Positions 1 through 64,000 of a stretch of 64,000 nucleotides of DNA are shown here, one piece after another. The notes beneath the pieces are model-generated. The model was not told the origin of the DNA. It was given only the letters and a program-made list of their open reading frames with translations, and ran no database searches. The stretch is taken from NCBI GenBank assembly GCA_009659925.1, contig PUXW01000008.1, forward strand, positions 3,398 to 67,397. The letters are read 5' to 3'. Position 1 is the first letter of the stretch; each line of letters begins with the position of its first letter. The DNA comes from Nitratiruptor sp. GTDB lineage: Bacteria; Campylobacterota; Campylobacteria; Campylobacterales; Nitratiruptoraceae. Both the position numbers and the translations under genes were made by a program.

Positions 1-1533
1 ATCCTCCAAAAGATCAAGCTGGATCGAGGGATGAGCAAGCGGGTCCGCCTGTTGGCCCTCTTCCTCGCCCTCACCTTTATGATCTTCGCTTTAGCCCGTC
101 CAGTCTATCAAAAGGGGATTGTCGAAGTGGAGCGCCGCTACAGCGACCTGGTGATCGCTCTGGACATCAGCCGCTCCATGCAAGCCAAAGACCTCTACCC
201 CAATAGGCTCCAATTTGCCAAGCGGAAGGTAGAAGAGCTCATCGAAGCGAGTGAGAATCTAGCCATCGGTCTCATCGCCTTTGCCCAAAATGCCTTTATC
301 ATCTCCCCCATCACCCCGGACAAGGAGGCCCTCCTCTATCTCTTGGACAACTTCGATACCACCTCCCTCTCCATGCGGGGGACCAACATCGCCGCCGCCC
401 TCTTGAGCGCCAAGCTCCTCTATGGCTCCAAGAGTCCCAAGAATCTCCTCCTGGTAACCGATGGGGGGGATCAAGAGAGCTTTGACGAGGAGATCGCTCT
501 AGCCAAGGAGGCCGGTTTCAAGATCCATGTTCTGGGAGTTGGTACCAGGAAGGGGGCTCCGTTGGAAGAGGAAGGGGGCGGGTATCTTCAAGATCGCCAG
601 GGCAATATCGTCATCGTCCGTCTCAATGAAGCCATCGCCCAATTGGCCCAGGCAACGGGGGGGCGGTTCATCCAGGCCCTCCCCTCCCGAGAGGATATCC
701 AAAAGCTCCTCCAAGCCATCTCAGGAGAGGCTCGAAAGAGCTCGGAGCAAGAGCGTATCGTCGATCAATTGGAGCTCTACCCCTATCTCCTTGTGCTGGC
801 TCTCCTCTTCCTCTTTCTCGCCCTCTTCGATCTACCCAGCAAGGGGGTTGCCTTTGCCATGCTCCTTTGCCTTCCTGTCTATGGGGGGCTCCTGGACTTT
901 CGCACCATCAAGCAGGCTCAAGAGGCCTACGAACAGGGGGCTTATGAGGCGGCGGTCAAGGACTTCGAAGCCATTGCCAAGAGTAAGGGGAGTCCCGAGA
1001 GCTTCTACGATCTAGGGAACGCCTACTACAAGGCCAAGGCCTACGAGAAGGCTATTGCCGCTTACAACAAGGTGGTCACCTCCGATCCCGATTTGGCCTT
1101 CAGGAAGCTCCACAATCTTGGAAACAGCTACTTCATGCTCCAGAAGTATGAGCGGGCGATCCACTTCTATGAGCAGGCCTTGGAGATTCGGGAAGATCGT
1201 GAGACGAGGGCCAACCTCGAACTAGCCAGACAGATGCTCCAGCGCCAACGGCAAAAGCAAGAGCCCCAAAGAGCAAAGAGAGAGTCCGACCAGGAGCAGG
1301 AGAAGCCCCCTTCCAAGAGCAAGGCCCAGGAGGGGCAAGAGCAAGAGGAGGAGGGGACCCGCAAGGAGCCGGCCAACCGCCAGCCCCAAAAGAGCCAGGA
1401 TCAAGGTCCCATCACAAACAGAGAGGAGAAGAAGTGGGAGAAGAACCTCCACCAGCGGACCATCCGCACACTCCTTTACAAGGCTCCAATCCAAGAGGCA
1501 CGAAAGGGAGGGGAAGATGAGAATCCTTGGTAG
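1..1533 (+). CDS. VWA-domain plus TPR-repeat membrane protein, BatB/BatC-like (5' end probably upstream of window)
   Basis: ORF 31..1533, but the frame is open back to base 1. TM 'RLLALFLALTFMIFALARP' is followed by a MIDAS-type 'DISRS' (VWA). The C-terminus has TPR-like 'YDLGNAYYKAKAYEKAIAAYNKV' and a K/E/Q-rich tail. Confidence 0.7.
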   Translation: MLQKIKLDRGMSKRVRLLALFLALTFMIFALARPVYQKGIVEVERRYSDLVIALDISRSMQAKDLYPNRLQFAKRKVEELIEASENLAIGLIAFAQNAFIISPITPDKEALLYLLDNFDTTSLSMRGTNIAAALLSAKLLYGSKSPKNLLLVTDGGDQESFDEEIALAKEAGFKIHVLGVGTRKGAPLEEEGGGYLQDRQGNIVIVRLNEAIAQLAQATGGRFIQALPSREDIQKLLQAISGEARKSSEQERIVDQLELYPYLLVLALLFLFLALFDLPSKGVAFAMLLCLPVYGGLLDFRTIKQAQEAYEQGAYEAAVKDFEAIAKSKGSPESFYDLGNAYYKAKAYEKAIAAYNKVVTSDPDLAFRKLHNLGNSYFMLQKYERAIHFYEQALEIREDRETRANLELARQMLQRQRQKQEPQRAKRESDQEQEKPPSKSKAQEGQEQEEEGTRKEPANRQPQKSQDQGPITNREEKKWEKNLHQRTIRTLLYKAPIQEARKGGEDENPW

Positions 1534-2983
1534 TTGGATCTTGCTGTTTTGGGCCCTCTGGCTCCATGGGGGAACCCTCAAGGTCTACCTCAAAGAGAAT
1601 CCCATCGCCCTGGGAGAGCCAGCACAACTGGTGATTGAGGCGAGCGGGGATGAGGTGGAACTTCCCACCATCAAGCGCATCGCCGGATACCCAGTGGCAG
1701 GACGCAGTAGGAGCGAGTCGGTCATCGAGCGCGGGGGAGAGTTCATCGTCCAGAAGATCGAGGTTTTGACCTTCTATCCCGACCGCAATGTCACTATCCA
1801 GCCCATCGCCGTACAGATCGATGGACAAATCCACAAGAGCGAGCCCATCGAGCTCGGGGTCAAACGGCGGATCAAACGGGACGAGTATGTCCACTTCAGC
1901 CTCCAGGCCAGTAAGCGGGAGGCCTTTGTCGGAGAGCCTATCCTCTTGGAGATGGTCTTGAAGTTGCGGCGGGGGTTGAACATCATCAACTACGACTTCA
2001 TCCCTCCCAAATTCGACGGTTTTTGGGTCAAGGAGCTGGAAGGGAGCAACAAATACCTGGAAGAGCATGGTGAATATTTGATCAAGCGGATGCGCTTCCT
2101 CCTTCTTCCCCAGCGTCCGGGGGCCTTGAAGGTCGCTCCCGCCCTCTTCAAATATGCGACGCCCCAACGCAGTACCGATCTTTTCGGCTTTAGTATCACC
2201 GCTCCTAAATGGCATAGCGTCCTCTCCAACGAGATCACCATCATCGCCAAACCCTTGCCCAAGGATCTCGACCTCGTTGGAGATTTCCAACTGCGACTCG
2301 AGGTGGACAAAAGGGAGGTCGATCCCAACGAGCCGGTCAATGTGACTTTGACCATCGAGGGGCCGGGAAATTTGGAAAACTTTTCGGGCATCAAACTATC
2401 GATCCCCAATGCCCTGGTCTACGAAGATCGGCCCCAGACCAAACTTAGTCTCCAAGGCTCAACAATCCACTCCACCTTCACCCAGCACTTTTCCATCATC
2501 GCCGATGCCAACTTCACCATTCCAGCCATCAGTTTGGAGTATTTCAGCCTCAAGGAGGAGAACCTCAAAGAGCTCAAGAGCGATCCAATTCCCATCCATG
2601 TCCGCGGCTCTGCCCCGCCACCTCCGCCCCCGAGTCAAAGCCATCCCTCTCCTCCTCCCACCTCCTCGACCTCAAGCTCTTCCTCCTCCAGCCACTTTTG
2701 GCCCCCTTTCCTCTTGGGTTTTGGGAGCGCCTTGGCCCTGGTGGCCCTCTTCTGGCTGGGAAGGCGTGTAGGGAGGTGGAAAGTGAAGGGCGCAGGGGGA
2801 AAGAGGGAGCTCTTGAGGCGGCTCCTGCCTCATGTGGGCCATGACCCTGAAGCGGCCCGTATGGCCGAGGCCCTCTACGAAGAGCTCTACGAGGGCAAGG
2901 GGAAGCGGGTGAGCAAGCGGGAGGTAGTCCGGTTACTAGAGGATCTTGTGGAGCGTCGTCGCCCGGGCCATCCAGGTCCGTAG
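1517..2983 (+). CDS. BatD-like (oxygen-tolerance family) membrane protein
   Basis: Signal peptide 'ILLFWALWLHG', a long beta-rich exported region, a PPPPPP/poly-Ser linker and a C-terminal TM 'LLGFGSALALVALFWLG'. It overlaps the upstream VWA/TPR gene by 17 nt. Assignment rests on architecture and context. Confidence 0.55.
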   Translation: MRILGSWILLFWALWLHGGTLKVYLKENPIALGEPAQLVIEASGDEVELPTIKRIAGYPVAGRSRSESVIERGGEFIVQKIEVLTFYPDRNVTIQPIAVQIDGQIHKSEPIELGVKRRIKRDEYVHFSLQASKREAFVGEPILLEMVLKLRRGLNIINYDFIPPKFDGFWVKELEGSNKYLEEHGEYLIKRMRFLLLPQRPGALKVAPALFKYATPQRSTDLFGFSITAPKWHSVLSNEITIIAKPLPKDLDLVGDFQLRLEVDKREVDPNEPVNVTLTIEGPGNLENFSGIKLSIPNALVYEDRPQTKLSLQGSTIHSTFTQHFSIIADANFTIPAISLEYFSLKEENLKELKSDPIPIHVRGSAPPPPPPSQSHPSPPPTSSTSSSSSSSHFWPPFLLGFGSALALVALFWLGRRVGRWKVKGAGGKRELLRRLLPHVGHDPEAARMAEALYEELYEGKGKRVSKREVVRLLEDLVERRRPGHPGP

Positions 2984-3763
2984 CTCCTCCCAGCGCTCCT
3001 CCTCAATGAGTTCTAAGGCTTGGCGCAGCTCCCGTTTGAAGACCTCCATCGCTTCGAGGAGGTGTTCCCGATTCTGTTTGAAGATGTCGACCCACATGTC
3101 GGGATTGCTCTTGGCAAGGCGACTCATATCCTTGAATCCCCCTGCTGCAAGGACCAAGATACTCTTGGGATCCTCCTGTTTGAGGACCGAATTGGCTAAG
3201 GCGTAGCTGATGGCATGGGGGAGGTGGGAGATATAGGCTGCGTGGAGATCGTGCTCCTTGGCCTCCATGTAGACGATCTCCATCCCAATAGCCTCGAAGA
3301 GCTCCTTGGCCCGCTCTTTGTGGAGCTCTCCGCTTGCTTCAATGTCGCACAAGACCACGATCTTCCCATGGTAGAGTCCTTCAATGGCTGCCAGAGGACC
3401 GCTGTATTCGGTACCAGTCATCGGGTGGGCCGGGACGAAGTTGGAGCGGATTTCGGGGGGACAGGCTTGGATGATCTTGGCCTTGGTGCTTCCTAAGTCG
3501 ATCAGGGTGGTCTGGGGGTCGATATCCTTGAAGGTGGGGAAGAGTTTGATGATCCCCTCCACGGGAATGGCCAAGAAGATGACATCGGCCCTTTTGAGCT
3601 CTTCGAGGGGGACGATCCGGTCGACGAGCCCTAGTTCTTGGGCCGTCTTGGCATGCTCTTCGTTACGATCGTATCCGAGAATTTCTTGAGCCAGAGCGAA
3701 ACGGCGTAAATCGAGGGCGAGGGAGCCTCCCATAAGGCCAAGCCCCACAATCCCAACAACCAT
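2936..3763 (-). CDS. tyrA: prephenate dehydrogenase
   Basis: Rossmann motif 'VGIVGLGLMGGSLA', 'HPMTGTE' core and typical length (275 aa). Confidence 0.85.
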   Translation of the reverse strand: MVVGIVGLGLMGGSLALDLRRFALAQEILGYDRNEEHAKTAQELGLVDRIVPLEELKRADVIFLAIPVEGIIKLFPTFKDIDPQTTLIDLGSTKAKIIQACPPEIRSNFVPAHPMTGTEYSGPLAAIEGLYHGKIVVLCDIEASGELHKERAKELFEAIGMEIVYMEAKEHDLHAAYISHLPHAISYALANSVLKQEDPKSILVLAAGGFKDMSRLAKSNPDMWVDIFKQNREHLLEAMEVFKRELRQALELIEEERWEELRTWMARATTLHKIL

Positions 3764-3782
3764 GGACCCTCCTTTTTGAGCA

Positions 3783-3788
3783 ATTATA
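3783..3788 (-). promoter_or_regulatory. candidate -10 box (TATAAT) for tyrA
   Basis: The minus strand reads 'caggaTATAATtgctcaaaaaggagggtccATG'. The -10 lies about 19 nt upstream of the ATG, followed by a GGAGG SD. Confidence 0.3.
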
Positions 3789-3824
3789 TCCTGCCCCCCT
3801 TTTAATCAAGATTAATCAAAATAG

Positions 3825-3833
3825 TGGTACACT
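3825..3833 (+). promoter_or_regulatory. candidate extended -10 (TGGTACACT) for bamA
   Basis: TGn + TAcAcT lies 42 nt upstream of the bamA ATG, in the 112-nt divergent spacer. Confidence 0.25.
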
Positions 3834-3875
3834 AAGGGAAAAAATTGCCAAAAAACCTTATACGAAGGCCTTTCG

Positions 3876-6089
3876 ATGAGATCCAGTGCCCTTGTCCTCT
3901 CCTACATCGCCGCAGCGACCATGTACGCTCAGGAGATCCGCTCCATCGAGTTCAAAGGACTCCTCCATCTCTCCCCCACCGTAGCCAGGGAGATGGTAGG
4001 GCTCGCCCCTGGAGATCCCATCGATATGGAGCGCATCGATCAGGCCATCAAGCGGTTCTACAAACAGGGCTACTTCAAGGACATCTGGGTAGAAGAGGAG
4101 GGGGGAAAACTGACCTTCCATTTTGTCGAGAAGCCCCTCATAGCCCAGATCGAAGTGGTTGGCTATTTGCAAGATCGAAAAGAGGAGCTCCCTGAGATCC
4201 TTGGGCTCAAGAAGGGAGACATCTACGACGAGGAGCGGATTGCCCAGGCTATCCAGCGGATCAAGGACTATGCCAAGTCCAAGGGCTATTTCGATACCGT
4301 GGTAGAGGTCGAGACCCAGAAAGTAGGCCACAATGGGGTCAAAGTTACCTTCATCGTCAACAAAGGAGAGAAGATCTACATCGACCGCCTCACTTTGTGT
4401 GGCGCCAAGCGATTCGATAAGGATGAGATCGAAGATGTCATAGCCAACAGGGAACGCCACCCCTTCCTGGGCTGGATGATCGGTTTTGATAGTGGGGAGG
4501 TCAAGCTTGACGAACTTGCCAAGGACCGGGCCAGAATCAAGAACAAGTACCTAACCGAAGGCTATTTGGATGTGGAGGTGAGCGATCCCCTTCTGCGGGT
4601 TAATTTCGACAACTACAAGGCCAAATTGCGCTACCATATCCACGAGGGAGAGCCCTACACCGTGGCCGACGTTCAAATTCGCCTCCTCGAACCGGTGATC
4701 GATGAAAAAGAGCTTTTCGAAGCGCTCAAGCTCCGACCTGGCAAGACTTTCAACATCGAGAAGATGCGCAAGGATATGGAGCGGTTGCGCATCGCCATCG
4801 CCGACAAGGGGTATGCCTTCGTGCGGATCGTCCCCGACTTCAAGAAGGATCCCCAAAACCACACTGTCTCCATCCGCTATGTCATCAACCCAGGGGAGAA
4901 GGTCTACATCCGGGATGTGATCATCTCCGGGAACCAGCGTACCTTGGACCGGGTGATCCGGCGCGATGTCTATCTGGCTCCGGGGGATCCTTTTAGTTAC
5001 ACCGACTACCAAGACTCCATTAACGCCTTGAAGCGGACTGGATTCTTTGAGGAGGTTCAAATCGAACAGCGGCGGGTTGGTCCCAATGAGATGGATTTAC
5101 TGGTGCGGGTCAAGGAGATGCCCACAGGAAACATTATGATTGGTGGGGGATATAGCTCCTATGAGGGCTTCATCATCAATGCAGCCATCAACGACCGTAA
5201 CATCTTCGGCAGTGGGATCAACGGAAGCCTTTCGGTAGACTTTTCGAGTAAATCGTTCCGATTCAACCTAGGCATTTACAACCCTAGGGTCTTTGATAGC
5301 GAGTATAGCCTCGGACTCAACGCCTACAATACTGAGTTTGAAAGCTACGACTACACTCAGGAGCGCAAGGGGGTCTCCCTCTCCCTGGGACGCCGCTTCA
5401 CCCGCCACCTCTCGGGCTCCCTCACCTACGCCTATGAGAGCAACAAGCTCACCGACGTGGCCTACGATAGCATCTACTTCCAGGAGGGAACCTATACCAA
5501 GAGCTCCCTCATTCCAGCCATTACCTTCGACAACACCGACGACTACTACCTGCCCCGCAGCGGGGTGGCCGCCTATGGTTCTATCGAGTATGCTGGCATC
5601 GGAGGGGACGAGGAGTTTGTCAAATACTACCTCAAAGGAGCCTACTACCTTGGGCTTGAGGACTATCTCGATTATGATCTGATCCTCCGCTTCAAGGGCA
5701 AGATCGGCTACATCCACGATCGAGGCTATCTGCCGGTCTTCGAGAAGTTCTTCCTCGGAGGGATCCACAGTGTCCGGGGCTACCAGGTGGCCTCCATCTC
5801 TCCAACCGACGATCAGGGCCGCCTCATCGGGGGTAAGGAGATGTTCGTCACCTCCCTGGAGGCGAGTATCCCCCTCACCGACCAGAAGAATATGCGTTTG
5901 ACCTTCTTCGTCGACTATGGAGGGATCGGGGAGGAGAGCTATACCCAGATCACCCGGAGCGGGGCTGGGGTAGCCCTGGAGTGGGTTTCACCCATGGGAC
6001 CGATCCAACTGGTCTTCGCCAACGCCCTCAACGACAAGCCCGGCGACCGGACAGCCAACTTCGAGTTCATGATTGGGCAACGATTCTAA
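3876..6089 (+). CDS. bamA: outer membrane protein assembly factor BamA
   Basis: Signal peptide 'LVLSYIAAATMYAQE', POTRA-like repeats and a C-terminal beta-barrel ending 'FEFMIGQRF' (terminal Phe). Confidence 0.9.
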   Translation: MRSSALVLSYIAAATMYAQEIRSIEFKGLLHLSPTVAREMVGLAPGDPIDMERIDQAIKRFYKQGYFKDIWVEEEGGKLTFHFVEKPLIAQIEVVGYLQDRKEELPEILGLKKGDIYDEERIAQAIQRIKDYAKSKGYFDTVVEVETQKVGHNGVKVTFIVNKGEKIYIDRLTLCGAKRFDKDEIEDVIANRERHPFLGWMIGFDSGEVKLDELAKDRARIKNKYLTEGYLDVEVSDPLLRVNFDNYKAKLRYHIHEGEPYTVADVQIRLLEPVIDEKELFEALKLRPGKTFNIEKMRKDMERLRIAIADKGYAFVRIVPDFKKDPQNHTVSIRYVINPGEKVYIRDVIISGNQRTLDRVIRRDVYLAPGDPFSYTDYQDSINALKRTGFFEEVQIEQRRVGPNEMDLLVRVKEMPTGNIMIGGGYSSYEGFIINAAINDRNIFGSGINGSLSVDFSSKSFRFNLGIYNPRVFDSEYSLGLNAYNTEFESYDYTQERKGVSLSLGRRFTRHLSGSLTYAYESNKLTDVAYDSIYFQEGTYTKSSLIPAITFDNTDDYYLPRSGVAAYGSIEYAGIGGDEEFVKYYLKGAYYLGLEDYLDYDLILRFKGKIGYIHDRGYLPVFEKFFLGGIHSVRGYQVASISPTDDQGRLIGGKEMFVTSLEASIPLTDQKNMRLTFFVDYGGIGEESYTQITRSGAGVALEWVSPMGPIQLVFANALNDKPGDRTANFEFMIGQRF

Positions 6090-7539
6090 TGGCGATGGGG
6101 GCCGGCTTTTCGAGTTCCTTGATCTCGTTGGCTGCCAGATAGAGGGGCTCCTTGGTGAGGATGAGCAGGAGCATATCCTCGTAGTGGAGGGTGAAGTCGG
6201 GGCAGCGTAAATCGCGGTTGAGGACTTCGGCGAGGGAGAGGATGAAGCTGAGCCACTGGAGGGTGGTCTCATCCGGCAAGAGGGGGGCGAAGCGCTGGAT
6301 GTAGGAGCGGGAGGGGAGTTTGCGCTTGTGGTAGCGGATGAGGGTGGCGACGGTGGCAATTTGAGTGTGGGTGACCCCATATTCCAGATTGCTGAGGACC
6401 AAATAGGCACTGTGTTTATGGTGTTCGTAAAAATCGATGAAGATTCCGATATTGGCAAGACGGGCGGCTAGATGGAGGACCTCTTCGTGGTGGCGTTGGG
6501 GATCGAAGAGGGGATGGAGGTGGTCATAGAGCCGTCGGCTGAGGCGGTAGAGGCAGCGGCTCCGGGCCTCGTCGATACAGAAGCGGTCCAAAAGGGCGCG
6601 GAGGCTGGGTTGGAAGTTGGGGGGGAAGCGGTAGTGGTGGTTGCGCAGGAGATCTTTCAAGAAGAGCCCCTCGCGAATCCCGACCCCGCTGGTGATCACC
6701 CGTTTGGCCCCCAGGAAGTCGAGGAGGCTGCGGAAGATGAGGGCTCCCCCCTTGATGGTGTCGTAGCGGTCCCGCTTGATGTGGTACTTCTTGAGCTTGG
6801 TGATGGGGGCTTCGATGATCTTCTCGATGAACTTCATCTCCCGCTCCACCTCGTAGGTGAAGGCGTGGAGCTTGTCGAGGGGGTAGTCGTTCTTGAGCAT
6901 GATCGCTTTGGAGAGGGCCCGGATCGTCCCTCCAATCCCAATCACCTCCTCATGGCGGAAGTGGGAGGGGAGGGTGGCGATGGCCTCCTGGATGAAGGCT
7001 TCCACCTCCTCCAAGGGGCGTTTGTGATCGAAGAAGAGCTCTTTGAGTCGGACTGTTCCAAGGTCGAGGGAGATGGTATCGACTACCTCTTTGTTGCGGA
7101 TGAGGGCGAGTTCGGTGGACCCGCCCCCGATATCGATGGTGACCCCATCCTCGATGGGGAGAAGGTTGGCGGCGGCGATGCCTCCCAAAAGGGCTTCGGT
7201 CTTGCCGTCGATAATCTTGATATTGAGCCCTAGCTCCCTGCGGACCCGGGCGCGAAACTCCCCCCGGTTAGGGGCGTCCCGAAGGGCGGAAGTGGCGATA
7301 GCCAGGATCTTGCGGACTTTGAGATGGCGGGCGATGGAGAGGAATTCCCGTAAGGCAGCCATGGCCCGCTCCATGGCCTTGGGTTGTAAGAGACCGCCAT
7401 GCTCATAGGCCCCTTCACCAATGCGGACCCGGCTCTTGACCTCTTCGATGAGGTGGAATCCATAGCGACTTGTGCGCTCGAGAACGATCATCCGAGCCGA
7501 GTTGGAGCCTATATCGATGATGGCGGTACGACGGGCCAT
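6067..7539 (-). CDS. exopolyphosphatase / guanosine pentaphosphate phosphohydrolase (Ppx/GppA family)
   Basis: 'AIIDIGSNSARMIV' and 'DIGGGSTEL' actin-fold phosphatase motifs, with an HD-like C-terminal half. Start moved to the ATG at 7539 (MARRTAIID), which overlaps the ferredoxin stop as TGATG. The track's 7635 start adds an Arg/Pro-rich junk extension. Confidence 0.85.
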   Translation of the reverse strand: MARRTAIIDIGSNSARMIVLERTSRYGFHLIEEVKSRVRIGEGAYEHGGLLQPKAMERAMAALREFLSIARHLKVRKILAIATSALRDAPNRGEFRARVRRELGLNIKIIDGKTEALLGGIAAANLLPIEDGVTIDIGGGSTELALIRNKEVVDTISLDLGTVRLKELFFDHKRPLEEVEAFIQEAIATLPSHFRHEEVIGIGGTIRALSKAIMLKNDYPLDKLHAFTYEVEREMKFIEKIIEAPITKLKKYHIKRDRYDTIKGGALIFRSLLDFLGAKRVITSGVGIREGLFLKDLLRNHHYRFPPNFQPSLRALLDRFCIDEARSRCLYRLSRRLYDHLHPLFDPQRHHEEVLHLAARLANIGIFIDFYEHHKHSAYLVLSNLEYGVTHTQIATVATLIRYHKRKLPSRSYIQRFAPLLPDETTLQWLSFILSLAEVLNRDLRCPDFTLHYEDMLLLILTKEPLYLAANEIKELEKPAPIAIRIVAQS

Positions 7540-7793
7540 CACTCCTCTTCGGCCACGATCTGCTGGTACTTGAACTTGAGTTCGGCCATAGTCTCCACAT
7601 TGTCGGGGTCGGGGACGATGCAATCCACCGGACAAACGGCCACGCAGGCTGGTTCGTCATAAAATCCGACACATTCAGTGCACCGGTCCGGGTCGATGAT
7701 GTAGATGGGATCCCCCTCCTCGATGGCCCCGGTGGGACACTCCTCCCGGCAGGCATCGCAGGCGATGCACTCTTCGTTGATGAGCAGTGACAT
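7539..7793 (-). CDS. YfhL-type 2x[4Fe-4S] ferredoxin
   Basis: 'CIACDACREECP' and 'CTECVGFYDEPACVAVCP' cluster motifs; 84 aa; GAGGAG SD upstream. Confidence 0.85.
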   Translation of the reverse strand: MSLLINEECIACDACREECPTGAIEEGDPIYIIDPDRCTECVGFYDEPACVAVCPVDCIVPDPDNVETMAELKFKYQQIVAEEE

Positions 7794-7860
7794 CTATCCG
7801 GCTCTCCTCGTCGATATTTTTGATAAACTGATTTATAGCCCAATTTGGCTTAAAAGAACT

Positions 7861-9144
7861 TTAACACAACGGACAGACCAGCTTGGAGGGAATGATCAGG
7901 GTGGCTATGGCCCCGGAGCGGTCTTTGCGGTTCTTGATGGAGATCCGCGCTCCCATGGCGTCGGCGGCGCTTTTGGCCAGAAAGAGTCCCAGCCCTACCC
8001 CGCTCTGGGCGCCAGAACGCTTGAAGGGGGCAAAGAGGTCCTTGTGCTCGTCGATTCCTGGCCCTTCATCGATGACTTCGATCTTGATCCCATTGTTGAT
8101 GGGAGTGCTCTGAAGGGTGATGGTTCCCCCTGGAGGGGTGAACTTGATGGCGTTCTGGACGAAATTCTGGATGATGTGGTTGAGGAGGGTGGGTTGGATG
8201 GAGATGGTATAGCGCTCCGGTTGGAGCTTGACGATGAAGTGCTTCCCCTCGCTCTCAGCCAGAAGGCGGTAGTTGTTGCTCTTTTCCCTTAAATACTCGA
8301 TCAGGTCGAGGGTGATAGGGGGTTCGAACTGGTCTCCCTCCTGGCGGCCGATTTTGAGGACATTCTCGATCATCTTGTTGAGCTCGTCGATGGTCTTGAT
8401 ATTGAGCTTAATCGTCTCGATGTACTCCTCGGGGGAGCGCTCCTTGATGAGGGTCACCTCATTCTTGAGCTTCATGACCGCCAAAGGGGTCTTGAGTTCG
8501 TGGGCGATGCCGATGAAGAGCTCTTTTTGGTACTTGACGTAGGTCTGGATCTTGTTGATGAGGATGTTGATAGAGCTGCCTAGGGGTTGGAACTCCACTG
8601 GAATATCCCGGATCTTGATGGGGCGGAGCAGGTCTTCGTTGAGTTTGGAGAGTTTGGCGGCGAGCTTCTGGATCGTCTTGGAGAGGGCGCTGGAGAGGAA
8701 GTGGGCGATAATGAGGATGATGACGAAACTGATAAGGTTGGTGATTATGATGTAGCGCCAGAGCTGTTCGAGAAACTCCTCGATGGAGGTGATATCCTTC
8801 TTGAGGATGAGGAAGCTCCGCTCTTCGAAGTTGTAAGGGTAGTAGAGGACCAGATAGCTCCGTTTGCCCTCGCGGATCTGGGTTATGGTGGCATCGTCGA
8901 TGTAGCGGGGTTTGGGGATAATCTGGACCGAGATGTCGAGGGTTTGGAGGTAGGAGGTGTCCAGCTGTTCATAGGAGTTGGCCACGAGATAGTGGGCCTG
9001 TTTGAGGAGCTGTTCCCGGGTCTCTTCGTAGATGGAACCTTTGATGAAGTTATACAAAATGGTGGAGAAGAGGGCGATGAGAATCGCCGAAGCGAGGATG
9101 AGCTGCCAGAGCAGCCGCCGTTTTAGGCTTTGCGAGGATAGCAA
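7861..9144 (-). CDS. two-component sensor histidine kinase
   Basis: Two TMs flank a ~110-aa periplasmic loop. H-box 'IAHELKTPLAVM', N-box 'QNAIKFT', G-boxes 'DEGPGI' and 'GVGLGL'. Confidence 0.85.
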   Translation of the reverse strand: MLSSQSLKRRLLWQLILASAILIALFSTILYNFIKGSIYEETREQLLKQAHYLVANSYEQLDTSYLQTLDISVQIIPKPRYIDDATITQIREGKRSYLVLYYPYNFEERSFLILKKDITSIEEFLEQLWRYIIITNLISFVIILIIAHFLSSALSKTIQKLAAKLSKLNEDLLRPIKIRDIPVEFQPLGSSINILINKIQTYVKYQKELFIGIAHELKTPLAVMKLKNEVTLIKERSPEEYIETIKLNIKTIDELNKMIENVLKIGRQEGDQFEPPITLDLIEYLREKSNNYRLLAESEGKHFIVKLQPERYTISIQPTLLNHIIQNFVQNAIKFTPPGGTITLQSTPINNGIKIEVIDEGPGIDEHKDLFAPFKRSGAQSGVGLGLFLAKSAADAMGARISIKNRKDRSGAIATLIIPSKLVCPLC

Positions 9145-9794
9145 AAGCGGTACCCCCGTCTGCGGACCGTCTCAATGGTCTGGATACCTAGGGGTTTGTC
9201 GAGCTTTTGGCGGATCTGGTTGATGGCAACTTCGATGACATTGGGGGTTACAAGCTCTGGCTCCTCCCAGATGGCGTCGAGGAGCTGTTCCTTGGAGACG
9301 ATTTGATCCTTATGGCGGGCCAGGTGGGTGAGGACCTCGAAGGGTTTGCCCTTGAGTTCGATCTCCCGCTCTCGGAAGATGATCTTCTCCTCTTCGGGGT
9401 TGATAATGAGGTCTTTGATCTCGATGATGGAGCTTCCTCCAAAGCGTAACCGCGCTTCGATTCGAGCCACGAGGACGTCGAAATCGAAGGGTTTGCGGAT
9501 GTAATCGTCCGCTCCAGCGCGTAGGGCCTCGATCTCGCTCTCCTTGTCGTCTCTGGCAGAAAGGACGATGATCACCGTTTTGGGGTTGTCCTGTTTGACC
9601 TGGGTAACCAGCTCCAGACCGCTTCCATCCGGAAGCATCCAATCCACGAGGATGAGGTCGTAGTTACGGATGTCTAGGTAGTATTGGGCATCTTTGAGAC
9701 TTTCGCTAATGTCGCTCTGGTAGCCAAACTCCTTGAGCCCATCTGCCAGTGTCCGGTTGAGGGTCACTTCGTCTTCGACGATGAGGATACGCAT
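9123..9794 (-). CDS. OmpR-family response regulator
   Basis: Receiver domain ('MRILIVEDE', 'LILVDWMLPDGSG') plus a winged-helix C-terminus ('TVRRRGYRF'). It overlaps the kinase gene by 22 nt. Confidence 0.9.
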   Translation of the reverse strand: MRILIVEDEVTLNRTLADGLKEFGYQSDISESLKDAQYYLDIRNYDLILVDWMLPDGSGLELVTQVKQDNPKTVIIVLSARDDKESEIEALRAGADDYIRKPFDFDVLVARIEARLRFGGSSIIEIKDLIINPEEEKIIFREREIELKGKPFEVLTHLARHKDQIVSKEQLLDAIWEEPELVTPNVIEVAINQIRQKLDKPLGIQTIETVRRRGYRFCYPRKA

Positions 9795-9828
9795 GTTGGC
9801 CCCTTAGCTTTTTTTAAGGATTGGCGAA

Positions 9829-9837
9829 ATTATAGCA
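9829..9837 (-). promoter_or_regulatory. candidate extended -10 (TGCTATAAT) for the RR-HK operon
   Basis: The minus strand reads 'gtTGCTATAATttcgcc', 35 nt upstream of the RR ATG. An AT-rich phased element lies just upstream. Confidence 0.4.
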
Positions 9838-9848
9838 CAACTATATCG

Positions 9849-9876
9849 CAATTTAAACGAAATTTCAACTAAATTT
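9849..9876 (-). repeat. three (c/a)AATTT direct repeats phased at exactly 11 bp
   Basis: Plus-strand copies start at 9849, 9860 and 9871. They sit where a -35 would be relative to the 9829-9837 box. Confidence 0.5.
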
Positions 9877-9886
9877 AATCTAACTT

Positions 9887-10216
9887 TTATCTAAAACTAC
9901 GCTGAAGTCGTAATTTTGGGGTGCAATCTGGAAGGATGTGGGGCTTGGAGATGGTCACACTTGCCCGCTCGATGATAGGGAACTCTCGAGCGAGCAGATC
10001 CATCAGGGACAAGAGAGCCTCTTCCAACAAGAGGAAGCGCCCTTCGACGAGGTGCTCCTTGATCCGTTGGGCCACCTGGGCATAGTCGAGGTAGTGCCCC
10101 TCTTGATAGGTATATTCGAGTTGGGCGTCGATGACGATTTCTTGAGGCTCCTGGCGTTCATGGGGGAGCAAGCCGATAATTGCTGGGAAGCGGAGCCCCT
10201 CGATCTCGACGATCAT
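9887..10216 (-). CDS. folB: dihydroneopterin aldolase
   Basis: 'IEGLRFPAIIGLLPHER' FolB-type N-terminus; 109 aa; 4-nt overlap with plsY. Confidence 0.75.
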   Translation of the reverse strand: MIVEIEGLRFPAIIGLLPHERQEPQEIVIDAQLEYTYQEGHYLDYAQVAQRIKEHLVEGRFLLLEEALLSLMDLLAREFPIIERASVTISKPHILPDCTPKLRLQRSFR

Positions 10217-10857
10217 CCAAGAACCCGCCGCTCTTCCCCTACGATGAGGCGGTAGATGTTGGGGAGGTGTTTGTAGAAGATGATGAAGGCTAGTAGGAGC
10301 AGGGGGGCGTGGGAACCGACCTCAGGGAGTTGGGGGTGGAGGATGAAACTGGCGATGACCACCGTCGCAAGGCCGGAGAGGGAGGCGAGACTGGAGATGC
10401 GGGTGAGCTTGCCAACGATGGCCCAGACGATGATGCCAAGGATGGTCTCGAAGGGGAGCAGCACCAGCAGGACCCCCATGCCGGTGGCCACTCCCTTGCC
10501 CCCCTCAAACTTCAAAAAGGGGCTATAGCAGTGGCCAAGGACCACCAAGATCCCCACCAGCCACTGGACCGAGAGGGGATAGCCCAGGGCCTTGGCCACA
10601 AGGACCATTGCCGCCCCCTTCAGAGAGTCGAAGAGGATGGTGGCCGCCGCGAGGTAGCGGGCCAGCCGCTGGTCGTGTTGGCCCACTACCCGGAGAACGT
10701 TCGTAGCCCCGATACTCCGGGAACCGCTCCGTTTGATGTCGACTCCGGCAAAGAGCTTGGCCAGAATGTAGCCGAAGGGAATGCCACCGACGAGGTAGGC
10801 GCTCAGATACAAGAGAATGGTTGGGTGGGTCAAAAACTCCATGTGGACCGTCCTCAC
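10213..10857 (-). CDS. plsY: glycerol-3-phosphate acyltransferase PlsY
   Basis: 'YLVGGIPFGYILAK' and 'GSRSIGATNVLR' motifs; polytopic. The start could instead be the ATG at 10842 (MEFLTH). Confidence 0.85.
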   Translation of the reverse strand: MRTVHMEFLTHPTILLYLSAYLVGGIPFGYILAKLFAGVDIKRSGSRSIGATNVLRVVGQHDQRLARYLAAATILFDSLKGAAMVLVAKALGYPLSVQWLVGILVVLGHCYSPFLKFEGGKGVATGMGVLLVLLPFETILGIIVWAIVGKLTRISSLASLSGLATVVIASFILHPQLPEVGSHAPLLLLAFIIFYKHLPNIYRLIVGEERRVLG

Positions 10858-10922
10858 TTGAAAAATTTTTAATCTATTTTAGCTAAAATTACATAACATC
10901 AGCCTCAAGGGAAAGGATTAGC

Positions 10923-11930
10923 GTGCGGGATCTTCAAAGCCTCCAAGCCGAGATCGCCCAACTCAAGGAGGAGCTGAGCGTCACCATCGTCGCCCACTAC
11001 TATCAAAAGGATGAGGTCTTCGAGATCGCCGATATCACTGGGGATAGCCTCGAACTGGCCAAGCGGGCCAAGGAGAGCGAGAGCGAGTGGATCCTCTTTT
11101 GCGGGGTCGGCTTCATGGGTCAAAGCGTCAAGATCCTCGCCCCCCACAAACGGGTGGCCATGCCAAAGATCGCCTGCTGCGCCATGGCGAGGATGATCGA
11201 TAGCACCTACTTCGATGCTTCGGTCCAGTACATGGTCGACCATGGGATCGACAAGGAGGAGATCCTCCCCATCACCTACATCAACTCGGGCGCCGAGGTC
11301 AAGGCCAAGGTGGGGCAGATGGGAGGTTCGGTGTGTACCAGCTCCAGTGCGGTCAAGATCATCGAGAAGGCCCTGCAAAGCGGCAAGAAGATCTTGTTTG
11401 TTCCAGACAAGTGTCTGGGGCAAAATGTTGCCCGGATGATGGGGCTCAAATCGTGTGTCATCGGGGAAGGAGAGTGCGACCCCAAAGAGGCCGACATTAT
11501 CTGTTACAACGGCTTTTGTAGCGTCCACCAGCTCTTCGAGCTCAAAGATGTAGAGTTCTTCCGTAAACGCTATCCCGGTATCAAGATCGCCGTCCATCCC
11601 GAGTGCAAACCGGAGGTCTGTGAGGCCGCCGATTTCGTGGGATCCACGAGCCAGATCATCCGCTATGTCCAAAGCCTCGACCCCGAGCAGAAGGTTGCCG
11701 TCGGGACCGAGTACAACCTGGTCCACCGCCTCCGCCCCAAGAATACCTATGTCCTCTCCGCCACGAAGCCAGAGTGTCCGACAATGAACGAGACGAGTCT
11801 GGAGGATGTGGCCAACACCCTCAAGGCCATTAAGGAGGGAGCCCCCCTCAACGAGATCTTCGTCGACGATGAGACGATCAAGTGGGCTAGGGTCGCCTTG
11901 GAGCGCATGTTCGAATATCTGGAGGGATGA
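10923..11930 (+). CDS. nadA: quinolinate synthase
   Basis: 'IVAHYYQ', 'CCAMARM' and 'VHPEC' NadA motifs; GTG start. Confidence 0.9.
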   Translation: MRDLQSLQAEIAQLKEELSVTIVAHYYQKDEVFEIADITGDSLELAKRAKESESEWILFCGVGFMGQSVKILAPHKRVAMPKIACCAMARMIDSTYFDASVQYMVDHGIDKEEILPITYINSGAEVKAKVGQMGGSVCTSSSAVKIIEKALQSGKKILFVPDKCLGQNVARMMGLKSCVIGEGECDPKEADIICYNGFCSVHQLFELKDVEFFRKRYPGIKIAVHPECKPEVCEAADFVGSTSQIIRYVQSLDPEQKVAVGTEYNLVHRLRPKNTYVLSATKPECPTMNETSLEDVANTLKAIKEGAPLNEIFVDDETIKWARVALERMFEYLEG

Positions 11931-12757
11931 TGGAACTAGAAACGCTCCAATTTGCCCGGAAGGTCCTTCAGGAGGATCTGGGACGGGGGGATCTCTTTGA
12001 GCGGGTTGCTCCCGCTCGGCCTGGAGCCGCCAAAATTAGGGCCAAGTCGGCAGGAATCTTCGCCGGTGCTCCCTATGCTCAGGCCATCGCCAAGCTCTTG
12101 GATTTGGAGCTCCTCTGGCAGATTCGCGATGGAGAGCCCTTTGAAGCCGGAGAGACCCTGGCTAGACTCTATGGATCGAGTATCGCCCTCCTCCAGGGGG
12201 AACGGGCTATCCTCAACACGATTCTTCATGCCTCCTCCATTGCCACCAAGGCCCACCAGTTCGTCCAGGCCAGTCAAGGGAAGATTATGGTTCTCGATAC
12301 CCGCAAGAGCCGCCCCCTCTTGCGGGTCTTCGAGAAGTATGCGGCCCGGGTGGGTGGGGTAACCAACCACCGGATGGGACTGGACGATTGCCTCATGCTC
12401 AAAGATACCCATCTAGCCCTCATCGACGAAGATCTAGCCACCTTCATCTCCAAAGCCCGCCGCAAAATTCCCTTCACCGCCAAGATCGAGGTGGAGTGCG
12501 AGAGCTTCGAGCTGGCCCAAAGGGCGATGGCGGCTGGGGCCGACATCATCATGTGCGACAATATGGAGCTCCAAGAGATTGAGCGGGTCGTCCAACTGCG
12601 CAATGAGGCCTATCCCCACATCCTCATCGAAGCCAGCGGGAACATCACCACCGATACCATTCGCTCCTATGTGGCCATTGGAGTGGATGCCGTGAGCAGC
12701 GGGAGCATCTTCCATCAGGCTACATGGCCGGATATCTCCATGAGGATCGAATCGTGA
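11927..12757 (+). CDS. nadC: nicotinate-nucleotide diphosphorylase (carboxylating)
   Basis: 'ERAILNTILHASSIATK', 'DTRKSRP' and 'IMCDNM' motifs; ATGA overlap with nadA. Confidence 0.9.
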   Translation: MMELETLQFARKVLQEDLGRGDLFERVAPARPGAAKIRAKSAGIFAGAPYAQAIAKLLDLELLWQIRDGEPFEAGETLARLYGSSIALLQGERAILNTILHASSIATKAHQFVQASQGKIMVLDTRKSRPLLRVFEKYAARVGGVTNHRMGLDDCLMLKDTHLALIDEDLATFISKARRKIPFTAKIEVECESFELAQRAMAAGADIIMCDNMELQEIERVVQLRNEAYPHILIEASGNITTDTIRSYVAIGVDAVSSGSIFHQATWPDISMRIES

Positions 12758-13710
12758 GTTATCAGCGCTGTTGGCAAGCCATCCAAGAGGCTGGGACCAT
12801 CCTCCTAGCTTCCCACATCAACCCAGATCCGGATACCATCGGGAGTGCCCTGGGGCTCTACCACCTCCTGCGCGCTCAAGGGAAACGGACCTTCCTCCAT
12901 GTTCCCTCCCCCCTGCCCTACAACCTCGACTTCCTCCCTGGTATCGAGAAATTCCGCCCTACTCCTCCCGACCATTACGATCTCATTGTCGCTCTGGATG
13001 CGGCGAGTTGGGATCGGTTGGGGCTTGGCAGCCATCCAGAGGCCCCCCTCATCGTCATCGACCACCACCGCTCCAACCAGGGCTATGGCCAGATCAACCT
13101 GATCGAACCCGATTTCGCCGCCACGGCCCAGGTGGTCTATCAACTCCTGCGTGTCAACGACCTTCCCATACCTGCCCCTACAGCTATTTGCCTTTATACG
13201 GGACTGGTGGACGATTGTGGTTTCTTCCGCTTCGAGAGCGTCGATGAGAGGGTTTTCGAGATGGCCGCTTACCTTTGTCGCCATGGGGCCAATCCCCACT
13301 TCATCGCCCGCAACCTCACGATGCGCGAACCCCTGGCCAAGATCCGTCTTACCCAGCGCCTCCTAGAGACCTTGGAGCTGCACCACCATGCTACCATTGC
13401 CACCCTCACCCTCACTCAGGAGATTTTAAAGGCTACCGGGGCCACCAAGGAGATGGCCGATAGTGTTCTGGATATGGCCCGCTCCCTGGCGACGGTCCAG
13501 GTGGCCATCCTCTTCAAAGAGGAGGAGGATCGCCGCTACAAGGTCTCCCTTCGCTCCAAGGGAGAGGTGGATGTGGCCCGAATCGCTGCCCACTTTGGAG
13601 GCGGGGGGCACCGCAGTGCCGCCGGATTTACCGATGGGAGCGATCTCTCTTGGCTCAAAGGGGAGTTGCTAGCCTACATTCAAAAGGAGATAGCCATTGA
13701 AACGGAGTAG
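12754..13710 (+). CDS. DHH/DHHA1 phosphoesterase (NrnA-like)
   Basis: 'HINPDPDTIGS', 'VIDHH' and C-terminal 'GGGGHRSAAG' motifs. The GTG at 12754 has a GAGGA SD 7 nt upstream and a GTGA overlap with the nadC stop. The track's ATG at 12724 lacks an SD. Confidence 0.75.
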   Translation: MSYQRCWQAIQEAGTILLASHINPDPDTIGSALGLYHLLRAQGKRTFLHVPSPLPYNLDFLPGIEKFRPTPPDHYDLIVALDAASWDRLGLGSHPEAPLIVIDHHRSNQGYGQINLIEPDFAATAQVVYQLLRVNDLPIPAPTAICLYTGLVDDCGFFRFESVDERVFEMAAYLCRHGANPHFIARNLTMREPLAKIRLTQRLLETLELHHHATIATLTLTQEILKATGATKEMADSVLDMARSLATVQVAILFKEEEDRRYKVSLRSKGEVDVARIAAHFGGGGHRSAAGFTDGSDLSWLKGELLAYIQKEIAIETE

Positions 13711-15049
13711 AAAAGGTCTCTACCTCACCCTTGCCCTCCTAGGGTTGGTGGCTGGGCTTGGCTATTATGTGGCCACCTCCCAAACCTTCGAGCGCACCCC
13801 CCCCACCATCCGGGTAGCCAAGGAGATCTACTGGAACCTCAAGGAGCCCATTGCCATCACCATCGAAGACGATACCGCCCTGGACTCCTATCAAGTCGCC
13901 ATTTCCAACGGCAAGGAGCAAAAGGTTCTGGAGGGGGGCAAACTCCAGAAGCCGACGAAAGAGCTGACCTTGCGTATCGATCCTCCGGCCATGGAATTTC
14001 CCCAGCGCCGGGCTTGGCTCTTGATCCAGGCGAGGGATAAGAGTCTATGGAACTACTTCCTCGGTAACGAGCGCCAGGTCCAGGTTCCCATTATCATCGA
14101 TACGAAAAAGCCCGATCTCTTCGTCGTTACCAACTCCTACTCCATCACCAAAGGGGGTTCGGCCCTCGTCATCTTCCATTGCAAGGATGACCATCTCCAT
14201 CGCTTCTTCGTTCAGACCAATTTTGCCACCTTCCAAGCCGCCCCCTTCTACAAAGATGGCTACTATATCGCCCTCATCGCCTGGCCCATCACCCAAGAGC
14301 GTTTCAAGGCCGACCTCATCGCCATCGATCGCGCTGGCAACAGGGCCAAGGCCCACATCCCCTTCTATTTACGCAACCGCCGATACAAGACAAGCAAGAT
14401 CGAGCTGACCGATGCCTTCCTCAATGGAAAAGTGGCTGAGTTGGCCGAAAACTATCCCAAGACCCGGAACATGGACCCTATCGAGCGCTTCAAGTTTGTC
14501 AATGAGACCTTGCGCAAGATCAACGAGGAACAGATCCACACCATCGGCAAACGGGTTCCCCAAGAGCGGGTGGACCACTTCTCCATCCGCCCCTTCTATC
14601 CCCTCAGGAATGGGGCGAAGGTCGCCGATTTCGGGGATCACCGCTTCTACTACTACAAGGGGAAACTGGTGAGCGAAGCCTACCATATGGGGCTCGATCT
14701 AGCCAGTACCAAGATGGCCAAGATCAAGGCGACCAATGGAGGGGAGGTGGTCTTTGCCGACGATAATGGAATCTATGGCAACATGCCTATGATCTCCCAC
14801 GGCCTGGGACTTTATACCCTCTACGCCCACTGCTCCACTCTCTTCGTCCACGAGGGGGATCGGGTCGAGGATGGAGCCACCATCGCCAAGACGGGGAGCA
14901 CCGGTCTTGCCCTTGGAGACCACCTCCACTTTGGAGTCGTCGTCCAGGGAATCGAGGTTCGTCCCGAGGAGTGGATGGATGGTCGCTGGATCCGGCTCAA
15001 CATCACCAACGTGATCGAAGATGCAAAAAAGCTTATAGACAGCAAGTAG
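13697..15049 (+). CDS. M23 (LytM-domain) metallopeptidase
   Basis: N-terminal TM, and a C-terminal 'HMGLDLAS...GNMPMISHGLGLYTLYAHCS...GDHLHFGV' M23 core. TTG start with an AAGGAG SD. Confidence 0.85.
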   Translation: MKRSRKGLYLTLALLGLVAGLGYYVATSQTFERTPPTIRVAKEIYWNLKEPIAITIEDDTALDSYQVAISNGKEQKVLEGGKLQKPTKELTLRIDPPAMEFPQRRAWLLIQARDKSLWNYFLGNERQVQVPIIIDTKKPDLFVVTNSYSITKGGSALVIFHCKDDHLHRFFVQTNFATFQAAPFYKDGYYIALIAWPITQERFKADLIAIDRAGNRAKAHIPFYLRNRRYKTSKIELTDAFLNGKVAELAENYPKTRNMDPIERFKFVNETLRKINEEQIHTIGKRVPQERVDHFSIRPFYPLRNGAKVADFGDHRFYYYKGKLVSEAYHMGLDLASTKMAKIKATNGGEVVFADDNGIYGNMPMISHGLGLYTLYAHCSTLFVHEGDRVEDGATIAKTGSTGLALGDHLHFGVVVQGIEVRPEEWMDGRWIRLNITNVIEDAKKLIDSK

Positions 15050-15055
15050 TTTTTG

Positions 15056-15064
15056 TGGTACAAT
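15056..15064 (+). promoter_or_regulatory. candidate extended -10 (TGGTACAAT) for lpxC
   Basis: It lies 20 nt upstream of the ATG at 15084 and overlaps the track's alternative start at 15063, which argues against that start. Confidence 0.35.
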
Positions 15065-15083
15065 GGGGCCAAAGGAAAGCACC

Positions 15084-15980
15084 ATGCAAGCGCGAACGAT
15101 AGCTCGAAGTGTGGAATTTGTAGGGATCGGTCTTCACAGCGGCCTCCCTGTACGGGTTCGACTAGAGCCGGGGGCCGATGGGAGTGGGATCCGCTTCTAT
15201 AGGAAAGATAGAAACTGCTATATCGATTTGCATCCTCACTCCGTCGTCGATACGACGATGGCCACCGTCCTTGGTAATGGCGAGGTTCGGGTATCGACCA
15301 TCGAACACCTCATGAGCGCTATCTACAGCTATGGGATCGATGATCTGCTCATCATCCTAGATGGGGAAGAGATCCCCATCATGGATGGAAGTGCTGCCCC
15401 CTTCTGCATGCTCTTAGAAGAGGCTGGAATCCGGGAGCAGCGGCGTCCCAAACGCCTCTTGAAGGTGACCAAGGAGGTCCGGGTCCAAGAGGGGGATAAA
15501 TTTGTCCAACTGCGCCCAAGCGATGAGATGATCTTCGAGGCTACCATCGACTTCGACCATCCAGCCATTGGGAGGGAGCACTACCGATTCAATTTCACCA
15601 AATCGGCCTTTTTGAAGGAGATCGCCAAAGCCAGAACCTTCGGCTTTTTAAAAGAGGTCCAGTACCTGCGCAGCCTCGGTCTAGCCCGGGGTGGCTCCCT
15701 GGAAAATGCCATCGTCCTCGACGATTACGGGATCCTCAATCCCGAAGGGCTCCGGTATCCAGACGAGTTTGTCCGCCACAAGATCCTCGACGCCATTGGG
15801 GATCTCTCCCTCTTGGGGATGCCGATTATGGGAGAGTACCGCTCCTTTGCCGGAGGGCACAAGCTCAACCACCAACTCACCCTCGCCCTCATAGAGGAAG
15901 GGGCGTGGGAGGTGATCGAATTGACCCGGGAAAGTGGTCAGGAGCAGCGGGCCATTGCCTATGCCTTCACGACAGGTTGA
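15084..15980 (+). CDS. lpxC: UDP-3-O-acyl-N-acetylglucosamine deacetylase
   Basis: 'VEFVGIGLHSG', 'TIEHLMSA' and 'FVRHKILDAIGDL' motifs. Start set at MQARTI, with an AAAGGAAAG SD. Confidence 0.9.
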   Translation: MQARTIARSVEFVGIGLHSGLPVRVRLEPGADGSGIRFYRKDRNCYIDLHPHSVVDTTMATVLGNGEVRVSTIEHLMSAIYSYGIDDLLIILDGEEIPIMDGSAAPFCMLLEEAGIREQRRPKRLLKVTKEVRVQEGDKFVQLRPSDEMIFEATIDFDHPAIGREHYRFNFTKSAFLKEIAKARTFGFLKEVQYLRSLGLARGGSLENAIVLDDYGILNPEGLRYPDEFVRHKILDAIGDLSLLGMPIMGEYRSFAGGHKLNHQLTLALIEEGAWEVIELTRESGQEQRAIAYAFTTG

Positions 15981-16422
15981 TCTCCTCCTCATTCCGATGG
16001 CCTCCCCCATCCTCCTTGGCGTCTACGAGGATGGCCTCCTGGTAGAATCGATTAAACGGGAGGGAAAGATCAGCGACCTTTTGCCCCAACTCTTTCAAGA
16101 GCTTTTGGAGCGCTTCGCCATCAGGCGGATCTATTATGCCAGGGGACCTGGGAGCTTCATGGCCATCAAATTGACCTATCTCTTCCTGCGTACCCTCGAA
16201 ATTACCCGGGGAATCGAGCTTTTTGGCTGCGATGGCTTCCTTTTCAATGGCAATCGCCCGATCCGGGCCACGGGTCAGCTCTATTTTCTCAAGGAGCAAG
16301 GGCGCATCGTAACCCGGCGGCTCGAAAGGGTACCTGAAGCCACCTTCTCCCTGCCCCAGCGGCTCCACCAGCTCCCATGCACGAAGGAGACCCAACCCTT
16401 GTATGTTATCCCAGCGGTATAA
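15961..16422 (+). CDS. short TsaB-like protein (t6A biosynthesis partner)
   Basis: '[15 protein letters not shown]' resembles the TsaB GPGSFTG(L/I)R segment; ~150 aa. The start is uncertain (15934 or 15961). Confidence 0.5.
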
Positions 16423-16432
16423 AAGGAGACCA

Positions 16433-17314
16433 TTGTACATCAGCGTACCAGCTACCAGTGCCAATTTGGGACCAGGGTTTGACACACTGGGCGTGGCCCT
16501 CGATTTGCGCAATGAAGTGGAGATTCGCCGGAGCCGCTTCTTTAGCGTCTCCATCCGGGGAGAAGGGGCCAACAATGTCCGACTCAAGGGGAACAACCTC
16601 TTCATCTCCATCTTCAACGAACACTACCGCAAATTGACTGGGCGCCAGGAGAAGTTCCGCTTCACCTTCTACAACAAGATCCCCCTCTCCCGGGGCCTCG
16701 GGAGTAGTTCGGCGGTGATCGTGAGTGCCATCGCCGCCGCCTACGGGGCTGCTGGGGTCTCTATTCCGAAGGAGAAACTCCTCAACCTCGCCCTCACCTA
16801 CGAACCCCATCCCGACAATATCACTCCAGCCATCATGGGTGGTTTCAATGTGGCCCTCGTGGAACGGGGGATAGTCTATAGCCTCAAGAAGGAGATGCCC
16901 AAGGAGGTTCAAGCGATCGTTGCCATTCCGGATCGTCCCATCTCCACCGCCTCTTCCAGGAAGCGGCTTCCCAAACGCTACACGACCCAGGATGTGGTCT
17001 TCAACCTCTCCCATAGCTCCTTGCTCACAGCCGCAATCTTTGCCGAGCGCTGGGAGATGCTCCGGATCGCCGCCAAGGACAGACTCCACCAGAGTCTGCG
17101 GATGGAGGCGATGCCCGAGCTTTTTACCCTCCAGCGGATCGCCTTGGACAACGGAGCTCTCATGAGTACCCTCAGTGGGAGTGGCTCCACCTTTTTCAAC
17201 ATGGTCTATGCCAAGGATGCTCCACGCTTGGAGGGGGTCCTCAAGGAGCGTTTCCCCAATTTTAAAATCTACACCCTCAATTTTGACAACGAGGGGCTCA
17301 TCCTGCGGGACTAG
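16433..17314 (+). CDS. thrB: homoserine kinase
   Basis: '[13 protein letters not shown]' and 'SRGLGSSSA' motifs. The TTG at 16433 is preceded by AAGGAG with a 4-nt spacer and gives the canonical N-terminus (M)YISVPATS. The track's ATG at 16403 is the alternative. Confidence 0.88.
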
Positions 17315-17336
17315 TTTGGGAAGGATTCCAATTTTT

Positions 17337-17345
17337 TGATATAAT
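17337..17345 (+). promoter_or_regulatory. candidate extended -10 (TGATATAAT) for the ylxR-infB operon
   Basis: A perfect TGnTATAAT that ends 8 nt before the ATG at 17354. Confidence 0.4.
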
Positions 17346-17353
17346 TAGCCCCA

Positions 17354-17593
17354 ATGTCAAAGCCGGTGAGAATGTGCATCCATTGTCGTCAGAGGATCTA
17401 TCAAGAGAGGCTCCACCGCTTCCACTGTCGCAATAGACGGATTCTCCTTTTCACAGGATCGGGGCGGAGCTTTTACATCTGTGATGCCTGTCTCAAGGAA
17501 GACCGACTTTCCAAAAGCCTCGCTCGTTTGTGTAAAATCGACCCGACCTCGGCTTTGAAAATGGTAAAGGAGTTACTCAAGTATGGACGATAA
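17354..17593 (+). CDS. YlxR/DUF448-family RNA-binding protein
   Basis: 'RMCIHCRQR' N-terminal motif, ~79 aa, directly upstream of and overlapping infB. The start may instead be Met7 (17372). Confidence 0.7.
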
Positions 17594-20135
17594 GGTTCGA
17601 ATCCACGAAATTGCCAAAGACCTCGGCCTCAAGAGCAAAGATGTCCTGGAGAAGGCCCAGGCCTTCGGGCTCAAAGTGAAGGCCCCCTCCAGCAGCGTCA
17701 CCCTCGAAGAGGCGGAGCGGTTGGTGGAGTTCATCATGAGCGGGGGAAGTGGAAGCGAGGCCCCGTCGCCCCAGGGGAAACCGGCCCCGAAGGTGGTCAA
17801 AAGAGAACAACCGCAGGAAGCTCTTCAAGAGGCTAGCGAAGAGCCCCTCAAGGCCGAAAGGGAAGGGAAAAGTACAGCTAGCTCTAAGAGTTCGAAACCA
17901 GAAGAGCCCAAAGAGTCTAAAGAGGAGCGACCTCAAGAGACGGAGCAAAGGAGTCCCCGGGAGCAGTTGCGCCGGCGCCGAGGGTTGGTGATCATCAAGA
18001 AGAAGCGCCAGAAACAGCCCCCAGAGCCTCCTAAAGAGGAGGTCAAGAGCGAACAGCCCCCCATGGAGTTGCGCCGCAAATCCAAGAAGGCCAAGAAGGC
18101 TCCAGCCACCCCGAAAAAAGAGGGGCAGCGGATCGAAATCGAGACCGGTATCGCCAATTTCAGCGACGAGATCGAAGAGCAGGTGGTCATTCTCCCAGAT
18201 TTTAGCGAGGAGCTGAACAAGATCGAGGAGGAAAGCAAACAGGAGCGCTCCAAACAGCAAGATACCCAGCGCCTCAAAGTAGCCCGCAAGAGCTTCTCCA
18301 TCGAGCAGCAGACCATCAGCCGTAGTACCAGGAAGAAGAAGCGGCGCAAGAAGGAGAGCAAAAGGGATACCCAGGTCAAGGTGGTGGAGATTCCAGAAGA
18401 GGTTCGGGTCTATGAATTTGCCGAGAAGGCGGGGCGGAGTGTTGCGGAGGTGATCAAGGTCCTCTTTAACCTGGGGATGATGGTCACCAAGAACGACTTC
18501 CTCGACAAGGAGACCATCGAGATCCTGGCGGAAGAGTTCGATTTGGAGGTCAAGATCAAGGATGTCCTCGAAGAGCTGGACTATGTGAAGGTGTATGACA
18601 GTATTGAGGATGACTACCTGGAGGAGCGTCCCCCTGTCATTACCATCATGGGCCATGTGGACCATGGGAAGACCTCCCTCTTGGATAAGATCCGCAGTTC
18701 CCGGATCGCCGAGCGGGAGGCTGGAGGAATTACCCAGCACATCGGCGCTTATATGGTCCAGCGAGGGGACAAGGCGATCACCTTCATCGACACCCCAGGC
18801 CACGAGGCCTTTACCCAGATGCGGGCCCGGGGGGCTCAAGCAACCGATATCGCCATTATCGTCGTAGCCGCAGATGATGGGGTCAAGCCCCAGACCGTCG
18901 AGGCGGTCAACCATGCCCGCAACGCCGAGGTTCCCATCATCGTCGCCATCAACAAGATCGATAAGCCTGAGGCCAACCCCGATCTGGTCAAGTCCCAGAT
19001 GGCCGAGCTTGGGATTACCCCCGCCGAGTGGGGGGGCGAGTATGAGTTCGTTCCGGTGAGTGCCAAAACGGGAGAGGGGATCGACGATCTGCTAGATACC
19101 ATTTTGCTCCAAGCCGAACTCATGGAGCTCAAGGCCAATCCGAAGCGGCGGGCCAAGGCGATCGTCATCGAAAGCTCCTTGGAAAAGGGGCGCGGACCTA
19201 CAGCTACGGTGATCGTCAAGAATGGGACCCTGCGGGTTGGGGACCATGTGGTATGCGGGATCGCCCATGGACGGGTACGGGCCATCATCGACGATATGGG
19301 GAAACAGATCAAGGAGCGCCGCCCCAGCGAACCTGGGATGGTAGTGGGACTCGACAAGGTGCCCCCAGCCGGAGAGATCCTCATTGCCGTGGAGAGTGCC
19401 GAGGAGGCCCGGATGTATGCGGAGCGGCGGGCCGAGTATGAGCGGCAAAAGGAGCTCAGCCGCACCACCAAAGTGGCCTCTTTGGAGGAGCTCAGCCAAC
19501 TGGTCAAAGAGGGCGAGCTGAAGAAGTTGCCTTTGATCATCAAAGCCGACACCCAGGGGAGTTTGGAGGCTATTCGCACCAGCTTGGAGAAGTTGCAAAA
19601 CGACGAGGTCAAGGTGGAGATCATCCATGCCGGCGTTGGGGCCATCAATGAGAGTGACGTCACCCTCGCCGATGCAAGCGACAACGCTATCATCCTGGGC
19701 TTTAATGTGCGTCCGACTGGAAGTGTCAAGGAGCGGGCTAAACAGCTGGGGGTCACCATCAAGACCTATTCCATCATCTACGACCTCATCGAGGAGGTCA
19801 AATCGATCCTCAGCGGCATGCTCTCTCCAATCATCAGGGAGGAGGTCATTGGGCAGGCCGAGGTCCGGGAGACCTTCAACATTCCCAAGGTCGGGACCGT
19901 TGCCGGATGTATGGTCATCGATGGAACGATCGAGCGCAATGCCAAGGCCCGGGTGATTCGGGACGGGGTGGTCATTTACGAGAGTGCCATCAGCTCCTTG
20001 AAGCGCTTCAAGGAGGATGTGCGGGAGGTTTCCAAAGGGTATGAGTGCGGTATGATGATCGAGAACTTCAACGACATCAAGGTGGGAGACATTATCGAGG
20101 CCTATAAGCAGATCGAAGAGGCTGCAAGTTTGTAG
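17583..20135 (+). CDS. infB: translation initiation factor IF-2
   Basis: K/E-rich N-terminal region and a GTPase core with '[12 protein letters not shown]', 'DTPGHEAF' and 'NKID'. Confidence 0.95.
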
Positions 20136-20143
20136 GAGGGGCG

Positions 20144-20518
20144 ATGGGACGATCTCCTGGACTCAAAGAGAAACGGGCCGCCTCCCTCTTACGGGAGCTC
20201 ATCAGCGAGGCCTTGGGTACCCTCAACGATGAGCGGCTCCAGGGGCTGACCGTCACCGAGGTCGATGTGAAGCGGGGGCTCTACGACGCCGATGTCTATC
20301 TGGACCAGTCGATATTTACCCCCGAAGAGCGTAAAGCCATTCTCAAACAGCTCAAACGGGCAGCTCCCATCATCCAGAGCTATTGCCTTGAGGCCAGTGG
20401 CTGGTTCAAATGTCCCAAGCTCCATTTCCACTTCGACGAACAGCTGGCCCAGCAGCAGCGTATGGAGGAGCTCTTTGCCAAGATAAGGGAAGAGGATGCA
20501 TCTGGAAAACGAGATTAA
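20144..20518 (+). CDS. rbfA: ribosome-binding factor A
   Basis: Position after infB, size (124 aa) and the 'VTEVDVKRGLYDADVY' RbfA-like core. Confidence 0.85.
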   Translation: MGRSPGLKEKRAASLLRELISEALGTLNDERLQGLTVTEVDVKRGLYDADVYLDQSIFTPEERKAILKQLKRAAPIIQSYCLEASGWFKCPKLHFHFDEQLAQQQRMEELFAKIREEDASGKRD

Positions 20519-20924
20519 AAAGATCGTCGAATCGTGTGGAGCCAAGCTCTACGATATCGAGACCCTCACCGAGCGGGGAAAAACCATCTATCGGGTGACC
20601 ATCACCGCTCCCAAGGGGGTCGATTTGGAGCAGTGTGCCACCATCTCCAACCTCATCTCCCCCCTCCTGGATGTCCATCCACCCATCGAGGGGGAGTACC
20701 ATCTGGAGGTGAGCTCCCCTGGAATCGAGCGTAAACTCAAGAAACCCAACCATTTCCAAAACTCCACTGGGGAGCAGGTGCGGATCCAAACCGTCGATGG
20801 TGAGAGTATCCAAGGGACCTTGGTCCATGCCGACGAGTCGAAGATCCAGGTCGATACGGAAGCTGGAAAGCGAACGATTGGATACGATGAGATCGCCGGG
20901 GCCAAAACCTACTTTGAATGGTAG
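20496..20924 (+). CDS. rimP: ribosome maturation factor RimP
   Basis: 'LEVSSPGIERKLKK' RimP signature; 142 aa. Confidence 0.8.
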   Translation: MHLENEIKKIVESCGAKLYDIETLTERGKTIYRVTITAPKGVDLEQCATISNLISPLLDVHPPIEGEYHLEVSSPGIERKLKKPNHFQNSTGEQVRIQTVDGESIQGTLVHADESKIQVDTEAGKRTIGYDEIAGAKTYFEW

Positions 20925-21925
20925 ACTTCGACCGCTTCTACATGCAGGCTGCCCTGGATGAAGCGTGGAAATACCAGCTCCTCACCTACCCTAACCCCGC
21001 AGTTGGCGCAGCGGTAGTCAAAGATGGGCGGCTCTTGAGTATCGCGGCCCACCAGGAGGCTGGCCAGCCTCACGCAGAAGTGTTGGCCCTCAAGGAGGCC
21101 TACTACCTCCTCACCAAGGATGAGCAGATCCTCCACATCCACGACCCCCTCCACCTGCACAACTACCTCTCCACCCACGCTGGAACCCTCTTTTGGGGGG
21201 CGACGATCTACATCACCCTAGAGCCCTGTTTCCACTACGGCAAGACCCCTCCCTGCTCCTTGCTCATCAAGGAGCTTGGCCTCACCCGGGTGGTCATCGC
21301 CACCCTCGATCCCAATCCCAAAGCCAGTGGTGGGGCCGCCTACTTGCGCCAAAAAGGGATTGAGGTGGAGGTGGGGATCTGCCAGGAGGAGGCCCAGTGG
21401 CTCTTGGAGCCCTTCATCAAGTGGAGCAAGGCTACCTTCGTCCTCTTCAAACTGGCCCAACACCTCAATGGGGTCATCACCGGAGGGACCATCTCCTCCC
21501 TGGCTTCCCGGGAGCTGGTCCATAAACTCCGGAGCAAGATCGACCTCCTCGTCATTGGTGGTTCGACGGTGCGTATCGACAAGCCCACCCTCGATGCCCG
21601 TCTCGTTGGGGGAAGGGCACCGGATGTCCTCATCTACTCGAAATCCTCCAAAAAGCGGTTCAACCCCAAAATCCCCCTCTTCCACGTAGCTGGACGCACG
21701 GTCTATATCGAGGATCGCCTCGATCGGATTTGGGAGCACCGCTTCGTCATGATCGAGGGTGGAGAGGGGATGCTCGAGGCGACCCGGGGCATTGTGGACT
21801 GGTATATGTGGTTCATCGCTCCCACCCTCCACAGGGATCAAAACTACCAACTGGACAAGAGACTCACATTTTTGAAATCTCGACCGATAGAAAGAGACCT
21901 ACTCATTTGGAGTCGCAATGGATAA
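20918..21925 (+). CDS. ribD: bifunctional riboflavin biosynthesis deaminase/reductase
   Basis: 'PNPAVGAAVV', 'HAEVLAL' and 'TLEPCFHYGKTPPC' CMP/dCMP-deaminase zinc motifs, plus a reductase C-terminal half. Confidence 0.85.
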   Translation: MVDFDRFYMQAALDEAWKYQLLTYPNPAVGAAVVKDGRLLSIAAHQEAGQPHAEVLALKEAYYLLTKDEQILHIHDPLHLHNYLSTHAGTLFWGATIYITLEPCFHYGKTPPCSLLIKELGLTRVVIATLDPNPKASGGAAYLRQKGIEVEVGICQEEAQWLLEPFIKWSKATFVLFKLAQHLNGVITGGTISSLASRELVHKLRSKIDLLVIGGSTVRIDKPTLDARLVGGRAPDVLIYSKSSKKRFNPKIPLFHVAGRTVYIEDRLDRIWEHRFVMIEGGEGMLEATRGIVDWYMWFIAPTLHRDQNYQLDKRLTFLKSRPIERDLLIWSRNG

Positions 21926-22634
21926 CAAACAGCAAGAGATCGTCTCGATGTTTGACCGGATCGCTAAGAGCTATGATTTGACCAATCGGGTCTTGAGTTT
22001 TGGCAGCGACCTCCTCTGGCGCAAGGAGGCGTGCCGTTTGGCCTATCGCCTTGCCGGCAAGGAGGATATCGAGAAAATCGTCGATGTAGCCTGTGGCACG
22101 GGGGATATGCTCCGCTTCTGGGCAGAAGAGGCCAAGAGGGCTCGAATCCGGATAGGTGAGCTCATCGGGGTCGATCCCTCGGCCAACATGCTCGCAATTG
22201 CCCGGCGCAAACTTCCCCAGGCCACCTTCATCCAGGGTTACGCCCAGCAGCTCCCCTTGGAGGGGGGGCAGGCCGATCTGGTAAGTATCACCTACGGGAT
22301 CCGCAATGTGACCCAGCGGCTCCAGGCCCTCCAGGAGTTTTACCGAATCCTCAAGCCCGGAGGCCTCCTGCTCATCCTCGAATTTACCAAGCGCCCCCGC
22401 ACCACCCCCTTGGATCGTCTGGTGGAGTGGTACATGAAGGGGATCTTGCCCAAGGTCGGCGGTCTGCTCTCTGGCAATTTCGAGGCCTACCGCTACTTGC
22501 CGGATTCTATCGACCACTTCCTCACCACCCAGCAGCTCCTTGAGGAGCTGGAAAGGAGCGGTTTTACCCCCCTCAAGACCAAGAGCTTTGCCTTTGGAGT
22601 CTCCACCCTCTTCATAGCCCGCAAAGATGGTTAA
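21918..22634 (+). CDS. ubiE: demethylmenaquinone/ubiquinone C-methyltransferase
   Basis: 'MFDRIAKSYDLTNRVLSFG' and 'VDVACGTGDM' SAM motifs. Confidence 0.85.
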   Translation: MDNKQQEIVSMFDRIAKSYDLTNRVLSFGSDLLWRKEACRLAYRLAGKEDIEKIVDVACGTGDMLRFWAEEAKRARIRIGELIGVDPSANMLAIARRKLPQATFIQGYAQQLPLEGGQADLVSITYGIRNVTQRLQALQEFYRILKPGGLLLILEFTKRPRTTPLDRLVEWYMKGILPKVGGLLSGNFEAYRYLPDSIDHFLTTQQLLEELERSGFTPLKTKSFAFGVSTLFIARKDG

Positions 22635-25600
22635 GCGTCCCAGACTCAATCCCAAACTCCTCCTTGCTATCGTCCTCCCCGCCTTTGGCCTCCTCTACTT
22701 TGCCACCGACTCCCTACTTGCCAGTTACCACAACTTCCAGCGGGCCCGGGCCCTTGGGGAGAAGAACGCTTACCTGGCTAGGGCGACTACGCTGATTCGA
22801 GAGCTCCAGCGGGAGCGGGATATCGCCTTGCGTCTGTTAGATGATCCAAGCCTTTTACAATCCTTTCGCAAACAGCAAGAGAGCAGCGACAGGGTGATAA
22901 AGGGTTACCAGGCCATCCTCTTACGCTCCATTCCCTCCAAGGAGCAGATCCGCTCCATCTTGCAAAAGCTCCACCAGCTCCCGGCCCTGCGCAAGGAGGC
23001 CCACCGCAGCAGCTGGGAGGCCCTCTATCGCAGTTACAGCCAGCTCATCCAGGCCATTTTGGCCACCTTCCTTCCCCTCGAAGCCCTCTACGCCGCCAAT
23101 CCCAACCTCTTCACCCACTACCAGTCCCTCCTGGCCTTGTTGGAGACCATCGAGTGGGCCATCCGGGCCAGGGATTTGGGGAGTTCCCCCACCTTCCTCC
23201 AAGATCCCCGACACCAGGAGGTTTTGCGTCAGATCGATCTGGAATATCGCAAGGCCAAGGAGCGCTTCCTCAACGTCGCCTCCCCCCAGATCCTCCTGCT
23301 CTACAACCGCCTCCTCTCCCAAGGACTTGAGCGCCAGTTCCAAGAGGCCAAGGCCCGCCTTTTGGCCAATCCCCAATCCTACCCTCGTTGGCGCCTTGTG
23401 GCAACCCGCTATGTCGAGGCTCTCTACACCCTGGAGCGGGCTATCTTCAAGGGGCTCTCCCACCAGGTCCAAAAGCTCCAGGAGAGGGAGAGCCTTGCCC
23501 TTTTGCTGACCTCCTTGCTCTGGATCGCTTCCATTGGGGCCTTCCTCTGGCTGGTTGGAACCATCAAACGGCTCTTCAACCACTTCGAAAACCTCTTCGA
23601 GCGCTTGAAGCAGGAGCAGATCTTCTACAAGACCCTGGCCCAGTTCTCCGAGCAGGTCCTCTTTGCCCAGAACCTCAACGCCCTGGTTAACATCTATGCC
23701 ATCTACCTCTTCAAGACAGGCCTCTTCGAGTACCTCTTCCTCGTGGACGAGCGCAACAATCCCGTAGTCGCCGAGGGGATCTCCATCCAGCAGATCAAGG
23801 AGGAGATCCTACACACCATCGAGCGGGGATTAGCCCAAGTCAAGGCCAAGAAGCGCCACCTCATCTTCACCACCGCCCAGCGCCACCAGGTCCTCCTCTT
23901 GCCCATCATCCAGGGGGAAAGGCTCCTGTATATCAGCGTCCTCTTCTTACGCTCCCAGGGGATCTCCCACGAGTTCATCCTCGATCTGGCTACCAAGATG
24001 GACGAGCACTTCCTCTTCGCCTACCGCTTCCTCCAGGCCCGGGAGGAGCGGGAGGCCCTCCAACGAGAATTGGAGCTCTTGCGTTACGCCTTCGACGCCC
24101 AAGAGGCCATCACCATTACCGACCATACGGGACGCATCATCAAGGTCAACCGGGCCTTCGAGCGCATCACCGGCTACAAGGAGGCCGAAGTCCTTGGGAA
24201 AAACCCCAACATCCTCAAGTCCGGACGCCACGATCAGGAGTTCTATCGTCAAATGTGGGCGACCATCAAAGAGGAGGGCCATTGGAAAGGGGAGATCTAC
24301 AACAAGCGTAAGGATGGCTCCATCTACCCCGAGCTCCTCTCCATTAGCGCCATCAAGGATGCCCAGGGCAACACGACCCACTATATCGCCCACTTCTTCG
24401 ATATCAGCGAGCTCAAAGCGGCCCAGGAGAGCATCGAGTTTAGCGCCAACCACGACCTCTTGACCCACTTTTTTAACCGCAAACGCTTCATCGAGGAGCT
24501 TGAAACGATCTACAAGGAGGCCCGCCGCCAGGGGCGGCTGGGGGCTCTCTTCTACATCGACATCGACGATTTCAAGTACATCAACGACACCTATGGCCAC
24601 GACGTTGGGGACCAGCTCCTCAAAGCCTTTGCCGCTAGGCTGCACCAGCTCGCTGGTCCGGAGGATATCCTGGCCCGCCTTGGGGGGGATGAGTTTGCCC
24701 TTATCGTCCCGGCCCTCGCCTTCGACCAGCAAGAGGCCGCCCAGCGGGCCATCGCCATCGCCAAGAGGATCCTCCAGAGCTTCTCCAAGCCCCTTGCCAT
24801 CGAGGATCGCCTCTTCGAGATCTCCCTTTCCATTGGCATTGCCCTCTTTCCCCAACGGGAGCGGGACGCCAAGGAGCTCATCACCAACGCCGACATTGCC
24901 ATGTACCATGCCAAGCGAAATGGCAAGAACCAGTTTGTCCTCTTCGACGAGCGGCTCGACCACGCCTCCAAGGAGTACCTCATCATCAAGCAAGATCTGG
25001 AGCGGGCCCTCAAGGAGGGAGAGCTCTTCCTGGTCTACCAGCCCAAGGTACGCATCAAGGATAGTGCCATCGTCGGCTTCGAGGCCCTGTTGCGCTGGAA
25101 CCATCCCAGCAAGGGGATCCTCACCCCCAACCGCTTCCTCTTTGCCGCCCAGGGAAATCGGCTTGGATTTGAGATCGATCGCTTCGTCTTGGAGGAGAGC
25201 TGTAGAATGATCCGCCGCCTTGGGTATCGCTACCCCATTAGCGTCAACATCTCCGCCGAGCAGTTTAATAACAACAGCTTCCTCCAACGCATGGGCGATC
25301 TCTTAGCCCACTGGCCCAAGGAGCGGGAGCTTCTGGAGTTCGAGATCGTGGAGGATGCCCTGGTGAAGGATCTCAAACGGGCCAAGGAGATCATCGCCCA
25401 GCTCAAGGAGTTGGGGATCTCCTTTAGCATCGACGATTTTGGGATCGGCTACTCCTCCTTGAGCTACTTGGAGCAGTTGGATGTAGAGGCCCTCAAGATC
25501 GACCGCTCCTTTATCCTCAACATCTTCGAACCTCGCAAGCGGGAGATTGTACGGCTTATCCTCCAAACCTCCAAGATCTTCGACATGATCTGTATCGCCG

Positions 25601-25746
25601 AAGGGGTCGAAAACAGCCGCATCCTCAAGCTCTTGGAGGAGATGGGCTTCGAATATTACCAGGGCTACTACTTTAGTCGCCCAATCCCACAAGAGGAGGT
25701 ACTCCGCCTTGTCCAGCAGCAGAGCCATTCCACTCTCTCAGCTTAG
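22627..25746 (+). CDS. membrane-bound NIT-like sensor / PAS / GGDEF / EAL protein
   Basis: TM1, then a ~260-aa helical periplasmic domain with 'LIRELQRERDIALRLL' (NIT-type LQxER motif, 22792-22821), then TM2. PAS follows ('ITITDHTGRIIKVNRAFERITGY'), then an intact GGDEF (24682-24696) and an intact EAL (25081-25089). Confidence 0.85.
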   Translation: MVKRPRLNPKLLLAIVLPAFGLLYFATDSLLASYHNFQRARALGEKNAYLARATTLIRELQRERDIALRLLDDPSLLQSFRKQQESSDRVIKGYQAILLRSIPSKEQIRSILQKLHQLPALRKEAHRSSWEALYRSYSQLIQAILATFLPLEALYAANPNLFTHYQSLLALLETIEWAIRARDLGSSPTFLQDPRHQEVLRQIDLEYRKAKERFLNVASPQILLLYNRLLSQGLERQFQEAKARLLANPQSYPRWRLVATRYVEALYTLERAIFKGLSHQVQKLQERESLALLLTSLLWIASIGAFLWLVGTIKRLFNHFENLFERLKQEQIFYKTLAQFSEQVLFAQNLNALVNIYAIYLFKTGLFEYLFLVDERNNPVVAEGISIQQIKEEILHTIERGLAQVKAKKRHLIFTTAQRHQVLLLPIIQGERLLYISVLFLRSQGISHEFILDLATKMDEHFLFAYRFLQAREEREALQRELELLRYAFDAQEAITITDHTGRIIKVNRAFERITGYKEAEVLGKNPNILKSGRHDQEFYRQMWATIKEEGHWKGEIYNKRKDGSIYPELLSISAIKDAQGNTTHYIAHFFDISELKAAQESIEFSANHDLLTHFFNRKRFIEELETIYKEARRQGRLGALFYIDIDDFKYINDTYGHDVGDQLLKAFAARLHQLAGPEDILARLGGDEFALIVPALAFDQQEAAQRAIAIAKRILQSFSKPLAIEDRLFEISLSIGIALFPQRERDAKELITNADIAMYHAKRNGKNQFVLFDERLDHASKEYLIIKQDLERALKEGELFLVYQPKVRIKDSAIVGFEALLRWNHPSKGILTPNRFLFAAQGNRLGFEIDRFVLEESCRMIRRLGYRYPISVNISAEQFNNNSFLQRMGDLLAHWPKERELLEFEIVEDALVKDLKRAKEIIAQLKELGISFSIDDFGIGYSSLSYLEQLDVEALKIDRSFILNIFEPRKREIVRLILQTSKIFDMICIAEGVENSRILKLLEEMGFEYYQGYYFSRPIPQEEVLRLVQQQSHSTLSA

Positions 25747-26887
25747 CAACCAGCTCCAAGAGCTCGTAAGCAGCCACTATCCCGATACCATCGCCGTTTC
25801 GGGGGAGGTTAGCGGGCGTATCGTACGCTCCAAAAGGAACCACCTCTACTTCCACCTCCAAGAGGGTGAGGCGAGTATGCAGGTGGTCTTCTTCAACGCT
25901 CCCAAACTCACCCTCCAGGAGGGGGACCGGGTCGTCGTCCATGGGAGGGTGGGTTACTACCAGGCCCGGGGGAGCTGTCAGCTCATCGCCTCCCAGATCG
26001 TCTCCCATGGGATAGGGGAGGCTTACGCCAAGTTGGAGAAGTTGAAGCAGCACCTCGAAGCCCAGGGGCTTTTGCATCGCAAACGCCCCCTTCCCCGCTT
26101 TATTCGCTCCCTTGCTCTCGTCACCTCCAAAAAGGGAGCCGCCTTGGCCGATATGGTTACCATCGCCTCCAAACGCTTCCCCCTGGTCAAGCTCTATCTC
26201 GTCGACACCTTGGTCCAGGGAGATGGAGCTCCGGAAGAGATTGCCCGGGCTATAGCCGTCGCCGACGGCCTTGGAGTCGATGCCATCGTTCTTGCCCGGG
26301 GTGGTGGGAGCAGACTCGATCTAGCCGCTTTCGATGATGAGCGGGTCTTGGAAGCTATCCTCCGGGCTCGAACTCCCATTGTCTCGGCCATCGGTCATGC
26401 TAGCGACACCTCCTTGAGTGATCTGGTAGCCGATGCCACGGCGCCCACCCCCAGTGGGGCGATGGAGCTACTCCTTCCAGAGATCGAAGAGTTTCTTGAG
26501 ACCATCTCCGTCACCAAAAGGACCCTTACCCAGCAGATCCAGCAGCGAATCTACCTAGCTGGAGAAGAGGTTGCTAGAATCGCTACGGGCCTTGAGAGGC
26601 TCCATCCTCGAAGGCAACTGGAGCAGAAGGGAGAGGAGATCCCTCAAATTGGTGTTCGATTGCATCGGAGGATGGAGGCCCTCTTGCAAGAGCGACGGGC
26701 TCGACTCACCCAGATGGAGCAGGCTTTGAAGCGAGCTTGGGAGGCACGCCAGAGGGAGGCGGCCCGCTGTATTCAACTCTTCAAGGAAAATCACCCCGTC
26801 ACCCTTTCCCAGTTGGCCCCAGGGGATCGGGTGGAGCTGCGGGGCCAGGGGAGAGTCCTTTATGCGGTTATCACCGATGCGCCCTAA
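25709..26887 (+). CDS. xseA: exodeoxyribonuclease VII large subunit
   Basis: OB-fold N-terminus, catalytic 'ARGGGS' segment and a coiled-coil C-terminus; 392 aa. Confidence 0.85.
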   Translation: MSSSRAIPLSQLSNQLQELVSSHYPDTIAVSGEVSGRIVRSKRNHLYFHLQEGEASMQVVFFNAPKLTLQEGDRVVVHGRVGYYQARGSCQLIASQIVSHGIGEAYAKLEKLKQHLEAQGLLHRKRPLPRFIRSLALVTSKKGAALADMVTIASKRFPLVKLYLVDTLVQGDGAPEEIARAIAVADGLGVDAIVLARGGGSRLDLAAFDDERVLEAILRARTPIVSAIGHASDTSLSDLVADATAPTPSGAMELLLPEIEEFLETISVTKRTLTQQIQQRIYLAGEEVARIATGLERLHPRRQLEQKGEEIPQIGVRLHRRMEALLQERRARLTQMEQALKRAWEARQREAARCIQLFKENHPVTLSQLAPGDRVELRGQGRVLYAVITDAP

Positions 26888-27260
26888 GCTCTTTGTCTAT
26901 GGGACCCTCAAACGGGGGCTGGCCAACCACCACTTCCTCCATCAAGCTACCTATCTCGGCCAGGCCCACACCCTCGACCCTTATCCTCTCATCGCCCCAA
27001 AACGGATCTACCCCTACCTCATCGATGCACCGGGGGAGGGCCATCTGGTCCGGGGAGAGCTCTACCAGATCGATCTGGCTACCCTCAAACAGATCGATCG
27101 CCTTGAGGAGTACCCCACCTACTATACCCGCAAGCTCATTCCCATCCTCGATTCTCAAGGAGACCTCCACGAAGCGTGGACCTACTTTCTGGCCCGCCCC
27201 ATTCCCTACCGCCGCTTTCCCTTCCTAAAAGAGTTTCCCCCCAAGCAAGAGGGCGGCTAG
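26877..27260 (+). CDS. gamma-glutamylcyclotransferase (AIG2/GGACT-like)
   Basis: 'LFVYGTLKRG' N-terminal motif and 'RGELY' later. Start set at MRPKLF. Confidence 0.7.
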   Translation: MRPKLFVYGTLKRGLANHHFLHQATYLGQAHTLDPYPLIAPKRIYPYLIDAPGEGHLVRGELYQIDLATLKQIDRLEEYPTYYTRKLIPILDSQGDLHEAWTYFLARPIPYRRFPFLKEFPPKQEGG

Positions 27261-28115
27261 CTGGGAGGCGGTCTGGGTAGTGAGCTCTTTGAAGAGCTCT
27301 TCCAGTTTGGAAGGACGTTTCCAGACGGGCTTTTTGACCTTGGCCAGCCGGACCAACTCCTTTTTGGCCACATCGATAGTTCCCACCAGGTCGACGAGGC
27401 CTACCTCCTTGGCCTGGCGGGCCGTGAAGATGTGGGCATCGGCGAAGGTGTGGCGATCTTCGTAGCGGAGCCCTCTGGCTTGGCAGACCTCCCGGACGAA
27501 CTGGTCGTAGGTATCCTGGATCACCTTTTCGATCTCGGCCCGCTCGTAGGGCTTCCATGGCCGAAAGGGGGTTCCAACCTCCTTGTAACGCCCGGCCTTG
27601 ACCACTTGGGGTTGGACGCCGATTTTATCCAGCAGCTCCTTGATGACCGGCGTCTCGAAGATAACCCCGATGGAGCCTACAATCGCTCCTGGGTTGGCGA
27701 CGATCTTGTTGCTCCAAATCGCCGCATAATAGCCTCCGCTGGCCAGAGTTCCAGCCCCGTAGACGACCACAGGCTTCTTGGCCCGGAGTCGCTTGATGGC
27801 CCGGGCAATTTCGATGGAGGGAGCGACTCCGCCTCCGGGAGAGTCGATGACGAAGAGGACCCCTTTGTACTGGGGTTTTGCGGCCTCATTGATCTCTCGC
27901 AGGAGCCCTTCCCAGTCGAGGATAGCCCCTTGGAGTTTGATGGTGATGAGGTTGGGCTGGACCATACCCTCTTTGGGGATGGCGGCGAGAAGGAAGAGGA
28001 GGAGCAAGAGGAGGAGAATCCCCTTGAAGTAGTTTTGGAGGAAGCCGACGAGGGCGGTGAAGGGGAAGAAGAGATTTGCAAGGAAGGTGCGAATCCCCCC
28101 TCTCCTATTTTCCAT
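27225..28115 (-). CDS. sppA: signal peptide peptidase SppA (36K type)
   Basis: N-terminal TM, 'VLFVIDSPGGGV', 'ASGGYY' (Ser nucleophile region) and 'GSIGV' motifs. Confidence 0.85.
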   Translation of the reverse strand: MENRRGGIRTFLANLFFPFTALVGFLQNYFKGILLLLLLLFLLAAIPKEGMVQPNLITIKLQGAILDWEGLLREINEAAKPQYKGVLFVIDSPGGGVAPSIEIARAIKRLRAKKPVVVYGAGTLASGGYYAAIWSNKIVANPGAIVGSIGVIFETPVIKELLDKIGVQPQVVKAGRYKEVGTPFRPWKPYERAEIEKVIQDTYDQFVREVCQARGLRYEDRHTFADAHIFTARQAKEVGLVDLVGTIDVAKKELVRLAKVKKPVWKRPSKLEELFKELTTQTASQLAALLLGGKLF

Positions 28116-29319
28116 GGCGCACCCCCTGGAGGTAGACGACCTCGGGTTTGTGGGTGTGGAGGATCAGGTGGAGGTAGAGCTCTTCGACCACCTCCAGATC
28201 CTCGGGAATTTGAACGATTTGCAAGTCGGCGAAGTTGCCTGCCTCCAAGGTTCCACTGGCAAAGCCAAGGCGCTTGGCCCATGTGGTGGCTTGAACCAGG
28301 AGCTCCTTGGCGAAGGAGAGGGCTGGATAGTCGGGATGGAGGAAGAGGGCGGCCCGAAGTTCGTCATACATGTTGAGGGAGTAGTTGGAGCTGAGTCCGT
28401 CGGTGGCGATGGAGTAGGGAATGGCCCGGGCCTTGAGGCGGTCGAGATCGAGAACCCCATTGCCAAGGAGCCTGTTGGATCTGGGGCAGTGGACGATGGC
28501 GTGACCCTCCTGGGCGATGAGGTCTAATTCGGCATCGTTGGCCCAGACACTGTGGACCACGAGGGTTTGAAGGTCGTGGAAGAGCTGGAGGAACTCCAGG
28601 GGGCGGTTGGCTGCTTTGCGCTGGTTGAGGAACTTCTCGAAGAATTGGCGAAAATCGCCACTATCGCTATCGAGCCACTCCCGCTCGGCCCGGCTCTCCA
28701 TGAAGTGGAGGCTCACCAAGGTCTCCTCCTTGCGAGCCAGCTCCAGGGCCTTCTTGGCTAGCACATAGTGGACCGCGTAGGGGGAGTGGATCGCCACACA
28801 GGCCCGGAACCGCTCCCCTTCGTACTTTTTGGCCCGGTAGTAGCGGTGGAGGAAGTCGCTGTAGAGGATGTCGGCGGCACCAGGATTGGATCCGATGATC
28901 TCACTGAAGTAGGCCACATTGAGGCCTGAACGCACCGCCGCCTCCAGATCCCCCCCATAGCTGCTGATGGCTCCGATCGTCGTGGTTCCGCTGGAGAGGA
29001 TCTCTTCGATGGCCCACTCCAGACAGGCCTCATCACACCTGGGGATAAGCCGCTCCCGGTGGCGGATAACGCTCTCAAGCCAGACGATGAAGTCCCCATA
29101 GCTTAATGTAGCCCGGTTGGCGCTAAATTCCAAGTGGAGGTGGGGGTTGCAAAAGCCTGGGAGAATGGCCCTTCCTGGATAGTGGTGGAGGGTGGCTTTG
29201 GGGTAGCGTTCCTGGAGATTGGGCCCTATTTCGACGATGCGACCCCCATCGATGGCCAGATCGACCCCTTGGAGGATCTCTTCTGGGGTGAGGAGGTAGG
29301 AAGCTTTGAGAATCTCCAT
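28105..29319 (-). CDS. amidohydrolase, aminodeoxyfutalosine-deaminase-like
   Basis: 'GFCNPHLHLEFS' HxH metal motif and 'VHC' / 'ATDG' late motifs. The position between sppA and aroQ matches what I recall for Campylobacter/Helicobacter. Confidence 0.65.
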   Translation of the reverse strand: MEILKASYLLTPEEILQGVDLAIDGGRIVEIGPNLQERYPKATLHHYPGRAILPGFCNPHLHLEFSANRATLSYGDFIVWLESVIRHRERLIPRCDEACLEWAIEEILSSGTTTIGAISSYGGDLEAAVRSGLNVAYFSEIIGSNPGAADILYSDFLHRYYRAKKYEGERFRACVAIHSPYAVHYVLAKKALELARKEETLVSLHFMESRAEREWLDSDSGDFRQFFEKFLNQRKAANRPLEFLQLFHDLQTLVVHSVWANDAELDLIAQEGHAIVHCPRSNRLLGNGVLDLDRLKARAIPYSIATDGLSSNYSLNMYDELRAALFLHPDYPALSFAKELLVQATTWAKRLGFASGTLEAGNFADLQIVQIPEDLEVVEELYLHLILHTHKPEVVYLQGVRHGK

Positions 29320-29350
29320 CCAACTCCTTTGAGGGATTTTAATAAAAAGT

Positions 29351-29359
29351 TGATATAAT
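29351..29359 (+). promoter_or_regulatory. candidate extended -10 (TGATATAAT) for aroQ
   Basis: A perfect TGnTATAAT 43 nt upstream of the aroQ ATG; a GGGAG SD follows. Confidence 0.4.
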
Positions 29360-29401
29360 CATACCTTAAAAATTACAACAGCAGCTACAAAGGGAGTTTT
29401 A

Positions 29402-29878
29402 ATGAAGGTGATGGTTATCCAGGGACCCAATCTCAACATGCTCGGCATCCGAGAACAGCAGATCTACGGGCCCATGAAGCTCGAAGAGATCCATGCTCAG
29501 ATGAAGGCCTTTGCCGACGCCAACAAGATGGATATCGAATTCTTCCAGAGCAACTTCGAAGGGGAGATCGTCGATAAGATCCAGGAGTGTCTGGGAGAAG
29601 CCGACGGAATCATCATCAACGCCGCGGCCCTCACCCATACCTCCATCGCCATCCGGGACGCCATTGCAGCGGTCCAGCTGCCCACCATCGAGGTGCACAT
29701 CAGCAATATCTACCGCCGGGAGGAGTTTCGCCAGAAGAGTATGATCGCTCCCGTGTGCGCTGGGGTGATCACCGGCTTTGGTCCCTTCAGTTACCATCTG
29801 GCCATGGTGGCTATGCGCCAGATCTTCAACGAAATCGAAGCGATCAAGGCCCAGCAAGAGCAGCAAAAGCGAGGCTAA
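29402..29878 (+). CDS. aroQ: type II 3-dehydroquinate dehydratase
   Basis: '[13 protein letters not shown]', '[11 protein letters not shown]' and 'EVHISNI' motifs. Confidence 0.9.
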
Positions 29879-29884
29879 GGGATC

Positions 29885-30901
29885 GTGAATCTCATCTTCA
29901 AGAGCGAGAGCGCCCTTTTCTACGAGACCGGCTTTCGTTGCGACAACGCCCTCTTGCTCTCCTTGGGTCGGGAAGCCTTTTTCATCACCGATCCTCGATA
30001 CAGCGTTGAGGCCCGGGAGCAGGTTCGCGGGGCCGAGGTCCTTGAGGCTCGGGATATCTTTGCCAAGGCCAGGGAGCTCTTGCGCCGCCACAAGATCGCC
30101 AAGCTCTTCTACGATCCCAAGGAGTTCACCTGCGCCGAGATGGCAGCCCTTGGCAAGGGGGTGAAGACCTACTTCGCCAAGCGGCCCAACCTCTCCTGGG
30201 AGCGAAGGCTCATCAAGCGTCCAGAGGAGATCGAAGCGATCCAGCAGGCGGCCACCCTCAATGCCCAGGCCTTCCAAAGCTTCGCCGAGGCACTGGCCCA
30301 GGCCCAAGATCGCCCGGAATGGGAGCTCGCTTTCATGGCCGAAGAGGCCCTCCGCTATGGAGGACGCTACCAGTTGGCCTTTGAGCCTATCGTCGCCATT
30401 GGGGCCAATGCGGCCAAGCCCCATGCCAGCCCTTCCGATCGCCCCCTCAAGCCGGGGGATCTCCTCCTTTTCGATGGGGGGCTCAAGTACCAGGGGTATT
30501 GTTCCGATCGGACCCGGACGGCCCTCTTCGATGGAGGGATCACCTTTTCCAAGGAGCAGCGTTTCAAGGATCCCAAGATCCAGCGGGCCTACGATCTGGT
30601 GCGCAAAGCTCAGGAGGAGGCGATTCGAAGGGCCCGAAGCGGCATGCGGGCAAGGGATCTCGATCGGATCGCCCGCTCCATCATCGACGAGAGTGAGTTT
30701 GCGGGCACCTTTGTCCACTCCCTCGGCCATGGGGTCGGATTGGATATCCACGAGATGCCCTTCATCAATGGGCGCAACGACCAGATCATCGAGGATGGGA
30801 TGGTCTTCACCATCGAGCCTGGGATCTACGTGCCTGGGGCCTTTGGAATTCGCATCGAGGATATGGTCGTCATGGAGTCGGGACGGGCGAGAGTGTTATG
30901 A
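29885..30901 (+). CDS. M24-family Xaa-Pro aminopeptidase
   Basis: 'FDGGLKYQGYCSDRTRT', 'HSLGHGVGLDIHE' and 'TIEPGIY' metal-ligand motifs; GTG start. Confidence 0.85.
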   Translation: MNLIFKSESALFYETGFRCDNALLLSLGREAFFITDPRYSVEAREQVRGAEVLEARDIFAKARELLRRHKIAKLFYDPKEFTCAEMAALGKGVKTYFAKRPNLSWERRLIKRPEEIEAIQQAATLNAQAFQSFAEALAQAQDRPEWELAFMAEEALRYGGRYQLAFEPIVAIGANAAKPHASPSDRPLKPGDLLLFDGGLKYQGYCSDRTRTALFDGGITFSKEQRFKDPKIQRAYDLVRKAQEEAIRRARSGMRARDLDRIARSIIDESEFAGTFVHSLGHGVGLDIHEMPFINGRNDQIIEDGMVFTIEPGIYVPGAFGIRIEDMVVMESGRARVL

Positions 30902-31383
30902 GACGCACAATCGATAGAGAGCGGATCCTCTTCTTCTGGCCGACATTTCCAGCCCGCTTCCACGCTCCAACCCGGGGACGGATTGCCCTAGTTGGAGTTG
31001 GCGGTAACCTGGGACCCGTCTTGCGCCGTTTCAAGAAATTGGCCACCATCCTCGCCTCCCATCCGAGGGTGCGCCTCCTGGCTACGGCCCCCATCTTGCG
31101 CAACCCTCCCTTTGGTTACCGGGACCAACCGGACTTTTTCAACACCCTCTTCCTCGTGCAAACCAGCCTCCCTCCCAGAAGGCTCTTGCACTTTCTCCTC
31201 TGGCTGGAGAGGCGTTTCAAACGGGAGCGTCCCTTCCCCAACGCCCCCAGAACCCTCGATCTGGACATCATCTTCTACGAGGAGTGTCACGTCGACGAAC
31301 CGAAATTGACCATCCCCCATCCACACTGGATGGAGCGGGAGTCTGTTATAATACCACTACGATACTTGGGAGAGATTGGATGA
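30898..31383 (+). CDS. folK: 2-amino-4-hydroxy-6-hydroxymethyldihydropteridine diphosphokinase
   Basis: 'RTLDLDIIFY' and 'LTIPHPHWMERE' HPPK motifs. Confidence 0.85.
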   Translation: MRRTIDRERILFFWPTFPARFHAPTRGRIALVGVGGNLGPVLRRFKKLATILASHPRVRLLATAPILRNPPFGYRDQPDFFNTLFLVQTSLPPRRLLHFLLWLERRFKRERPFPNAPRTLDLDIIFYEECHVDEPKLTIPHPHWMERESVIIPLRYLGEIG

Positions 31384-32186
31384 GATTCATAACCATTACC
31401 AGCGGTAAGGGTGGTGTAGGTAAGAGTACGTTGGCAGCGAACATCTCCTATCTACTCTCGATCTACGGTTATAAAGTGGCCCTCTTCGATGCCGACATCG
31501 GTCTTGCCAACCAGGACATCATCCTCGGAGTGCGCCCCCAGAAGACCTTGCTCCATGTCCTCCAGGGGGAGGCCACCTTCGACGACATCGTGATGGAGAT
31601 CAACAACAACTTCCTCTTCATCCCTGGAGAAAATAGCGAGAAGATCCTCTCCTTCAAACATGCCGAGATCAAGGAGAGCTTTTACAAGGGGATGGAGGGG
31701 GTCGAGCGCTTTAAAGATTTGGACTACCTCATCATCGATACCGGGGCCGGTATCGACCAGAATGTCCGGACCTTCATCGAAGCGGCTACCGATACCATCA
31801 TCGTCACCATGCCCAACCCGATGGCCATCATGGATGCCTACACCCTGGCCAAGTATAGCGCCAAACTCCAGGAGGACATCTACATCGTCGTCAACCAGGC
31901 AAAGAGCGAGAAGGATGGAAAGGAGGTCTTCGAGCGAATCGAACGGGTTGCCAAGAAGCATCTGCCCGATGTCAATATCGAATTCCTCGGAGCCGTGGAG
32001 CAAAGCAGTATCATCGACGATGCCACCCGTCAACGCAAGCTCGTGGTCAAGGATTTTCAAAATAGCGTGCCAGCCATCCAGATCTCCAATATCGTCAAGA
32101 AGCTCACCAACAACTTGACCAAAGATGGGGAGCACATCAAAGATACCCCCCACATCTCCGTCTACTTCCGACGGCTTTTTGGGTGA
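31380..32186 (+). CDS. MinD/ParA-family ATPase, FlhG-like
   Basis: Deviant Walker A 'SGKGGVGKST', 'DADIGLAN', 'IIDTGAG' and a C-terminal amphipathic 'ISVYFRRLFG'. Start set at MRFITITSGKGG, with an ATGA overlap on the folK stop. Confidence 0.75.
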   Translation: MRFITITSGKGGVGKSTLAANISYLLSIYGYKVALFDADIGLANQDIILGVRPQKTLLHVLQGEATFDDIVMEINNNFLFIPGENSEKILSFKHAEIKESFYKGMEGVERFKDLDYLIIDTGAGIDQNVRTFIEAATDTIIVTMPNPMAIMDAYTLAKYSAKLQEDIYIVVNQAKSEKDGKEVFERIERVAKKHLPDVNIEFLGAVEQSSIIDDATRQRKLVVKDFQNSVPAIQISNIVKKLTNNLTKDGEHIKDTPHISVYFRRLFG

Positions 32187-32189
32187 TCC

Positions 32190-33212
32190 ATGGGGCGAGA
32201 GCAGGTTCTCGTGGCCCTGAGTGGAGGGGTCGATAGTAGCTACACTGCCAAACTCCTCCAAGACCAGGGTTACGACGTGGTGGGGGTCTATATGAAGTTC
32301 CACCCCAACGAGGCCTACCACGAGAAGAATATCGCCAACATCGAGCGGGTGGCCAAGCTCTTGGGGATTTCCTACCATGTCTTGGATCGCACCGAGGAGT
32401 TTGGCGAGCGGGTCTACAAACCCTTCGTCGAAGGGTATATGGCAGGGCTCACCCCCAACCCGTGTGCATTGTGCAACCGGGTCATGAAGTTCACCGAGCT
32501 CATCGGCTTTGCCGACGAGCTTGGCATCGAGCGGGTGGCCACGGGCCACTATGCCAAGACCGATGGTCACTTCATCTACGAGGGCAGGGACAAGGGCAAG
32601 GATCAGAGCTACTTCCTCTTCAACCTCAAGCCCGAATTTCTCCCCCGGATCCTCTTTCCCCTCGGGGACAAGCTCAAGGAGGAGATCAAACGGGAAGCGA
32701 TGCAAATCGAGTTGCTGCGCTCCATTGCCCAGCAAAAGGAGTCCAGCGAGATCTGTTTCGTGGAAAAGAGCTACATCGATCTGCTTCAAGAACACACCCA
32801 GGTAGACAGACCTGGCGAGGTGGTCGATAGGAGGGGGCGGGTCATCGGCGAGCACAAGGGCTACATGCACTACACCATCGGTAAACGCAAGGGCTTTCGG
32901 GTCTTCAAGGCCCGCCATCCCCACTATGTCCTCGATATCATTCCTGAACTCAATCGAATCGTCGTGGGTCCCAAGGAGCAGCTCAAGCGCCAGCGGATCA
33001 TCTTGCGGGGGCTCAATATGTTCACCGACCAAAAGCGCTTGGAGTGCAGCGTGAAGATCCGCTACCGCACCCACAAGGTGCCAGCCAAGGTGACCATCGA
33101 CGAAAATATGGCGGTGGTAGAGGTCCTCGAGCCTGTCTACGGGGTGGCCAAGGGGCAAGCCTGCGTCTTTTACGATGGGGAGAGGGTCCTTGGTGGCGGG
33201 TGGATTGTGTGA
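32190..33212 (+). CDS. mnmA: tRNA 2-thiouridine(34) synthase
   Basis: PP-loop 'VALSGGVDSS', 'NPCALCNR' and 'DQSYFL' motifs. Confidence 0.9.
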   Translation: MGREQVLVALSGGVDSSYTAKLLQDQGYDVVGVYMKFHPNEAYHEKNIANIERVAKLLGISYHVLDRTEEFGERVYKPFVEGYMAGLTPNPCALCNRVMKFTELIGFADELGIERVATGHYAKTDGHFIYEGRDKGKDQSYFLFNLKPEFLPRILFPLGDKLKEEIKREAMQIELLRSIAQQKESSEICFVEKSYIDLLQEHTQVDRPGEVVDRRGRVIGEHKGYMHYTIGKRKGFRVFKARHPHYVLDIIPELNRIVVGPKEQLKRQRIILRGLNMFTDQKRLECSVKIRYRTHKVPAKVTIDENMAVVEVLEPVYGVAKGQACVFYDGERVLGGGWIV

Positions 33213-33218
33213 TACAAT
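33210..33218 (+). promoter_or_regulatory. candidate extended -10 (TGATACAAT) for prs
   Basis: It overlaps the mnmA stop, lies 25 nt upstream of the prs ATG, and is followed by an AGGAG SD. Confidence 0.3.
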
Positions 33219-33242
33219 TGGGAAAAAGTTATAGGAGCGATA

Positions 33243-34172
33243 ATGCGCGGTTATAAGATCTTCAGCGGGACGGCCCATCCAAGTTTTGCCGAGGAAATGG
33301 TCCAGTACCTGGGACTTCCCCTCTCTAAGGCCCATATCTCTCGGTTTAGCGATGGGGAGATTAGCGTTCAAATCGGCGAGAGCGTTCGGGGACGGGATGT
33401 CTTCATCGTCCAACCAACGGGGGCACCGGCCAATGCCAACTTGATGGAGCTGCTGATCATGACCGACGCCCTGCGCCGGGCCAGTGCCGCCTCCATCACC
33501 GCCGTCGTCCCCTATTTCGGCTATGCCAGGCAGGATCGCAAAGCCGCTCCCAGGGTTCCTATTACCGCCAAGCTGGTGGCCAATTTGATGGAAAAGGCCG
33601 GCATCACCCGGGTCATCACGATGGATCTACACGCAGGCCAGATCCAAGGTTTCTTCGACATTCCAGTGGACAACCTCTACGGGGCCATCATCTTCAAAGA
33701 GTATGTGAAGAACAAGAATCTCCCCAACCCCATCATCGCCAGCCCCGACATCGGTGGGGTAGCCAGGGCCAGGTACTTTGCCCAGAAACTGGGCTATGAC
33801 ATGGTGATCGTGGACAAGCGTCGGGAAAAGGCCAACGAATCGGAGGTGATGAACATCATCGGCGAGGTGGAGGGCAAGGATGTGATCCTGGTGGACGATA
33901 TGATCGATACGGCCGGGACCATCGTCAAAGCCGCTGCCGCCTTGAAGGAGCGGGGGGCCAATTCGGTGATGGCCTGCTGCACCCACCCGGTCCTCAGCGG
34001 TCCAGCCTACCAGCGCATCGAGGAGGGGGAACTGGACGAGCTGGTGGTCACCAACACCCTCCCTTTAAAAAGAGAGTCTCCCAAGATCAAGGTCTTGAGT
34101 GTCGCCAATCTCTTTGGGGAAGTGATTCGACGGGTCTATTTCAACGAGAGTGTCAATAGTCTCTTTGTGTGA
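33243..34172 (+). CDS. prs: ribose-phosphate pyrophosphokinase
   Basis: 'FSDGEI', 'YFGYARQDRK' and 'VDDMIDTAGT' motifs. Confidence 0.95.
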   Translation: MRGYKIFSGTAHPSFAEEMVQYLGLPLSKAHISRFSDGEISVQIGESVRGRDVFIVQPTGAPANANLMELLIMTDALRRASAASITAVVPYFGYARQDRKAAPRVPITAKLVANLMEKAGITRVITMDLHAGQIQGFFDIPVDNLYGAIIFKEYVKNKNLPNPIIASPDIGGVARARYFAQKLGYDMVIVDKRREKANESEVMNIIGEVEGKDVILVDDMIDTAGTIVKAAAALKERGANSVMACCTHPVLSGPAYQRIEEGELDELVVTNTLPLKRESPKIKVLSVANLFGEVIRRVYFNESVNSLFV

Positions 34173-34435
34173 GGAATGAAGTGGCGAAAATCGACGAGGT
34201 CAAAGAGGAGATCGCCTTTTTGAAGGTTTGGCTTGGGATTTTGGTCGTTACCCTATTTGGAATGGTGGATCAATTCCTCTTGGTGATGGACTTTGTCGGA
34301 ATTCTCATTCTTAGTGGCGTCGTTTTAAAATTGAATTTCGCTATCATAGAAGAGGGAATTGTAAATGGAGGTTGCAATGGAGTATCTCTTTGCTATAGCT
34401 TTAGCCATCGCCATAGCGGTTATCACATACAGTAG
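34169..34435 (+). CDS. hypothetical small membrane protein (doubtful)
   Basis: GTG-start ORF with two hydrophobic segments ([35 protein letters not shown]) in a lower-GC patch. Its C-terminal third looks non-protein-like and is overlapped by a better-signalled mini-ORF. Confidence 0.25.
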
Positions 34436-34464
34436 CATCAAAGCCTATCAAATTTAGGATTGCA

Positions 34465-36255
34465 ATGGACAACATCCGCAACTTTTCCATCATCGCCCAT
34501 ATCGACCATGGCAAATCGACCCTGGCCGATCGGCTCATCCAGGAGTGTGGGGCCATCGATGAGCGCAAGATGAGCGACCAGGTGATGGATACGATGGAGA
34601 TCGAAAAGGAGCGGGGCATTACCATCAAGGCCCAGAGTGTGCGTCTGACCTACAAGAAGGATGGCAAGGAGTATATCCTCAACCTCATCGACACACCGGG
34701 CCATGTGGACTTTAGCTACGAGGTAAGCCGCTCCCTGGCCTCCAGCGAGGGGGCCCTACTGGTTGTCGATGCCAGCCAGGGGGTCGAGGCCCAGACCATC
34801 GCCAACGTCTACATCGCTTTGGAGAACGACTTGGAGCTCATCCCCGTTATCAACAAGATCGATCTTCCTGCTGCCGATCCGGACCGGGTCAAGGAGGATA
34901 TCGAAAACACCATCGGGCTTGATTGCACCGACGCCCTGGAGGTGAGCGCTAAGACGGGCCAGGGGATCAAGGAGCTGCTGGATGCCATTGTCGAGCGCAT
35001 CCCCCCACCCAAAGGAGATCCCAAGGCCCCCACTAAGGCCTTGATCTACGATAGCTGGTTCGATAGTTACTTGGGGGCCTTGGCCCTGGTGCGGGTTTTC
35101 GATGGCTCCATTAAGAAGGGCCAAGAGCTCCTCATCATGGGTACAGGCAAAAGACACGAGGTCCTCGATCTCATGTACCCCCATCCCATCAGCCCCCAAA
35201 AGACCGACGAGCTTAAAACTGGAGAAATTGGCATCGTCGTCCTGGGGCTCAAGAACATCAAGGATGTGCAAGTCGGCGATACCATCACCGATGCCAAGAA
35301 CCCAACCAAGGAGGCGATCGCAGGCTTCGAGGAGGCCAAGCCCTTCGTCTTCGCCGGACTCTATCCCATCGATACCGACAAGTTCGAGGACTTACGGGAG
35401 GCATTGGATAAACTCAAGCTCAACGACGCGGCTATTAGCTACGAGCCTGAGACTTCGGCGGCCCTTGGCTTTGGGTTTCGGGTGGGCTTTTTGGGATTGC
35501 TGCACATGGAGGTGGTCAAGGAGCGCTTGGAGCGCGAGTTTGGCCTCGAGCTCATCGCTACCGCCCCGACCGTGACCTACCGGGTGGAAAGAAGCGACGG
35601 GAGGCTGATCGAGATCCAAAATCCCAGCGAACTGCCCCCACCCCAGGAGATCGTCAAGATCTACGAGCCCTACGTCAAGGCGACCATCATCGTCCCCAGC
35701 GAGTTTTTGGGTAACGTGATCACCCTGGTCAACGAGAAGCGGGGGGTCCAGACCAAGATGGAGTACATCACCCAGGATCGGGTGCTCCTCGAATATGAGA
35801 TCCCGATGAACGAGATCGTCATGGACTTCTATGACAAGCTCAAGACGGTGACCAAGGGGTATGCCAGCTTCGATTACGAGCCCAGTGGCTACAAGGAGGG
35901 GGATCTGGTCAAGCTCGACATTCGGGTGGCGGGAGAGCCTGTGGATGCCCTCTCCATCATCGTCCCCCGTGAAAAGGCCTACTACAAGGGGCGGGAGCTG
36001 GTCAAGAAGATGAAGGAGCTCGTCCCCCGCCAGCTTTTCGAGGTGGCCATTCAAGCCAGTATCGGCAACAAGATCATCGCCCGGGAGACGGTGAGTGCCC
36101 TGCGCAAGAATGTGACCGCCAAGTGTTATGGCGGAGATATCACCCGCAAGCGCAAACTCTTGGAGAAGCAAAAGGAGGGGAAGAAGCGGATGAAGGCGAT
36201 TGGCAAGGTCCACCTCCCCCAGGAGGCCTTTTTGAGCGTGCTCAAAATCGACTGA
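34465..36255 (+). CDS. lepA: elongation factor 4
   Basis: '[18 protein letters not shown]', 'DTPGHVDF' and 'NKIDL' motifs, and a LepA C-terminal 'GKKRMK' region. Confidence 0.95.
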
Positions 36256-36719
36256 TGCCCCTTATCGCCCTTTTGCTCCTTTTCCTTGGCTGTGCTCCCA
36301 AGCTCCCCCCCCTCCACCTCCAGCTTCCCAAACAAGAGCAGAAGGCTCCCATCACCATCGTCAACCACCTCCCCCGCCCCTGGGTGGTGGGCTTCATTGA
36401 AAGGTCCTGGAACCCCATCACCATCGATGGAGATATCGGGGCCTACTTCAAAGCTAAACTCCCCTCTCTGCTTCCCCAACTTCCCCCAACCACCATCCAT
36501 ATCGAGACCTTTCGCATCCTCGTGCAAAGGGATCGAGCCCTAGGAGAGCTTCAAACCCGCTTGGAGGTGGCGCGAAAGGGGAATCTCTCCATCAAGAGGA
36601 TCCGGGTGGTTCAGGTGGCCCCTGTTGGTGCCAACCTCCAGGCAGATCTGCAGCGCCTCCTCCACCAGCTCCTCGATCAAAGTCTTCAGGAGATGGCCCG
36701 TGCGCTGTCTCGTATGTGA
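36255..36719 (+). CDS. hypothetical lipoprotein
   Basis: '[13 protein letters not shown]' signal peptide with lipobox. The ATG overlaps the lepA stop (TGATG). The track's 36123 start lies inside lepA. Confidence 0.55.
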   Translation: MPLIALLLLFLGCAPKLPPLHLQLPKQEQKAPITIVNHLPRPWVVGFIERSWNPITIDGDIGAYFKAKLPSLLPQLPPTTIHIETFRILVQRDRALGELQTRLEVARKGNLSIKRIRVVQVAPVGANLQADLQRLLHQLLDQSLQEMARALSRM

Positions 36720-37263
36720 GGGGTGGAGCTGGGTTTTAATCTGCTCTTCGTGCCAGGAGCACCTGCTCACTCCCACCCCCCGTCGCCGTCAACTCCTCCC
36801 AGACTTTCCCGTCTACAGTTTCTACGGCTACAGCGAGATCGAGCCCCTCATCAAGACCAAGGAGCTCCAGATTGGGTGGGAGGTCTTCACCATCCTTGCA
36901 GCCCGCTCCTTTCGCCCCTTTGCCCAGGCCCATCCCATCGAGGCCTTTGCCATCCCCATTGATGACCGGATCGATAAGGGGTGGAGCCACACTGCCATCT
37001 TGGCCAGGGCGCTGAAGAGTTCCACCATCAAGCCCCGCTATGCCACCCTCCAGGCGGGCAGCCGGGTTCGCTACACCGGCAAGGATCGCTCCTTCCGCCT
37101 CCAAAACCCCCGGCGCTTCCGCTACACTGGCCCCAAGGCTCCCATCATCCTCGTGGACGATGTGCTCACCACGGGCACAACCCTCCAAGAGGCCTACCAG
37201 GTGGCCAGGGGTGCTGGAGCCTTGCCCCTCTTTGGCCTGGTCTTGGCCGATGCCAGGTGGTAG
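36700..37263 (+). CDS. ComF-family phosphoribosyltransferase-domain protein (ComFC-like)
   Basis: N-terminal 'CLVCEG...ICSSC' zinc-finger-like pairs and a C-terminal PRT motif 'IILVDDVLTTGTT'. GTG 36700 was chosen; the track's 36625 overlaps the lipoprotein gene. Confidence 0.7.
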   Translation: MRCLVCEGWSWVLICSSCQEHLLTPTPRRRQLLPDFPVYSFYGYSEIEPLIKTKELQIGWEVFTILAARSFRPFAQAHPIEAFAIPIDDRIDKGWSHTAILARALKSSTIKPRYATLQAGSRVRYTGKDRSFRLQNPRRFRYTGPKAPIILVDDVLTTGTTLQEAYQVARGAGALPLFGLVLADARW

Positions 37264-37593
37264 CTAGAGAATTCCCCGAATGTAGTAGGTGCGCTGGTAT
37301 TCAACCTCCTCCAGGGTGATGTTGTACTTGGAGGCCCACTTGTGGAGCTCTTCGAGGGAGCGTTGGATGGAGGTCGGGTTGGAGTGGTCGATCTTGACCT
37401 TGAGGTAGGGGTGGGAGCTGGAAAAGGTCACATAGCTTCCATAGGGTTTGAGGTGGTCCACTAGGGCTACGATGTGGCGTTGGATCGCCGGAAACCCTGG
37501 AGTATGCTCCTTGACCAGGTTGAGCTGGCGCAAAGTGGCCGCTTCAGGGAGGAAACCCAATTGTGTTACAATACCCTCGTCGCTTATATGCAT
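37264..37593 (-). CDS. hypothetical protein (109 aa)
   Basis: Start set at MHISDEG (ATG 37593). The track's longer version runs antisense into modA. No motif was recognised. Confidence 0.4.
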   Translation of the reverse strand: MHISDEGIVTQLGFLPEAATLRQLNLVKEHTPGFPAIQRHIVALVDHLKPYGSYVTFSSSHPYLKVKIDHSNPTSIQRSLEELHKWASKYNITLEEVEYQRTYYIRGIL

Positions 37594-37620
37594 CAAAACC
37601 CCTTTTCTTGAAGGATCGCA

Positions 37621-38328
37621 ATGGGCAAGCTCTTCGCCGTGTTGCTCCTTGCCACTTATGCCATGGCCCAGATCCGGGTGGCCATTGCCGCCAATATGAG
37701 CTATGCCATGCCTGAGTTGCTCCAGGCCTTCCATCAGAGATATCCCCAGATCCAGGTCCAAACTATTATCGGCAGCAGTGGGAAATTGGCAACCCAGATC
37801 CTCCATGGAGCCAAATACGATCTCTACCTCTCAGCCGATGGCTCCTACCCGGCCCGCCTCTACCACGAGGGCAAGAGTGCCACCCGTCCCATCACCTATG
37901 CCCTCGGCTCCCTAGTCCTCGTGACCCGTCGCCCCATAGCCGATATACACGACCTTGCCAACCTCAAACGCATTGCCATCGCCAATCCCAAGACGGCCCC
38001 CTACGGAGCGGCGGCCAAGGAGCTCCTCCAGCGCCTTGGTCTCTGGAAGCGCCTCCAGGACCGCCTGGTCTATGGGGAGTCCATTGCCCAGACCCTTCAC
38101 TACGCCCTTCGGGGTGGGGTGGATGGGGCCATCGTAGCCCGCTCCGCCATTGCCGCCCACTCCATCCCTCTCCATGTGATGCCCCTGGATCCCACCCTCC
38201 ACAGCCCTATCCAACAGAAGATGGTCCTTTTGAAGCCAAGTGGGCCTGGTGCCCTGCTCTTTACTTTTCTCCTCAGCCCCGAAGCCGAAGGTATCTTGCG
38301 GCGCTATGGCTATGAGGTTCCCCAATGA
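37621..38328 (+). CDS. modA: molybdate ABC transporter substrate-binding protein
   Basis: Signal peptide, 'SSGKLATQI' and 'ANPKTAPYG' ModA-type motifs; followed by modB and modC. Confidence 0.85.
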   Translation: MGKLFAVLLLATYAMAQIRVAIAANMSYAMPELLQAFHQRYPQIQVQTIIGSSGKLATQILHGAKYDLYLSADGSYPARLYHEGKSATRPITYALGSLVLVTRRPIADIHDLANLKRIAIANPKTAPYGAAAKELLQRLGLWKRLQDRLVYGESIAQTLHYALRGGVDGAIVARSAIAAHSIPLHVMPLDPTLHSPIQQKMVLLKPSGPGALLFTFLLSPEAEGILRRYGYEVPQ

Positions 38329-38984
38329 TCGACTGGACTCCCTTCTGGCTCTCCTTGAAGCTGGCGGCCCTGACCACCGCTCTCCTCCTCTTCATCGCCG
38401 CTCCTCTGGCCTGGTGGCTCTCCCAGCACCACTCCCCCTTCAAACCCTTGATCGAATCGGTCCTTGCCCTTCCCATCGTCTTGCCCCCTTCGGTGCTGGG
38501 CTTTTATTTCCTCCTCCTCTTCGCCCCCCAAAGCCCCCTTGGCAGCTTCCTGCTCGCCTGTTGCGACCTGGAGCTCCTCTTCACCTTTCCAGGGTTGGTG
38601 GTGGCCAGTACCATCTACTCCCTCCCCTTCATGGTCCAACCCCTCCAAAGCGGCTTCCAATCTCTGCCCCGGGAGATCATCGAGGCAAGCTATCTAGCGG
38701 GCAAGGGTTTTTGGACCACCTTTTTGCGTATCGCCCTGCCCTCCATTAAACCGGCCCTCATGAGTGGAATTATCGTCACCTTTGCCCATACGATGGGGGA
38801 GTTTGGGGTGGTATTGATGGTTGGAGGCTCGATCCCTGGAGAGACCAAAGTAGCCAGTGTCGCCATCTATGAGTTCGTCGAACAGCTCCGCTACGAGGAG
38901 GCCCACATCTATAGTGCCCTCATGCTGGCCATCAGCTTCCTAGCCCTCTTGCTCTTGCACTGGAGCACCAGGAGGCGGGGATGA
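38325..38984 (+). CDS. modB: molybdate ABC transporter permease
   Basis: 'EASYLAGKGFWTTFLRIALP' EAA loop, 5-6 TMs, and an ATGA overlap with modA. Confidence 0.88.
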   Translation: MIDWTPFWLSLKLAALTTALLLFIAAPLAWWLSQHHSPFKPLIESVLALPIVLPPSVLGFYFLLLFAPQSPLGSFLLACCDLELLFTFPGLVVASTIYSLPFMVQPLQSGFQSLPREIIEASYLAGKGFWTTFLRIALPSIKPALMSGIIVTFAHTMGEFGVVLMVGGSIPGETKVASVAIYEFVEQLRYEEAHIYSALMLAISFLALLLLHWSTRRRG

Positions 38985-39631
38985 TCGCCTTGGCCGTCCA
39001 AAAGGCCCTCCCCCACTTCCACCTCGATATCGAGCTCACCATTCCCCGCCACAGCTTCCTTGGGATCATGGGGCCAAGTGGGAGTGGCAAGAGTACCCTC
39101 TTGCGGATCGTTGCTGGTTTAGAGCGGGCCCAGGGGCGTATCGAAGTGGATGGGACCATCTGGCTCGATCCAAAGACTTTCCTCCCTCCCCAGAAGCGTT
39201 CCATCGGCTTTGTAGTCCAGGAGTACGCCCTCTTTCCCAATCTCACGGTTCTCGGAAATCTGCTCTATGTTGAGAAGAACCCCTCCCTTGCCCGTCACCT
39301 GTTGGAGGTGGTAGAACTTTGGAAGCTCCGGGATAGCTATCCCAAGGCCCTTAGTGGAGGGCAACGCCAGCGGGTCGCTTTGGCAAGAGCCCTCATGCGC
39401 CGCCCCAAACTCCTGTTGCTGGATGAGCCTCTGGCTGCCCTCGATCCGAGAATGCGCCTCAAGCTCCAAGGGGAGATCCGTCGCCTCCACGAAGAGTTTG
39501 GGACCACCACCATCATGGTTAGCCACGACCTGGCCGAGCTCCAGCGGCTGTGTGACAGGATCGTCACCATCGACCAGGGCCGCATCGTCCAGGGGGGGAG
39601 CCTCCCCTTTCGACTCGCCGCTTTACGCTAG
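38981..39631 (+). CDS. modC: ABC transporter ATP-binding protein (short ModC-like, no TOBE domain)
   Basis: Walker A 'GPSGSGKST', signature 'LSGGQRQR' and Walker B 'LLLLDEP'. It overlaps modB. Confidence 0.75.
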   Translation: MIALAVQKALPHFHLDIELTIPRHSFLGIMGPSGSGKSTLLRIVAGLERAQGRIEVDGTIWLDPKTFLPPQKRSIGFVVQEYALFPNLTVLGNLLYVEKNPSLARHLLEVVELWKLRDSYPKALSGGQRQRVALARALMRRPKLLLLDEPLAALDPRMRLKLQGEIRRLHEEFGTTTIMVSHDLAELQRLCDRIVTIDQGRIVQGGSLPFRLAALR

Positions 39632-40845
39632 GCTCCCAGGTTGGTGATGATTTCGTAAATTGGCATCAAGACCCCAGCCGCTACAAGTCCCAGAATGGCT
39701 CCCAGGATCACCTGCAAGGCCGGTTCAATCATGGTGGTCAGCCGTTCCAAGGTGTTGCGGATCTCCTCTTCATAGACCTCAATGGCTCGCTGGAGGGATT
39801 CATCCAACTTTCCCGTACTCTCGCCGATGAGGACCGTTCGCAAGACCAGCTTGGAGAAGAGGCCGCTTTGCTCGAAGGCTTCGGAAAGGGAGTAGCCGTT
39901 GTTGATGGAGCGGTAGATCTCCTCGAAGCGCTCTCGGATGTAGCTGTTGGGTTCGAGCTCCTTGTAGATGAGCTCGAGGCCCTTGACCAGGGAGGAGCCG
40001 GTGCGGTACATGTCCCGAATGGTCTTGAGGTTTTCGGTAATGCGGCTCAAGAAGATGAGGCGTCCGAAGATGGGCAGGCGGAGGATATATTTGTCGTAGA
40101 GGTAGCGGAACTCCTCCCGCCACAAGACCAAAATTTTGATGGCAAAAAGGGTTCCAAGGAGGATGGCAAAGAAGTAGACGAAGATGATCTTGTGGTTGGT
40201 TACATAGATGAGGATCTGGGTGGGCAGGGGCATGGAGGGGAGTTTTAGGGAGTTGAAGACCGTCAGGATCTTGGGAAGGACCCAAAAGAGCATGACCGAA
40301 ATGGTGACGCTCATGACCAGGACAACGATGATCGGGTAGGTGAGGGCCTTCTTGATGGAGGCCCGCAATTTCAAGAGCCAGCGCAGATAGTTGGCGTACT
40401 CGATGAGGGTGGGACCAAGCATCCCCGTCATCTCGCTCACCTCGGTCATAGCCACCAGGTTGCGGGGGAAGTCCCGGTACTTCTTGATGGCGTTGCTAAA
40501 GCTCGTTCCATTCTCCAGGTCCTGGACGATCTTTTTCAAGAGGTAGCGCATCTTCGCCGAAGAGGCGTGCTCGGTGAAGTCCTCGATGGCCTGGATGATA
40601 TCGATCCCGATCTCCAGGGATTTGCCTACATGAAAACAGAAATCCTCCAGCTCCCGGAGCCCCACCTTTTGAAAGCGCAGAGAGAGGCCTTGGAACTTTC
40701 CCTTGGGGCGGATATCGAGGAGGACCAGGTTGGTCCGGTATCGGAGGATCTCGTTGATGATCTCATCCTCGCTTCGGGCCTCAATCTCGTCGAAATCGAT
40801 CTCGCCACTGCGGGTGTCGTAATACTTGACGATGAAGGTGGCCAT
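39628..40845 (-). CDS. type II secretion / type IV pilus platform protein (GspF/PilC family)
   Basis: Two T2SSF-like repeats and three TMs; 405 aa. Its stop overlaps the modC stop as CTAG, and its start overlaps the upstream stop as TAATG. Confidence 0.9.
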   Translation of the reverse strand: MATFIVKYYDTRSGEIDFDEIEARSEDEIINEILRYRTNLVLLDIRPKGKFQGLSLRFQKVGLRELEDFCFHVGKSLEIGIDIIQAIEDFTEHASSAKMRYLLKKIVQDLENGTSFSNAIKKYRDFPRNLVAMTEVSEMTGMLGPTLIEYANYLRWLLKLRASIKKALTYPIIVVLVMSVTISVMLFWVLPKILTVFNSLKLPSMPLPTQILIYVTNHKIIFVYFFAILLGTLFAIKILVLWREEFRYLYDKYILRLPIFGRLIFLSRITENLKTIRDMYRTGSSLVKGLELIYKELEPNSYIRERFEEIYRSINNGYSLSEAFEQSGLFSKLVLRTVLIGESTGKLDESLQRAIEVYEEEIRNTLERLTTMIEPALQVILGAILGLVAAGVLMPIYEIITNLGA

Positions 40846-42524
40846 TAGTGGAGCCCCTTATTGGTTCTCAAGACCCGGACCAGCTCTTCGACGGTGGTCA
40901 GTTTGGAGAGCACTTTCTCGACTGCATCCTTGTACATTGGCTTCATTCCCCGCTGGATCGCTTTTTTGCGTAGGTCAATGGCCGAAATGGAGCGTAGATT
41001 GACGATATCGTTTTGCAACTCCTGGTCGGGGATGAAGATCTCCCCGACGACCACCCGTCCCTTGTAGCCTGTGAAGTTGCACTCCAGACACCCTTTCCCC
41101 TTGGCCAGGATGATGGACTCGGTCGAATCGAGTCCGAGGATCTCCTTCTCCTCCTCATTGGCCTCATACTCATACTGGCAGACCGGACAGATGCGGCGCA
41201 AGAGGCGCTGGCCGATGATTCCAAGGAGTGCCGGTCCCAAGGAGGCGGTTTCGACTCCCATGTTGGCCAGACGGTAAGGGGCATCGGTAGAGATGTTGCT
41301 GTGGAGGGTGGAGAGGACCAGGTGGCCGGTCTCTGCCGCCTTGATGGCGATGTCGGCGGTGGTCAGGTCCCGAATCTCTCCGATGAGGATGATGTCCGGA
41401 TCTTGGCGCAAAATGGAGCGCAAAGCCTTTTCGAAGGTGAGCCCGGCCCGCTCGTTCACGGCGATCTGGCGGATGAGGTCCCACTTGATCTCTGGGGGAT
41501 CCTCGATGGTGATGATACACTTTTTGAGGGAGAAGACATGCTCGAGCATGGCGTAAAGGGTCGTGGTCTTCCCGCTTCCTGTAGGACCGGTGGCCAGGAT
41601 GATCCCATAGGGCTGTTTGGCGACTGCTGAGAGCTTTTGGAGTTCTTTGGGGGAGTAGCCGAGATTGGAGAGGACTGGAAGCTCCCCGCCGATGTTGAGA
41701 AGTCGCATGACGGCGATCTCCCCGAAAACGGCTGGGGAGGTGGCCAGACGGACATCGATCTCCCGCTTGCCATACTTGATGGTGAAGTGGCCATCGAGGG
41801 GCATGCGGGATTCGGAGATATCGAGGTTGGCCATGATCTTGAGTCGGACGATGATGGAGCTGTGGATCTTCTTGGGAAGGACGAGGCGCACCCGCAAGAT
41901 TCCATCGATACGAAACTTAACCCGGGTTACGTTCTTGCCCGTTTCGATATGGACGTCGCTGGCGTTCTCCTCGATAGCTTTGTAGAGGATGTGGTTGACC
42001 AGGTCGATAATGGAGCGGTCCTCCCCCACATTGATGTTGCGATCGATCCGTTTGAGGATGTCGTTGACGATCTGGTCGATGTTGTACCTGGCCCCGTAGA
42101 AGCGTTTGAAAAGCTCTTCGTAATCGCTCTCCCCGACCTTGACGATCTCGATCTTGTAGTTGCCGTAGTACTTACGGACGATGGGCAAGATCTCGGGCAA
42201 AGAGACGCTCTTGTAGGAAGCGATGTAGAGGGTATCGTCTTCGATGCGCAAGGGGATGATGGAGAAGCGGAGGGCATACTCCTTAGGGAGCTTTTTGGCT
42301 ACCTCCTCGTCGGCCTCCTGCTGGTCCCCATCCTCTTCTTCTCCCATCTGTTTGGCCAGAGCCTTGAGGAGGATGTTCTCCGAGACGAATCCCAGGCGCA
42401 AGAGGACCTCGCCCAACATCTCTCCCGTATGCTGTTGCTCCTTGAGGGCGAGCTCTAGGAGTTCGTCGGTGATGGCTCCTTCCTCTTTGAGGAGCTCTCC
42501 AAGCTTTTTCGGTGGTGTTGCCAT
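40845..42524 (-). CDS. GspE/PilB-family assembly ATPase
   Basis: N-terminal T2SSE_N-like 'LGELLKEEGAITDELLELALKEQ', Walker A 'GPTGSGKTTT', 'LRQDPD', and the tetracysteine 'CPVC...CLEC'. Confidence 0.9.
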   Translation of the reverse strand: MATPPKKLGELLKEEGAITDELLELALKEQQHTGEMLGEVLLRLGFVSENILLKALAKQMGEEEDGDQQEADEEVAKKLPKEYALRFSIIPLRIEDDTLYIASYKSVSLPEILPIVRKYYGNYKIEIVKVGESDYEELFKRFYGARYNIDQIVNDILKRIDRNINVGEDRSIIDLVNHILYKAIEENASDVHIETGKNVTRVKFRIDGILRVRLVLPKKIHSSIIVRLKIMANLDISESRMPLDGHFTIKYGKREIDVRLATSPAVFGEIAVMRLLNIGGELPVLSNLGYSPKELQKLSAVAKQPYGIILATGPTGSGKTTTLYAMLEHVFSLKKCIITIEDPPEIKWDLIRQIAVNERAGLTFEKALRSILRQDPDIILIGEIRDLTTADIAIKAAETGHLVLSTLHSNISTDAPYRLANMGVETASLGPALLGIIGQRLLRRICPVCQYEYEANEEEKEILGLDSTESIILAKGKGCLECNFTGYKGRVVVGEIFIPDQELQNDIVNLRSISAIDLRKKAIQRGMKPMYKDAVEKVLSKLTTVEELVRVLRTNKGLH

Positions 42525-43126
42525 TAGAGTACCTTTGCCCGTTCTAGCCGTTTTCTATCTTTGGAGGTGATGAGGGGGAAGAGAAAGGTCCCCTTCAAGA
42601 TTCCCCGTTCCAACACGAAACGCTCCGGATCCTCGATGGAGTAGATGGTCGCCTCCTTCAAAGCGATGAGGAAGCGGTAGAGGTCCAGCTTCGAGGGGGC
42701 CTTGACGAGGAGGGCGATCCGGGCCAGAGAGGAAGGGGCCTTCTTGCTTCGCCTCTTTTTCCCCTTGCTCTCCGGCTCTTTCGCTTGGGCCAGGACCACC
42801 TGGACTCCGTTGCGCTTGGCCTCCTGGAAGAGGAAGCTGTAAATTTCCCGCTGGTTTTCAAAGAGCCGCTTGCCCGCTAGGAGCTGGCGCATCTTCTCGA
42901 TCCCCTTTTGCTCCCGTTTGAGGCTCTCGCGCAGTTGGGTGAGATCCTGCCGTTTGCGCTCAAACTCTTGCTGGAGGTTCTCATACTCCTCTTGGAGTTT
43001 GATGTGGGAGTTGACGAAGTAGACCATCAAGGCGATCTCGGCTCCCAGGAGGAAGAGGAGGGTGAGGAAGATGAGAAAGTACTTCTTCTCCAGCTCCATT
43101 GCAAAGGTGCCACTTTTAAGTAGCAT
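42524..43126 (-). CDS. bitopic PilO/GspM-like assembly protein (putative)
   Basis: N-terminal TM 'YFLIFLTLLFLLGAEIALMVYF', a coiled coil 'KLQEEYENLQQEFERKRQDLTQLRESL' and a ~90-aa periplasmic alpha/beta region. Assignment is by architecture and position only. Confidence 0.45.
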   Translation of the reverse strand: MLLKSGTFAMELEKKYFLIFLTLLFLLGAEIALMVYFVNSHIKLQEEYENLQQEFERKRQDLTQLRESLKREQKGIEKMRQLLAGKRLFENQREIYSFLFQEAKRNGVQVVLAQAKEPESKGKKRRSKKAPSSLARIALLVKAPSKLDLYRFLIALKEATIYSIEDPERFVLERGILKGTFLFPLITSKDRKRLERAKVL

Positions 43127-44456
43127 AGTTCAACTCCTCTAGCTCGATCTTGTAAAAGGTAAGCAGCTGCCCCTCTCGGTTGACGACGATCTCCTTGTGA
43201 ATCTTCTTGAAGAGGGGGACCTTGGTGATGGCCTGCTCGAAGTGCTCCATCGCCTCTTGGTTGGGGAAGGTGAAGACCCCGACAAACTGGTACTGGGGTT
43301 TGAGGCGCTTCTTCTTCCTTCCTCTAGAGGAGCTATTTTTGTTTTGGATCTGGAGGGAGACGACCTCCCCTTTTTGGCCTTGGACCTCCCGCTCAATGAG
43401 GAAGGATCCTTCGATAAAGAGGGGGTAGGGGAGCTTCTTGATGGTCTTGATGTAGTTGGTAGAGGAGATGGCAATTTGGTTCTGCTCCATCTTGTTGCGC
43501 TCAATTTGCTCCTGGGTCTCTGCGAGTTGGTGCCCCAGGCTCTCGAACCGTTTGGAGAGTTGGTAGTAGCGCATATACTCCCAGGAGAGTCCAGAGGCCA
43601 GGGCGAGGACGAGGAAGGAGAGGGCGTAGATGAACCGTTTATTATCCTCGGGGGAGAGGTAGATGCGGATGGGCTCTTTCTCGATGATAGGTTTGGCTCG
43701 AAAGACCAGGGGGAAGAGGAGGGCAACATTGACCTGGGGGTAGGCTTCGTGGAGTTTGGCCAGCTGCTTTCCGATCTTCCCCTGTTTGAGAAAGTCGAAG
43801 TACTCCTTGGGGAAGCGATCTTCGCCAAAGATGAAGATCTGCTCCTCCTTCAAATCGAGGCCGAGCTTATCTTGGACGAGCTCTCGCAACATCCCGCTCT
43901 CGAAGGGAACGCTCCGATAGGAGATGTTGAGGATTTGCATCTCCCGATGGTAGAAGACCATGGAGGTGATGAGGTCGTGGCCGTAGTGGACGACGGCGTA
44001 GAGCTCCTCATTGGAGGAGCGCTGGGCCAGTTCGATGAAGAAGTCGTAGAGGAGGTAGAGCTCGTTGACGGGCATCTCCTGCTCGATGATCCGCTTGGGG
44101 AGGATGTAGAGAAAGACCGTCACGAACCCCTTCTTTTCCCGACTTGGATACTCCTTGAAGAAGAAGGAGTACTCCTGGGAGCTGAGGCCGCTCTCTTCGA
44201 GGCGGCTGATGGCGTAGTTCTCGATCTGGAGGTATTTGAGGTTCTTCTTGAGGGATTTGGGGAATTCGAGTTTATAAAAGAGGGTCTCTTCGCTGTTGAG
44301 GATCCCCACGAGGTAGCTGCTCTCAAGCCTGTGGAGGTTGGCGACGAACTCCTCCACATTGAGCTGGAGGAGGTGGCGTTTTTTGAGGCTCCGTTTGTAG
44401 ACGATCGCCTCGACGATCCGGTCGTTCTCTTGCAAGTAGTTGTAAAATCGCATCAT
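43116..44456 (-). CDS. GspL-like / PilM-PilN-fusion-like bitopic protein (putative)
   Basis: A ~275-aa cytoplasmic domain, one TM 'FIYALSFLVLALASGLSW' (residues ~275-295), a coiled coil and a ~100-aa periplasmic domain. Assignment is by architecture and position only. Confidence 0.4.
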   Translation of the reverse strand: MMRFYNYLQENDRIVEAIVYKRSLKKRHLLQLNVEEFVANLHRLESSYLVGILNSEETLFYKLEFPKSLKKNLKYLQIENYAISRLEESGLSSQEYSFFFKEYPSREKKGFVTVFLYILPKRIIEQEMPVNELYLLYDFFIELAQRSSNEELYAVVHYGHDLITSMVFYHREMQILNISYRSVPFESGMLRELVQDKLGLDLKEEQIFIFGEDRFPKEYFDFLKQGKIGKQLAKLHEAYPQVNVALLFPLVFRAKPIIEKEPIRIYLSPEDNKRFIYALSFLVLALASGLSWEYMRYYQLSKRFESLGHQLAETQEQIERNKMEQNQIAISSTNYIKTIKKLPYPLFIEGSFLIEREVQGQKGEVVSLQIQNKNSSSRGRKKKRLKPQYQFVGVFTFPNQEAMEHFEQAITKVPLFKKIHKEIVVNREGQLLTFYKIELEELNYAT

Positions 44457-44462
44457 TCCGTC

Positions 44463-46064
44463 CTACAAGTTGCAGTTGAGCTCCCCATCCTTTTCCAGGA
44501 GGCAACGGCCATCGTTCTTCCCTTCCATCGAAGCCTTGATGATATCGTTGAGCAGATAGTGGTCCTCCCCTTCACACTTGGCCTTGTTGAAGAGGATGAA
44601 GGGGTTCGTAAAGAGGTCGATGCGCACCAGCTTCCCTCCAGAGCGCTGGATGGTGTGGCACCCCCTATCGTCTAGGTAGGAGACATCCTCTCCCAAGATG
44701 AGTTCCAACGTCGTAAAGCCGTTATCCTTGGGGCCATCACTGGAGAGGAGGAGGATTCGATCCTGGTTGCGATCCCCCTGGGTCCAGAGTTTGGCCAGGG
44801 TCGTGATGGGGTCCCGTTCATTCTCGCAATCGTCCAAGGAGTTGTAAAAGGCGATTTCGTCCACCTGGGCATCGATGGAATAGACGATACTCGGGTACTC
44901 GCTCAAGTCGGTGCACTCCAGCTCTCCATCCTCGTCGACCACATGGCCAGCGATGGAAGAGGCGATCATGACGACGATCTTCTCCCCAGGTTCGACGCCT
45001 TCAGCTCCGATTCCAACCCCTTGATCGTAGGCCCCCACCAGTTCGGGAAGGCGGATGGGATCTCCGTTGCAATCAGACTGGGTGAAGAACTTGACGCTAT
45101 CCCTGGTCTCCTTGTCGATTCCGAAGAAGAGGCCAGCCTCCTCCTCATACCCGAAGTCCTTCCAGTTGTAGCACTGCCACTCCTTCCCGTCGAAGAGTTT
45201 GACCGAGCTCTCTTGGACCTTCTGGACGAAGAGGAAGAAGCGTTGGGGATAGGAGAGGGAGCTGCACAGCCCCTGGAGGAGGCGCTGGATCGTCAGCTCC
45301 CCTACGATATCGCTATAACCGCTACACCCCTCTCCCTCGACCCTCACTTTGGCGGCGGCATACTCCTTGTTCCCCCCTTTGTTCTTACCACTGACTCCCG
45401 GACACTCCCCTTGGGAGATGAAAAGGGCTGCCACACTATACCCTGTGCCCGGGGTGATGAGCTCATCATCCTTGGTATCTCCCTTGTCGGTGACGATGGG
45501 GAGGTAGTAGCTGGAGTTGATCTCGGGAGTGCTATTGATGGTGGTCTTGTTGCTCAAAAAGGCGACCAGAGGGCAGAGGCGTTGGAGGGAGCCCTTTTGG
45601 GCTAGCTCGAAGTTGACATCGTAGCGGATAGGTTTCTGGAAGCCATCTTCCTTGCGCTCTCCCAATGTAGCGTAGGGAAGGAGGTAGGGGGGAATGTTCT
45701 GCCCCCTGGCAAAGTCGATATCGCCGCAGCGGTCATTGCGTAAGGGGGTGTGGGTGGTGTAGTAGTACTTGGCCAGGCAAGCCCCCTCTTCCAGATCGAC
45801 CTCTCCATCTCCATCGATGTCGCATCCCTCCTCCTTCTTGCAGCGATCCTCATACCCATCGCAGTCGATGTCTGGGCATGGGAGGGCTCCGTTGGTCATG
45901 GCGTAGGTGATCGCCGAATCTTGGAGCTTTTGCAAGTAGAGTTTGGTGCCCCGATAGCGTTCTCCCTGGGAGACCTTGCCAAAGGAGGTAACCCCCATGG
46001 CGATGAGGAAGGAGACGATGATGAGGACGATTGCCATCTCAACTAGAGTGAATCCCCGTCTCAT
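44463..46064 (-). CDS. giant prepilin-type (class III signal peptide) protein, 533 aa, Cys/Asp-rich
   Basis: 'MRRG|FTLVEMAIVLIIVSFLIAMG' has Gly-1, Phe+1 and Glu+5. I count 18 Cys. It carries the Cys-flanked 'CDIDGDGEVD' loop. Confidence 0.75.
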   Translation of the reverse strand: MRRGFTLVEMAIVLIIVSFLIAMGVTSFGKVSQGERYRGTKLYLQKLQDSAITYAMTNGALPCPDIDCDGYEDRCKKEEGCDIDGDGEVDLEEGACLAKYYYTTHTPLRNDRCGDIDFARGQNIPPYLLPYATLGERKEDGFQKPIRYDVNFELAQKGSLQRLCPLVAFLSNKTTINSTPEINSSYYLPIVTDKGDTKDDELITPGTGYSVAALFISQGECPGVSGKNKGGNKEYAAAKVRVEGEGCSGYSDIVGELTIQRLLQGLCSSLSYPQRFFLFVQKVQESSVKLFDGKEWQCYNWKDFGYEEEAGLFFGIDKETRDSVKFFTQSDCNGDPIRLPELVGAYDQGVGIGAEGVEPGEKIVVMIASSIAGHVVDEDGELECTDLSEYPSIVYSIDAQVDEIAFYNSLDDCENERDPITTLAKLWTQGDRNQDRILLLSSDGPKDNGFTTLELILGEDVSYLDDRGCHTIQRSGGKLVRIDLFTNPFILFNKAKCEGEDHYLLNDIIKASMEGKNDGRCLLEKDGELNCNL

Positions 46065-46801
46065 AGCTCTTTACTCCTGAAAAGATAGCTTGCAATGGCC
46101 AGAATGGCACCGATATAGATGAGGCTATAGAGAGCCAGCTGCCAGAGGCTCACACTCCCTTCGACCCCATAGACCACCAAGGCCGAGAGGTCGTAGAAGT
46201 CGTAGCTGGGGAAGAGGGTGTAGAAAAAGCGGGCCAGGGCCTCGACGACTGGACTCTCGCTGGCCATCTTGGCGAATTCGTAGGTACTGTGGGCGAGAAA
46301 GTAGAACATGAAGGTAAGCAGGACCGCCACTCCGGCAGAAGTGTAGATGCCAAAGAGGAGGGCGGCTGCAAGGGTGGTCAGTTGCTCCAGATAGAGGGCC
46401 AGGAAGTAGGCTAGAAGAGAGAGAGGCTTTTGGATGAAGATGAGGGAGAGCAGGAAGGCGATGAGGACCAGGATTCCCACCACAATCCCATAGCCCCCAT
46501 ACTTACCTGCGATGAAGGCCACAGGGTGAATAGGCTTGGAGCGATAGATGAGGGCCATATTCCCAGCCATTTCGTAGGAGACCTTCATGGGGACGAAGAA
46601 GATGACGCTGAAGCTGATGAGGTAGTAGAAGAGGGCGAGGAGGTTGATGGCAAAAGAGATATCGATCCACTTGGTGCTGAAGTTGGCGAAGTAGTAGGCA
46701 AAGGCGACGACGAAGAGGTAGAAGGCGAGTAAAACCGCGATGAAGCGATCCCGCAACCCCTCTTTCAAGGTGAAGCGGGCGATGATACTACTTTTGCGCA
46801 T
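46061..46801 (-). CDS. ABC-2-type transporter permease
   Basis: Start set at MRKSSIIARF (AAGGAG SD 7 nt upstream). About 6 TMs and no recognisable soluble domain. ATGA overlap with the downstream prepilin gene. Confidence 0.65.
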   Translation of the reverse strand: MRKSSIIARFTLKEGLRDRFIAVLLAFYLFVVAFAYYFANFSTKWIDISFAINLLALFYYLISFSVIFFVPMKVSYEMAGNMALIYRSKPIHPVAFIAGKYGGYGIVVGILVLIAFLLSLIFIQKPLSLLAYFLALYLEQLTTLAAALLFGIYTSAGVAVLLTFMFYFLAHSTYEFAKMASESPVVEALARFFYTLFPSYDFYDLSALVVYGVEGSVSLWQLALYSLIYIGAILAIASYLFRSKEL

Positions 46802-47453
46802 TTTCAAGCTCCTTGATGGTCTTTTCGAGCCAGCGCCGCTCGGCTGGATCGTCGCTGTGGCGCAGGAGGGCCTTGAAGAGGGCGATGGCCTTCTCATCCT
46901 CGTTCAACTTGGAGAGGAGGATGGGGTAGGTCTCCCGGGCAGTCATGGCCGCTTCGGGATTGTCATAGATCGCCTTGGCGTAGGGTTGGGCTCCGGCTAG
47001 ATTCTCGAGGCGAAATTGCCACCAGTAGCCCATGACCATCATCAATTTCCAATCCCGTTTGGCCAGATCGAAGTGTTCGTGCATGAGTTGATCCACCTTG
47101 TAGAAGTTGCTCCAATCCCCCTCCTCTTTGCCATACATGTACTGGTAGGCTACGATTTCGAGGGGGTTAATGTTGTAAGGATCGAGGGCGAGGGAAGCTC
47201 TGGCCACAGGCTCCCACTGGTCGCTCAGGAGCAGGTAGACCCGATTGGTAATACTCAGGCTATCGAGGAAACGGGCCATAAAGAGCTTGCGGTCAAAGCT
47301 CAAGATCTCGCTCATGGCCTGGGAGGGAATCAGGAAGGTGTTGATGTATTCCCGGCGCTGGAAGTAGCGCTTGAAGGCCTCTTGGTCGAAGAGATCGGGG
47401 AAGAGGGAGAGTTTCGCCGCCACGAGGGCGGCGAAGAGGATGAGCCAGCGCAT
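46788..47453 (-). CDS. exported helical-repeat protein, function unknown
   Basis: Signal-peptide-like 'MRWLILFAALVAAKLSLF'; Trp/Tyr-rich and helical (TPR-like?). The AAGGAG SD overlaps the upstream stop. Confidence 0.45.
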   Translation of the reverse strand: MRWLILFAALVAAKLSLFPDLFDQEAFKRYFQRREYINTFLIPSQAMSEILSFDRKLFMARFLDSLSITNRVYLLLSDQWEPVARASLALDPYNINPLEIVAYQYMYGKEEGDWSNFYKVDQLMHEHFDLAKRDWKLMMVMGYWWQFRLENLAGAQPYAKAIYDNPEAAMTARETYPILLSKLNEDEKAIALFKALLRHSDDPAERRWLEKTIKELENAQK

Positions 47454-47462
47454 TGAGACTCC

Positions 47463-48362
47463 TTACCAGATCTTGTAGGCGATGAAGTTGCGGTTGCGGC
47501 TGTTCCAATCGTAGCCGAGTTTGCCGTTGTCTTCTGGCCGCTTGTCTCCATCGCTATCACTCAGCTCACTATTGAGCTGGTAGTACTTCTCATTCTTGGC
47601 GTCATAGCGCAAAGCGGTGCGCAGGGTATCGCAATGCCAACATGTACGCCCATCGACCTTGGTGTCGAGTTCGGCCACCTTGGCATCGGCTGGACCGCTG
47701 CGCACGTAGCTGGGCTGGTAGTAGGTGAAGGTGTCGCTACAATCTCCATCTCCGTTGAGATCGCAAAGCCCATCGCTACAATCGTCATCACACTGATCGT
47801 CTTCGCTCTCTTCCTCCCGGCTATCCTCTTTGACCTGGATCCGTTTGTTCTCGTAGTTGGCAAGGACCACAGCGGTGAAGGGGCCGGCTCCAAAGTCGAT
47901 GGAATCGGCTACATCTCCCCCATTCCAGACCGTTCCAGGATCGAAATAGTAGAGGGTTCGCCACCAATCCCCTCCATCGCTCTTGTCGGTGCGCACATAC
48001 CCTGCCGAGGAGAAGAACCATGGAGTCTCGATGATGCGCAAATCCTCGTCGTCCAAAAGCCCGTCAAACTTGAGGGAGTATCTGGCACCTCCACTCTCCC
48101 AGAACTGGATGACTCCATCCCGAGGGGTATAGATTGGCCGCCCAGCCTCCTGGGAGATCTTGGAGGCTCGCCCATCATAGGGGAGCATGCCCCGCTTGTT
48201 GTAGTAGGTCCCAATGGCCGCAGCGATCTTCTTGAACTTCTGGGCCTCCTTTTGCATCTGAGCCGACTTGATCAGCTCAGTTCCCTTGATCCCCATGGCG
48301 ATCAGAAAGCCGATGATGACCAGCACGATCGCCAACTCCACCAGTGTGAAACCGCGACGCAT
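47463..48362 (-). CDS. prepilin-type (class III signal peptide) protein, 299 aa, with acidic Cys-knot
   Basis: 'MRRG|FTLVELAIVLVIIGFLIAMG'. The strongest SD in the operon (AAGGAGG). 'DDQCDDDCSDGLCDLNGDGDCSD' lies at 47733-47822. Confidence 0.8.
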   Translation of the reverse strand: MRRGFTLVELAIVLVIIGFLIAMGIKGTELIKSAQMQKEAQKFKKIAAAIGTYYNKRGMLPYDGRASKISQEAGRPIYTPRDGVIQFWESGGARYSLKFDGLLDDEDLRIIETPWFFSSAGYVRTDKSDGGDWWRTLYYFDPGTVWNGGDVADSIDFGAGPFTAVVLANYENKRIQVKEDSREEESEDDQCDDDCSDGLCDLNGDGDCSDTFTYYQPSYVRSGPADAKVAELDTKVDGRTCWHCDTLRTALRYDAKNEKYYQLNSELSDSDGDKRPEDNGKLGYDWNSRNRNFIAYKIW

Positions 48363-48381
48363 CTAACCTCCTTTGATCTTT

Positions 48382-48397
48382 TTGGCCTCTTGGCCAA
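48382..48397 (-). promoter_or_regulatory. hairpin (TTGGCC-n4-GGCCAA) in the secretin-prepilin spacer
   Basis: A perfect 6-bp palindromic stem in the only sizeable intergenic gap of the operon, 10 nt upstream of the AAGGAGG SD. Confidence 0.3.
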
Positions 48398-48416
48398 CGG
48401 GTATTATCGGTGGAGG

Positions 48417-50327
48417 CTAGAAGTATTTTACCCGCAGCAGGAGGATGAGATAGCTCTTGATCTTGGAGAGCTTCTTTTGGCGGAAGAGGTGTTTGAGGAT
48501 GGGGATTTCTGAGAGGATGGGCATTCCCTGGATCGAGTCGTCGTCGATTTCAGAGGAGATCCCTCCAAGGACGAGGACCTCTCCCTCTTTGAGTTTGGCG
48601 ATGGCGTTGAGCTGCTTCGTCTCGATAGTCAAGGGGACGGGGCGGGTTTGGAAGCGGGAGGGATCGGCAATGATCATACTGGCCAACTGCTCTTCGAGCT
48701 CTGCGGCACTCTTGCCCTGGAGCTTCTGGAGGATGGGGATGATGTTGAGGAGGACTTCCTGGCTCTCTTCGTTGTAACGGGGGAGGACATAGAGGGTGAG
48801 GCCCTCGGAGATAATGGGCATCTTCTGGACATTGACCGAGCTGACCGTATTGCTGACATTCTGGGTGGTGGTGCTCTCATACTCGACCTTGTTGTAGATG
48901 AGGATGCGATCATTGCCCACTTTGATCACGGCTGGTTGGTTGTTGAGGGTTGTGATTCGGGGGGAGGAGATGACCCGGGTGTAGCCCTGGGCGGAGAGGG
49001 CGGCGAGGAAAGCTTGGAAATCGGCGCCCCGGAAGGTGAGTTCCACCATCCCCGTATCGGGGGCAAGCCGCTGCTCCAGTTTGACCACCCCATCGCTTCC
49101 AAGGAGCTTCACATCGTCGATGAGCCGTTTCCAGTTGACCCCCATGGTAAAGTCTTTGTTGTTGATGAACTCGACAATCTGCAAATCGACCATGATCTCC
49201 CTGTTGAGAATCTTGTTGAGGGCCTGGATGTACTCGTCGATTTTGGCGATAGTCTTGGGGCGGCCCCGGACGACGATGAGACCGCTGATGCGATCGACCT
49301 GGACGAAGGGGCGGTACTGGAGGGAGCGGTTGATGGTGGTGCGTTCGGTGGAGCTGACCACCTCCTGGCTCTGGCGCTGGGTATTTTTGGAATAGTTGCG
49401 CATGAGGGAGGCGATGGAGGAGAGCTCCTTGCTCCTAGCCGACATCTCCCCTCGCTGCTGGGTACTCTGGGCGACCCGGCTCTCGCTCTTTTTAGGGATG
49501 AGCTTGTTCAAATCCACCTCTTTGGAGGCCTTCTTCAAGGGATTGCCCTCTTGCTTTTGAAAGCCCTGCCCCCAGCGTCCCCCGCTGCTCTCTCCAAAGC
49601 TATCGGCCTCGCTCTGGGCACGTTGCTCCTGGCTCTGGCGATCTTGCTGGTCCTTGTCCTCCTGGCTCGTAGCCTTGGCCCTATTTCTAGATGCGGTCTT
49701 GGAGAAGGCGACCTGGATGGAGGTTTGCTCCTCATCGGCGATGATGCGCTCTAGGGTCGTGCGCACCTGTTCCCAAATGTCGATGCGCAACTGGTTGTTG
49801 ATGATCAGTTGGGCCTCTCCCGATTGGGTGCTGTCCCCAGCGGCCGAGGCCGAGGCGACCATCGAGTTGACGCTGCGCATCGAGGCGGGGACGAAGAGCT
49901 TGAGGATGGCGGTCTTGTAGGTGACGATCTTCACTCCCTTATCCGGAGTGACCTCGTAGCTAAATCCATGCTGTTCACACAAGGCGTCGAGGGCCTCCTT
50001 GAGGGTGGCATCCACCAGGAAGAGGTCTACATTGAGCTCTACATCCCGATCGAGGTAGATGTTGGTTTTGGTCAAGTAGGTTAAGGTCTTGAGGGCCTCC
50101 TTGAAGGGGACCTGGTGTAAGTTGACACTCACCCGCTTGAGCAAGAAGGGCGGGATCGGTTTGGAGAGGGGCTTTGGCTCCTGGGGTGGGGCTGCTTTGG
50201 AGTGCTCCTCGTAGGCCTTATAGCGATCCAGGGCCGCTTGGAATCGAGCCTTTCGCTGGGCCTCCTCCTGGGATGGGGTACACCCTGAAAGGAGGAGCAA
50301 GAGGAGAAGGGGTAGAAGGACCCTCAT
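48417..50327 (-). CDS. secretin (GspD/PilQ family), lipoprotein form
   Basis: Lipobox 'LLLLSGC', an N0-like 'VSVNLHQVPFKEALKTL...' domain, and a C-terminal secretin domain 'ISSPRITTLNNQPAVIKVG...GMPILSEIPILKHLF'. Confidence 0.9.
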   Translation of the reverse strand: MRVLLPLLLLLLLSGCTPSQEEAQRKARFQAALDRYKAYEEHSKAAPPQEPKPLSKPIPPFLLKRVSVNLHQVPFKEALKTLTYLTKTNIYLDRDVELNVDLFLVDATLKEALDALCEQHGFSYEVTPDKGVKIVTYKTAILKLFVPASMRSVNSMVASASAAGDSTQSGEAQLIINNQLRIDIWEQVRTTLERIIADEEQTSIQVAFSKTASRNRAKATSQEDKDQQDRQSQEQRAQSEADSFGESSGGRWGQGFQKQEGNPLKKASKEVDLNKLIPKKSESRVAQSTQQRGEMSARSKELSSIASLMRNYSKNTQRQSQEVVSSTERTTINRSLQYRPFVQVDRISGLIVVRGRPKTIAKIDEYIQALNKILNREIMVDLQIVEFINNKDFTMGVNWKRLIDDVKLLGSDGVVKLEQRLAPDTGMVELTFRGADFQAFLAALSAQGYTRVISSPRITTLNNQPAVIKVGNDRILIYNKVEYESTTTQNVSNTVSSVNVQKMPIISEGLTLYVLPRYNEESQEVLLNIIPILQKLQGKSAAELEEQLASMIIADPSRFQTRPVPLTIETKQLNAIAKLKEGEVLVLGGISSEIDDDSIQGMPILSEIPILKHLFRQKKLSKIKSYLILLLRVKYF

Positions 50328-51019
50328 TGGATGGCCTTCATAAAGGCTTCCTCCAGATTCGATGTGCCATAGCGCTCTTGCAGCTCTTCGGGGGTTCCCT
50401 GATCGATGATGCGTCCCTGGTGGATGATGACCACCTCTTGGGCTAGCTCCTCTACATCTGAAAGGATGTGGCTAGCGAAGAGGATCCCTCGTTTTCCACG
50501 AAGTTCAAAAAAGATCTCCTTCAAGGCCCGTCTGGCTAGGGGATCGAGGCCACTCATGGGCTCATCCAGGATCATCCACGGGGTATCGCACAAGATGGTG
50601 GCGATGAGGGCGAGCTTTTGGCGCATCCCCTTGGAATAGCCTTTGATCTGGCGATCGAGGCCGTCAAAATCGAGGAGTTTGGCCAACTCCTGGAGCCGCC
50701 CTTCGTCTAGTTCCCGATCGGCCAGGGCGACGATGAACTCCACATACTCGATCCCCTTGAGGTAGAGGGGAGGCTCCACCACTTCAGGGAGGTAGCTGAT
50801 GGACCATTTGGCCTCGATAGAGCGGGAATCCTTCCCGTCGATGCGGATCTCCCCCTCAAAGGAGTTGATGGCCGATACCAGACACTTGAGGAGGGTACTC
50901 TTACCCGCCCCGTTGGCGCCGATGATGGCGAAGGTGGTGTTGGATGGGACCTGGAAGGTGATGTCGAAGATTCCTTTTCCGTTCTTGTAGACCTTGGAAA
51001 CGTGGTCGAACTCTATCAT
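50324..51019 (-). CDS. ABC transporter ATP-binding protein (ABC-2 subfamily type)
   Basis: Walker A 'GANGAGKST', signature 'YSKGMRQK' and Walker B 'WMILDEP'. Start set at MIEFDHV. ATGA overlaps at both ends. Confidence 0.9.
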   Translation of the reverse strand: MIEFDHVSKVYKNGKGIFDITFQVPSNTTFAIIGANGAGKSTLLKCLVSAINSFEGEIRIDGKDSRSIEAKWSISYLPEVVEPPLYLKGIEYVEFIVALADRELDEGRLQELAKLLDFDGLDRQIKGYSKGMRQKLALIATILCDTPWMILDEPMSGLDPLARRALKEIFFELRGKRGILFASHILSDVEELAQEVVIIHQGRIIDQGTPEELQERYGTSNLEEAFMKAIQ

Positions 51020-51537
51020 CGCTTCCCTACCTTGAAAGAGTAATGGCGTTTTCCACATCGCATCTGAACCTGCAAGAGGGTGATGGTCTCGATCAAACAC
51101 CCCTTGTAGCGGTCACGCTCTTGCAAAAGCTCCCCTTGGGCTGTGAGGACCGCCCTCTTTCCATCTTCCCCGATGAAGGCGGCGATAAAGTGGATCTCCT
51201 TGGCTGGGGGTGGGGGAGAGGGGATGGAGTGGCTCCAGGAGCCCTTGGAGCTGGGAGGGGCCTTGGACGAGGAGCTCGCGGTGTTGGAGGTGGATGTAGA
51301 AGAGGCCCGTTTGGTGGAGAACTGGCTGGTAAGTTCGCGGATGGAGGGGAGGGATTGGGAGCTGGTGGAGCCATTCTCCTCGGGGCATCGAAGGGTCCCG
51401 TTGAGATCGGAGATATTGCTCTCCTCGATGATCATCGCGTCGATGGAGGAGAGGGTACTCTGGAGCCGCTCCCACTTTCCAGCCCACAATGCCAAGGCGA
51501 TTCCCAGGATGAGCCAGAATTTACGGAGCATACTCAA
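51016..51537 (-). CDS. signal-anchored protein with S/T/P linker and PilP/GspC-HR-like C-terminal domain (putative)
   Basis: TTG start 8 nt after AAGGAGG. TM 'FWLILGIALALWAG', a Ser/Thr/Pro-rich linker, and C-terminal 'IHFIAAFIGEDGKRAVLTAQGELLQERDRYKGCLIETITLLQVQM'. Confidence 0.35.
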   Translation of the reverse strand: MSMLRKFWLILGIALALWAGKWERLQSTLSSIDAMIIEESNISDLNGTLRCPEENGSTSSQSLPSIRELTSQFSTKRASSTSTSNTASSSSKAPPSSKGSWSHSIPSPPPPAKEIHFIAAFIGEDGKRAVLTAQGELLQERDRYKGCLIETITLLQVQMRCGKRHYSFKVGKR

Positions 51538-54268
51538 GGATCACCCCTCCTTCCCAGCGGATAGGACATGTGGTCTGGGGGGCCGCTTCGACCCGCAAAA
51601 CCACGACCCCGTCACATCCGGTATAATCGTCCACCAGACTCAAGCGGCACTTGTCGGTCACCTTGGGATCGTCGACGACGAAGCCGGTGACCCGTACATT
51701 CTTGACCCGGATCTCGGGATCGTCGGTTGCGACAATCTTGAAACGCAAGAAACAGACCCGTACCCCTTTCCCTTCGGCGTTGTCGCAGACTTGATTTTCG
51801 GTCTTGACTCCCGTTCCCCAGAGGGTTTTGAGCCTCGTGGCACCGACGCGCACCTGGTCGTAGGAGTTGGCGTAAAGGAAGACGGTCTTGGCCAACATGT
51901 AGGGGGGATAGACCAGTTTGGCGGTGGTGATGCCCCCTTTGCCGATGGTGTAGGTTTGATCTTCATGGTCGAAGGTGAGGGTGGCGGTGTTCTTGGAGCA
52001 GATATCGACCCGTTTCTCGTTTCCTACCACGTAGGTCAAGCCTCCAACTGGCGCCCCTTCGTAGCGCTTATAGAGACGGAGCCGATTCTCATCGAGGACC
52101 TCGACGATATCCCATCCTCCCAGGTAGAGGTTGTCCCCGCGATCTTCGTCAGCCAGCACGACTAGACGATCCAGATGGGGGGTGACATTGAGGAAGTCGT
52201 AACCTGGGGCCTCGTTGGTGAAGAGGGTGCCCTCTTCGGGGGTGTAGGCAATAGCTCCCCCTTGGCGGACATAGAGGTGGCGGCCGGTGGAGCTCTTCTT
52301 CACTCCGGCGATGGCTCCGAAGAAGATCTTGCTCCCCTCCTTGGCCGGGTTGCCATACTTGTCACTGGCGAGGATGGTGTAGACATCTTCGAAGATGGTC
52401 AAAACATCGTCATAGCGGCTTCCAGCCAGGGAGATAGAGATGGTATGGACCGGCCCCGAGACGATGGTGATGGGGATGTTCTGGACGAAGCGCTCTTGGC
52501 CATCCTCCTTGCTCAAGAGGACCTCTACTTCCAAGATGTCGACTCCCGAGTGAAAGAGGGTGTAAAAGTCGATCTCCACCGGATTGGAGCGGATCTCGTC
52601 GATCCTCTTTTCAAAGAGCTCCCTCTCCCGATCGAAGCTGATGAGGTGGTTCAAGGAGCGGATGCGAATGGAGCGAATCGCCTGGGCTGGGGCAAATTTA
52701 GCCTCATTGTCCCGGTAGACCACCCCGAGCATGAGGCTTCCGTAGGAGTCGACCTCGACATTGTCACTCTGATTGTAGGTGATGACCTTGTAGAAGTGCT
52801 CCTCGCTGGTACGCAAGAGCTTCAAGTGGAGGGTGGCGATGGCCTCTTGGGCAGTGAAATCGACATCGAGCTCGATCTCCTCTTGGGGAAGGCCCGTTGG
52901 AGCCCGGTAGATCAGCCGTTTGTGGCCATGTTCGTCAGTGGTGAAGCGGTTGCCAATGAGATTACCGCTCTCGTCGTAGAAGTAGCCCAGCTGGGTTCGG
53001 CTCTCCTCGTCGATGAGGGCACTCACCTCCACCTCGGCGGAGATGTAGCGGTTGGCCCCATCGAGGGTGTAGAGATCGACGATGGCACTCTCCCCCTCCC
53101 GCAAGGTCAAGGATTCGCTGCTCAACACGATCTTGCTCACTCTGGTGATCTGGGGGAAGATGATGCGAATCTGTTTGGAAACCCCCTCGCTGGTGATGGT
53201 GAAGGTATAGATCTTGCCTGCCAGGTCGGCCAGCCGATTGGGGGCGGTGTAGGTGAAGGTGGCCCGTCCCTGTTGATCGGTGTACAAGACGGTGGAGCTC
53301 ACACTTCCATAGAGCTCCCCTTGTTCGTCTACGAGGATCGGGATCTCGACCTTGGCCGGGACGGGGCGGTTATGGCGGTCGAGGGTGAGGACTTCGATGG
53401 TGTAGCTGACCCCTGGCTCTTGGACCCGGATGATGGAGGGATCGACCACCAATTTGGCCACTGGAAGGCGCTCTTTGGCAACCACCTCCACCGGCTGCTT
53501 CTTGCCAACACGCAAGAAGACCCCTCGCTCCTTGAGGATGAAGGCTAGATCGATGGAGGTGCGCCCGGCCCCGACCCCCCGTACCGCTAGGCTACCGATG
53601 GAGCCGTTGAGATCAAGGGGAATGACCTGGGCGATATGGGGGGCTTGGGAGCGGGCCTGGACCTGGAGAATGCGTTGGGGATCGACGGGCTCGCCGGTGG
53701 AGCTTTCGATGAAGCGATAGAGGAGGATTGTCTCCTCGCCGGCTTCAATGGTGCCATTTCCATCCTTGAAGGAGAGTTCGATCTCATAGGCTTGAAGCTG
53801 CTGGGCGATGTCGATAGGTGCTCGAAGGAGGCTTTGGAGTTGGCGACGCTCCTGAAGGCGGTTTCCATCTTCGAAGATAGTCTCCACCACATACTCAGCT
53901 CGAAAGGCGAGGCTTTGGAGATTGTAGCAGGGACTTTGGAAGGTGATCTCGAAGTTGAGGAGGGATCGGTTGGTAATGTCGATCGGCTCCCTATTGCGCT
54001 TTCCCTCGATGAGGGCCTCTTGGATGAAACAGCCGTTTGTGAGTGCTTGAGGGGTGAAGGAGAAGGAGCGGATATACAAGTGGCGCTGTACCCCTTCCAA
54101 AGTCGGCTCAAGTTCGATCTGGAGCGGGACACTCCCGACGACCCGGAGAGGATCGACCATCTGGAAGCGCCCATCGCTTCCGACTTCGACTTTGGAAGAG
54201 GAACTCCCACATCCGCTAATGAAAAGGGAGAGTAGGAAGAGTGTAAGTAGGTGGAAGAGTCGTTGCAA
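51521..54268 (-). CDS. large lipoprotein with repeated Ig-like (invasin/Big_1-like) modules
   Basis: The TTG at 54268, with a GAAGGA SD, gives '(M)QRLFHLLTLFLLSLFISGC' with a lipobox. Repeated 'V..D..G......YTD..G.A.F.Y.AP' type modules follow. The track's ATG at 54370 adds 34 featureless residues. Confidence 0.6.
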   Translation of the reverse strand: MQRLFHLLTLFLLSLFISGCGSSSSKVEVGSDGRFQMVDPLRVVGSVPLQIELEPTLEGVQRHLYIRSFSFTPQALTNGCFIQEALIEGKRNREPIDITNRSLLNFEITFQSPCYNLQSLAFRAEYVVETIFEDGNRLQERRQLQSLLRAPIDIAQQLQAYEIELSFKDGNGTIEAGEETILLYRFIESSTGEPVDPQRILQVQARSQAPHIAQVIPLDLNGSIGSLAVRGVGAGRTSIDLAFILKERGVFLRVGKKQPVEVVAKERLPVAKLVVDPSIIRVQEPGVSYTIEVLTLDRHNRPVPAKVEIPILVDEQGELYGSVSSTVLYTDQQGRATFTYTAPNRLADLAGKIYTFTITSEGVSKQIRIIFPQITRVSKIVLSSESLTLREGESAIVDLYTLDGANRYISAEVEVSALIDEESRTQLGYFYDESGNLIGNRFTTDEHGHKRLIYRAPTGLPQEEIELDVDFTAQEAIATLHLKLLRTSEEHFYKVITYNQSDNVEVDSYGSLMLGVVYRDNEAKFAPAQAIRSIRIRSLNHLISFDRERELFEKRIDEIRSNPVEIDFYTLFHSGVDILEVEVLLSKEDGQERFVQNIPITIVSGPVHTISISLAGSRYDDVLTIFEDVYTILASDKYGNPAKEGSKIFFGAIAGVKKSSTGRHLYVRQGGAIAYTPEEGTLFTNEAPGYDFLNVTPHLDRLVVLADEDRGDNLYLGGWDIVEVLDENRLRLYKRYEGAPVGGLTYVVGNEKRVDICSKNTATLTFDHEDQTYTIGKGGITTAKLVYPPYMLAKTVFLYANSYDQVRVGATRLKTLWGTGVKTENQVCDNAEGKGVRVCFLRFKIVATDDPEIRVKNVRVTGFVVDDPKVTDKCRLSLVDDYTGCDGVVVLRVEAAPQTTCPIRWEGGVILEYAP

Positions 54269-54358
54269 TTTCCATCCTTCGCTTCTATTGGAAGTGGAGC
54301 TGTGCTTGGTTAGTGTAGCAGAGGTGAAGTAAAAGTTCCTTTGAGGGAGCGAGCAAGT

Positions 54359-54400
54359 GGGAAAAGTCAAGGGGAAATTAAGGGGATTCGGGAATTTCGG
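54359..54400 (-). repeat. four phased AWTTCCC(C) direct repeats in the operon leader
   Basis: The minus strand reads 'aaATTCCCgAATCCCCttaATTTCCCCttgacTTTTCCC'. The plus-strand G-runs start at about 54359, 54371, 54382 and 54390. Confidence 0.4.
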
Positions 54401-54423
54401 GCAATAGAAACCCCTACCGAATT

Positions 54424-54451
54424 ATTATAGCAAAAGTGAAGACCAAGTCAA
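54424..54451 (-). promoter_or_regulatory. near-consensus sigma70-type promoter (TTGACT-16 nt-TATAAT) for the 12-gene operon
   Basis: The minus strand reads 'ccTTGACTtggtcttcacttttgcTATAATaatt'. It lies between tRNA-Asn and the first operon gene, about 155 nt upstream of the TTG start. Confidence 0.4.
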
Positions 54452-54486
54452 GGAGTTGCAGATTCAAGGTGTGGAGTGAGAGGAAG

Positions 54487-54561
54487 TGGCTCCGGATGCA
54501 GGATTCGAACCTGCGACCAACCGGTTAACAGCCGGTTGCTCTACCGCTGAGCTAATCCGGA
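54487..54561 (-). tRNA. tRNA-Asn (anticodon GTT)
   Basis: 75 nt and folds by hand: acceptor TCCGGAT/ATCCGGA, D stem GCTC/GAGC, anticodon stem ACCGG/CCGGT with loop CTGTTAA, T stem GCAGG/CCTGC with TTCGAAT loop, encoded CCA. Confidence 0.92.
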
Positions 54562-54583
54562 ACATCGGCTTTTCGTGAGTAGA

Positions 54584-54589
54584 ATTATA
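54584..54589 (-). promoter_or_regulatory. candidate -10 (TATAAT) for tRNA-Asn
   Basis: The minus strand reads 'tttgccTATAATtctac', about 22 nt upstream of the mature tRNA 5' end. Confidence 0.35.
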
Positions 54590-54608
54590 GGCAAATTTAT
54601 CCTCCCTG

Positions 54609-55526
54609 TCAAGAGCTCTTGGCCCGATAGAAGGAGATCTTTCCCCTTTGCTCGAGCCAGACTCTCCCCTGATTCACAAGCTCTTGGAGGAGGTTGCGGG
54701 TCTCGGGTGCCAGGAGGATATGGACATCCTCTTGGCTTAAAGGGCGGTGGGCTAGGAGGTGGAGGAGCTCTTGGGATGTGAGGGTGATGGGAGAAGCGGT
54801 TTGATCGGTGTGGCGGGTCAAGATGGCTAGGGGGAGGTTGTGGATGGAGCGGGAGAGCTCAAAGAGGCGCTGGTAGGTGACGGGAGCGACCCGGTAAGCT
54901 GGGGGACGATCGATGGTCCCAATGTCGACGCGATCGGGGCGGATGCGCTGGAGGGCCTCGTTGAGGGCTCGAAACTCCGACTCCTTGTCGTTGATGCCCT
55001 GGACGACGAGAATCTCGATGATGAGCATGCCTCGATACTCCTGGCGAAAGCGCTCCATTCCTTGGATGATGGATTGGATCTTTATACCCTTCATGGGGCG
55101 ATCGAGCCTTTGAAAGCAGCGCTGGGTAGCGCAATCGAGGGAGAGTTTGACCATGTCGAGTTTGGCCAGGCTAGCCCGGAGGGAGGGATTGATGATCCGG
55201 GAGGCGTTGGAGAGGATGAGGAGCTGGCTCTTCCCCTTGATCTGGTGGAGCCCCTCGATGAGTTGGTCGAGGTAGGGATAGAGAGTTGGCTCCCCATTGG
55301 CGGTGATGGTGAGGACGTCGAGGTCGCGAAAGCGGGCAAGCTGTTGGCGAACCTCGTGGAGGATGGGTTCTGGCGGAGGTGGATCGGGAATCTTTCCCGT
55401 CGGTTTTGCCGGTGCAAGCTCGCAGTAGAGGCAGTCGAAGGTACACGACTTGGTCCCAGGGGAGAGATCGATCCCGAGGGAGCGTCCGAACCGCCGGGAG
55501 TTGATGGGGCCGAAGGTGTACCTCAT
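54609..55526 (-). CDS. radical SAM domain protein
   Basis: '[17 protein letters not shown]' followed by the CxxxCxxC motif 'CTFDCLYC'; 305 aa; 4-nt overlap with hemE. Confidence 0.8.
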
Positions 55527-56545
55527 CGGCGGGTCAGATCGTGGACCAGTTCGACTAGATATTTGGCATTTTCCACAGGGGTGTCGGGGAGCATCCCATG
55601 GCCCAGATTGAAGATATGGCCTGGACGTGCTCCCATGACCTCGATAATCCTTTCGACCCCCTCTTTGGTGGCTTCCCGATCATAGAGTCTGGCTGGGTCC
55701 ATATTCCCCTGGAGGACATAGCGTTTGCCTAGACGCTTCTTGGCCAGCTCCATCGGAGTACCCCAATCGACTCCGAAGACATCGAAGGGGCCCTCAATCC
55801 CATCCAAATACCCGGCAATCCCCTTGGGGAAGAGGATGATGGGGATTTCGGGATGGCGCTCCTTGAGGAAGGCGGCAATATCGACGAGATAGTCCCAGCT
55901 GAACTCGAAGAACTTCTCCCGCTCCAGAGCACTCGCCCAGCTGTCAAAGATTTGGATGGCATTGACCCCCGCCTCGATCTGCTTGAGCAGGTAGGCCTTG
56001 ATGGCCTCGCTCACTTTGATGAGGAGGGCGTGGAGGGTTCCTGGATCGGCGTAGACCATCTGTTTGATGGCGGCGTAACTCTTGGAGCCTCCTCCCTCCA
56101 CCATGTAGGTGGCCAGGGTCCAGGGGGCTCCGCTAAAGCCGATAAGGGCCTTCTCCTGGGGAAGTGTGGAGCGTACGATCCGGATGGTCTCGTAGACATA
56201 GCCCAAGCGCTCTTCGGGATAGTCGTAGAGGGCTTCCACGTCGGCGAGGGTGGCCACCGGTTTGGAAAAGACCGGCCCCTCCCCCTTTTCGAAGCGCAGT
56301 TCCATCCCCATCTCCATCGGGATGACCAAGATGTCGCTGAAGAGAATGGCCGCGTCCACATCGAGAATCTCAATGGGCTGCAGGGTGACCTCGGCGGCCA
56401 TTTGAGGATCCTTGCACAAGGTCAAGAAGTCCCCCGCCTTGCGTCGAACCTCCATGTATTCGGGCAGGTAACGGCCGGCTTGGCGCATCATCCAGATCGG
56501 GGTGTAGGGAGTCGGTTTGCGGAAGCAGGCGTCGACGAAGATCAT
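55523..56545 (-). CDS. hemE: uroporphyrinogen decarboxylase
   Basis: '[15 protein letters not shown]' signature; 340 aa. Confidence 0.92.
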
Positions 56546-57078
56546 TCGTGCTCCTTCTCGTCGGAGTGGTCCACCCCCTTGTGGAGGAAGTAGAGTCCCA
56601 TAGCCAAAGCGAAGATGGAGAGGGCGAAATAGAGCATCTCCAAGGCTCCCCCATACTCCATGTGGATCACCCGACGGAAGAAGCTAACGATGAGGACCAT
56701 GATGATGACCTTGGCCAGCTTGTCCTTGAGCTGGTCCAGGTTCTTGATCTTCAAGATACTGCTGCTCTCACTCTCCTCGGCCGGGTCGATCTTGGAGATA
56801 AAAAGCTCGTAGACTCCGAAGCTAAAAAGGAGCATCACGACGGCGATGAGATAGAGATCGACGGCACCGATAATATCTCCTACGATCTTTTCGTGGAAAT
56901 TGGCTGGATGGTTGTGGTGGAGGATCGCCTCGATGGTGTAGATGGCCACATTATAAATATCCATGCTGGCCACGACGAAGAGGATGATGGCCCCGACCAT
57001 GCCAAAGACCACGGCCAAGAGGGTGAAGAGGCGGCTGTTCCAGAGGAGATGTTCGAAGATGTATTCCAGGAGTCTCAT
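56542..57078 (-). CDS. YqhA/UPF0114-family membrane protein
   Basis: '[24 protein letters not shown]' and later TMs. Start set at MRLLEYIF, immediately after the asd stop. Confidence 0.65.
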
Positions 57079-58106
57079 TGGTCGTACTCCAGTTCCACCC
57101 ACTTTTGGGCGATGCGAACCGCGTTGGTGGCGGCCCCAACCCGTAGGTTGTCGGCGACGACCCAGATGTGCAAGACATTATCCCGATAGAGGTCTTGGCG
57201 GATCCGTCCGACGAAGGTCTCGTCCCGGTCTACAACCATGATAGGCATCGGATAGGCGAGGTTCTCGGGATCGTCGACGACCACCAGATTCTTACCCTCT
57301 TCCAGGACTCTCCTCGCCTTAGCCGCATCTACTGGTCCCTCGAACCAGATGGTAACCGCTTCACTGTGGCCTCGGAGCACCGGAACACGGACACATGTGG
57401 CTGCAACCTCGATCTCCTTGTGCATGATCTTCTTGGTCTCGTTGACCATCTTCATCTCTTCTTTGGTGTAGCCATTCTCCATGAAGCGGTCGATTTGGGG
57501 GATGACGTTGAGGGCGATTTGGTGGGGGAAGACCTCATGGGGGCTCTCGTCGAGCTTGAAGGCAAAAAAGTCCTTCATCTGCATGACCATCTCCTCCATG
57601 GCGCTCTTACCAGCACCGCTGGTGGCCTGATAGGTAGCCACATCGACCCGTTTAACCCCAAAGGCGTCGTCAAGGGGTTTGAGGGCTTGGACCATCTGGA
57701 TCGTAGAGCAGTTGGGATTGGCGATAATCCCCTTGTTGCGCCAGGCGGCGATATCCTGGGGGTTGACCTCGGGTACGACCAGGGGGACCTCTGGATCCAT
57801 GCGGAAGTGGCTGGTATTGTCGATGACTACCGCCCCAGCTTCGGCGGCGAAGGGGGCGAAGTGGGCCGATACCCTTCCCCCTGCGCTAAAAAGGGCGATT
57901 TCGATATCCTCCTGTTCGAAGACCTCTTCGGTGAGCTCCTGGACCTTGACGGGCTCCCCTTTGAACTCCACCTCCTTGCCCACGCTCCGGGCACTGGCGA
58001 GGGGAACCAGCTTGGCCACTGGGAAGTTGACCTCCTCTAAAACCCGAAGCATCTCCTCTCCCACGGCTCCCGTAGCGCCGACGACGGCTACATTAAAGGT
58101 TTTCAT
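57075..58106 (-). CDS. asd: aspartate-semialdehyde dehydrogenase
   Basis: '[11 protein letters not shown]', 'IANPNCSTI' (active-site Cys) and 'RVPVLRGHS'. Start set at MKTFNV, with an AAGGAGGAAG SD. Confidence 0.92.
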
Positions 58107-60558
58107 CGACTTCCTCCTTCTCCTCTTTGGGGCATTTGGCGATGCTGACCACCTTATCCCCCGATTCGACCCGGACAATCATGACGCCGCTGGTGTTGCG
58201 TCCGGCTTTGCGGATACTCTCCATGTCGACCCGGATCATTTTGCCCTTGGATGTGAGGACCATGAGATCCTTATCCTCTTCGACGCTTACCACCCCCACC
58301 ACATTGCCGGTTCTGGGGGTAAGCTTCATGGCAATAACCCCCTTGCCACCTCGGGATTGCTCCCGGTACTCCCTGGCCTCCGTGCGCTTGCCGATTCCTT
58401 TTTCGCTCACGGTCAGGAGCTCTTGCTCTTCGTTGTAGATCGTCTCGGCTCCGACGACATAATCCCCTTCGAACTTGAAGCGAATGCCTGTAACACCTCG
58501 GGCCGTTCGTCCCATCTCCCGTACATCTTCGACCCGGAAACGGATGCACATCCCCTTGTGGGTGATGATGAAGAGCCAACGGGTCTTGGGGTCGACGATC
58601 TTGGCGGTTACCAGCTCGTCGTTCTCATCTAGGGTGATAGCCCGCACCCCTTTGGAGCGGATGTTGCTAAATTCTGCCAAGTTGGTGCGCTTGACGATGC
58701 CGTTTTTGGTGAAGAAGGCCAGAGATTTGTCCTCACTAAAGTCGGTGGTGGGGATGATGGCCTTGATCTTCTCGTTGGGTTCAAGTTGCAAGAGGTTGAC
58801 CACCGCCTTTCCCTTGGCGTTGCGCCCAGCCTCTGGGATACGGTAGACCTTGAGCCAGTAGAGCTGGCCCCGGTCGGTAATGAACATCAGGGTATCATGG
58901 GCATTGGAGACGAAGAAGTCCTCGATAAAGTCGTCCTCGTAGGTTATGACCGCCGTCTTCCCCTTGCCACCGCGCTTTTGCTTCTCGTAGAGCTTGAGGG
59001 GGGTGCGCTTGATGTAGCCTCGATGGGTGATGGTGACTACCATCGGTTCGTTGGGGATGAGGTCCTCGATCTCGATCTCGTCGTAGTCCTCGACGATTTG
59101 GGTCAAACGGGGGGTGGAGAAGCGCTCTTTGATCTCCAGGAGCTCCTCCTTGATGATGGCGTTGAGCTTCCCTTCGTCCTTGAGGATCTGTTGGAGCTCG
59201 TCGATCTTTTGCAGTAGTTGGCGATGCTCCTGGTCGAGGCGCTCTTGTTCGAGTCCTGTGAGCCGTTGGAGGCGCATCTCCAGGATAGCCCCGCTTTGGG
59301 CCTCGCTTAGGCCGAGGCGATCCATCAAAGCTCCCCGGGCCGCCTGGGCGTCGTGGCTTCCTTTGATATCCCCCACCACCCCGTCAATATTCTCCAAGGC
59401 CTTCAAGAGCCCCTCGACAATGTGGAGCCGGGCCCTGGCCCGCTCCAGTTCGAAAATGGTGCGGCGGATGACTACCGTACGGCGGTGGTTTAAGAAGAGG
59501 TGGAGCAGATCGAGGAGGGTGAAGACCTTGGGCTCCTTGTTGTGGATGGCCAGGAGGTTGATGCCGAAGGTGATCTCCATTTGGGTCTGTTTGTAGAGGT
59601 TGTTGAGGACGATCTCTGGGATGGCATCCTTCTTGAGTTCGATGACCACCCGAACCCCCTCCCGATCGCTCTCGTCACGGATCTCGGCGATCCCTTCGAT
59701 CTGCTTCTCCCGTACGAGGCTGGCAATCTGTTCGACGAGGCGGGCCTTGTTGACCTGGTAGGGGATCTCGGTGATGACGATCGCCTCCTTATTTTTGGAG
59801 CGCTCGAAGGTGGTCTTGGCCCGGATCTTGATGCGTCCCCGCCCACTTCGATAGGCGGCTATGATCCCCTGTTTGCCGTAGATGATGCCCCCTGTAGGAA
59901 AATCTGGCCCTTGAATATGCTCCATCACCTCACTCAAATCGGCTCCCGGACGCTCGATCAAAAGGACCAAGGCATCCACCAGTTCATCGAGCCTGTGGGG
60001 GGGGATGTTGGTGGCCATCCCCACGGCGATCCCACTGGATCCGTTGAGCAAGAGATTGGGTACCCGGGCCGGTAGGACATCCGGCTCACTCAAGCTCTCG
60101 TCGTAGTTGGGGACGAAATCGACGGTATCTTTGTCGATGTCGCGCAACAACTCTTCGGCGAGGGGGCGCATCCGGGCCTCGGTATAGCGCATGGCCGCGG
60201 CGTTATCTCCGTCGATGGATCCAAAGTTCCCCTGACCATCGACGAGGGGCAGACGCATGCTAAAGGGCTGGGCCATACGCACCAGGGCCTCATAGACCGC
60301 ACTATCCCCGTGGGGGTGGTATTTACCGATCACATCCCCGACAATCCGGGCACTCTTCTTGTAGGGGGCCTTACTGTGAAGCCCGAGCTCGTGCATTGCG
60401 TAGAGGATGCGCCGGTGGACCGGTTTGAGGCCATCCCTGGCGTCGGGAAGGGCCCGACCGATGATGACGCTCATGGAATAATCGAGGTAGCTATTTTTAA
60501 CCGACTCCTCAATATCGATCTCTTGGATATCTTGGTGGTTTTGGAAAAGATCCTCCAT
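58093..60558 (-). CDS. gyrA: DNA gyrase subunit A
   Basis: 'AMRYTE' catalytic-Tyr region, '[18 protein letters not shown]' (QRDR) and C-terminal beta-pinwheel repeats. The Met at 60558 has a GAGGA SD with a 5-nt spacer; the track's ATG at 60570 is the alternative. Confidence 0.95.
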
Positions 60559-60586
60559 TGAAATCCTCATCGTAAAAATTTTGGAT

Positions 60587-60592
60587 ATTATA
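60587..60592 (-). promoter_or_regulatory. candidate -10 (TATAAT) for gyrA
   Basis: The minus strand reads 'aaaaggcTATAATatcc', in the 57-nt spacer after nirA. Confidence 0.3.
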
Positions 60593-60627
60593 GCCTTTTT
60601 CGACTAATGGAGACTTGAAAGGGGGAG

Positions 60628-62517
60628 CTAGGAGAGCTCCTGGAGGATCTCGCTAAAGACCTGGTAGCGCCCTGTTGGAGCTACCATTTTATAGACGATG
60701 TCGGCGATCTTTTCTGGCAGCTGGGGGTTGAGCCTTCTGGGGTGCTCAGGTTTAGCAGAACCTACGGGCTGGAAGTTGTAAACTTCCAAGTAGGCTTTAT
60801 CCGCTGTGAGGCCTTTGTAGATCTCAAGACCGAAATCGAAGATCTCCAGTGGCTCGAAGCGGCCGATAGGGCGGCGGTTGAGGAGGCTAAAGCGGTATTG
60901 CAATCCGGCTTGTTTCAGGGCGTAGTTGAAGGCCATTAAGAAGGCGATGGCTCCAGAGGAGAAGGGGGCGAGCACCTGGTTGTAGAAGGCCTCGAAACGC
61001 TCATACCCACTCTTAGCGAACTCGCGCATCATCTCTTCGATAAACCCCTTGGCTTTGGGGAGGGGGACAGCCTTGAGGATGGTGCGAGCTTCCCTAGGGG
61101 CTTGAAAACTTCCCCCCATGAGGATGTCTACCGCCTCCACCGTCTCTCCGTCGACTCTGGCCTTGGCCCCGACGAAGCCGATATCCCCCCACTCGTGGAT
61201 CCCACACCCTTTCACGCACGCGCTCCAGTGCATGCGAATTTTTCCTACATCGGGGACCTGCTGGCTCAAGTATTGGGCCAGTTCGATGGCATCAGGCTTA
61301 TTGGCGATGACCCCAAAGCTACACTCATTTTTCCCAGCGCAAGCTACCAGGTTGTTGAAGTAGGGGGAGTGGATGTTTTTGTATTTGCCAAAGAGGGGCT
61401 TTGCAAGGAGATCGGAGATGTTGGATGCGGAAATGTTGGTGATATAGAAGTTTTGTTCCACCGTAAGGCGCACCTCTCCCCCATGTTCGGCGGCGATCTG
61501 GCCGGCTTCGAGCATATCGCTTCCGCTAAAAATTCCCCCCGGCACCACTCCATGTAGGGCGAAACTCCCATCTTTGAGCTGTACTTTCCCCATGTTTGGC
61601 TCGAAGTGCTCCATCTTGCACAACCTCTCTCCAGCGCGCTCATATTTTTGACCGCAAAACTCTTCCAAAGCTGCACGGAAGTTGGCCATCCCCACTGCTT
61701 CGATGAGGAAATAGAGACGATTCTTGTTGCGGTTGTCGCGAAAACCATACTCACGGAAGAGCTCAATGAGCTTCTGGTAGAAGGGGACCACCTCGTCGGG
61801 GGTCAGGAAGATATCGGCATCCTTGGCGATCTTGCCTACTTTACCTCCTAGGTAGACGTTGTAGCCATAGAGGCCATCCCGCACGGCTAGGGCAAAACAG
61901 GCGTCATGGCCGTAGAGGTTGCACCGGTTGGCGAAGGAGCCTGAGATAGAGGTGTTGAACTTGCGGGGCAAGGTACCGATCCACTCGGGCCGCTTCAAGA
62001 AGAGCTCTTGCATTGCCAGGAGGGTGGGATAGCTAGCAAGGACGTTGTCGAAGGCCAGGCCATCGAGGGGGTCAGTGACGATGTTGCGTAGATTGTCGAT
62101 GCCGGTCTGGTAGGTGGTGATGCCCACGCTTTCAAGGCGCTCAAAAATTTCGGGGACATCTTCTATTCTGATGGAGCGCAGTTCCACCTGCATCCGGGTG
62201 GTGATATCGATGTAGTCGTTGCCAAACTCTTTGGCGACCTCCCCAAGGGTTTGGGCCTGCTTTGGTGTGAGGCGACCTCCAGGAATGCGCACCCGAAGCA
62301 TAAACCGCTTCGGAGTGAACTCATTTTTGTCAAAGAGGCCAAAATATTTCAAAAAGACACCCTTATCCTCTTCGCTCAGGGCATCGTACCCCTTTTTGGA
62401 GAGCTCCAAGAGCCGCTCAAAAGCCTCTTTTGGACTGAGTTTCTCCTTGATTTTCTCTATTTTGTTGATCTTTTTGCTCCGTTTTTCTTTCGCTTTTGCT
62501 AGAAGTTCGATCATCAC
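60628..62517 (-). CDS. nirA: ferredoxin-type nitrite/sulfite reductase (NirA-like), with C-terminal extension
   Basis: Siroheme/[4Fe-4S] motifs 'CAGKNEC' (Cx5C, residues 393-399) and 'CVKGC' (Cx3C, 434-438). It lies adjacent to and downstream of a nitrate reductase gene. Confidence 0.8.
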   Translation of the reverse strand: MMIELLAKAKEKRSKKINKIEKIKEKLSPKEAFERLLELSKKGYDALSEEDKGVFLKYFGLFDKNEFTPKRFMLRVRIPGGRLTPKQAQTLGEVAKEFGNDYIDITTRMQVELRSIRIEDVPEIFERLESVGITTYQTGIDNLRNIVTDPLDGLAFDNVLASYPTLLAMQELFLKRPEWIGTLPRKFNTSISGSFANRCNLYGHDACFALAVRDGLYGYNVYLGGKVGKIAKDADIFLTPDEVVPFYQKLIELFREYGFRDNRNKNRLYFLIEAVGMANFRAALEEFCGQKYERAGERLCKMEHFEPNMGKVQLKDGSFALHGVVPGGIFSGSDMLEAGQIAAEHGGEVRLTVEQNFYITNISASNISDLLAKPLFGKYKNIHSPYFNNLVACAGKNECSFGVIANKPDAIELAQYLSQQVPDVGKIRMHWSACVKGCGIHEWGDIGFVGAKARVDGETVEAVDILMGGSFQAPREARTILKAVPLPKAKGFIEEMMREFAKSGYERFEAFYNQVLAPFSSGAIAFLMAFNYALKQAGLQYRFSLLNRRPIGRFEPLEIFDFGLEIYKGLTADKAYLEVYNFQPVGSAKPEHPRRLNPQLPEKIADIVYKMVAPTGRYQVFSEILQELS

Positions 62518-62545
62518 TCTCTCCAGAATGTGGTATAAGTTGCAT

Positions 62546-62614
62546 GTAGCAGTAGGATTTTGCCTTTGAGATGGTTGAAGGAGCGGGTAGGTCGGCCTTG
62601 ACCGACCCTTTTTT
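62546..62614 (+). ncRNA. candidate ~70-nt antisense sRNA in the nasA-nirA spacer (speculative)
   Basis: A plus-strand extended -10 TGGTATAAG (62531-62539) is followed about 50 nt later by the hairpin GGTCGG-n6-CCGACC (62590-62607) and CTTTTTTG. No plus-strand CDS lies here. Confidence 0.2.
62590..62614 (+). terminator. intrinsic-terminator-like hairpin plus T-tract, oriented on the plus strand
   Basis: GGTCGG ccttga CCGACC followed by cTTTTTTg. The flanking genes are on the minus strand, where the hairpin is preceded by an A-tract rather than followed by a U-tract. Confidence 0.3.
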
Positions 62615-62632
62615 GCCTGCTCCGGGAGGCGT

Positions 62633-64000
62633 TTACGCCTCCTGCCCCTCCTTGGTCGATGTTCTTTTCTGGGCTTTGCCCTCTTGTTCCATTGTCAACT
62701 CCCCTGCAATCTCCTCTTCTAATGTGAGTCCTTGAGGGCACTTTTCGCTCACAATCTGCACCGCCGTCTGTTTATAGTTGGGCTCGCCGCTGATGGGGTC
62801 GAAGAGGCTTTGGGTGAGGGTGTTGACCAGCTGGGTGTTGTAGTGAAAGGGTACGAAAACCTGGCCAGGGGCCACCAGGTTGGTGACGCGCACTACCAGA
62901 TTCTCCACCTTGCCCCGGGGACTTTTGAGTGTGACCCGGTCGTAGTTTTTCACACCAAGTTTGGCCGCATCTTTTGGATTGATGTCGATCCAGGCCTCTG
63001 GGGCAAGATTATCCAAAATGGCGATCTGGCCCGTCTTGGTGCGGGTGTGGAAGTGCTCTACGGTGCGGCCGGTGTTGAGTAGCACAGGATAGGCTTTGCT
63101 GACTGGCTCTTCCAACGGTTTCCAATCAGCTGCGATGAAACGGGCTTTGCCATCTTCATGCTCAAAGGGCATATTCTCACCATAGAGTCTGGTGCACCCT
63201 TGAGGGTATTTGTCGTTGCAGGGCCACTGGATACCGCCAAGCGCTTCGATCTTTTCATATGTCATACCGCTATAGTCGCAGAGTCTCCCCTTGGAGATGC
63301 GCCGGATCTCCTCAAAGGCGTCGCGAGGCTCCTTCCAGCCAGCAAAGAGGAGATTGCGCAGGCCAAAGTGCTCGCTCAATTCAAGGATAATGTCAAAGTC
63401 GCTCTTTGAATCGCCAAGGGGCTCTACGGCTTTGTTGGCTTTGTTGACACGTCGCTCGCTGTTGGTGTAGGTGCCCTCTTTTTCGCCCCATGTGGCGGCA
63501 GCGAAGATCACATCGGCGATTTGGGCTGTATCACTCATGAAGGCATCTTGCACTACCAAGAGATCGAGCTTTTTAAGAGCTCGGCGCAGCTTGTTCTGAT
63601 CTGGAAAACTCACCAGGGGATTGGTGCAAACGACCCAGAGGGCCTTGATCTCACCCCGATCGATGGCGTCGATGATCTCGCTATATTTGTAGCCCCGTCT
63701 GGTGGGGATGCGATCGATGGGAATGCCGATGAGGTCGGCATACTCCTGGCGATCTTTTTCGCTTTCAAACTTTCGATATCCCGGAATGGCTGAAGTGAAG
63801 CCGAATTCTCGGGTCCCCATAGCGTTGCACTGACCCGTAATGCTAAAGGGGGCGCACCCTTCCTTGCCAATTTTGCCCGTCATAATGGCCAAGTTGTTGA
63901 TGGCGCTCACCGTATCGGTGCCCTGGGCCGATTGGTTGATACCCATGGTCCAGCAGATGAGGCTCTTCTTGCTGGTGGCGTAGAGCTTGGCCAGCTGGTA
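62633..64000 (-). CDS. nasA: assimilatory nitrate reductase catalytic subunit (molybdopterin oxidoreductase), 5' end beyond window
   Basis: 'CWTMGINQSAQGTD' and 'ITGQCNAMG' Mo-bisPGD oxidoreductase motifs, and a C-terminal molydopterin-binding beta-barrel region. The frame stays open to base 64000. Confidence 0.85.
   Translation of the reverse strand, partial: YQLAKLYATSKKSLICWTMGINQSAQGTDTVSAINNLAIMTGKIGKEGCAPFSITGQCNAMGTREFGFTSAIPGYRKFESEKDRQEYADLIGIPIDRIPTRRGYKYSEIIDAIDRGEIKALWVVCTNPLVSFPDQNKLRRALKKLDLLVVQDAFMSDTAQIADVIFAAATWGEKEGTYTNSERRVNKANKAVEPLGDSKSDFDIILELSEHFGLRNLLFAGWKEPRDAFEEIRRISKGRLCDYSGMTYEKIEALGGIQWPCNDKYPQGCTRLYGENMPFEHEDGKARFIAADWKPLEEPVSKAYPVLLNTGRTVEHFHTRTKTGQIAILDNLAPEAWIDINPKDAAKLGVKNYDRVTLKSPRGKVENLVVRVTNLVAPGQVFVPFHYNTQLVNTLTQSLFDPISGEPNYKQTAVQIVSEKCPQGLTLEEEIAGELTMEQEGKAQKRTSTKEGQEA

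Follow-up and report, generated by a model that had tools for sequence, protein, structure and literature searches.

What kind of machine is encoded by a twelve-gene operon in which genes for the core of a type IV filament or type II secretion apparatus are interleaved with those of an ABC transporter? A preliminary description of the window (the whole stretch of 64,000 nucleotides analysed here) proposed a distinct type IV filament subclass, which might act as an adhesive fibre, a surface-display device or a DNA-uptake pseudopilus. The source is a MAG of an uncultured deep-sea-vent member of the Campylobacterota (labelled 'Nitratiruptor sp.' by NCBI), and the operon is chromosomal. We conclude that the cluster encodes a filament system of MSH/T4aP-like type, to which an ABC module is integral and whose pilins are extreme. 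As the best explanation of the whole, the evidence leans modestly toward an MSH/T4aP-like type IV filament machine that builds a fibre of g05, includes the ABC module as an integral part and works in c-di-GMP-linked attachment.

Operon layout and conservation

The operon comprises 12 ORFs (g01 to g12), all on the minus strand, running from 54268/54370 to 39628. With the best start codons, its 11 junctions measure -11, -4, -4, +54, +9, -14, -4, +6, -11, -1 and -1 nt, a recount that returns the eight overlaps and three gaps (54, 9 and 6 nt) described earlier, with the ATGA and TAATG overlaps at identical coordinates. As read from its sequence, the region is one operon for a pilus-type, envelope-spanning machine. 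A predicted promoter-like site (TTGACT-16-TATAAT with a TG; 54424..54451, minus strand; 11/12 consensus matches) lies upstream of the operon, just downstream of tRNA-Asn (54487-54561). At the other end, the g12 stop codon overlaps that of a convergent modC-like gene. The same window also encodes a NIT-PAS-GGDEF-EAL enzyme.

The gene order from g02 to the platform gene g12 recurs, complete or partial, in some five further Campylobacterota lineages, mostly uncultured. The order from g02 to the extension ATPase gene is whole in the related loci L002/L003/L005 and L010, and partial in L004, L006, L007 and L012. Because this order is kept in several diverged lineages (38-76% identity, GC 37-53%), the arrangement is not due to chance.

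The core machine and its connecting proteins

The last two genes encode the predicted motor and platform. The 559-aa extension ATPase g11 (40845..42524) belongs to the GspE/PilB/MshE family (Pfam T2SSE, E 2e-110; MshEN, E 1e-9). It has a tandem pair of MshEN 24-residue c-di-GMP-binding motifs at its N-terminus (NF053729, 58.9 bits, above the curated cut-off of 38) and a zinc motif, CxxC...CxxC; its best PDB matches are Thermus PilF, M. xanthus PilB and Geobacter PilB. The 405-aa g12 (39628..40845) is a PilC/GspF platform protein with two repeats (T2SSF, E 4e-49). The 636-aa secretin g04 (48417..50327) has a lipobox of its own (LLSG|C) and a weakly STN/N0-like stretch; low-complexity sequence is inserted at about aa 200-335, and the secretin domain (Secretin, E 1e-26) lies at the C-terminus. 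Its best family is MshL (E 9e-47; 159 bits, below the cut-off of 250), ahead of PilQ (E 4e-25) and GspD (E 1e-24), and its PDB matches are GspD and BfpB. These family matches uphold the preliminary calls of a GspE/PilB ATPase, a GspF/PilC protein and a secretin, and with them the label of a type IV filament/T2SS-like operon. Within that label, however, the core machine is closer to MSH/T4aP than to T2SS, because the secretin is best matched by MshL and the ATPase carries the MshEN c-di-GMP motifs. In the assembled machine, g11 would form an MshE/PilB-type hexamer sitting on the g12 platform, and g04, a self-lipidated MshL-like secretin, would form the outer-membrane pore.

Three further proteins may tie the platform to the secretin, in PilP/GspC, GspL/MshI and PilO/GspM roles. 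The 171-aa g02 (51016..51531) lies directly upstream of the ABC ATPase gene, as do its counterparts in L007, L010 and L012. A Ser/Pro-rich linker joins the N-terminal anchor of g02 to a conserved C-terminal domain (about 60 aa). The protein gave no family match; its architecture and its position, where PilP/GspC/MshK would stand, suggest the PilP/GspC role. The 446-aa bitopic g09 (43116..44456) occupies the position of GspL/MshI, a PilM-PilN fusion, and is conserved in five lineages. About 275 cytoplasmic residues precede its single TM (about 277-294), after which come a coiled coil and a small beta-beta-alpha-beta-beta domain at the C-terminus. Neither family nor PDB searches matched it, and its AF2 model has a pLDDT of 40 overall, reaching 60-73 in the C-terminal domain only; topology is what points to the GspL-like assignment made previously, and together with position it suggests the GspL/MshI role. 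For the 200-aa bitopic g10 (42524..43126; TM 15-40, coiled coil, C-terminal domain), the earlier PilO/GspM-like call gains weak sequence evidence: one of four homologues matches PilO (E 0.002), and g10 aligns with the PilO-position protein of alphaproteobacterial T4P clusters discussed below (hhalign 85%, E 6e-6).

Large pilins and a variable lipoprotein

Both proteins recognised earlier as class-III-signal pilins carry MRRG|FTLVE and match N_methyl above its cut-off (24.8 and 21.7 bits against 21.2), and a six-frame scan of the window found only these two G|FTLVE motifs. Major T4a pilins span 42-297 aa with a mean of 141, the large ones being enriched in Myxococcota and Bdellovibrionota (PMC11046646). 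The prepilin g05 (299 aa, 295 mature; 47463..48362) is rich in Cys (6) and Asp (11%) and contains the motif CDDDCSDGLCDLNGDGDC; the one long gap of the operon (54 nt), within which lies an AAGGAGG ribosome-binding site, comes just ahead of its gene. No other non-motor protein of the cluster is as well conserved: g05 keeps 63-69% identity between lineages whose ABC ATPases share only 50-76%, and it is our candidate for the major subunit. The 533-aa prepilin g08 (44463..46064) resembles known pilins in its N-terminal helix only; it has 18 Cys and the invariant motifs CPDxDCDGxEDRC...CDxDxDGExD, and is a candidate tip or priming modular pilin. The DxDxDG-like motifs suggest that the pilins may bind Ca2+. 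Such a machine would polymerise the Cys/Asp-rich g05 into a thick fibre, probably stabilised by Ca2+ and disulfides, which g08 (529 aa mature) would prime or tip. We infer a c-di-GMP-controlled adhesive fibre, which may serve surface attachment or biofilm formation at high c-di-GMP.

The first gene encodes a variable member of the cluster. The 915-aa g01 (51521..54268; TTG start codon at 54268) has a signal peptide and a lipobox (FISG|C), which confirms it as a lipoprotein, and a beta-rich sequence of Ig-like repeat type. Its conserved C-terminal region of about 350 aa has no Pfam match, nor does the rest of the protein, and the Ig-repeat description stands only indirectly, through the MG4, MG2, bMG3, Big_1 and Invasin_D3 domains of its relatives (289 among 1.84 G representatives). 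Homologues occur in L002 and L012/L013, and a large lipoprotein heads the cluster in L002 and L012. In L010, whose cluster is otherwise identical, the 2.1 kb of available upstream sequence contains none, and L007 has a two-component system and a 212-aa protein in its place. The giant lipoprotein is thus no constant part of the cluster; it may be an optional, lineage-specific addition, either a surface adhesin or the partner or cargo of the fibre.

As previously reported, the window holds neither a prepilin-peptidase-like nor a PilT-like gene; it also has no normal-size pilin and no homologues of the MshM/MshN of the sister cluster. Genes for the prepilin peptidase, for any retraction ATPase and for an ATPase of ExeA/MshM type must therefore lie elsewhere, and that of the true major pilin could do so as well. 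With peptidase, PilT and normal-size pilin missing from the window, a short, non-retractile, T2SS-like pseudopilus is conceivable, and the rival that builds on it is a secretion or surface-display machine, in which the large pilins form a piston-like pseudopilus that pushes g01 or folded proteins through the secretin. The ABC proteins would then extract lipid-anchored cargo or pseudopilins from the inner membrane. Lipoproteins such as the pullulanase PulA are T2SS substrates encoded beside their own machine, and g01 is the first, translationally coupled gene here, with large homologues heading two related clusters. The presence of only two pilin genes, the GspL-like fusion architecture of g09 and NCBIfam scores for g11 that place GspE marginally over PilB (449 and 438 bits, both under their own cut-offs) also fit secretion. 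We nevertheless judge it unlikely: the lipoprotein is missing from the sequence upstream of the L010 cluster and replaced in L007, g11 has MshE-type c-di-GMP motifs and pilus ATPases as its best solved relatives, the secretin is MshL-like, searches gave neither a GspG-K set nor a family match to GspC, GspL or GspM, and g05 is conserved in the manner of a structural polymer subunit.

The ABC transporter genes

Of the three ABC genes, g03 (50324..51019) encodes an ABC-2-type ATPase (ABC_tran, E 3e-21) with Walker A GANGAGKST, signature YSKGMRQK and Walker B ILDEP. It overlaps both g02 and the secretin gene by ATGA, and has about 10 ortholog clusters at >=45% identity. In L007, L010 and L012 the ortholog always lies directly before the secretin gene, overlap-fused between it and a g02-like gene. 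The 246-aa g07 (46061..46801) has no Pfam match of its own; its relatives carry the ABC-2 families PF12679, PF12698 and PF01061, and its AF2 model (pLDDT 86.9) is a six-helix type V permease matching NosY of NosDFY (TM 0.68-0.73, E 3e-5), which bears out the ABC-2 permease first read from the sequence. The 221-aa, all-helical g06 (46788..47453) has an N-terminal signal/anchor and probably a periplasmic body. It had no Pfam, NCBIfam or PDB match, but its gene always directly precedes and overlaps the permease gene, a pair kept even in L006, where no pilin follows; we propose g06 as the accessory, PilG-position subunit of the module.

These genes occupy two separate sites, each overlapping filament genes, and both sites are kept in every lineage seen. 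As the preliminary description had supposed, the ABC genes stay together with the two large pilins across lineages; all are translationally coupled members of the operon rather than passengers. This coupling and synteny make the ABC module an integral part of the machine. An independent drug, lipid or polysaccharide exporter riding in an ordinary MSH-type pilus operon is accordingly very unlikely. The generic subfamily matches of g03 (DrrA-, lantibiotic- and GldA-type, the DrrA/GldA-type ones under cut-offs) would suit such an exporter, as would a Desulfurobacterium relative of the ATPase (48% identity) whose similar cluster has large pilin-like genes and no ABC genes. It is opposed, beyond the two conserved sites, by the tiny permease family (8 homologues in 5.8 G proteins), whose visible contexts are all of this cluster type, and by the nearest outgroup.

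That outgroup consists of the ABC ATPases closest to g03 outside its orthologs (39-45% identity; ranks 11-119 among 5.8 G proteins), which were T4P-linked in 5/5 sampled loci. These loci are alphaproteobacterial and of a different T4P cluster type. Besides PilD and two PilT-like genes they encode a permease homologous to g07 (hhalign E 3e-6), and the two that extend far enough, L017/L018, also include a 238-aa pilin; the protein equivalent to g06 gave a weak collinear profile match (hhalign E 0.011). Since its closest relatives also lie in pilus gene clusters, the transporter looks like a little-recognised, recurring pilus accessory, not a chance insertion. In M. xanthus, pilus assembly and pilin export both require PilGHI, whose genes are co-transcribed with that of a 208-aa pilin (PMC3924187, PMC3724824, PMC3546991), and the pilin-accessory-permease arrangement here mirrors the pilA-pilG-pilH-pilI operon (PMC3546991). 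Given the 5/5 linkage of the next-best relatives, the ABC part is best read, by analogy, as a counterpart of PilGHI and no unique invention, and the claim of a distinct subclass overstates this feature. Made up of the g03 ATPase, the g07 permease and g06 as periplasmic partner, the module may, by analogy with PilGHI, assist the entry of the unusually large pilins into the inner membrane or their release from it. Alternatively, it could act not as an exporter of a small solute but as a mechanical drive for an assembly step in the periplasm, the part that NosFY plays for NosD.

Secretion and DNA uptake are both weaker readings than an adhesive fibre, and a competence pseudopilus like that of the Campylobacter Cts system is the least probable of those considered. 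Several genera of the host phylum are naturally competent, an NTPase gene adjoins the secretin gene as in Campylobacter ctsP-ctsD, and a ComF-like gene (36625-37263) had been offered as a hint; the idea nonetheless has little in its favour, because the ComF match is weak (25 bits, the cut-off being 233) and the gene, encoded on the opposite strand beyond an unrelated mod-type ABC operon, does not adjoin the cluster in the sister MAG. In addition, no ComEA, ComEC or DprA occurs among the window genes scanned, the NTPase is an ABC protein rather than of AAA_22/ExeA type, and the pilins, at 299 and 533 aa, do not resemble those of competence systems.

Layout of the operon and its core machine

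Twelve consecutive minus-strand open reading frames lie between 54370 and 39628 of the window. Recomputed from the most plausible starts, the 11 junctions measure -11, -4, -4, +54, +9, -14, -4, +6, -11, -1, and -1 nt. The preliminary description of a 12-gene operon joined by eight overlaps and three short gaps thus holds, as do its ATGA overlaps (51016-51019, 50324-50327, 46061-46064) and TAATG overlaps (42522-42526, 40843-40847). The first gene (g01) encodes a lipoprotein with a signal peptide ending FISG|C and starts at TTG 54268 (minus strand), preceded by a GAAGGA ribosome-binding site. A promoter-like consensus match, TTGACT-16-TATAAT (54451-54424, minus strand), lies between the operon and the tRNA-Asn gene upstream. 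The sole long intergenic gap (54 nt, 48363-48416, minus strand) holds a small GGCC-AAGA-GGCC hairpin and a strong AAGGAGG site, followed by the pilin gene g05.

The flanking genes, a radical-SAM gene and hemE upstream and a convergent mod-type ABC importer downstream, are unrelated to the operon. The tRNA-Asn (GTT) gene and its perfect TTGACA-17-TATAAT promoter (54487-54612 together, minus strand) stand directly upstream of the promoter-like site of the operon. Genes for tRNAs commonly serve as integration points; the GC content of the operon is the same as that of the remainder of the window. Apart from tRNA-Asn, an Rfam scan found no riboswitch or other family in the leader or in the whole window. 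At the other end, the stop codon of the last gene, g12, overlaps that of a convergent modC-like ABC ATPase gene (39628-39631), with no terminator-like structure between the two.

The gene content shows a complete extension machine and an outer-membrane pore; the GspE/PilB ATPase, GspF/PilC protein, and secretin recognized earlier are borne out by T2SSE, T2SSF, and secretin family matches. The motor ATPase (g11, 40845-42524, minus strand) combines a T2SSE domain (PF00437, E 2e-110) with an MshEN N-domain (PF05157, E 1e-9). It scores 58.9 bits against NF053729, the MshE-related c-di-GMP-binding domain (cut-off 38), and both 24-residue c-di-GMP-binding motifs can be read in it. Among solved structures it is closest to three ATPases that assemble pili, Thermus PilF, M. 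xanthus PilB, and Geobacter PilB, with E-values of 1e-120 to 1e-98 against PilF, PilB, and GspE structures. Judged by sequence, this is one of the components expected of the MSH class, an MshE-type ATPase with a predicted c-di-GMP-binding MshEN domain. The platform protein (g12) belongs to the polytopic PilC/GspF family and contains two T2SSF repeats (PF00482, E 4e-49). The secretin (g04) has its own lipobox, and its best family model is MshL (TIGR02519, E 9e-47, 159 bits vs a cut-off of 250). Between its N-terminal and secretin domains, at residues ~200-335, lies a Q/S/E/K-rich low-complexity insert of ~130 aa.

Two further proteins had been labeled GspL-like and PilO/GspM-like, and the second label is kept tentatively. 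The 200-aa protein g10 has PilO/GspM topology, one of its homologues matches PilO (E 0.002), and its profile aligns (hhalign, E 6e-6) with the PilO-position protein (~215 aa) of the alphaproteobacterial type IV pilus clusters discussed below. The GspL label is not upheld by any family match to the 446-aa protein g09, which is conserved and bitopic, with ~275 cytoplasmic residues, one transmembrane segment, a coiled coil, and a small C-terminal domain. That domain appears as beta-beta-alpha-beta-beta in a poor AF2 model (AF2 without an alignment, pLDDT 40). The 171-aa protein g02 keeps a constant position, where PilP/GspC/MshK would be. Pfam searches at E-values up to 10 with all homologues of g09, g10, and g02 returned a weak PilO match for g10 as the sole match, and profile–profile comparison with the alphaproteobacterial clusters gave no signal for g02 or g09. 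PDB sequence-profile searches with g09, g10, g02, the 221-aa protein g06, both pilins, and the lipoprotein family matched only pilin N-helices.

The same window encodes a 1039-aa NIT-PAS-GGDEF-EAL protein (22627-25746, plus strand), a nitrate/nitrite-sensing c-di-GMP turnover enzyme. Given the c-di-GMP motifs of the motor ATPase, this protein is a possible regulatory input to it.

Large pilins, the lipoprotein, and the ABC module

Both g05 (299 aa) and g08 (533 aa) start with MRRG|FTLVE and score above the N_methyl and TIGR02532 cut-offs; matches to the GspG and GspH models are confined to the N-terminal ~60 residues. A scan of all six frames of the window found motifs of this type in these two proteins only, confirming them as its only pilin-like proteins. 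The Cys/Asp motif of g05 is kept, and the protein is 63-69% identical across lineages whose ABC ATPase is 50-76% identical; in g08 the motifs CPDxDCDGxEDRC...CDxDxDGExD are invariant. In a survey of major T4a pilins (n=1,955), lengths ranged from 42 to 297 aa with a mean of 141, with an excess of large pilins in Myxococcota and Bdellovibrionota (PMC11046646). Mature g05, at 295 aa, nearly equals the longest of these, and g08 exceeds them all. Three PilD queries found no prepilin peptidase (Peptidase_A24) in the 64-kb window, in agreement with the preliminary description; the peptidase and any retraction motor must be encoded elsewhere.

Relatives of the lipoprotein g01 number 289 among 1.84 billion representatives. 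Many have macroglobulin (MG2, MG4, bMG3), Big_1, or invasin Ig-like domains, often with a GC lipobox. The C-terminal ~350 residues of g01 are conserved and uncharacterized.

Three genes form the ABC module. Family searches identify g03 as an ABC-2-type ABC ATPase. No Pfam family matches the permease, g07, itself; ABC-2 membrane families are found in the few relatives it has. AF2 modeling from eight sequences gave a confident structure (pLDDT 86.9), whose best PDB matches are the NosY chains of NosDFY (TM 0.68-0.73). The g07 family is tiny, with 8 homologues in 5.8 billion proteins; profile scans of collections recovered just a single GTDB species representative and a further metagenome contig. 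The third component, g06, is helical and carries an anchor at its N-terminus; it has no known relatives by Pfam, NCBIfam, or PDB profile search.

The 2022 NosDFY structures reportedly provide a precedent for an ABC-2 pair acting on a periplasmic partner protein. Copper in that system follows the route NosL-NosD-NosZ (10.64898/2025.12.16.694761). The window differs in that identity to NosY is only 20-23% and the context is a pilus machine. Because the operon products include no NosD-like beta-helix protein, NosL, or NosZ, the likeness of the modeled permease to NosY is one of fold only.

The operon proteins were found in an NCBI MAG labeled 'Nitratiruptor sp.'/Epsilonproteobacteria and in JGI metagenome 3300005095. 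All 12 genes occur in unchanged order, at 37-92% identity, in a Campylobacterota MAG (L002/L003/L005), where a convergent AAA_22 (ExeA/MshM-like) gene and a TPR/SPOR gene adjoin them. Locus L010 runs g02-like gene, ABC ATPase, secretin, 302-aa pilin, 226-aa protein, permease, 541-aa pilin, 438-aa protein, 197-aa protein, and ATPase, with no big lipoprotein within the 2.1 kb available upstream. Other loci cover parts of the cluster: L012 and L013 encode a lipoprotein homologue, a 155-aa protein, the ABC ATPase, the secretin, and a pilin; L004 the permease, a 540-aa pilin, and a 438-aa protein; and L006 a g06-like protein and the permease, with no pilin after them. L007 (GC 37%) is rearranged, in the order GspL-like, GspM-like, ATPase, platform, two-component system, 212-aa protein, g02-like, ABC ATPase, and secretin.

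Comparison across these lineages therefore identifies two invariant sub-modules, [g02-ABC ATPase-secretin] and [g06-permease], the latter usually flanked by both pilins, and the lipoprotein is an optional member of the cluster. The ABC genes and large pilins are conserved together with the secretin and motor ATPase in L002/L003/L005 and in L010, which shows that the ABC genes, tightly coupled to the filament machine, also keep their synteny with it. So far as the databases searched show, the system is restricted to a handful of uncultured vent Campylobacterota. We rejected two explanations for the module. The ABC ATPase is not a stand-in for MshM/ExeA, because AAA_22 and ABC genes coexist in the sister MAG (L002); nor does Lol-like extraction of the lipoprotein account for the ABC genes, because they are kept without it in L010 and L007.

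Some features of these loci stand apart from the operon itself. After the L002 cluster (L002:17185-20741), the convergent AAA_22 (ExeA/MshM-like) and TPR/SPOR-like genes are followed by a gene for a large serpin-domain protein, and none of these genes has a homologue in the window. In L010, a toxin-antitoxin-like insert of Uma2 and nucleotidyltransferase/NTase-substrate-binding genes (L010:4772-6726) separates the secretin gene from the pilin gene; apart from this, the cluster is collinear. The homologous clusters (window, L002, L007, L010, and L012) span 37-57% GC, with the window at 57%. Nitratiruptor is a low-GC genus, and the label of the window is therefore doubtful. No publication on a pilus or a T2SS-like system of Nitratiruptor turned up in a literature search.

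Likeness to known secretion and pilus systems

Like other members of the type IV filament superfamily, the locus encodes a T2SSE extension ATPase, a T2SSF platform protein, and subunits with class III signal peptides (G|FxxxE); the prepilin peptidase is lacking from it. With the T2SS it shares the GspE/GspF/secretin core and a cluster without a retraction ATPase. It differs from the T2SS in having, instead of the five pseudopilins GspG-K, two pilin-motif genes (299 and 533 aa). GspC, GspL, and GspM (T2SSM) gave no match even at E 10, and the GspD and GspE models scored 87 and 449 bits against cut-offs of 351 and 630. On the pseudopilin set, GspC/L/M, and the equivalog scores, the operon would not be classed as a T2SS. 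A T2SS-like machine for display of the lipoprotein is a possible reading of the cluster, made less likely by the two lineages that dispense with the lipoprotein.

A second reading, DNA uptake for competence, is weak. It had been suggested by a ComFC-like neighbor, and the match of that gene proved weak and its linkage is not conserved in relatives. The Campylobacter Cts system, likened here by description only, also has an NTPase gene adjoining the secretin gene, but the NTPase of the window is of the ABC type and not of the AAA_22 type.

The MSH class is defined by mshA, E, G, L, and M, with MshM mandatory, and MSH-class systems have been reported in Epsilonproteobacteria (10.1101/576694). 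Like the MSHA pilus of Vibrio, the window has a secretin whose best model is MshL and an ATPase with an MshE-type c-di-GMP-binding N-domain; a bitopic protein of fused, MshI-like type is plausibly present, and the sister MAG has AAA_22 (ExeA/MshM-like) and TPR/SPOR genes beside the cluster. It differs in gene order, in the ABC module, in having only two pilins, both far larger than MshA-D, and in a secretin whose MshL score falls below the curated cut-off. MshM and MshN are absent from the window, as is any homologue of the AAA_22 gene that flanks the L002 cluster; MshM may be encoded in another part of the genome.

The involvement of an ABC transporter has a genetic precedent. That PilGHI is needed for Myxococcus pili has been known since 1998. 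PilG is the accessory protein, PilH the ATPase, and PilI the permease (TC 3.A.1.144.5); the three are co-transcribed with pilA in an operon pilA-pilG-pilH-pilI (PMC3546991) and are necessary for pilus assembly and PilA export in M. xanthus (PMC3924187; also PMC3546991, PMC11046646). In these papers their role is still given only as ‘ABC transport’ or ‘pilin export’, and in one as pilin translocation across the inner membrane (PMC3724824). M. xanthus PilA, at 208 aa, is itself unusually large. The window likewise holds an accessory protein, an ATPase, and a permease of ABC-2 type within a pilus cluster, by the gene of an unusually large pilin (M. xanthus side from PMC3546991, PMC3924187), and its order pilin-g06-permease mirrors pilA-pilG-(pilH)-pilI, a likeness by gene order and description only. 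By contrast, its ATPase gene is set apart from the other two, fused between the g02 and secretin genes; its core is MshL/MshE-like in a cluster without PilMNOPQ, PilT, or PilD; and its pilins have 299 and 533 aa, vs 208 aa (mature) in M. xanthus.

Related clusters and a proposed role for the ABC module

The next tier of relatives of the motor ATPase, at ~48% identity, includes Desulfurobacterium thermolithotrophum (L009). There, the genes directly ahead of an MshE-like ATPase (L009:7882-12255) encode a secretin, a TPR protein, and two pilin-like proteins (285 and 409 aa), and a 197-aa pilin on the opposite strand is 55% identical to g05 over its N-terminal 62 residues. This cluster contains no ABC genes; in this branch, large pilin-like genes therefore predate the ABC module.

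A search with the ABC ATPase returned ~10 ortholog clusters at >=45% identity, then a long list of matches at 39-45%. We sampled five of the latter (ranks 11 to 119), and all five lie in one conserved type of alphaproteobacterial type IV pilus cluster, in genomes some of which are labeled Micavibrio (L014:1738-16729, L015:2953-17816, L016:2666-17751, L017:3067-18325, and L018:3125-18358); we found no paper describing this cluster. Its first half runs glnA-like gene, PilB (MshEN), PilC, ~530-aa, ~215-aa, and ~170-220-aa proteins, and ABC ATPase, and its second half TPR protein, PilD, PilT, PilT, secretin, ~250-aa ABC-2 permease, and ~240-aa protein. L017 and L018 have rpoD ahead of the glnA-like gene at one end and a 238-aa pilin after the ~240-aa protein at the other.

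These clusters contain the closest outgroup of the ABC ATPase (39-43% identity), directly after the PilP-position gene, together with a PilO-like protein (~215 aa) homologous to g10 and a PilB with MshEN. The ~250-aa membrane protein is homologous to g07 (hhalign 88%, E 3e-6), and the ~240-aa protein gives a collinear but weak profile–profile alignment with g06 (E 0.011-0.056). Two of the five (L017, L018) place their large pilin beside the permease pair. They differ from the window in containing PilD, two PilT-type ATPases, and a TPR protein, in having just one pilin, of moderately large size, and lacking a giant lipoprotein, and in a secretin only 23% and a PilB 34% identical to those of the window. 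The three-part ABC module is thus found again in the pilus clusters of organisms unrelated to this one, where it once more adjoins a large pilin. That the ABC genes are a passenger exporter is contradicted by their synteny and by the pilus linkage of the outgroup ABC ATPases.

The system of the window is best filed as a type IV filament system of MSH/T4aP-like character, whose pilins are exceptionally large and of which an ABC module, PilGHI-like and with a NosY fold, is an integral part. The earlier claim of a distinct subclass stands in part: the cluster, with its ABC module and giant pilins, is real and was correctly described, but it is not wholly distinct, since a genetic precedent exists for the ABC association and relatives of it have now come to light. 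In the MSH/T4aP-like system that we favor, g05 would be the polymerized subunit and g08 a tip or priming pilin, by analogy with large minor pilins. Disulfides and Ca2+ would stabilize the fiber, which may mediate c-di-GMP-stimulated attachment. The ABC module could aid insertion or extraction of the oversized pilins or, alternatively, pass ATP-driven movement to a periplasmic partner, as NosFY to NosD.

The locus thus presents the same kind of three-part ABC-2 module as PilGHI, built through gene overlaps into a filament machine of a very different kind, and the survey that it prompted adds the alphaproteobacterial clusters as a third type that has this module. Pilins are unusually large in all three cluster types, and the main value of the comparison is to link these into a testable hypothesis, ABC-assisted assembly of large-pilin fibers. 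An ABC-driven step may be required for large pilins, and in that case the module would give some type IV pili a second part that consumes energy. We consider it possible, but on balance unlikely, that the window cluster, the alphaproteobacterial clusters, and Myxococcus PilGHI form one widespread unrecognized class of ‘ABC-assisted’ type IV pili. Pili of such a class would have a NosFY-like ABC-2 module as their second ATP-driven component, dedicated to oversized pilins and acting in membrane extraction or insertion or in a mechanically energized periplasmic step. The window, from a thermophilic vent bacterium, would be the extreme case, with a fiber of a 295-aa Ca2+/disulfide-stabilized pilin and, at its tip, a 529-aa pilin. 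Candidates for structural work are the mature pilins (295 and 529 aa), whose invariant Cys/Asp motifs could make for unusually robust fibers in a hot environment, and the permease g07, already confidently modeled (pLDDT 87).

At the far end from the operon, the window starts with BatA-like VWA-TPR and BatD-like genes (31-2983, plus strand) of an aerotolerance-type operon.

Follow-up and report, generated by a model that had tools for sequence, protein, structure and literature searches.

This locus raises the question of what part a 533-aa protein with a prepilin N-terminus, 18 cysteines and Asp-rich loops plays in a bacterial filament machine. Its gene lies in a window of 64 kb (the whole stretch of 64,000 nucleotides that was analysed), and the NCBI records of the protein (MRI83341.1 and NPA82893.1) are labelled 'hypothetical protein'. 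An earlier note on this DNA had proposed a calcium- and disulfide-stabilised tip or adhesin subunit rather than a structural major pilin, a reading that the analysis bears out in part. Modular pilins are thought to explain new functions of simple filaments, and few have been characterised, mostly from pathogens. We lean, with modest confidence, towards a modular type IV pilin of low abundance, probably located at the tip, in a divergent type IV filament machine related to MSH and T2SS systems.

Prepilin signal, helix and pilin core

The features of the locus are listed in the table. The gene was regarded as real because full-length orthologues exist at 33–58% identity; an antisense ORF at 44943–45605 on the forward strand was dismissed as a by-product of GC-rich coding sequence. 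The start codon of the gene and the stop codon of the membrane-protein gene upstream share an ATGA, which suggests that the two are translationally coupled.

Table. Features of the 533-aa prepilin-type gene and its surroundings, in window coordinates.
Feature	Coordinates	Strand	Basis or remark
533-aa prepilin-type protein, complete gene	44463..46064	-	ATG ORF; 100% match to P0001
Ribosome-binding site AGGAG	46074..46078	-	9 nt upstream of ATG of 533-aa gene; direct reading
Leader peptide MRRG, 4 residues, Gly-1	46053..46064	-	PF07963 and TIGR02532 matches
alpha1 helix, residues 7–58 (~52 residues)	45891..46046	-	AlphaFold secondary structure (H7–58)
Cys/Asp knot, residues 63–96	45777..45878	-	Sequence; model pLDDT 93–97
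Loop 1, D65-I-D-C-D-G-Y-E-D73	45846-45872	-	Sequence
Loop 2, D82-I-D-G-D-G-E-V-D90	45795-45821	-	Sequence
Pilin core, residues 125–270	45255..45692	-	Stretch 125–269 matched in about 15 distant prepilins
C-terminal extension, residues 271–533 (263 residues)	44466..45254	-	AlphaFold, pLDDT about 87–96
Inner-membrane platform, GspF/PilC	39628..40845	-	PF00482 3.9e-49; TIGR02120 1.2e-58
Extension ATPase, GspE/PilB/MshE type	40845..42524	-	PF00437 2.3e-110; PF05157 1.3e-9
Bitopic coiled-coil protein, 200 aa	42524..43126	-	Topology; weak NF040576 GspM match, E=0.049
Bitopic protein, 446 aa	43116..44456	-	One TM segment; conserved in L001, L029
Membrane protein, about six TM segments	46061..46897	-	Hydropathy; syntenic in L001, L029
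Secreted protein, 221 aa	46788..47453	-	Between the two prepilin genes; 45–69% identity in L001, L029
Partner prepilin, 299 aa (MRRG, then FTLVE)	47463..48362	-	PF07963/TIGR02532-type searches; candidate shaft subunit
Outer-membrane secretin, best match MshL	48417..50327	-	PF00263 9.6e-27
ABC-type ATPase, DrrA/GldA-like	50324..51100	-	PF00005 3.7e-21; TIGR01188 7.4e-39; syntenic in L001, L029
173-aa protein, conserved C-terminal domain	51016..51537	-	37% identity to same-position ORF in L001
Large lipoprotein (949 aa, lipobox LFISGC), operon head	51521..54370	-	62% identical same-position orthologue in L001
Second sigma-70-like site, 11/12	54424-54451	-	Consensus scan
Sigma-70-like promoter TTGACA-17-TATAAT, 12/12 consensus	54584..54612	-	Consensus scan

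In a class III signal peptide, a short, basic leader with a terminal Gly precedes Phe or Met at +1; Glu stands at +5, and some 20 residues are hydrophobic. The 533-aa protein conforms to this description (MRRG, then FTLVE), as the earlier note had read, and its signal (MRRG followed by FTLVEMAIVLIIVSFLIAMG) scored above the curated cut-offs of both PF07963 N_methyl (21.7 against 21.2 bits) and TIGR02532 (22.0 against 16.3 bits); the prepilin-peptidase cut is predicted between Gly4 and Phe5. Type IV pilins have an alpha1 helix of ~53 residues ahead of a globular alpha/beta domain. In the AlphaFold model, alpha1 is a canonical predicted helix, within which lie the hydrophobic alpha1-N stretch and Glu9 (+5 in the mature protein); a globular module with predicted strands at residues 147–150, 190–192, 208–217, 234–236 and 253–258 comes after it. 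The family profile matched the alpha1 helices of type IV pilins with solved structures, as well as that of PulG, and Glu5 and the full-length helix are conserved in the family.

The pilin core carries the motifs PPYLLPYATLG, D140-x-F-x-x-P-x-R-Y-D-V (the equivalent of the GspG 'DPWG..Y' motif), LPIVT and GYSVAALFISQGECPGVSGKN..EY, along with an invariant Cys pair (C164/C267). Over residues 125–269, the protein matched P0008–P0021 at E=1e-11 to 5e-25; the family profile matched P0158 at 2e-28; and P0158 in turn matched PulG (5wda_A; E=4.4e-6) along 115 residues that include the DPWG..YQ motif. TIGR01710, the GspG model, was matched by 19/19 short relatives. As judged from these sequence comparisons, the pilin core is transitively homologous to PulG/GspG via family members. 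Against TIGR01710, the 533-aa protein itself scored 20.6 bits (cut-off 88.85) over residues 3–63 only; membership of GspG was rejected, as neither a full-length match above the cut-off nor the size of ~140 aa was found. Apart from the P0158–PulG match, PDB sequence and profile searches with the family, the C-terminal half and the short relatives returned alpha1 matches only. By place alone, the segment 'ISQGECPGVSGKNKGGNKEY' sits at the equivalent of the C-terminal beta2–beta3 calcium site of GspG.

About seven full-length relatives were found, all metagenomic, and a GTDB genome scan returned a single true relative (L001), whereas 27 further loci had only the N-terminal helix in common; the family is very rare. 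Short relatives of 220–380 aa end near residue 270–330 of the 533-aa protein. Loop 1 typifies a wider family of prepilins, "LPCPD..DG.ED", for whose globular part there is no Pfam or NCBIfam model; in its distant members the third Asp is missing. One member, P0182, lies outside any pilus cluster, in a region resembling a mobile element.

Cysteines and Asp-rich loops

The count of 18 cysteines in the earlier note was exact (residues 63, 68, 75, 81, 96, 113, 164, 221, 247, 267, 298, 332, 384, 413, 469, 497, 521 and 531), and all 18 recur column for column in five orthologues. Among the orthologues, cysteine losses are always paired (521/531 in P0006 and P0007; 68/75, 96/113 and 221/247 in P0007), and C164 and C267 are jointly present or jointly absent across the wider family. 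The paired losses and column conservation fit the nine disulfides with which the even number had been considered compatible, the likeliest predicted pairs being 63–81, 68–75, 96–113, 164–267, 221–247, 298–332, 384–413, 469–497 and 521–531. Haem binding was rejected, there being no CxxCH motif.

The dense Cys/Asp block at 45777–45878, noticed earlier, maps exactly to residues 63–96 ('CPDIDCDGYEDRCKKEEGCDIDGDGEVDLEEGAC'), with cysteines at 63, 68, 75, 81 and 96. It contains the two DxDxDG motifs of the protein, which start at residues 65 and 82; the 'DIDGDGEVD' singled out as resembling a calcium loop is loop 2. When the protein was shuffled 200,000 times with its composition kept, at least one such motif occurred with P=0.031 and at least two with P=0.0006; Cys clustering alone was not significant in composition-preserving shuffles (six Cys in 51 residues, P=0.17). 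Both loops follow the pattern D-x-[DNS]-x-[DNS]-G with an acidic position 9. The earlier note would have been refuted by Asp-rich loops that vary among homologues, and D65, D69, G70, E72, D73, D82, D84, D86 and G87 proved invariant in the six closest relatives; among the loop positions proper, all six orthologues keep 1, 5 and 6 in loop 1 and 1, 3, 5 and 6 in loop 2.

Both 'CDIDGDGEVD' and 'PDIDCDGYED' also follow the D-x-D-x-D-G-x-x-D arrangement of TSP3, dockerin, FG-GAP and EF-hand loops, with matches that were non-significant throughout (E>=0.11). The isolated block reached E=0.11 with Pfam EF-hand_1 (12.5 bits against a cut-off of 25.4) and gave no match to Pfam TSP_3; its PDB profile matches to genuine Ca2+ loops were likewise non-significant (E=0.17–6), the best being to FG-GAP 'ACDIDGDGREEI', dockerin 'DLDGDGEVDV' and 'DLNCDGVID', and EF-hands, all of them genuine Ca2+ loops. 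The Cys flanking of the loops is reminiscent of TSP3 repeats, and a Cys at loop position 4 is unusual among DxDxDG calcium loops. Loop position 12 varies among the orthologues (E, Y, H, K, K, Y), and the bidentate Glu of EF-hands is not conserved. Because loop 2 is absent from one full-length relative (P0007) and many distant members of the family have Pro or Val at loop 1 position 3, the 'PD...DG.E[DN]' element may be structural and not metal-binding. Of the claim that the subunit is stabilised by calcium, the motif resemblance stands, and a significant EF-hand or TSP3 match and a constant position 12 are missing; the two loops are treated here as putative calcium-binding sites.

Bound-calcium stabilisation is a hallmark of GspG (PMC13081927); calcium stabilises T2SS major pilins, and disulfides serve T4a pilins instead (PMC13081927). 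The likeness to GspG/PulG lies in the core, homologous through intermediates that include the 'D-x-W/F-x-x-x-Y' strand. The 533-aa protein is four times larger than GspG and disulfide-rich, whereas GspG is typically without disulfides, and its putative calcium loops lie in the position of the PulG alpha-beta loop (alignment via P0158), whereas the GspG site is in the C-terminal beta2–beta3 loop. In PilY1 of Pseudomonas aeruginosa, a pilus-tip-associated protein, nine-residue Asp-rich EF-hand-like loops control pilus function (PMC3248442). The comparison with PilY1-type proteins in the earlier note survives as a functional likeness and not as homology: PilY1, which has a beta-propeller domain, is no pilin, whereas the 533-aa protein has a pilin N-terminus, and membership of the PilY1/PilC tip adhesins was rejected, as Pfam/NCBIfam searches detected no PilY1-type domain.

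Structure model and C-terminal extension

An AlphaFold model computed with six close orthologues only was unusable (pLDDT 41.6) and was superseded by one built on a 51-sequence alignment (pLDDT 89.8, pTM 0.87). In the latter model, the protein is composed of four parts, namely alpha1, the Cys/Asp knot, the pilin core and three beta-rich units of ~85 aa that make up the extension (about residues 275–360, 362–447 and 452–533 by predicted secondary structure). Each unit holds a conserved Cys pair (298/332, 384/413 and 469/497), and a terminal pair follows at 521/531. The idea that the units are repeats comes from predicted secondary structure and Cys spacing only, since the internal-repeat test was not significant by sequence (z=1.4–4.0). 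Identity to the orthologues is 47–73% in the pilin module and knot and 17–56% in the C-terminal units, which diverge faster.

Foldseek of the 51-sequence model gave no PDB match at E<=0.001; the best matches (TM<=0.13, rmsd 12–30 Å) were to tandem Ig/FN3-like chains and were uninformative. In BFVD, five matches at E<=0.001 were obtained, to generic beta-sandwich fibre/adhesin proteins at TM of about 0.1. As a pilin or adhesin match, the whole-model searches of PDB and BFVD returned none, which counts against a tip pilin. The architecture is that of a modular pilin in that 263 extra residues, predicted as three beta units, are appended to a pilin module; a recognisable non-pilus domain was not found, as residues 271–533 gave no Pfam, PDB-sequence or Foldseek match and matched no known adhesin or lectin domain. 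RGD-type integrin binding was rejected, as RGD is absent from the protein.

Bulky modular pilins (PilB, CofB, TcpB and GspK) have been assigned to filament tips (PMC8179133). In Streptococcus sanguinis, PilB and PilC share the design of a pilin module with grafted C-terminal modules, presumably at the tip (Raynaud et al. 2021, PMC8179133), but their modules are recognisable (vWA, lectin), whereas those of the 533-aa protein match nothing; furthermore, the present system is diderm, with a secretin, and has an extra insertion inside the pilin module. CofB of ETEC and TcpB of Vibrio cholerae, for which a tip position and a role in priming assembly have been proposed (PMC8179133), resemble the present case in that one large minor pilin (about 420–520 aa) stands beside one other pilin, with an N-terminal pilin module, subsequent beta-rich domains without a signature-database match, and Glu5 kept. 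PDB searches revealed no sequence similarity to them beyond alpha1, and the Foldseek PDB matches listed for the model included neither. Their machinery is T4b, whereas that of the 533-aa protein is MSH/T2SS-like, with a GspG-like pilin core. To our knowledge, neither CofB nor TcpB has nine disulfides or a Cys/Asp knot.

Filament machine and proposed role

The full-length family always occupies one and the same operon, whose other members are the MshL-like secretin, the MshE-type ATPase, the PilC/GspF platform, the 299-aa prepilin and an embedded ABC transporter; this operon is syntenic in three independent loci (L001, L029 and L030). MSH systems comprise an MshL-type secretin, an MshE ATPase with a c-di-GMP-binding N-terminus, and the pilins MshA/B/C/D/O/P. 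By comparison, MshL was the best model for the present secretin yet below its cut-off (TIGR02519, 159 bits against 250; GspD model, 87 bits), the N-terminal c-di-GMP-binding MshEN motif of the ATPase was above it (NF053729, 58.9 bits against 38), and only two prepilin genes, for the 533-aa and 299-aa proteins, were found in the window. The ATPase scored 448.9 bits as GspE and 438.4 bits as PilB. A prepilin peptidase, a retraction ATPase and a small major pilin are all missing from the window, which also counts against a tip pilin.

The 299-aa prepilin has its own invariant Cys-clamped Asp loops (C191-D-x-D-C-x-D-G-x-C-D-x-N-x-D-G-D-C208) and is co-distributed with the 533-aa family on the same contigs. 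In the same genomes it is the more conserved of the two, with 51–69% identity across seven relatives and 32% for P0200, the most distant one, and it has ~200-aa pilins among its relatives; this makes it the better shaft candidate. Among the other genes, the 446-aa protein would be, by position and topology, a PilM/N- or GspL/MshI-like assembly component, and the 200-aa protein is a candidate GspM/PilO/MshJ-like one. Neither the 446-aa nor the 221-aa protein gave a Pfam, NCBIfam or PDB profile match, and PilM/N- and PilG-like roles for them are conjectural, given that PDB profiles found nothing. The membrane protein, without a Pfam or NCBIfam match, likely starts at Met33 (46801) and is presumed to be the permease partner of the ABC ATPase. 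This embedded set of ABC ATPase, membrane protein and unknown protein beside pilin genes recalls the PilG/H/I transporter in the type IVa pilus cluster of Myxococcus xanthus (PMC6060248), a likeness of gene arrangement; the machinery around that transporter differs in type from the present one. The 173-aa protein is possibly PilP/MshK-like, by pattern alone. The 949-aa lipoprotein, which has no Pfam match and no counterpart in L029, the more distant syntenic locus, is a candidate cargo or partner of the machine. Assignment of the 12/12 site as the operon promoter is suggestive only, because the total number of sites is not above shuffle expectation.

In the mechanism we propose, alpha1-N would insert the preprotein into the inner membrane, and a peptidase encoded elsewhere would cut after Gly4 and methylate Phe5. 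The nine disulfides would form in the periplasm, as the co-loss of cysteines suggests, and each Cys-held DxDxDG loop may, from its motif, bind one Ca2+ and rigidify a subunit-contact surface. The c-di-GMP-responsive MshE-type ATPase, PilC/GspF and the 446-aa and 200-aa proteins would polymerise the pilins through the MshL-like secretin, a step based in part on gene content. The 533-aa subunit would go in first and cap the filament because the 263-residue extension does not fit a shaft, which would be built from the 299-aa prepilin or from a pilin encoded elsewhere; the three fast-evolving beta units would point distally as the part in contact with ligands or surfaces. Size, modular architecture and faster C-terminal divergence are the grounds from which we infer the tip location. 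Against it, neither prepilin is marked as a GspK-type initiator, as both retain Glu5.

A protein of the same build could instead cap a periplasmic endopilus of T2SS type that is secretory, not adhesive, and contacts cargo such as the 949-aa lipoprotein. This is considered unlikely, although the GspG/PulG-like core, a platform that matches best as GspF, an ATPase slightly better as GspE than PilB, a cluster without a retraction ATPase, and a large conserved lipoprotein gene at the operon head behind a consensus promoter all point that way, as does the position of the knot, since the alpha-beta loop region governs secretion specificity in PulG/OutG (PMC13081927). Two pilin genes stand in place of a GspG-H-I-J-K set, however, GspC is not recognisable, the secretin is MshL-like rather than GspD-like, the MshE-type c-di-GMP motif is typical of surface pili, and the lipoprotein is missing from L029. 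We rate as very unlikely a prepilin-like protein that never polymerises, a membrane-anchored or released protein of the periplasm or surface, with a borrowed class III signal and loops that bind other metals plentiful in vent fluids (Fe, Mn, Zn) or nothing. Strict synteny with complete assembly machinery in all loci examined, conservation of Glu5 and the full-length alpha1, and translational coupling inside the operon oppose it, whereas the degenerate loop 1 of distant relatives, the lack of a recognisable adhesin fold in the C-terminal modules and the location of P0182 would suit it.

Highly improbable, in our judgement, is a major shaft subunit of an unusually thick filament, bottle-brush-like, with the C-terminal units on every subunit. 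In line with the earlier note's view that this is no structural major pilin, the protein greatly exceeds a typical major pilin in size and modularity; an extension on each copy would entail steric clash and a hard passage through the secretin, the 299-aa partner has the stronger claim to the shaft, and the gene is operon-internal, without a promoter or terminator of its own. In favour of such a subunit are the retained Glu5, the absence of a small major pilin from the window, and the pilin-module relatives of 220–250 aa, which resemble principal pilins of the GspG type and may stand last among the pilin genes of their cluster; short relatives may be major subunits of their own clusters, which speaks against a tip role. 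A flexible linker would also leave a location of modular pilins in the filament body possible (PMC8179133).

If the low-abundance, tip-located modular pilin is correct, the 533-aa protein is an extreme example of its kind, with nine likely disulfides, two putative calcium loops and three orphan beta modules, in a streamlined machine of two pilins from thermophilic vent bacteria. It would unite disulfides, as in T4a pilins, with calcium, as in T2SS pilins, stabilisation strategies that are normally separate. The finding is incremental in value because it overturns no principle and is a variation on a known theme. A more far-reaching idea, which we consider decidedly unlikely, is that a few hot-vent Campylobacterota-like lineages possess an undescribed subtype of filament machine, with two giant Cys-clamped-loop pilins, an ABC transporter and a c-di-GMP-gated ATPase, in which the knot serves as a metal or redox switch or as a site for minerals or metal sulfides; if true, it would couple filament assembly or adhesion to vent chemistry. 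If the preferred modular-pilin assignment is confirmed, the "LPCPD..DG.ED" proteins would stand as a new family of prepilins, and thermostable filament tips would gain a tractable model.

The 533-aa prepilin and its operon

The open reading frame of the earlier note, with its 18 cysteines, DxDxDG motif and 34-residue block rich in Cys and Asp (residues 63-96), was confirmed as stated. It encodes 533 residues, among them exactly 18 cysteines, and the DxDxDG motif occurs twice, at residues 65 and 82. At least two such motifs arose in only 0.06% of composition-preserving shuffles of the protein, and local clustering of the cysteines was not significant on its own in such shuffles (P=0.17). The assignment as a pilin likewise held, with the N-terminus MRRG|FTLVEMAIVLIIVSFLIAMG scoring above the curated thresholds of PF07963 and TIGR02532. 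An AGGAG sequence is found 9 nt 5' of the ATG. The ATG itself overlaps the upstream gene's stop codon and the following gene begins 6 nt past the prepilin stop, so that the gene is embedded in an operon. All members of this single cluster are encoded on the minus strand.

Features of the prepilin cluster, in order of transcription, and sites within the prepilin gene
Feature	Position	Strand	Remark
TTGACA-17-TATAAT promoter-like site	54584-54612	-	Upstream of lipoprotein gene; 12/12 of sigma-70-type consensus
Additional promoter-like site	54424-54451	-	Upstream of lipoprotein gene
949-aa lipoprotein	51521-54370	-	First gene of operon; lipobox LFISGC
173-aa ORF	51016-51537	-	Between lipoprotein and ABC ATPase genes
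ABC ATPase	50324-51100	-	
Secretin	48417-50327	-	Best-scoring model MshL
299-aa prepilin	47463-48362	-	
221-aa secreted protein	46788-47453	-	
Six-TM membrane protein	46061-46897	-	Directly before 533-aa prepilin
533-aa prepilin	44463-46064	-	
34-residue Cys/Asp block	45777-45878	-	Within 533-aa prepilin
N-glycosylation sequon	45510-45524	-	Within 533-aa prepilin
446-aa bitopic protein		-	After 533-aa prepilin
200-aa bitopic protein		-	After 446-aa bitopic protein
GspE/PilB-type ATPase	40845-42524	-	MshE-type c-di-GMP-binding N-terminus
GspF/PilC platform protein	39628-40845	-	Last in transcription order

The assembly ATPase matched NF053729, the MshE-type c-di-GMP-binding N-terminal motif, with 58.9 bits against a cut-off of 38, which implies second-messenger control of filament assembly. 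In a six-frame scan of the 64 kb, prepilin signatures were restricted to the 533-aa and 299-aa genes, and no prepilin peptidase candidate was seen within the window. The 949-aa lipoprotein, for which no Pfam match was obtained, has a 62%-identical orthologue at the same place in L001, the locus of a relative, and is absent from the more distant locus L029; it could be a cargo or surface partner of the machine. The 173-aa ORF is 37% identical to its L001 counterpart across its whole length, with a Ser/Pro-rich, low-complexity N-terminal part and a conserved C-terminal stretch of ~55 residues, whose sequence pattern is reminiscent of PilP/GspC-HR domains.

The machinery is MSH/T2SS-related, and no curated subtype fits: the secretin scores below the MshL cut-off, only two pilins are present and an ABC transporter is embedded. 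The genes for the ABC ATPase, the six-TM protein and the 221-aa protein are interleaved with those for pilins and secretin, are syntenic in L001 and L029, and recall Myxococcus xanthus PilG/H/I, by arrangement only (PMC6060248).

Distribution and the wider prepilin family

A word-indexed search covering 5.8 billion proteins returned only six matches, namely the protein itself (MRI83341.1, entered as a 'hypothetical protein' from a MAG labelled Nitratiruptor), two sequences from Campylobacterota MAGs (54-58% identity) and three from unlabelled metagenomes (36-38%). Exhaustive HMMER searches of 1.84 billion cluster representatives gave three full-length matches at E<1e-30, query included, with P0007 (33% identity) as the sole new full-length relative, and one true relative (L001) was found among 185,579 GTDB species genomes. 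The family is undescribed and very rare. Operon order is kept in L001 and in the distant L029 and L030, whose clusters run on into AAA_22 and TPR genes that recall MshM and MshN. The 299-aa prepilin occurs on the same contigs with an equally narrow distribution, and its identity is 51-69% in seven relatives and 32% in the most distant one, P0200, compared with 33-58% for the 533-aa protein. Since the G+C content of the window is 52-59% throughout, compared with ~40% in cultured Nitratiruptor genomes, the genus label of the MAG may be imprecise.

In the exhaustive search, ~15 prepilins of 240-380 aa also matched the protein in two stretches, residues 1-75 and 125-269, and a profile search added ~30 further prepilins of 210-480 aa. 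The motifs 'LPCPD-x-x-x-DG-x-E-D/N' and 'LP-x-x-TLG...D-x-W...Y-x-V' are common to this family, and closer members also carry 'GY-x-VAA-x-x-IS-x-GE...GKN...REYE...DD-x-V-x-EL'. The globular part is covered by no Pfam or NCBIfam model in any member, and each of the 19 short members matched the GspG model TIGR01710 below threshold. One family member, P0158, was aligned over 115 residues with PulG, a pilin of solved structure (5wda_A; E=4.4e-6), DPWG..YQ included, which places the Cys/Asp segment of the family at the PulG alpha-beta loop. A short member, P0170 (244 aa), is encoded in a comparable secretin-TPR-MshE-GspF cluster, directly after the gene for a 465-aa protein (L031 8610-10004). That protein has an 'LPCPD' motif of its own and a hydrophobic N-terminus that is pilin-like but non-canonical, lacking Glu5; it may be a GspK-like partner in that system. 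The 372-aa member P0182 and a second prepilin gene (L032 10001-11979; also L033) were found far away from pilus machinery, in a prophage- or integrative-element-like region with Prim-Pol, Cro/CI-like repressors, Bro-N, DNA methylase and integrase.

Predicted structure, cysteines and acidic loops

AlphaFold prediction reached a pLDDT of 41.6 with six sequences and of 89.8 (pTM 0.87) with a 51-sequence alignment. The latter model comprises an unbroken helix (residues 7-58), a coil-rich segment holding the Cys/Asp block (residues 60-100, pLDDT 93-97), a loop of lower confidence (105-125), an alpha/beta core reaching ~residue 270 and three beta-rich units of ~85 residues each (275-360, 362-447 and 452-533). 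Similarity among these units was not significant by sequence, Foldseek searches of the model against PDB and BFVD gave no meaningful match, and profile and Pfam searches returned nothing for the C-terminal half. Residues 181-185 form a bacterial N-glycosylation sequon, E-I-N-S-S/T, of the D/E-x-N-x-S/T kind on which the PglB of Campylobacterota acts; it is kept in the three closest orthologues and absent at this position from more distant ones.

The 18 cysteines occupy the same alignment columns in the five closest family members, namely the protein and four orthologues. P0006 lacks both 521 and 531, which leaves it with 16, and P0007 lacks the pairs 68/75, 96/113, 221/247 and 521/531 and keeps 63 and 81, its odd total of 13 being due to extra cysteines of its own and a missing 384-column Cys. 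Closer family members have both C164 and C267 and short members neither, except for P0157, which has the 164-column Cys only. Such paired presence and loss is the pattern that disulfide partners produce, and suggests the nine pairs 63-81, 68-75, 96-113, 164-267, 221-247, 298-332, 384-413, 469-497 and 521-531. The disulfides proposed earlier are thus likely, with the pairing itself deduced from these columns.

The Asp-rich loops had been expected to be conserved in homologues, and both patterns are indeed kept in the six closest sequences, as P-D-[ILV]-[DTN]-C-D-G-x-E-D for loop 1 (D65-D73) and C-D-[ILF]-D-x-D-G-[ES]-x-[DE] for loop 2 (D82-D90). Loop 2 lies within an insertion (~residues 76-122) specific to the ~530-aa subfamily and is missing from P0007. 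Across 51 sequences, G70 of loop 1 is invariant and D65 nearly so, and distant members frequently have Pro or Val at position 3. The isolated block gave EF-hand and FG-GAP matches at sub-threshold level only, and its profile made non-significant matches to genuine calcium loops of FG-GAP propellers, dockerin ('DLDGDGEVDV', 'DLNCDGVID') and EF-hand proteins; the canonical position-12 Glu of the EF-hand loop is not conserved. Taken together, these features make calcium binding plausible, above all by loop 2 and, within the ~530-aa subfamily, by loop 1. In the 299-aa prepilin, an invariant element of Asp residues clamped by cysteines, C191-D-x-D-C-x-D-G-x-C-D-x-N-x-D-G-D-C208, is built similarly to the Cys/Asp block of the 533-aa protein, and the design is thus common to both pilins of the system. 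Over its N-terminal ~60-160 residues, or about 20-55% of the protein, the 299-aa prepilin is similar to prepilins of ~200 aa from Chitinibacter, Deefgea, Thermosulfurimonas and Desulfurobacterium.

Proposed role within the filament

In modular pilins, the pilin module bears additional modules, which do not fit into the shaft and are displayed at the tip, as in S. sanguinis PilB and PilC, the T4b pilins CofB and TcpB, and the T2SS protein GspK (PMC8179133). The 533-aa protein fits this published definition, and its nearest architectural analogy is CofB/TcpB, in that a large minor pilin with orphan domains rich in beta structure and a retained Glu5 is accompanied by just one other pilin. Its C-terminal units are 17-56% identical among relatives, versus 47-73% for the pilin module plus knot, and this faster divergence fits a distal, exposed role, as does the stronger conservation seen in the 299-aa partner. 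We therefore infer a tip or adhesin role. The main alternative is that the protein caps a secretion-type endopilus, for which the GspG-like pilin core, the ATPase and platform scores leaning to GspE/GspF, and the co-transcribed lipoprotein speak. Incorporation into the filament shaft is less likely because of the protein's size, as is a role outside any polymer because of its strict synteny with the machinery.

Calcium stabilises T2SS major pilins and disulfides stabilise T4a pilins (PMC13081927); the 533-aa protein appears to use both. As a presumed tip or adhesin subunit, it adds a variant to the already known theme of modular pilins.
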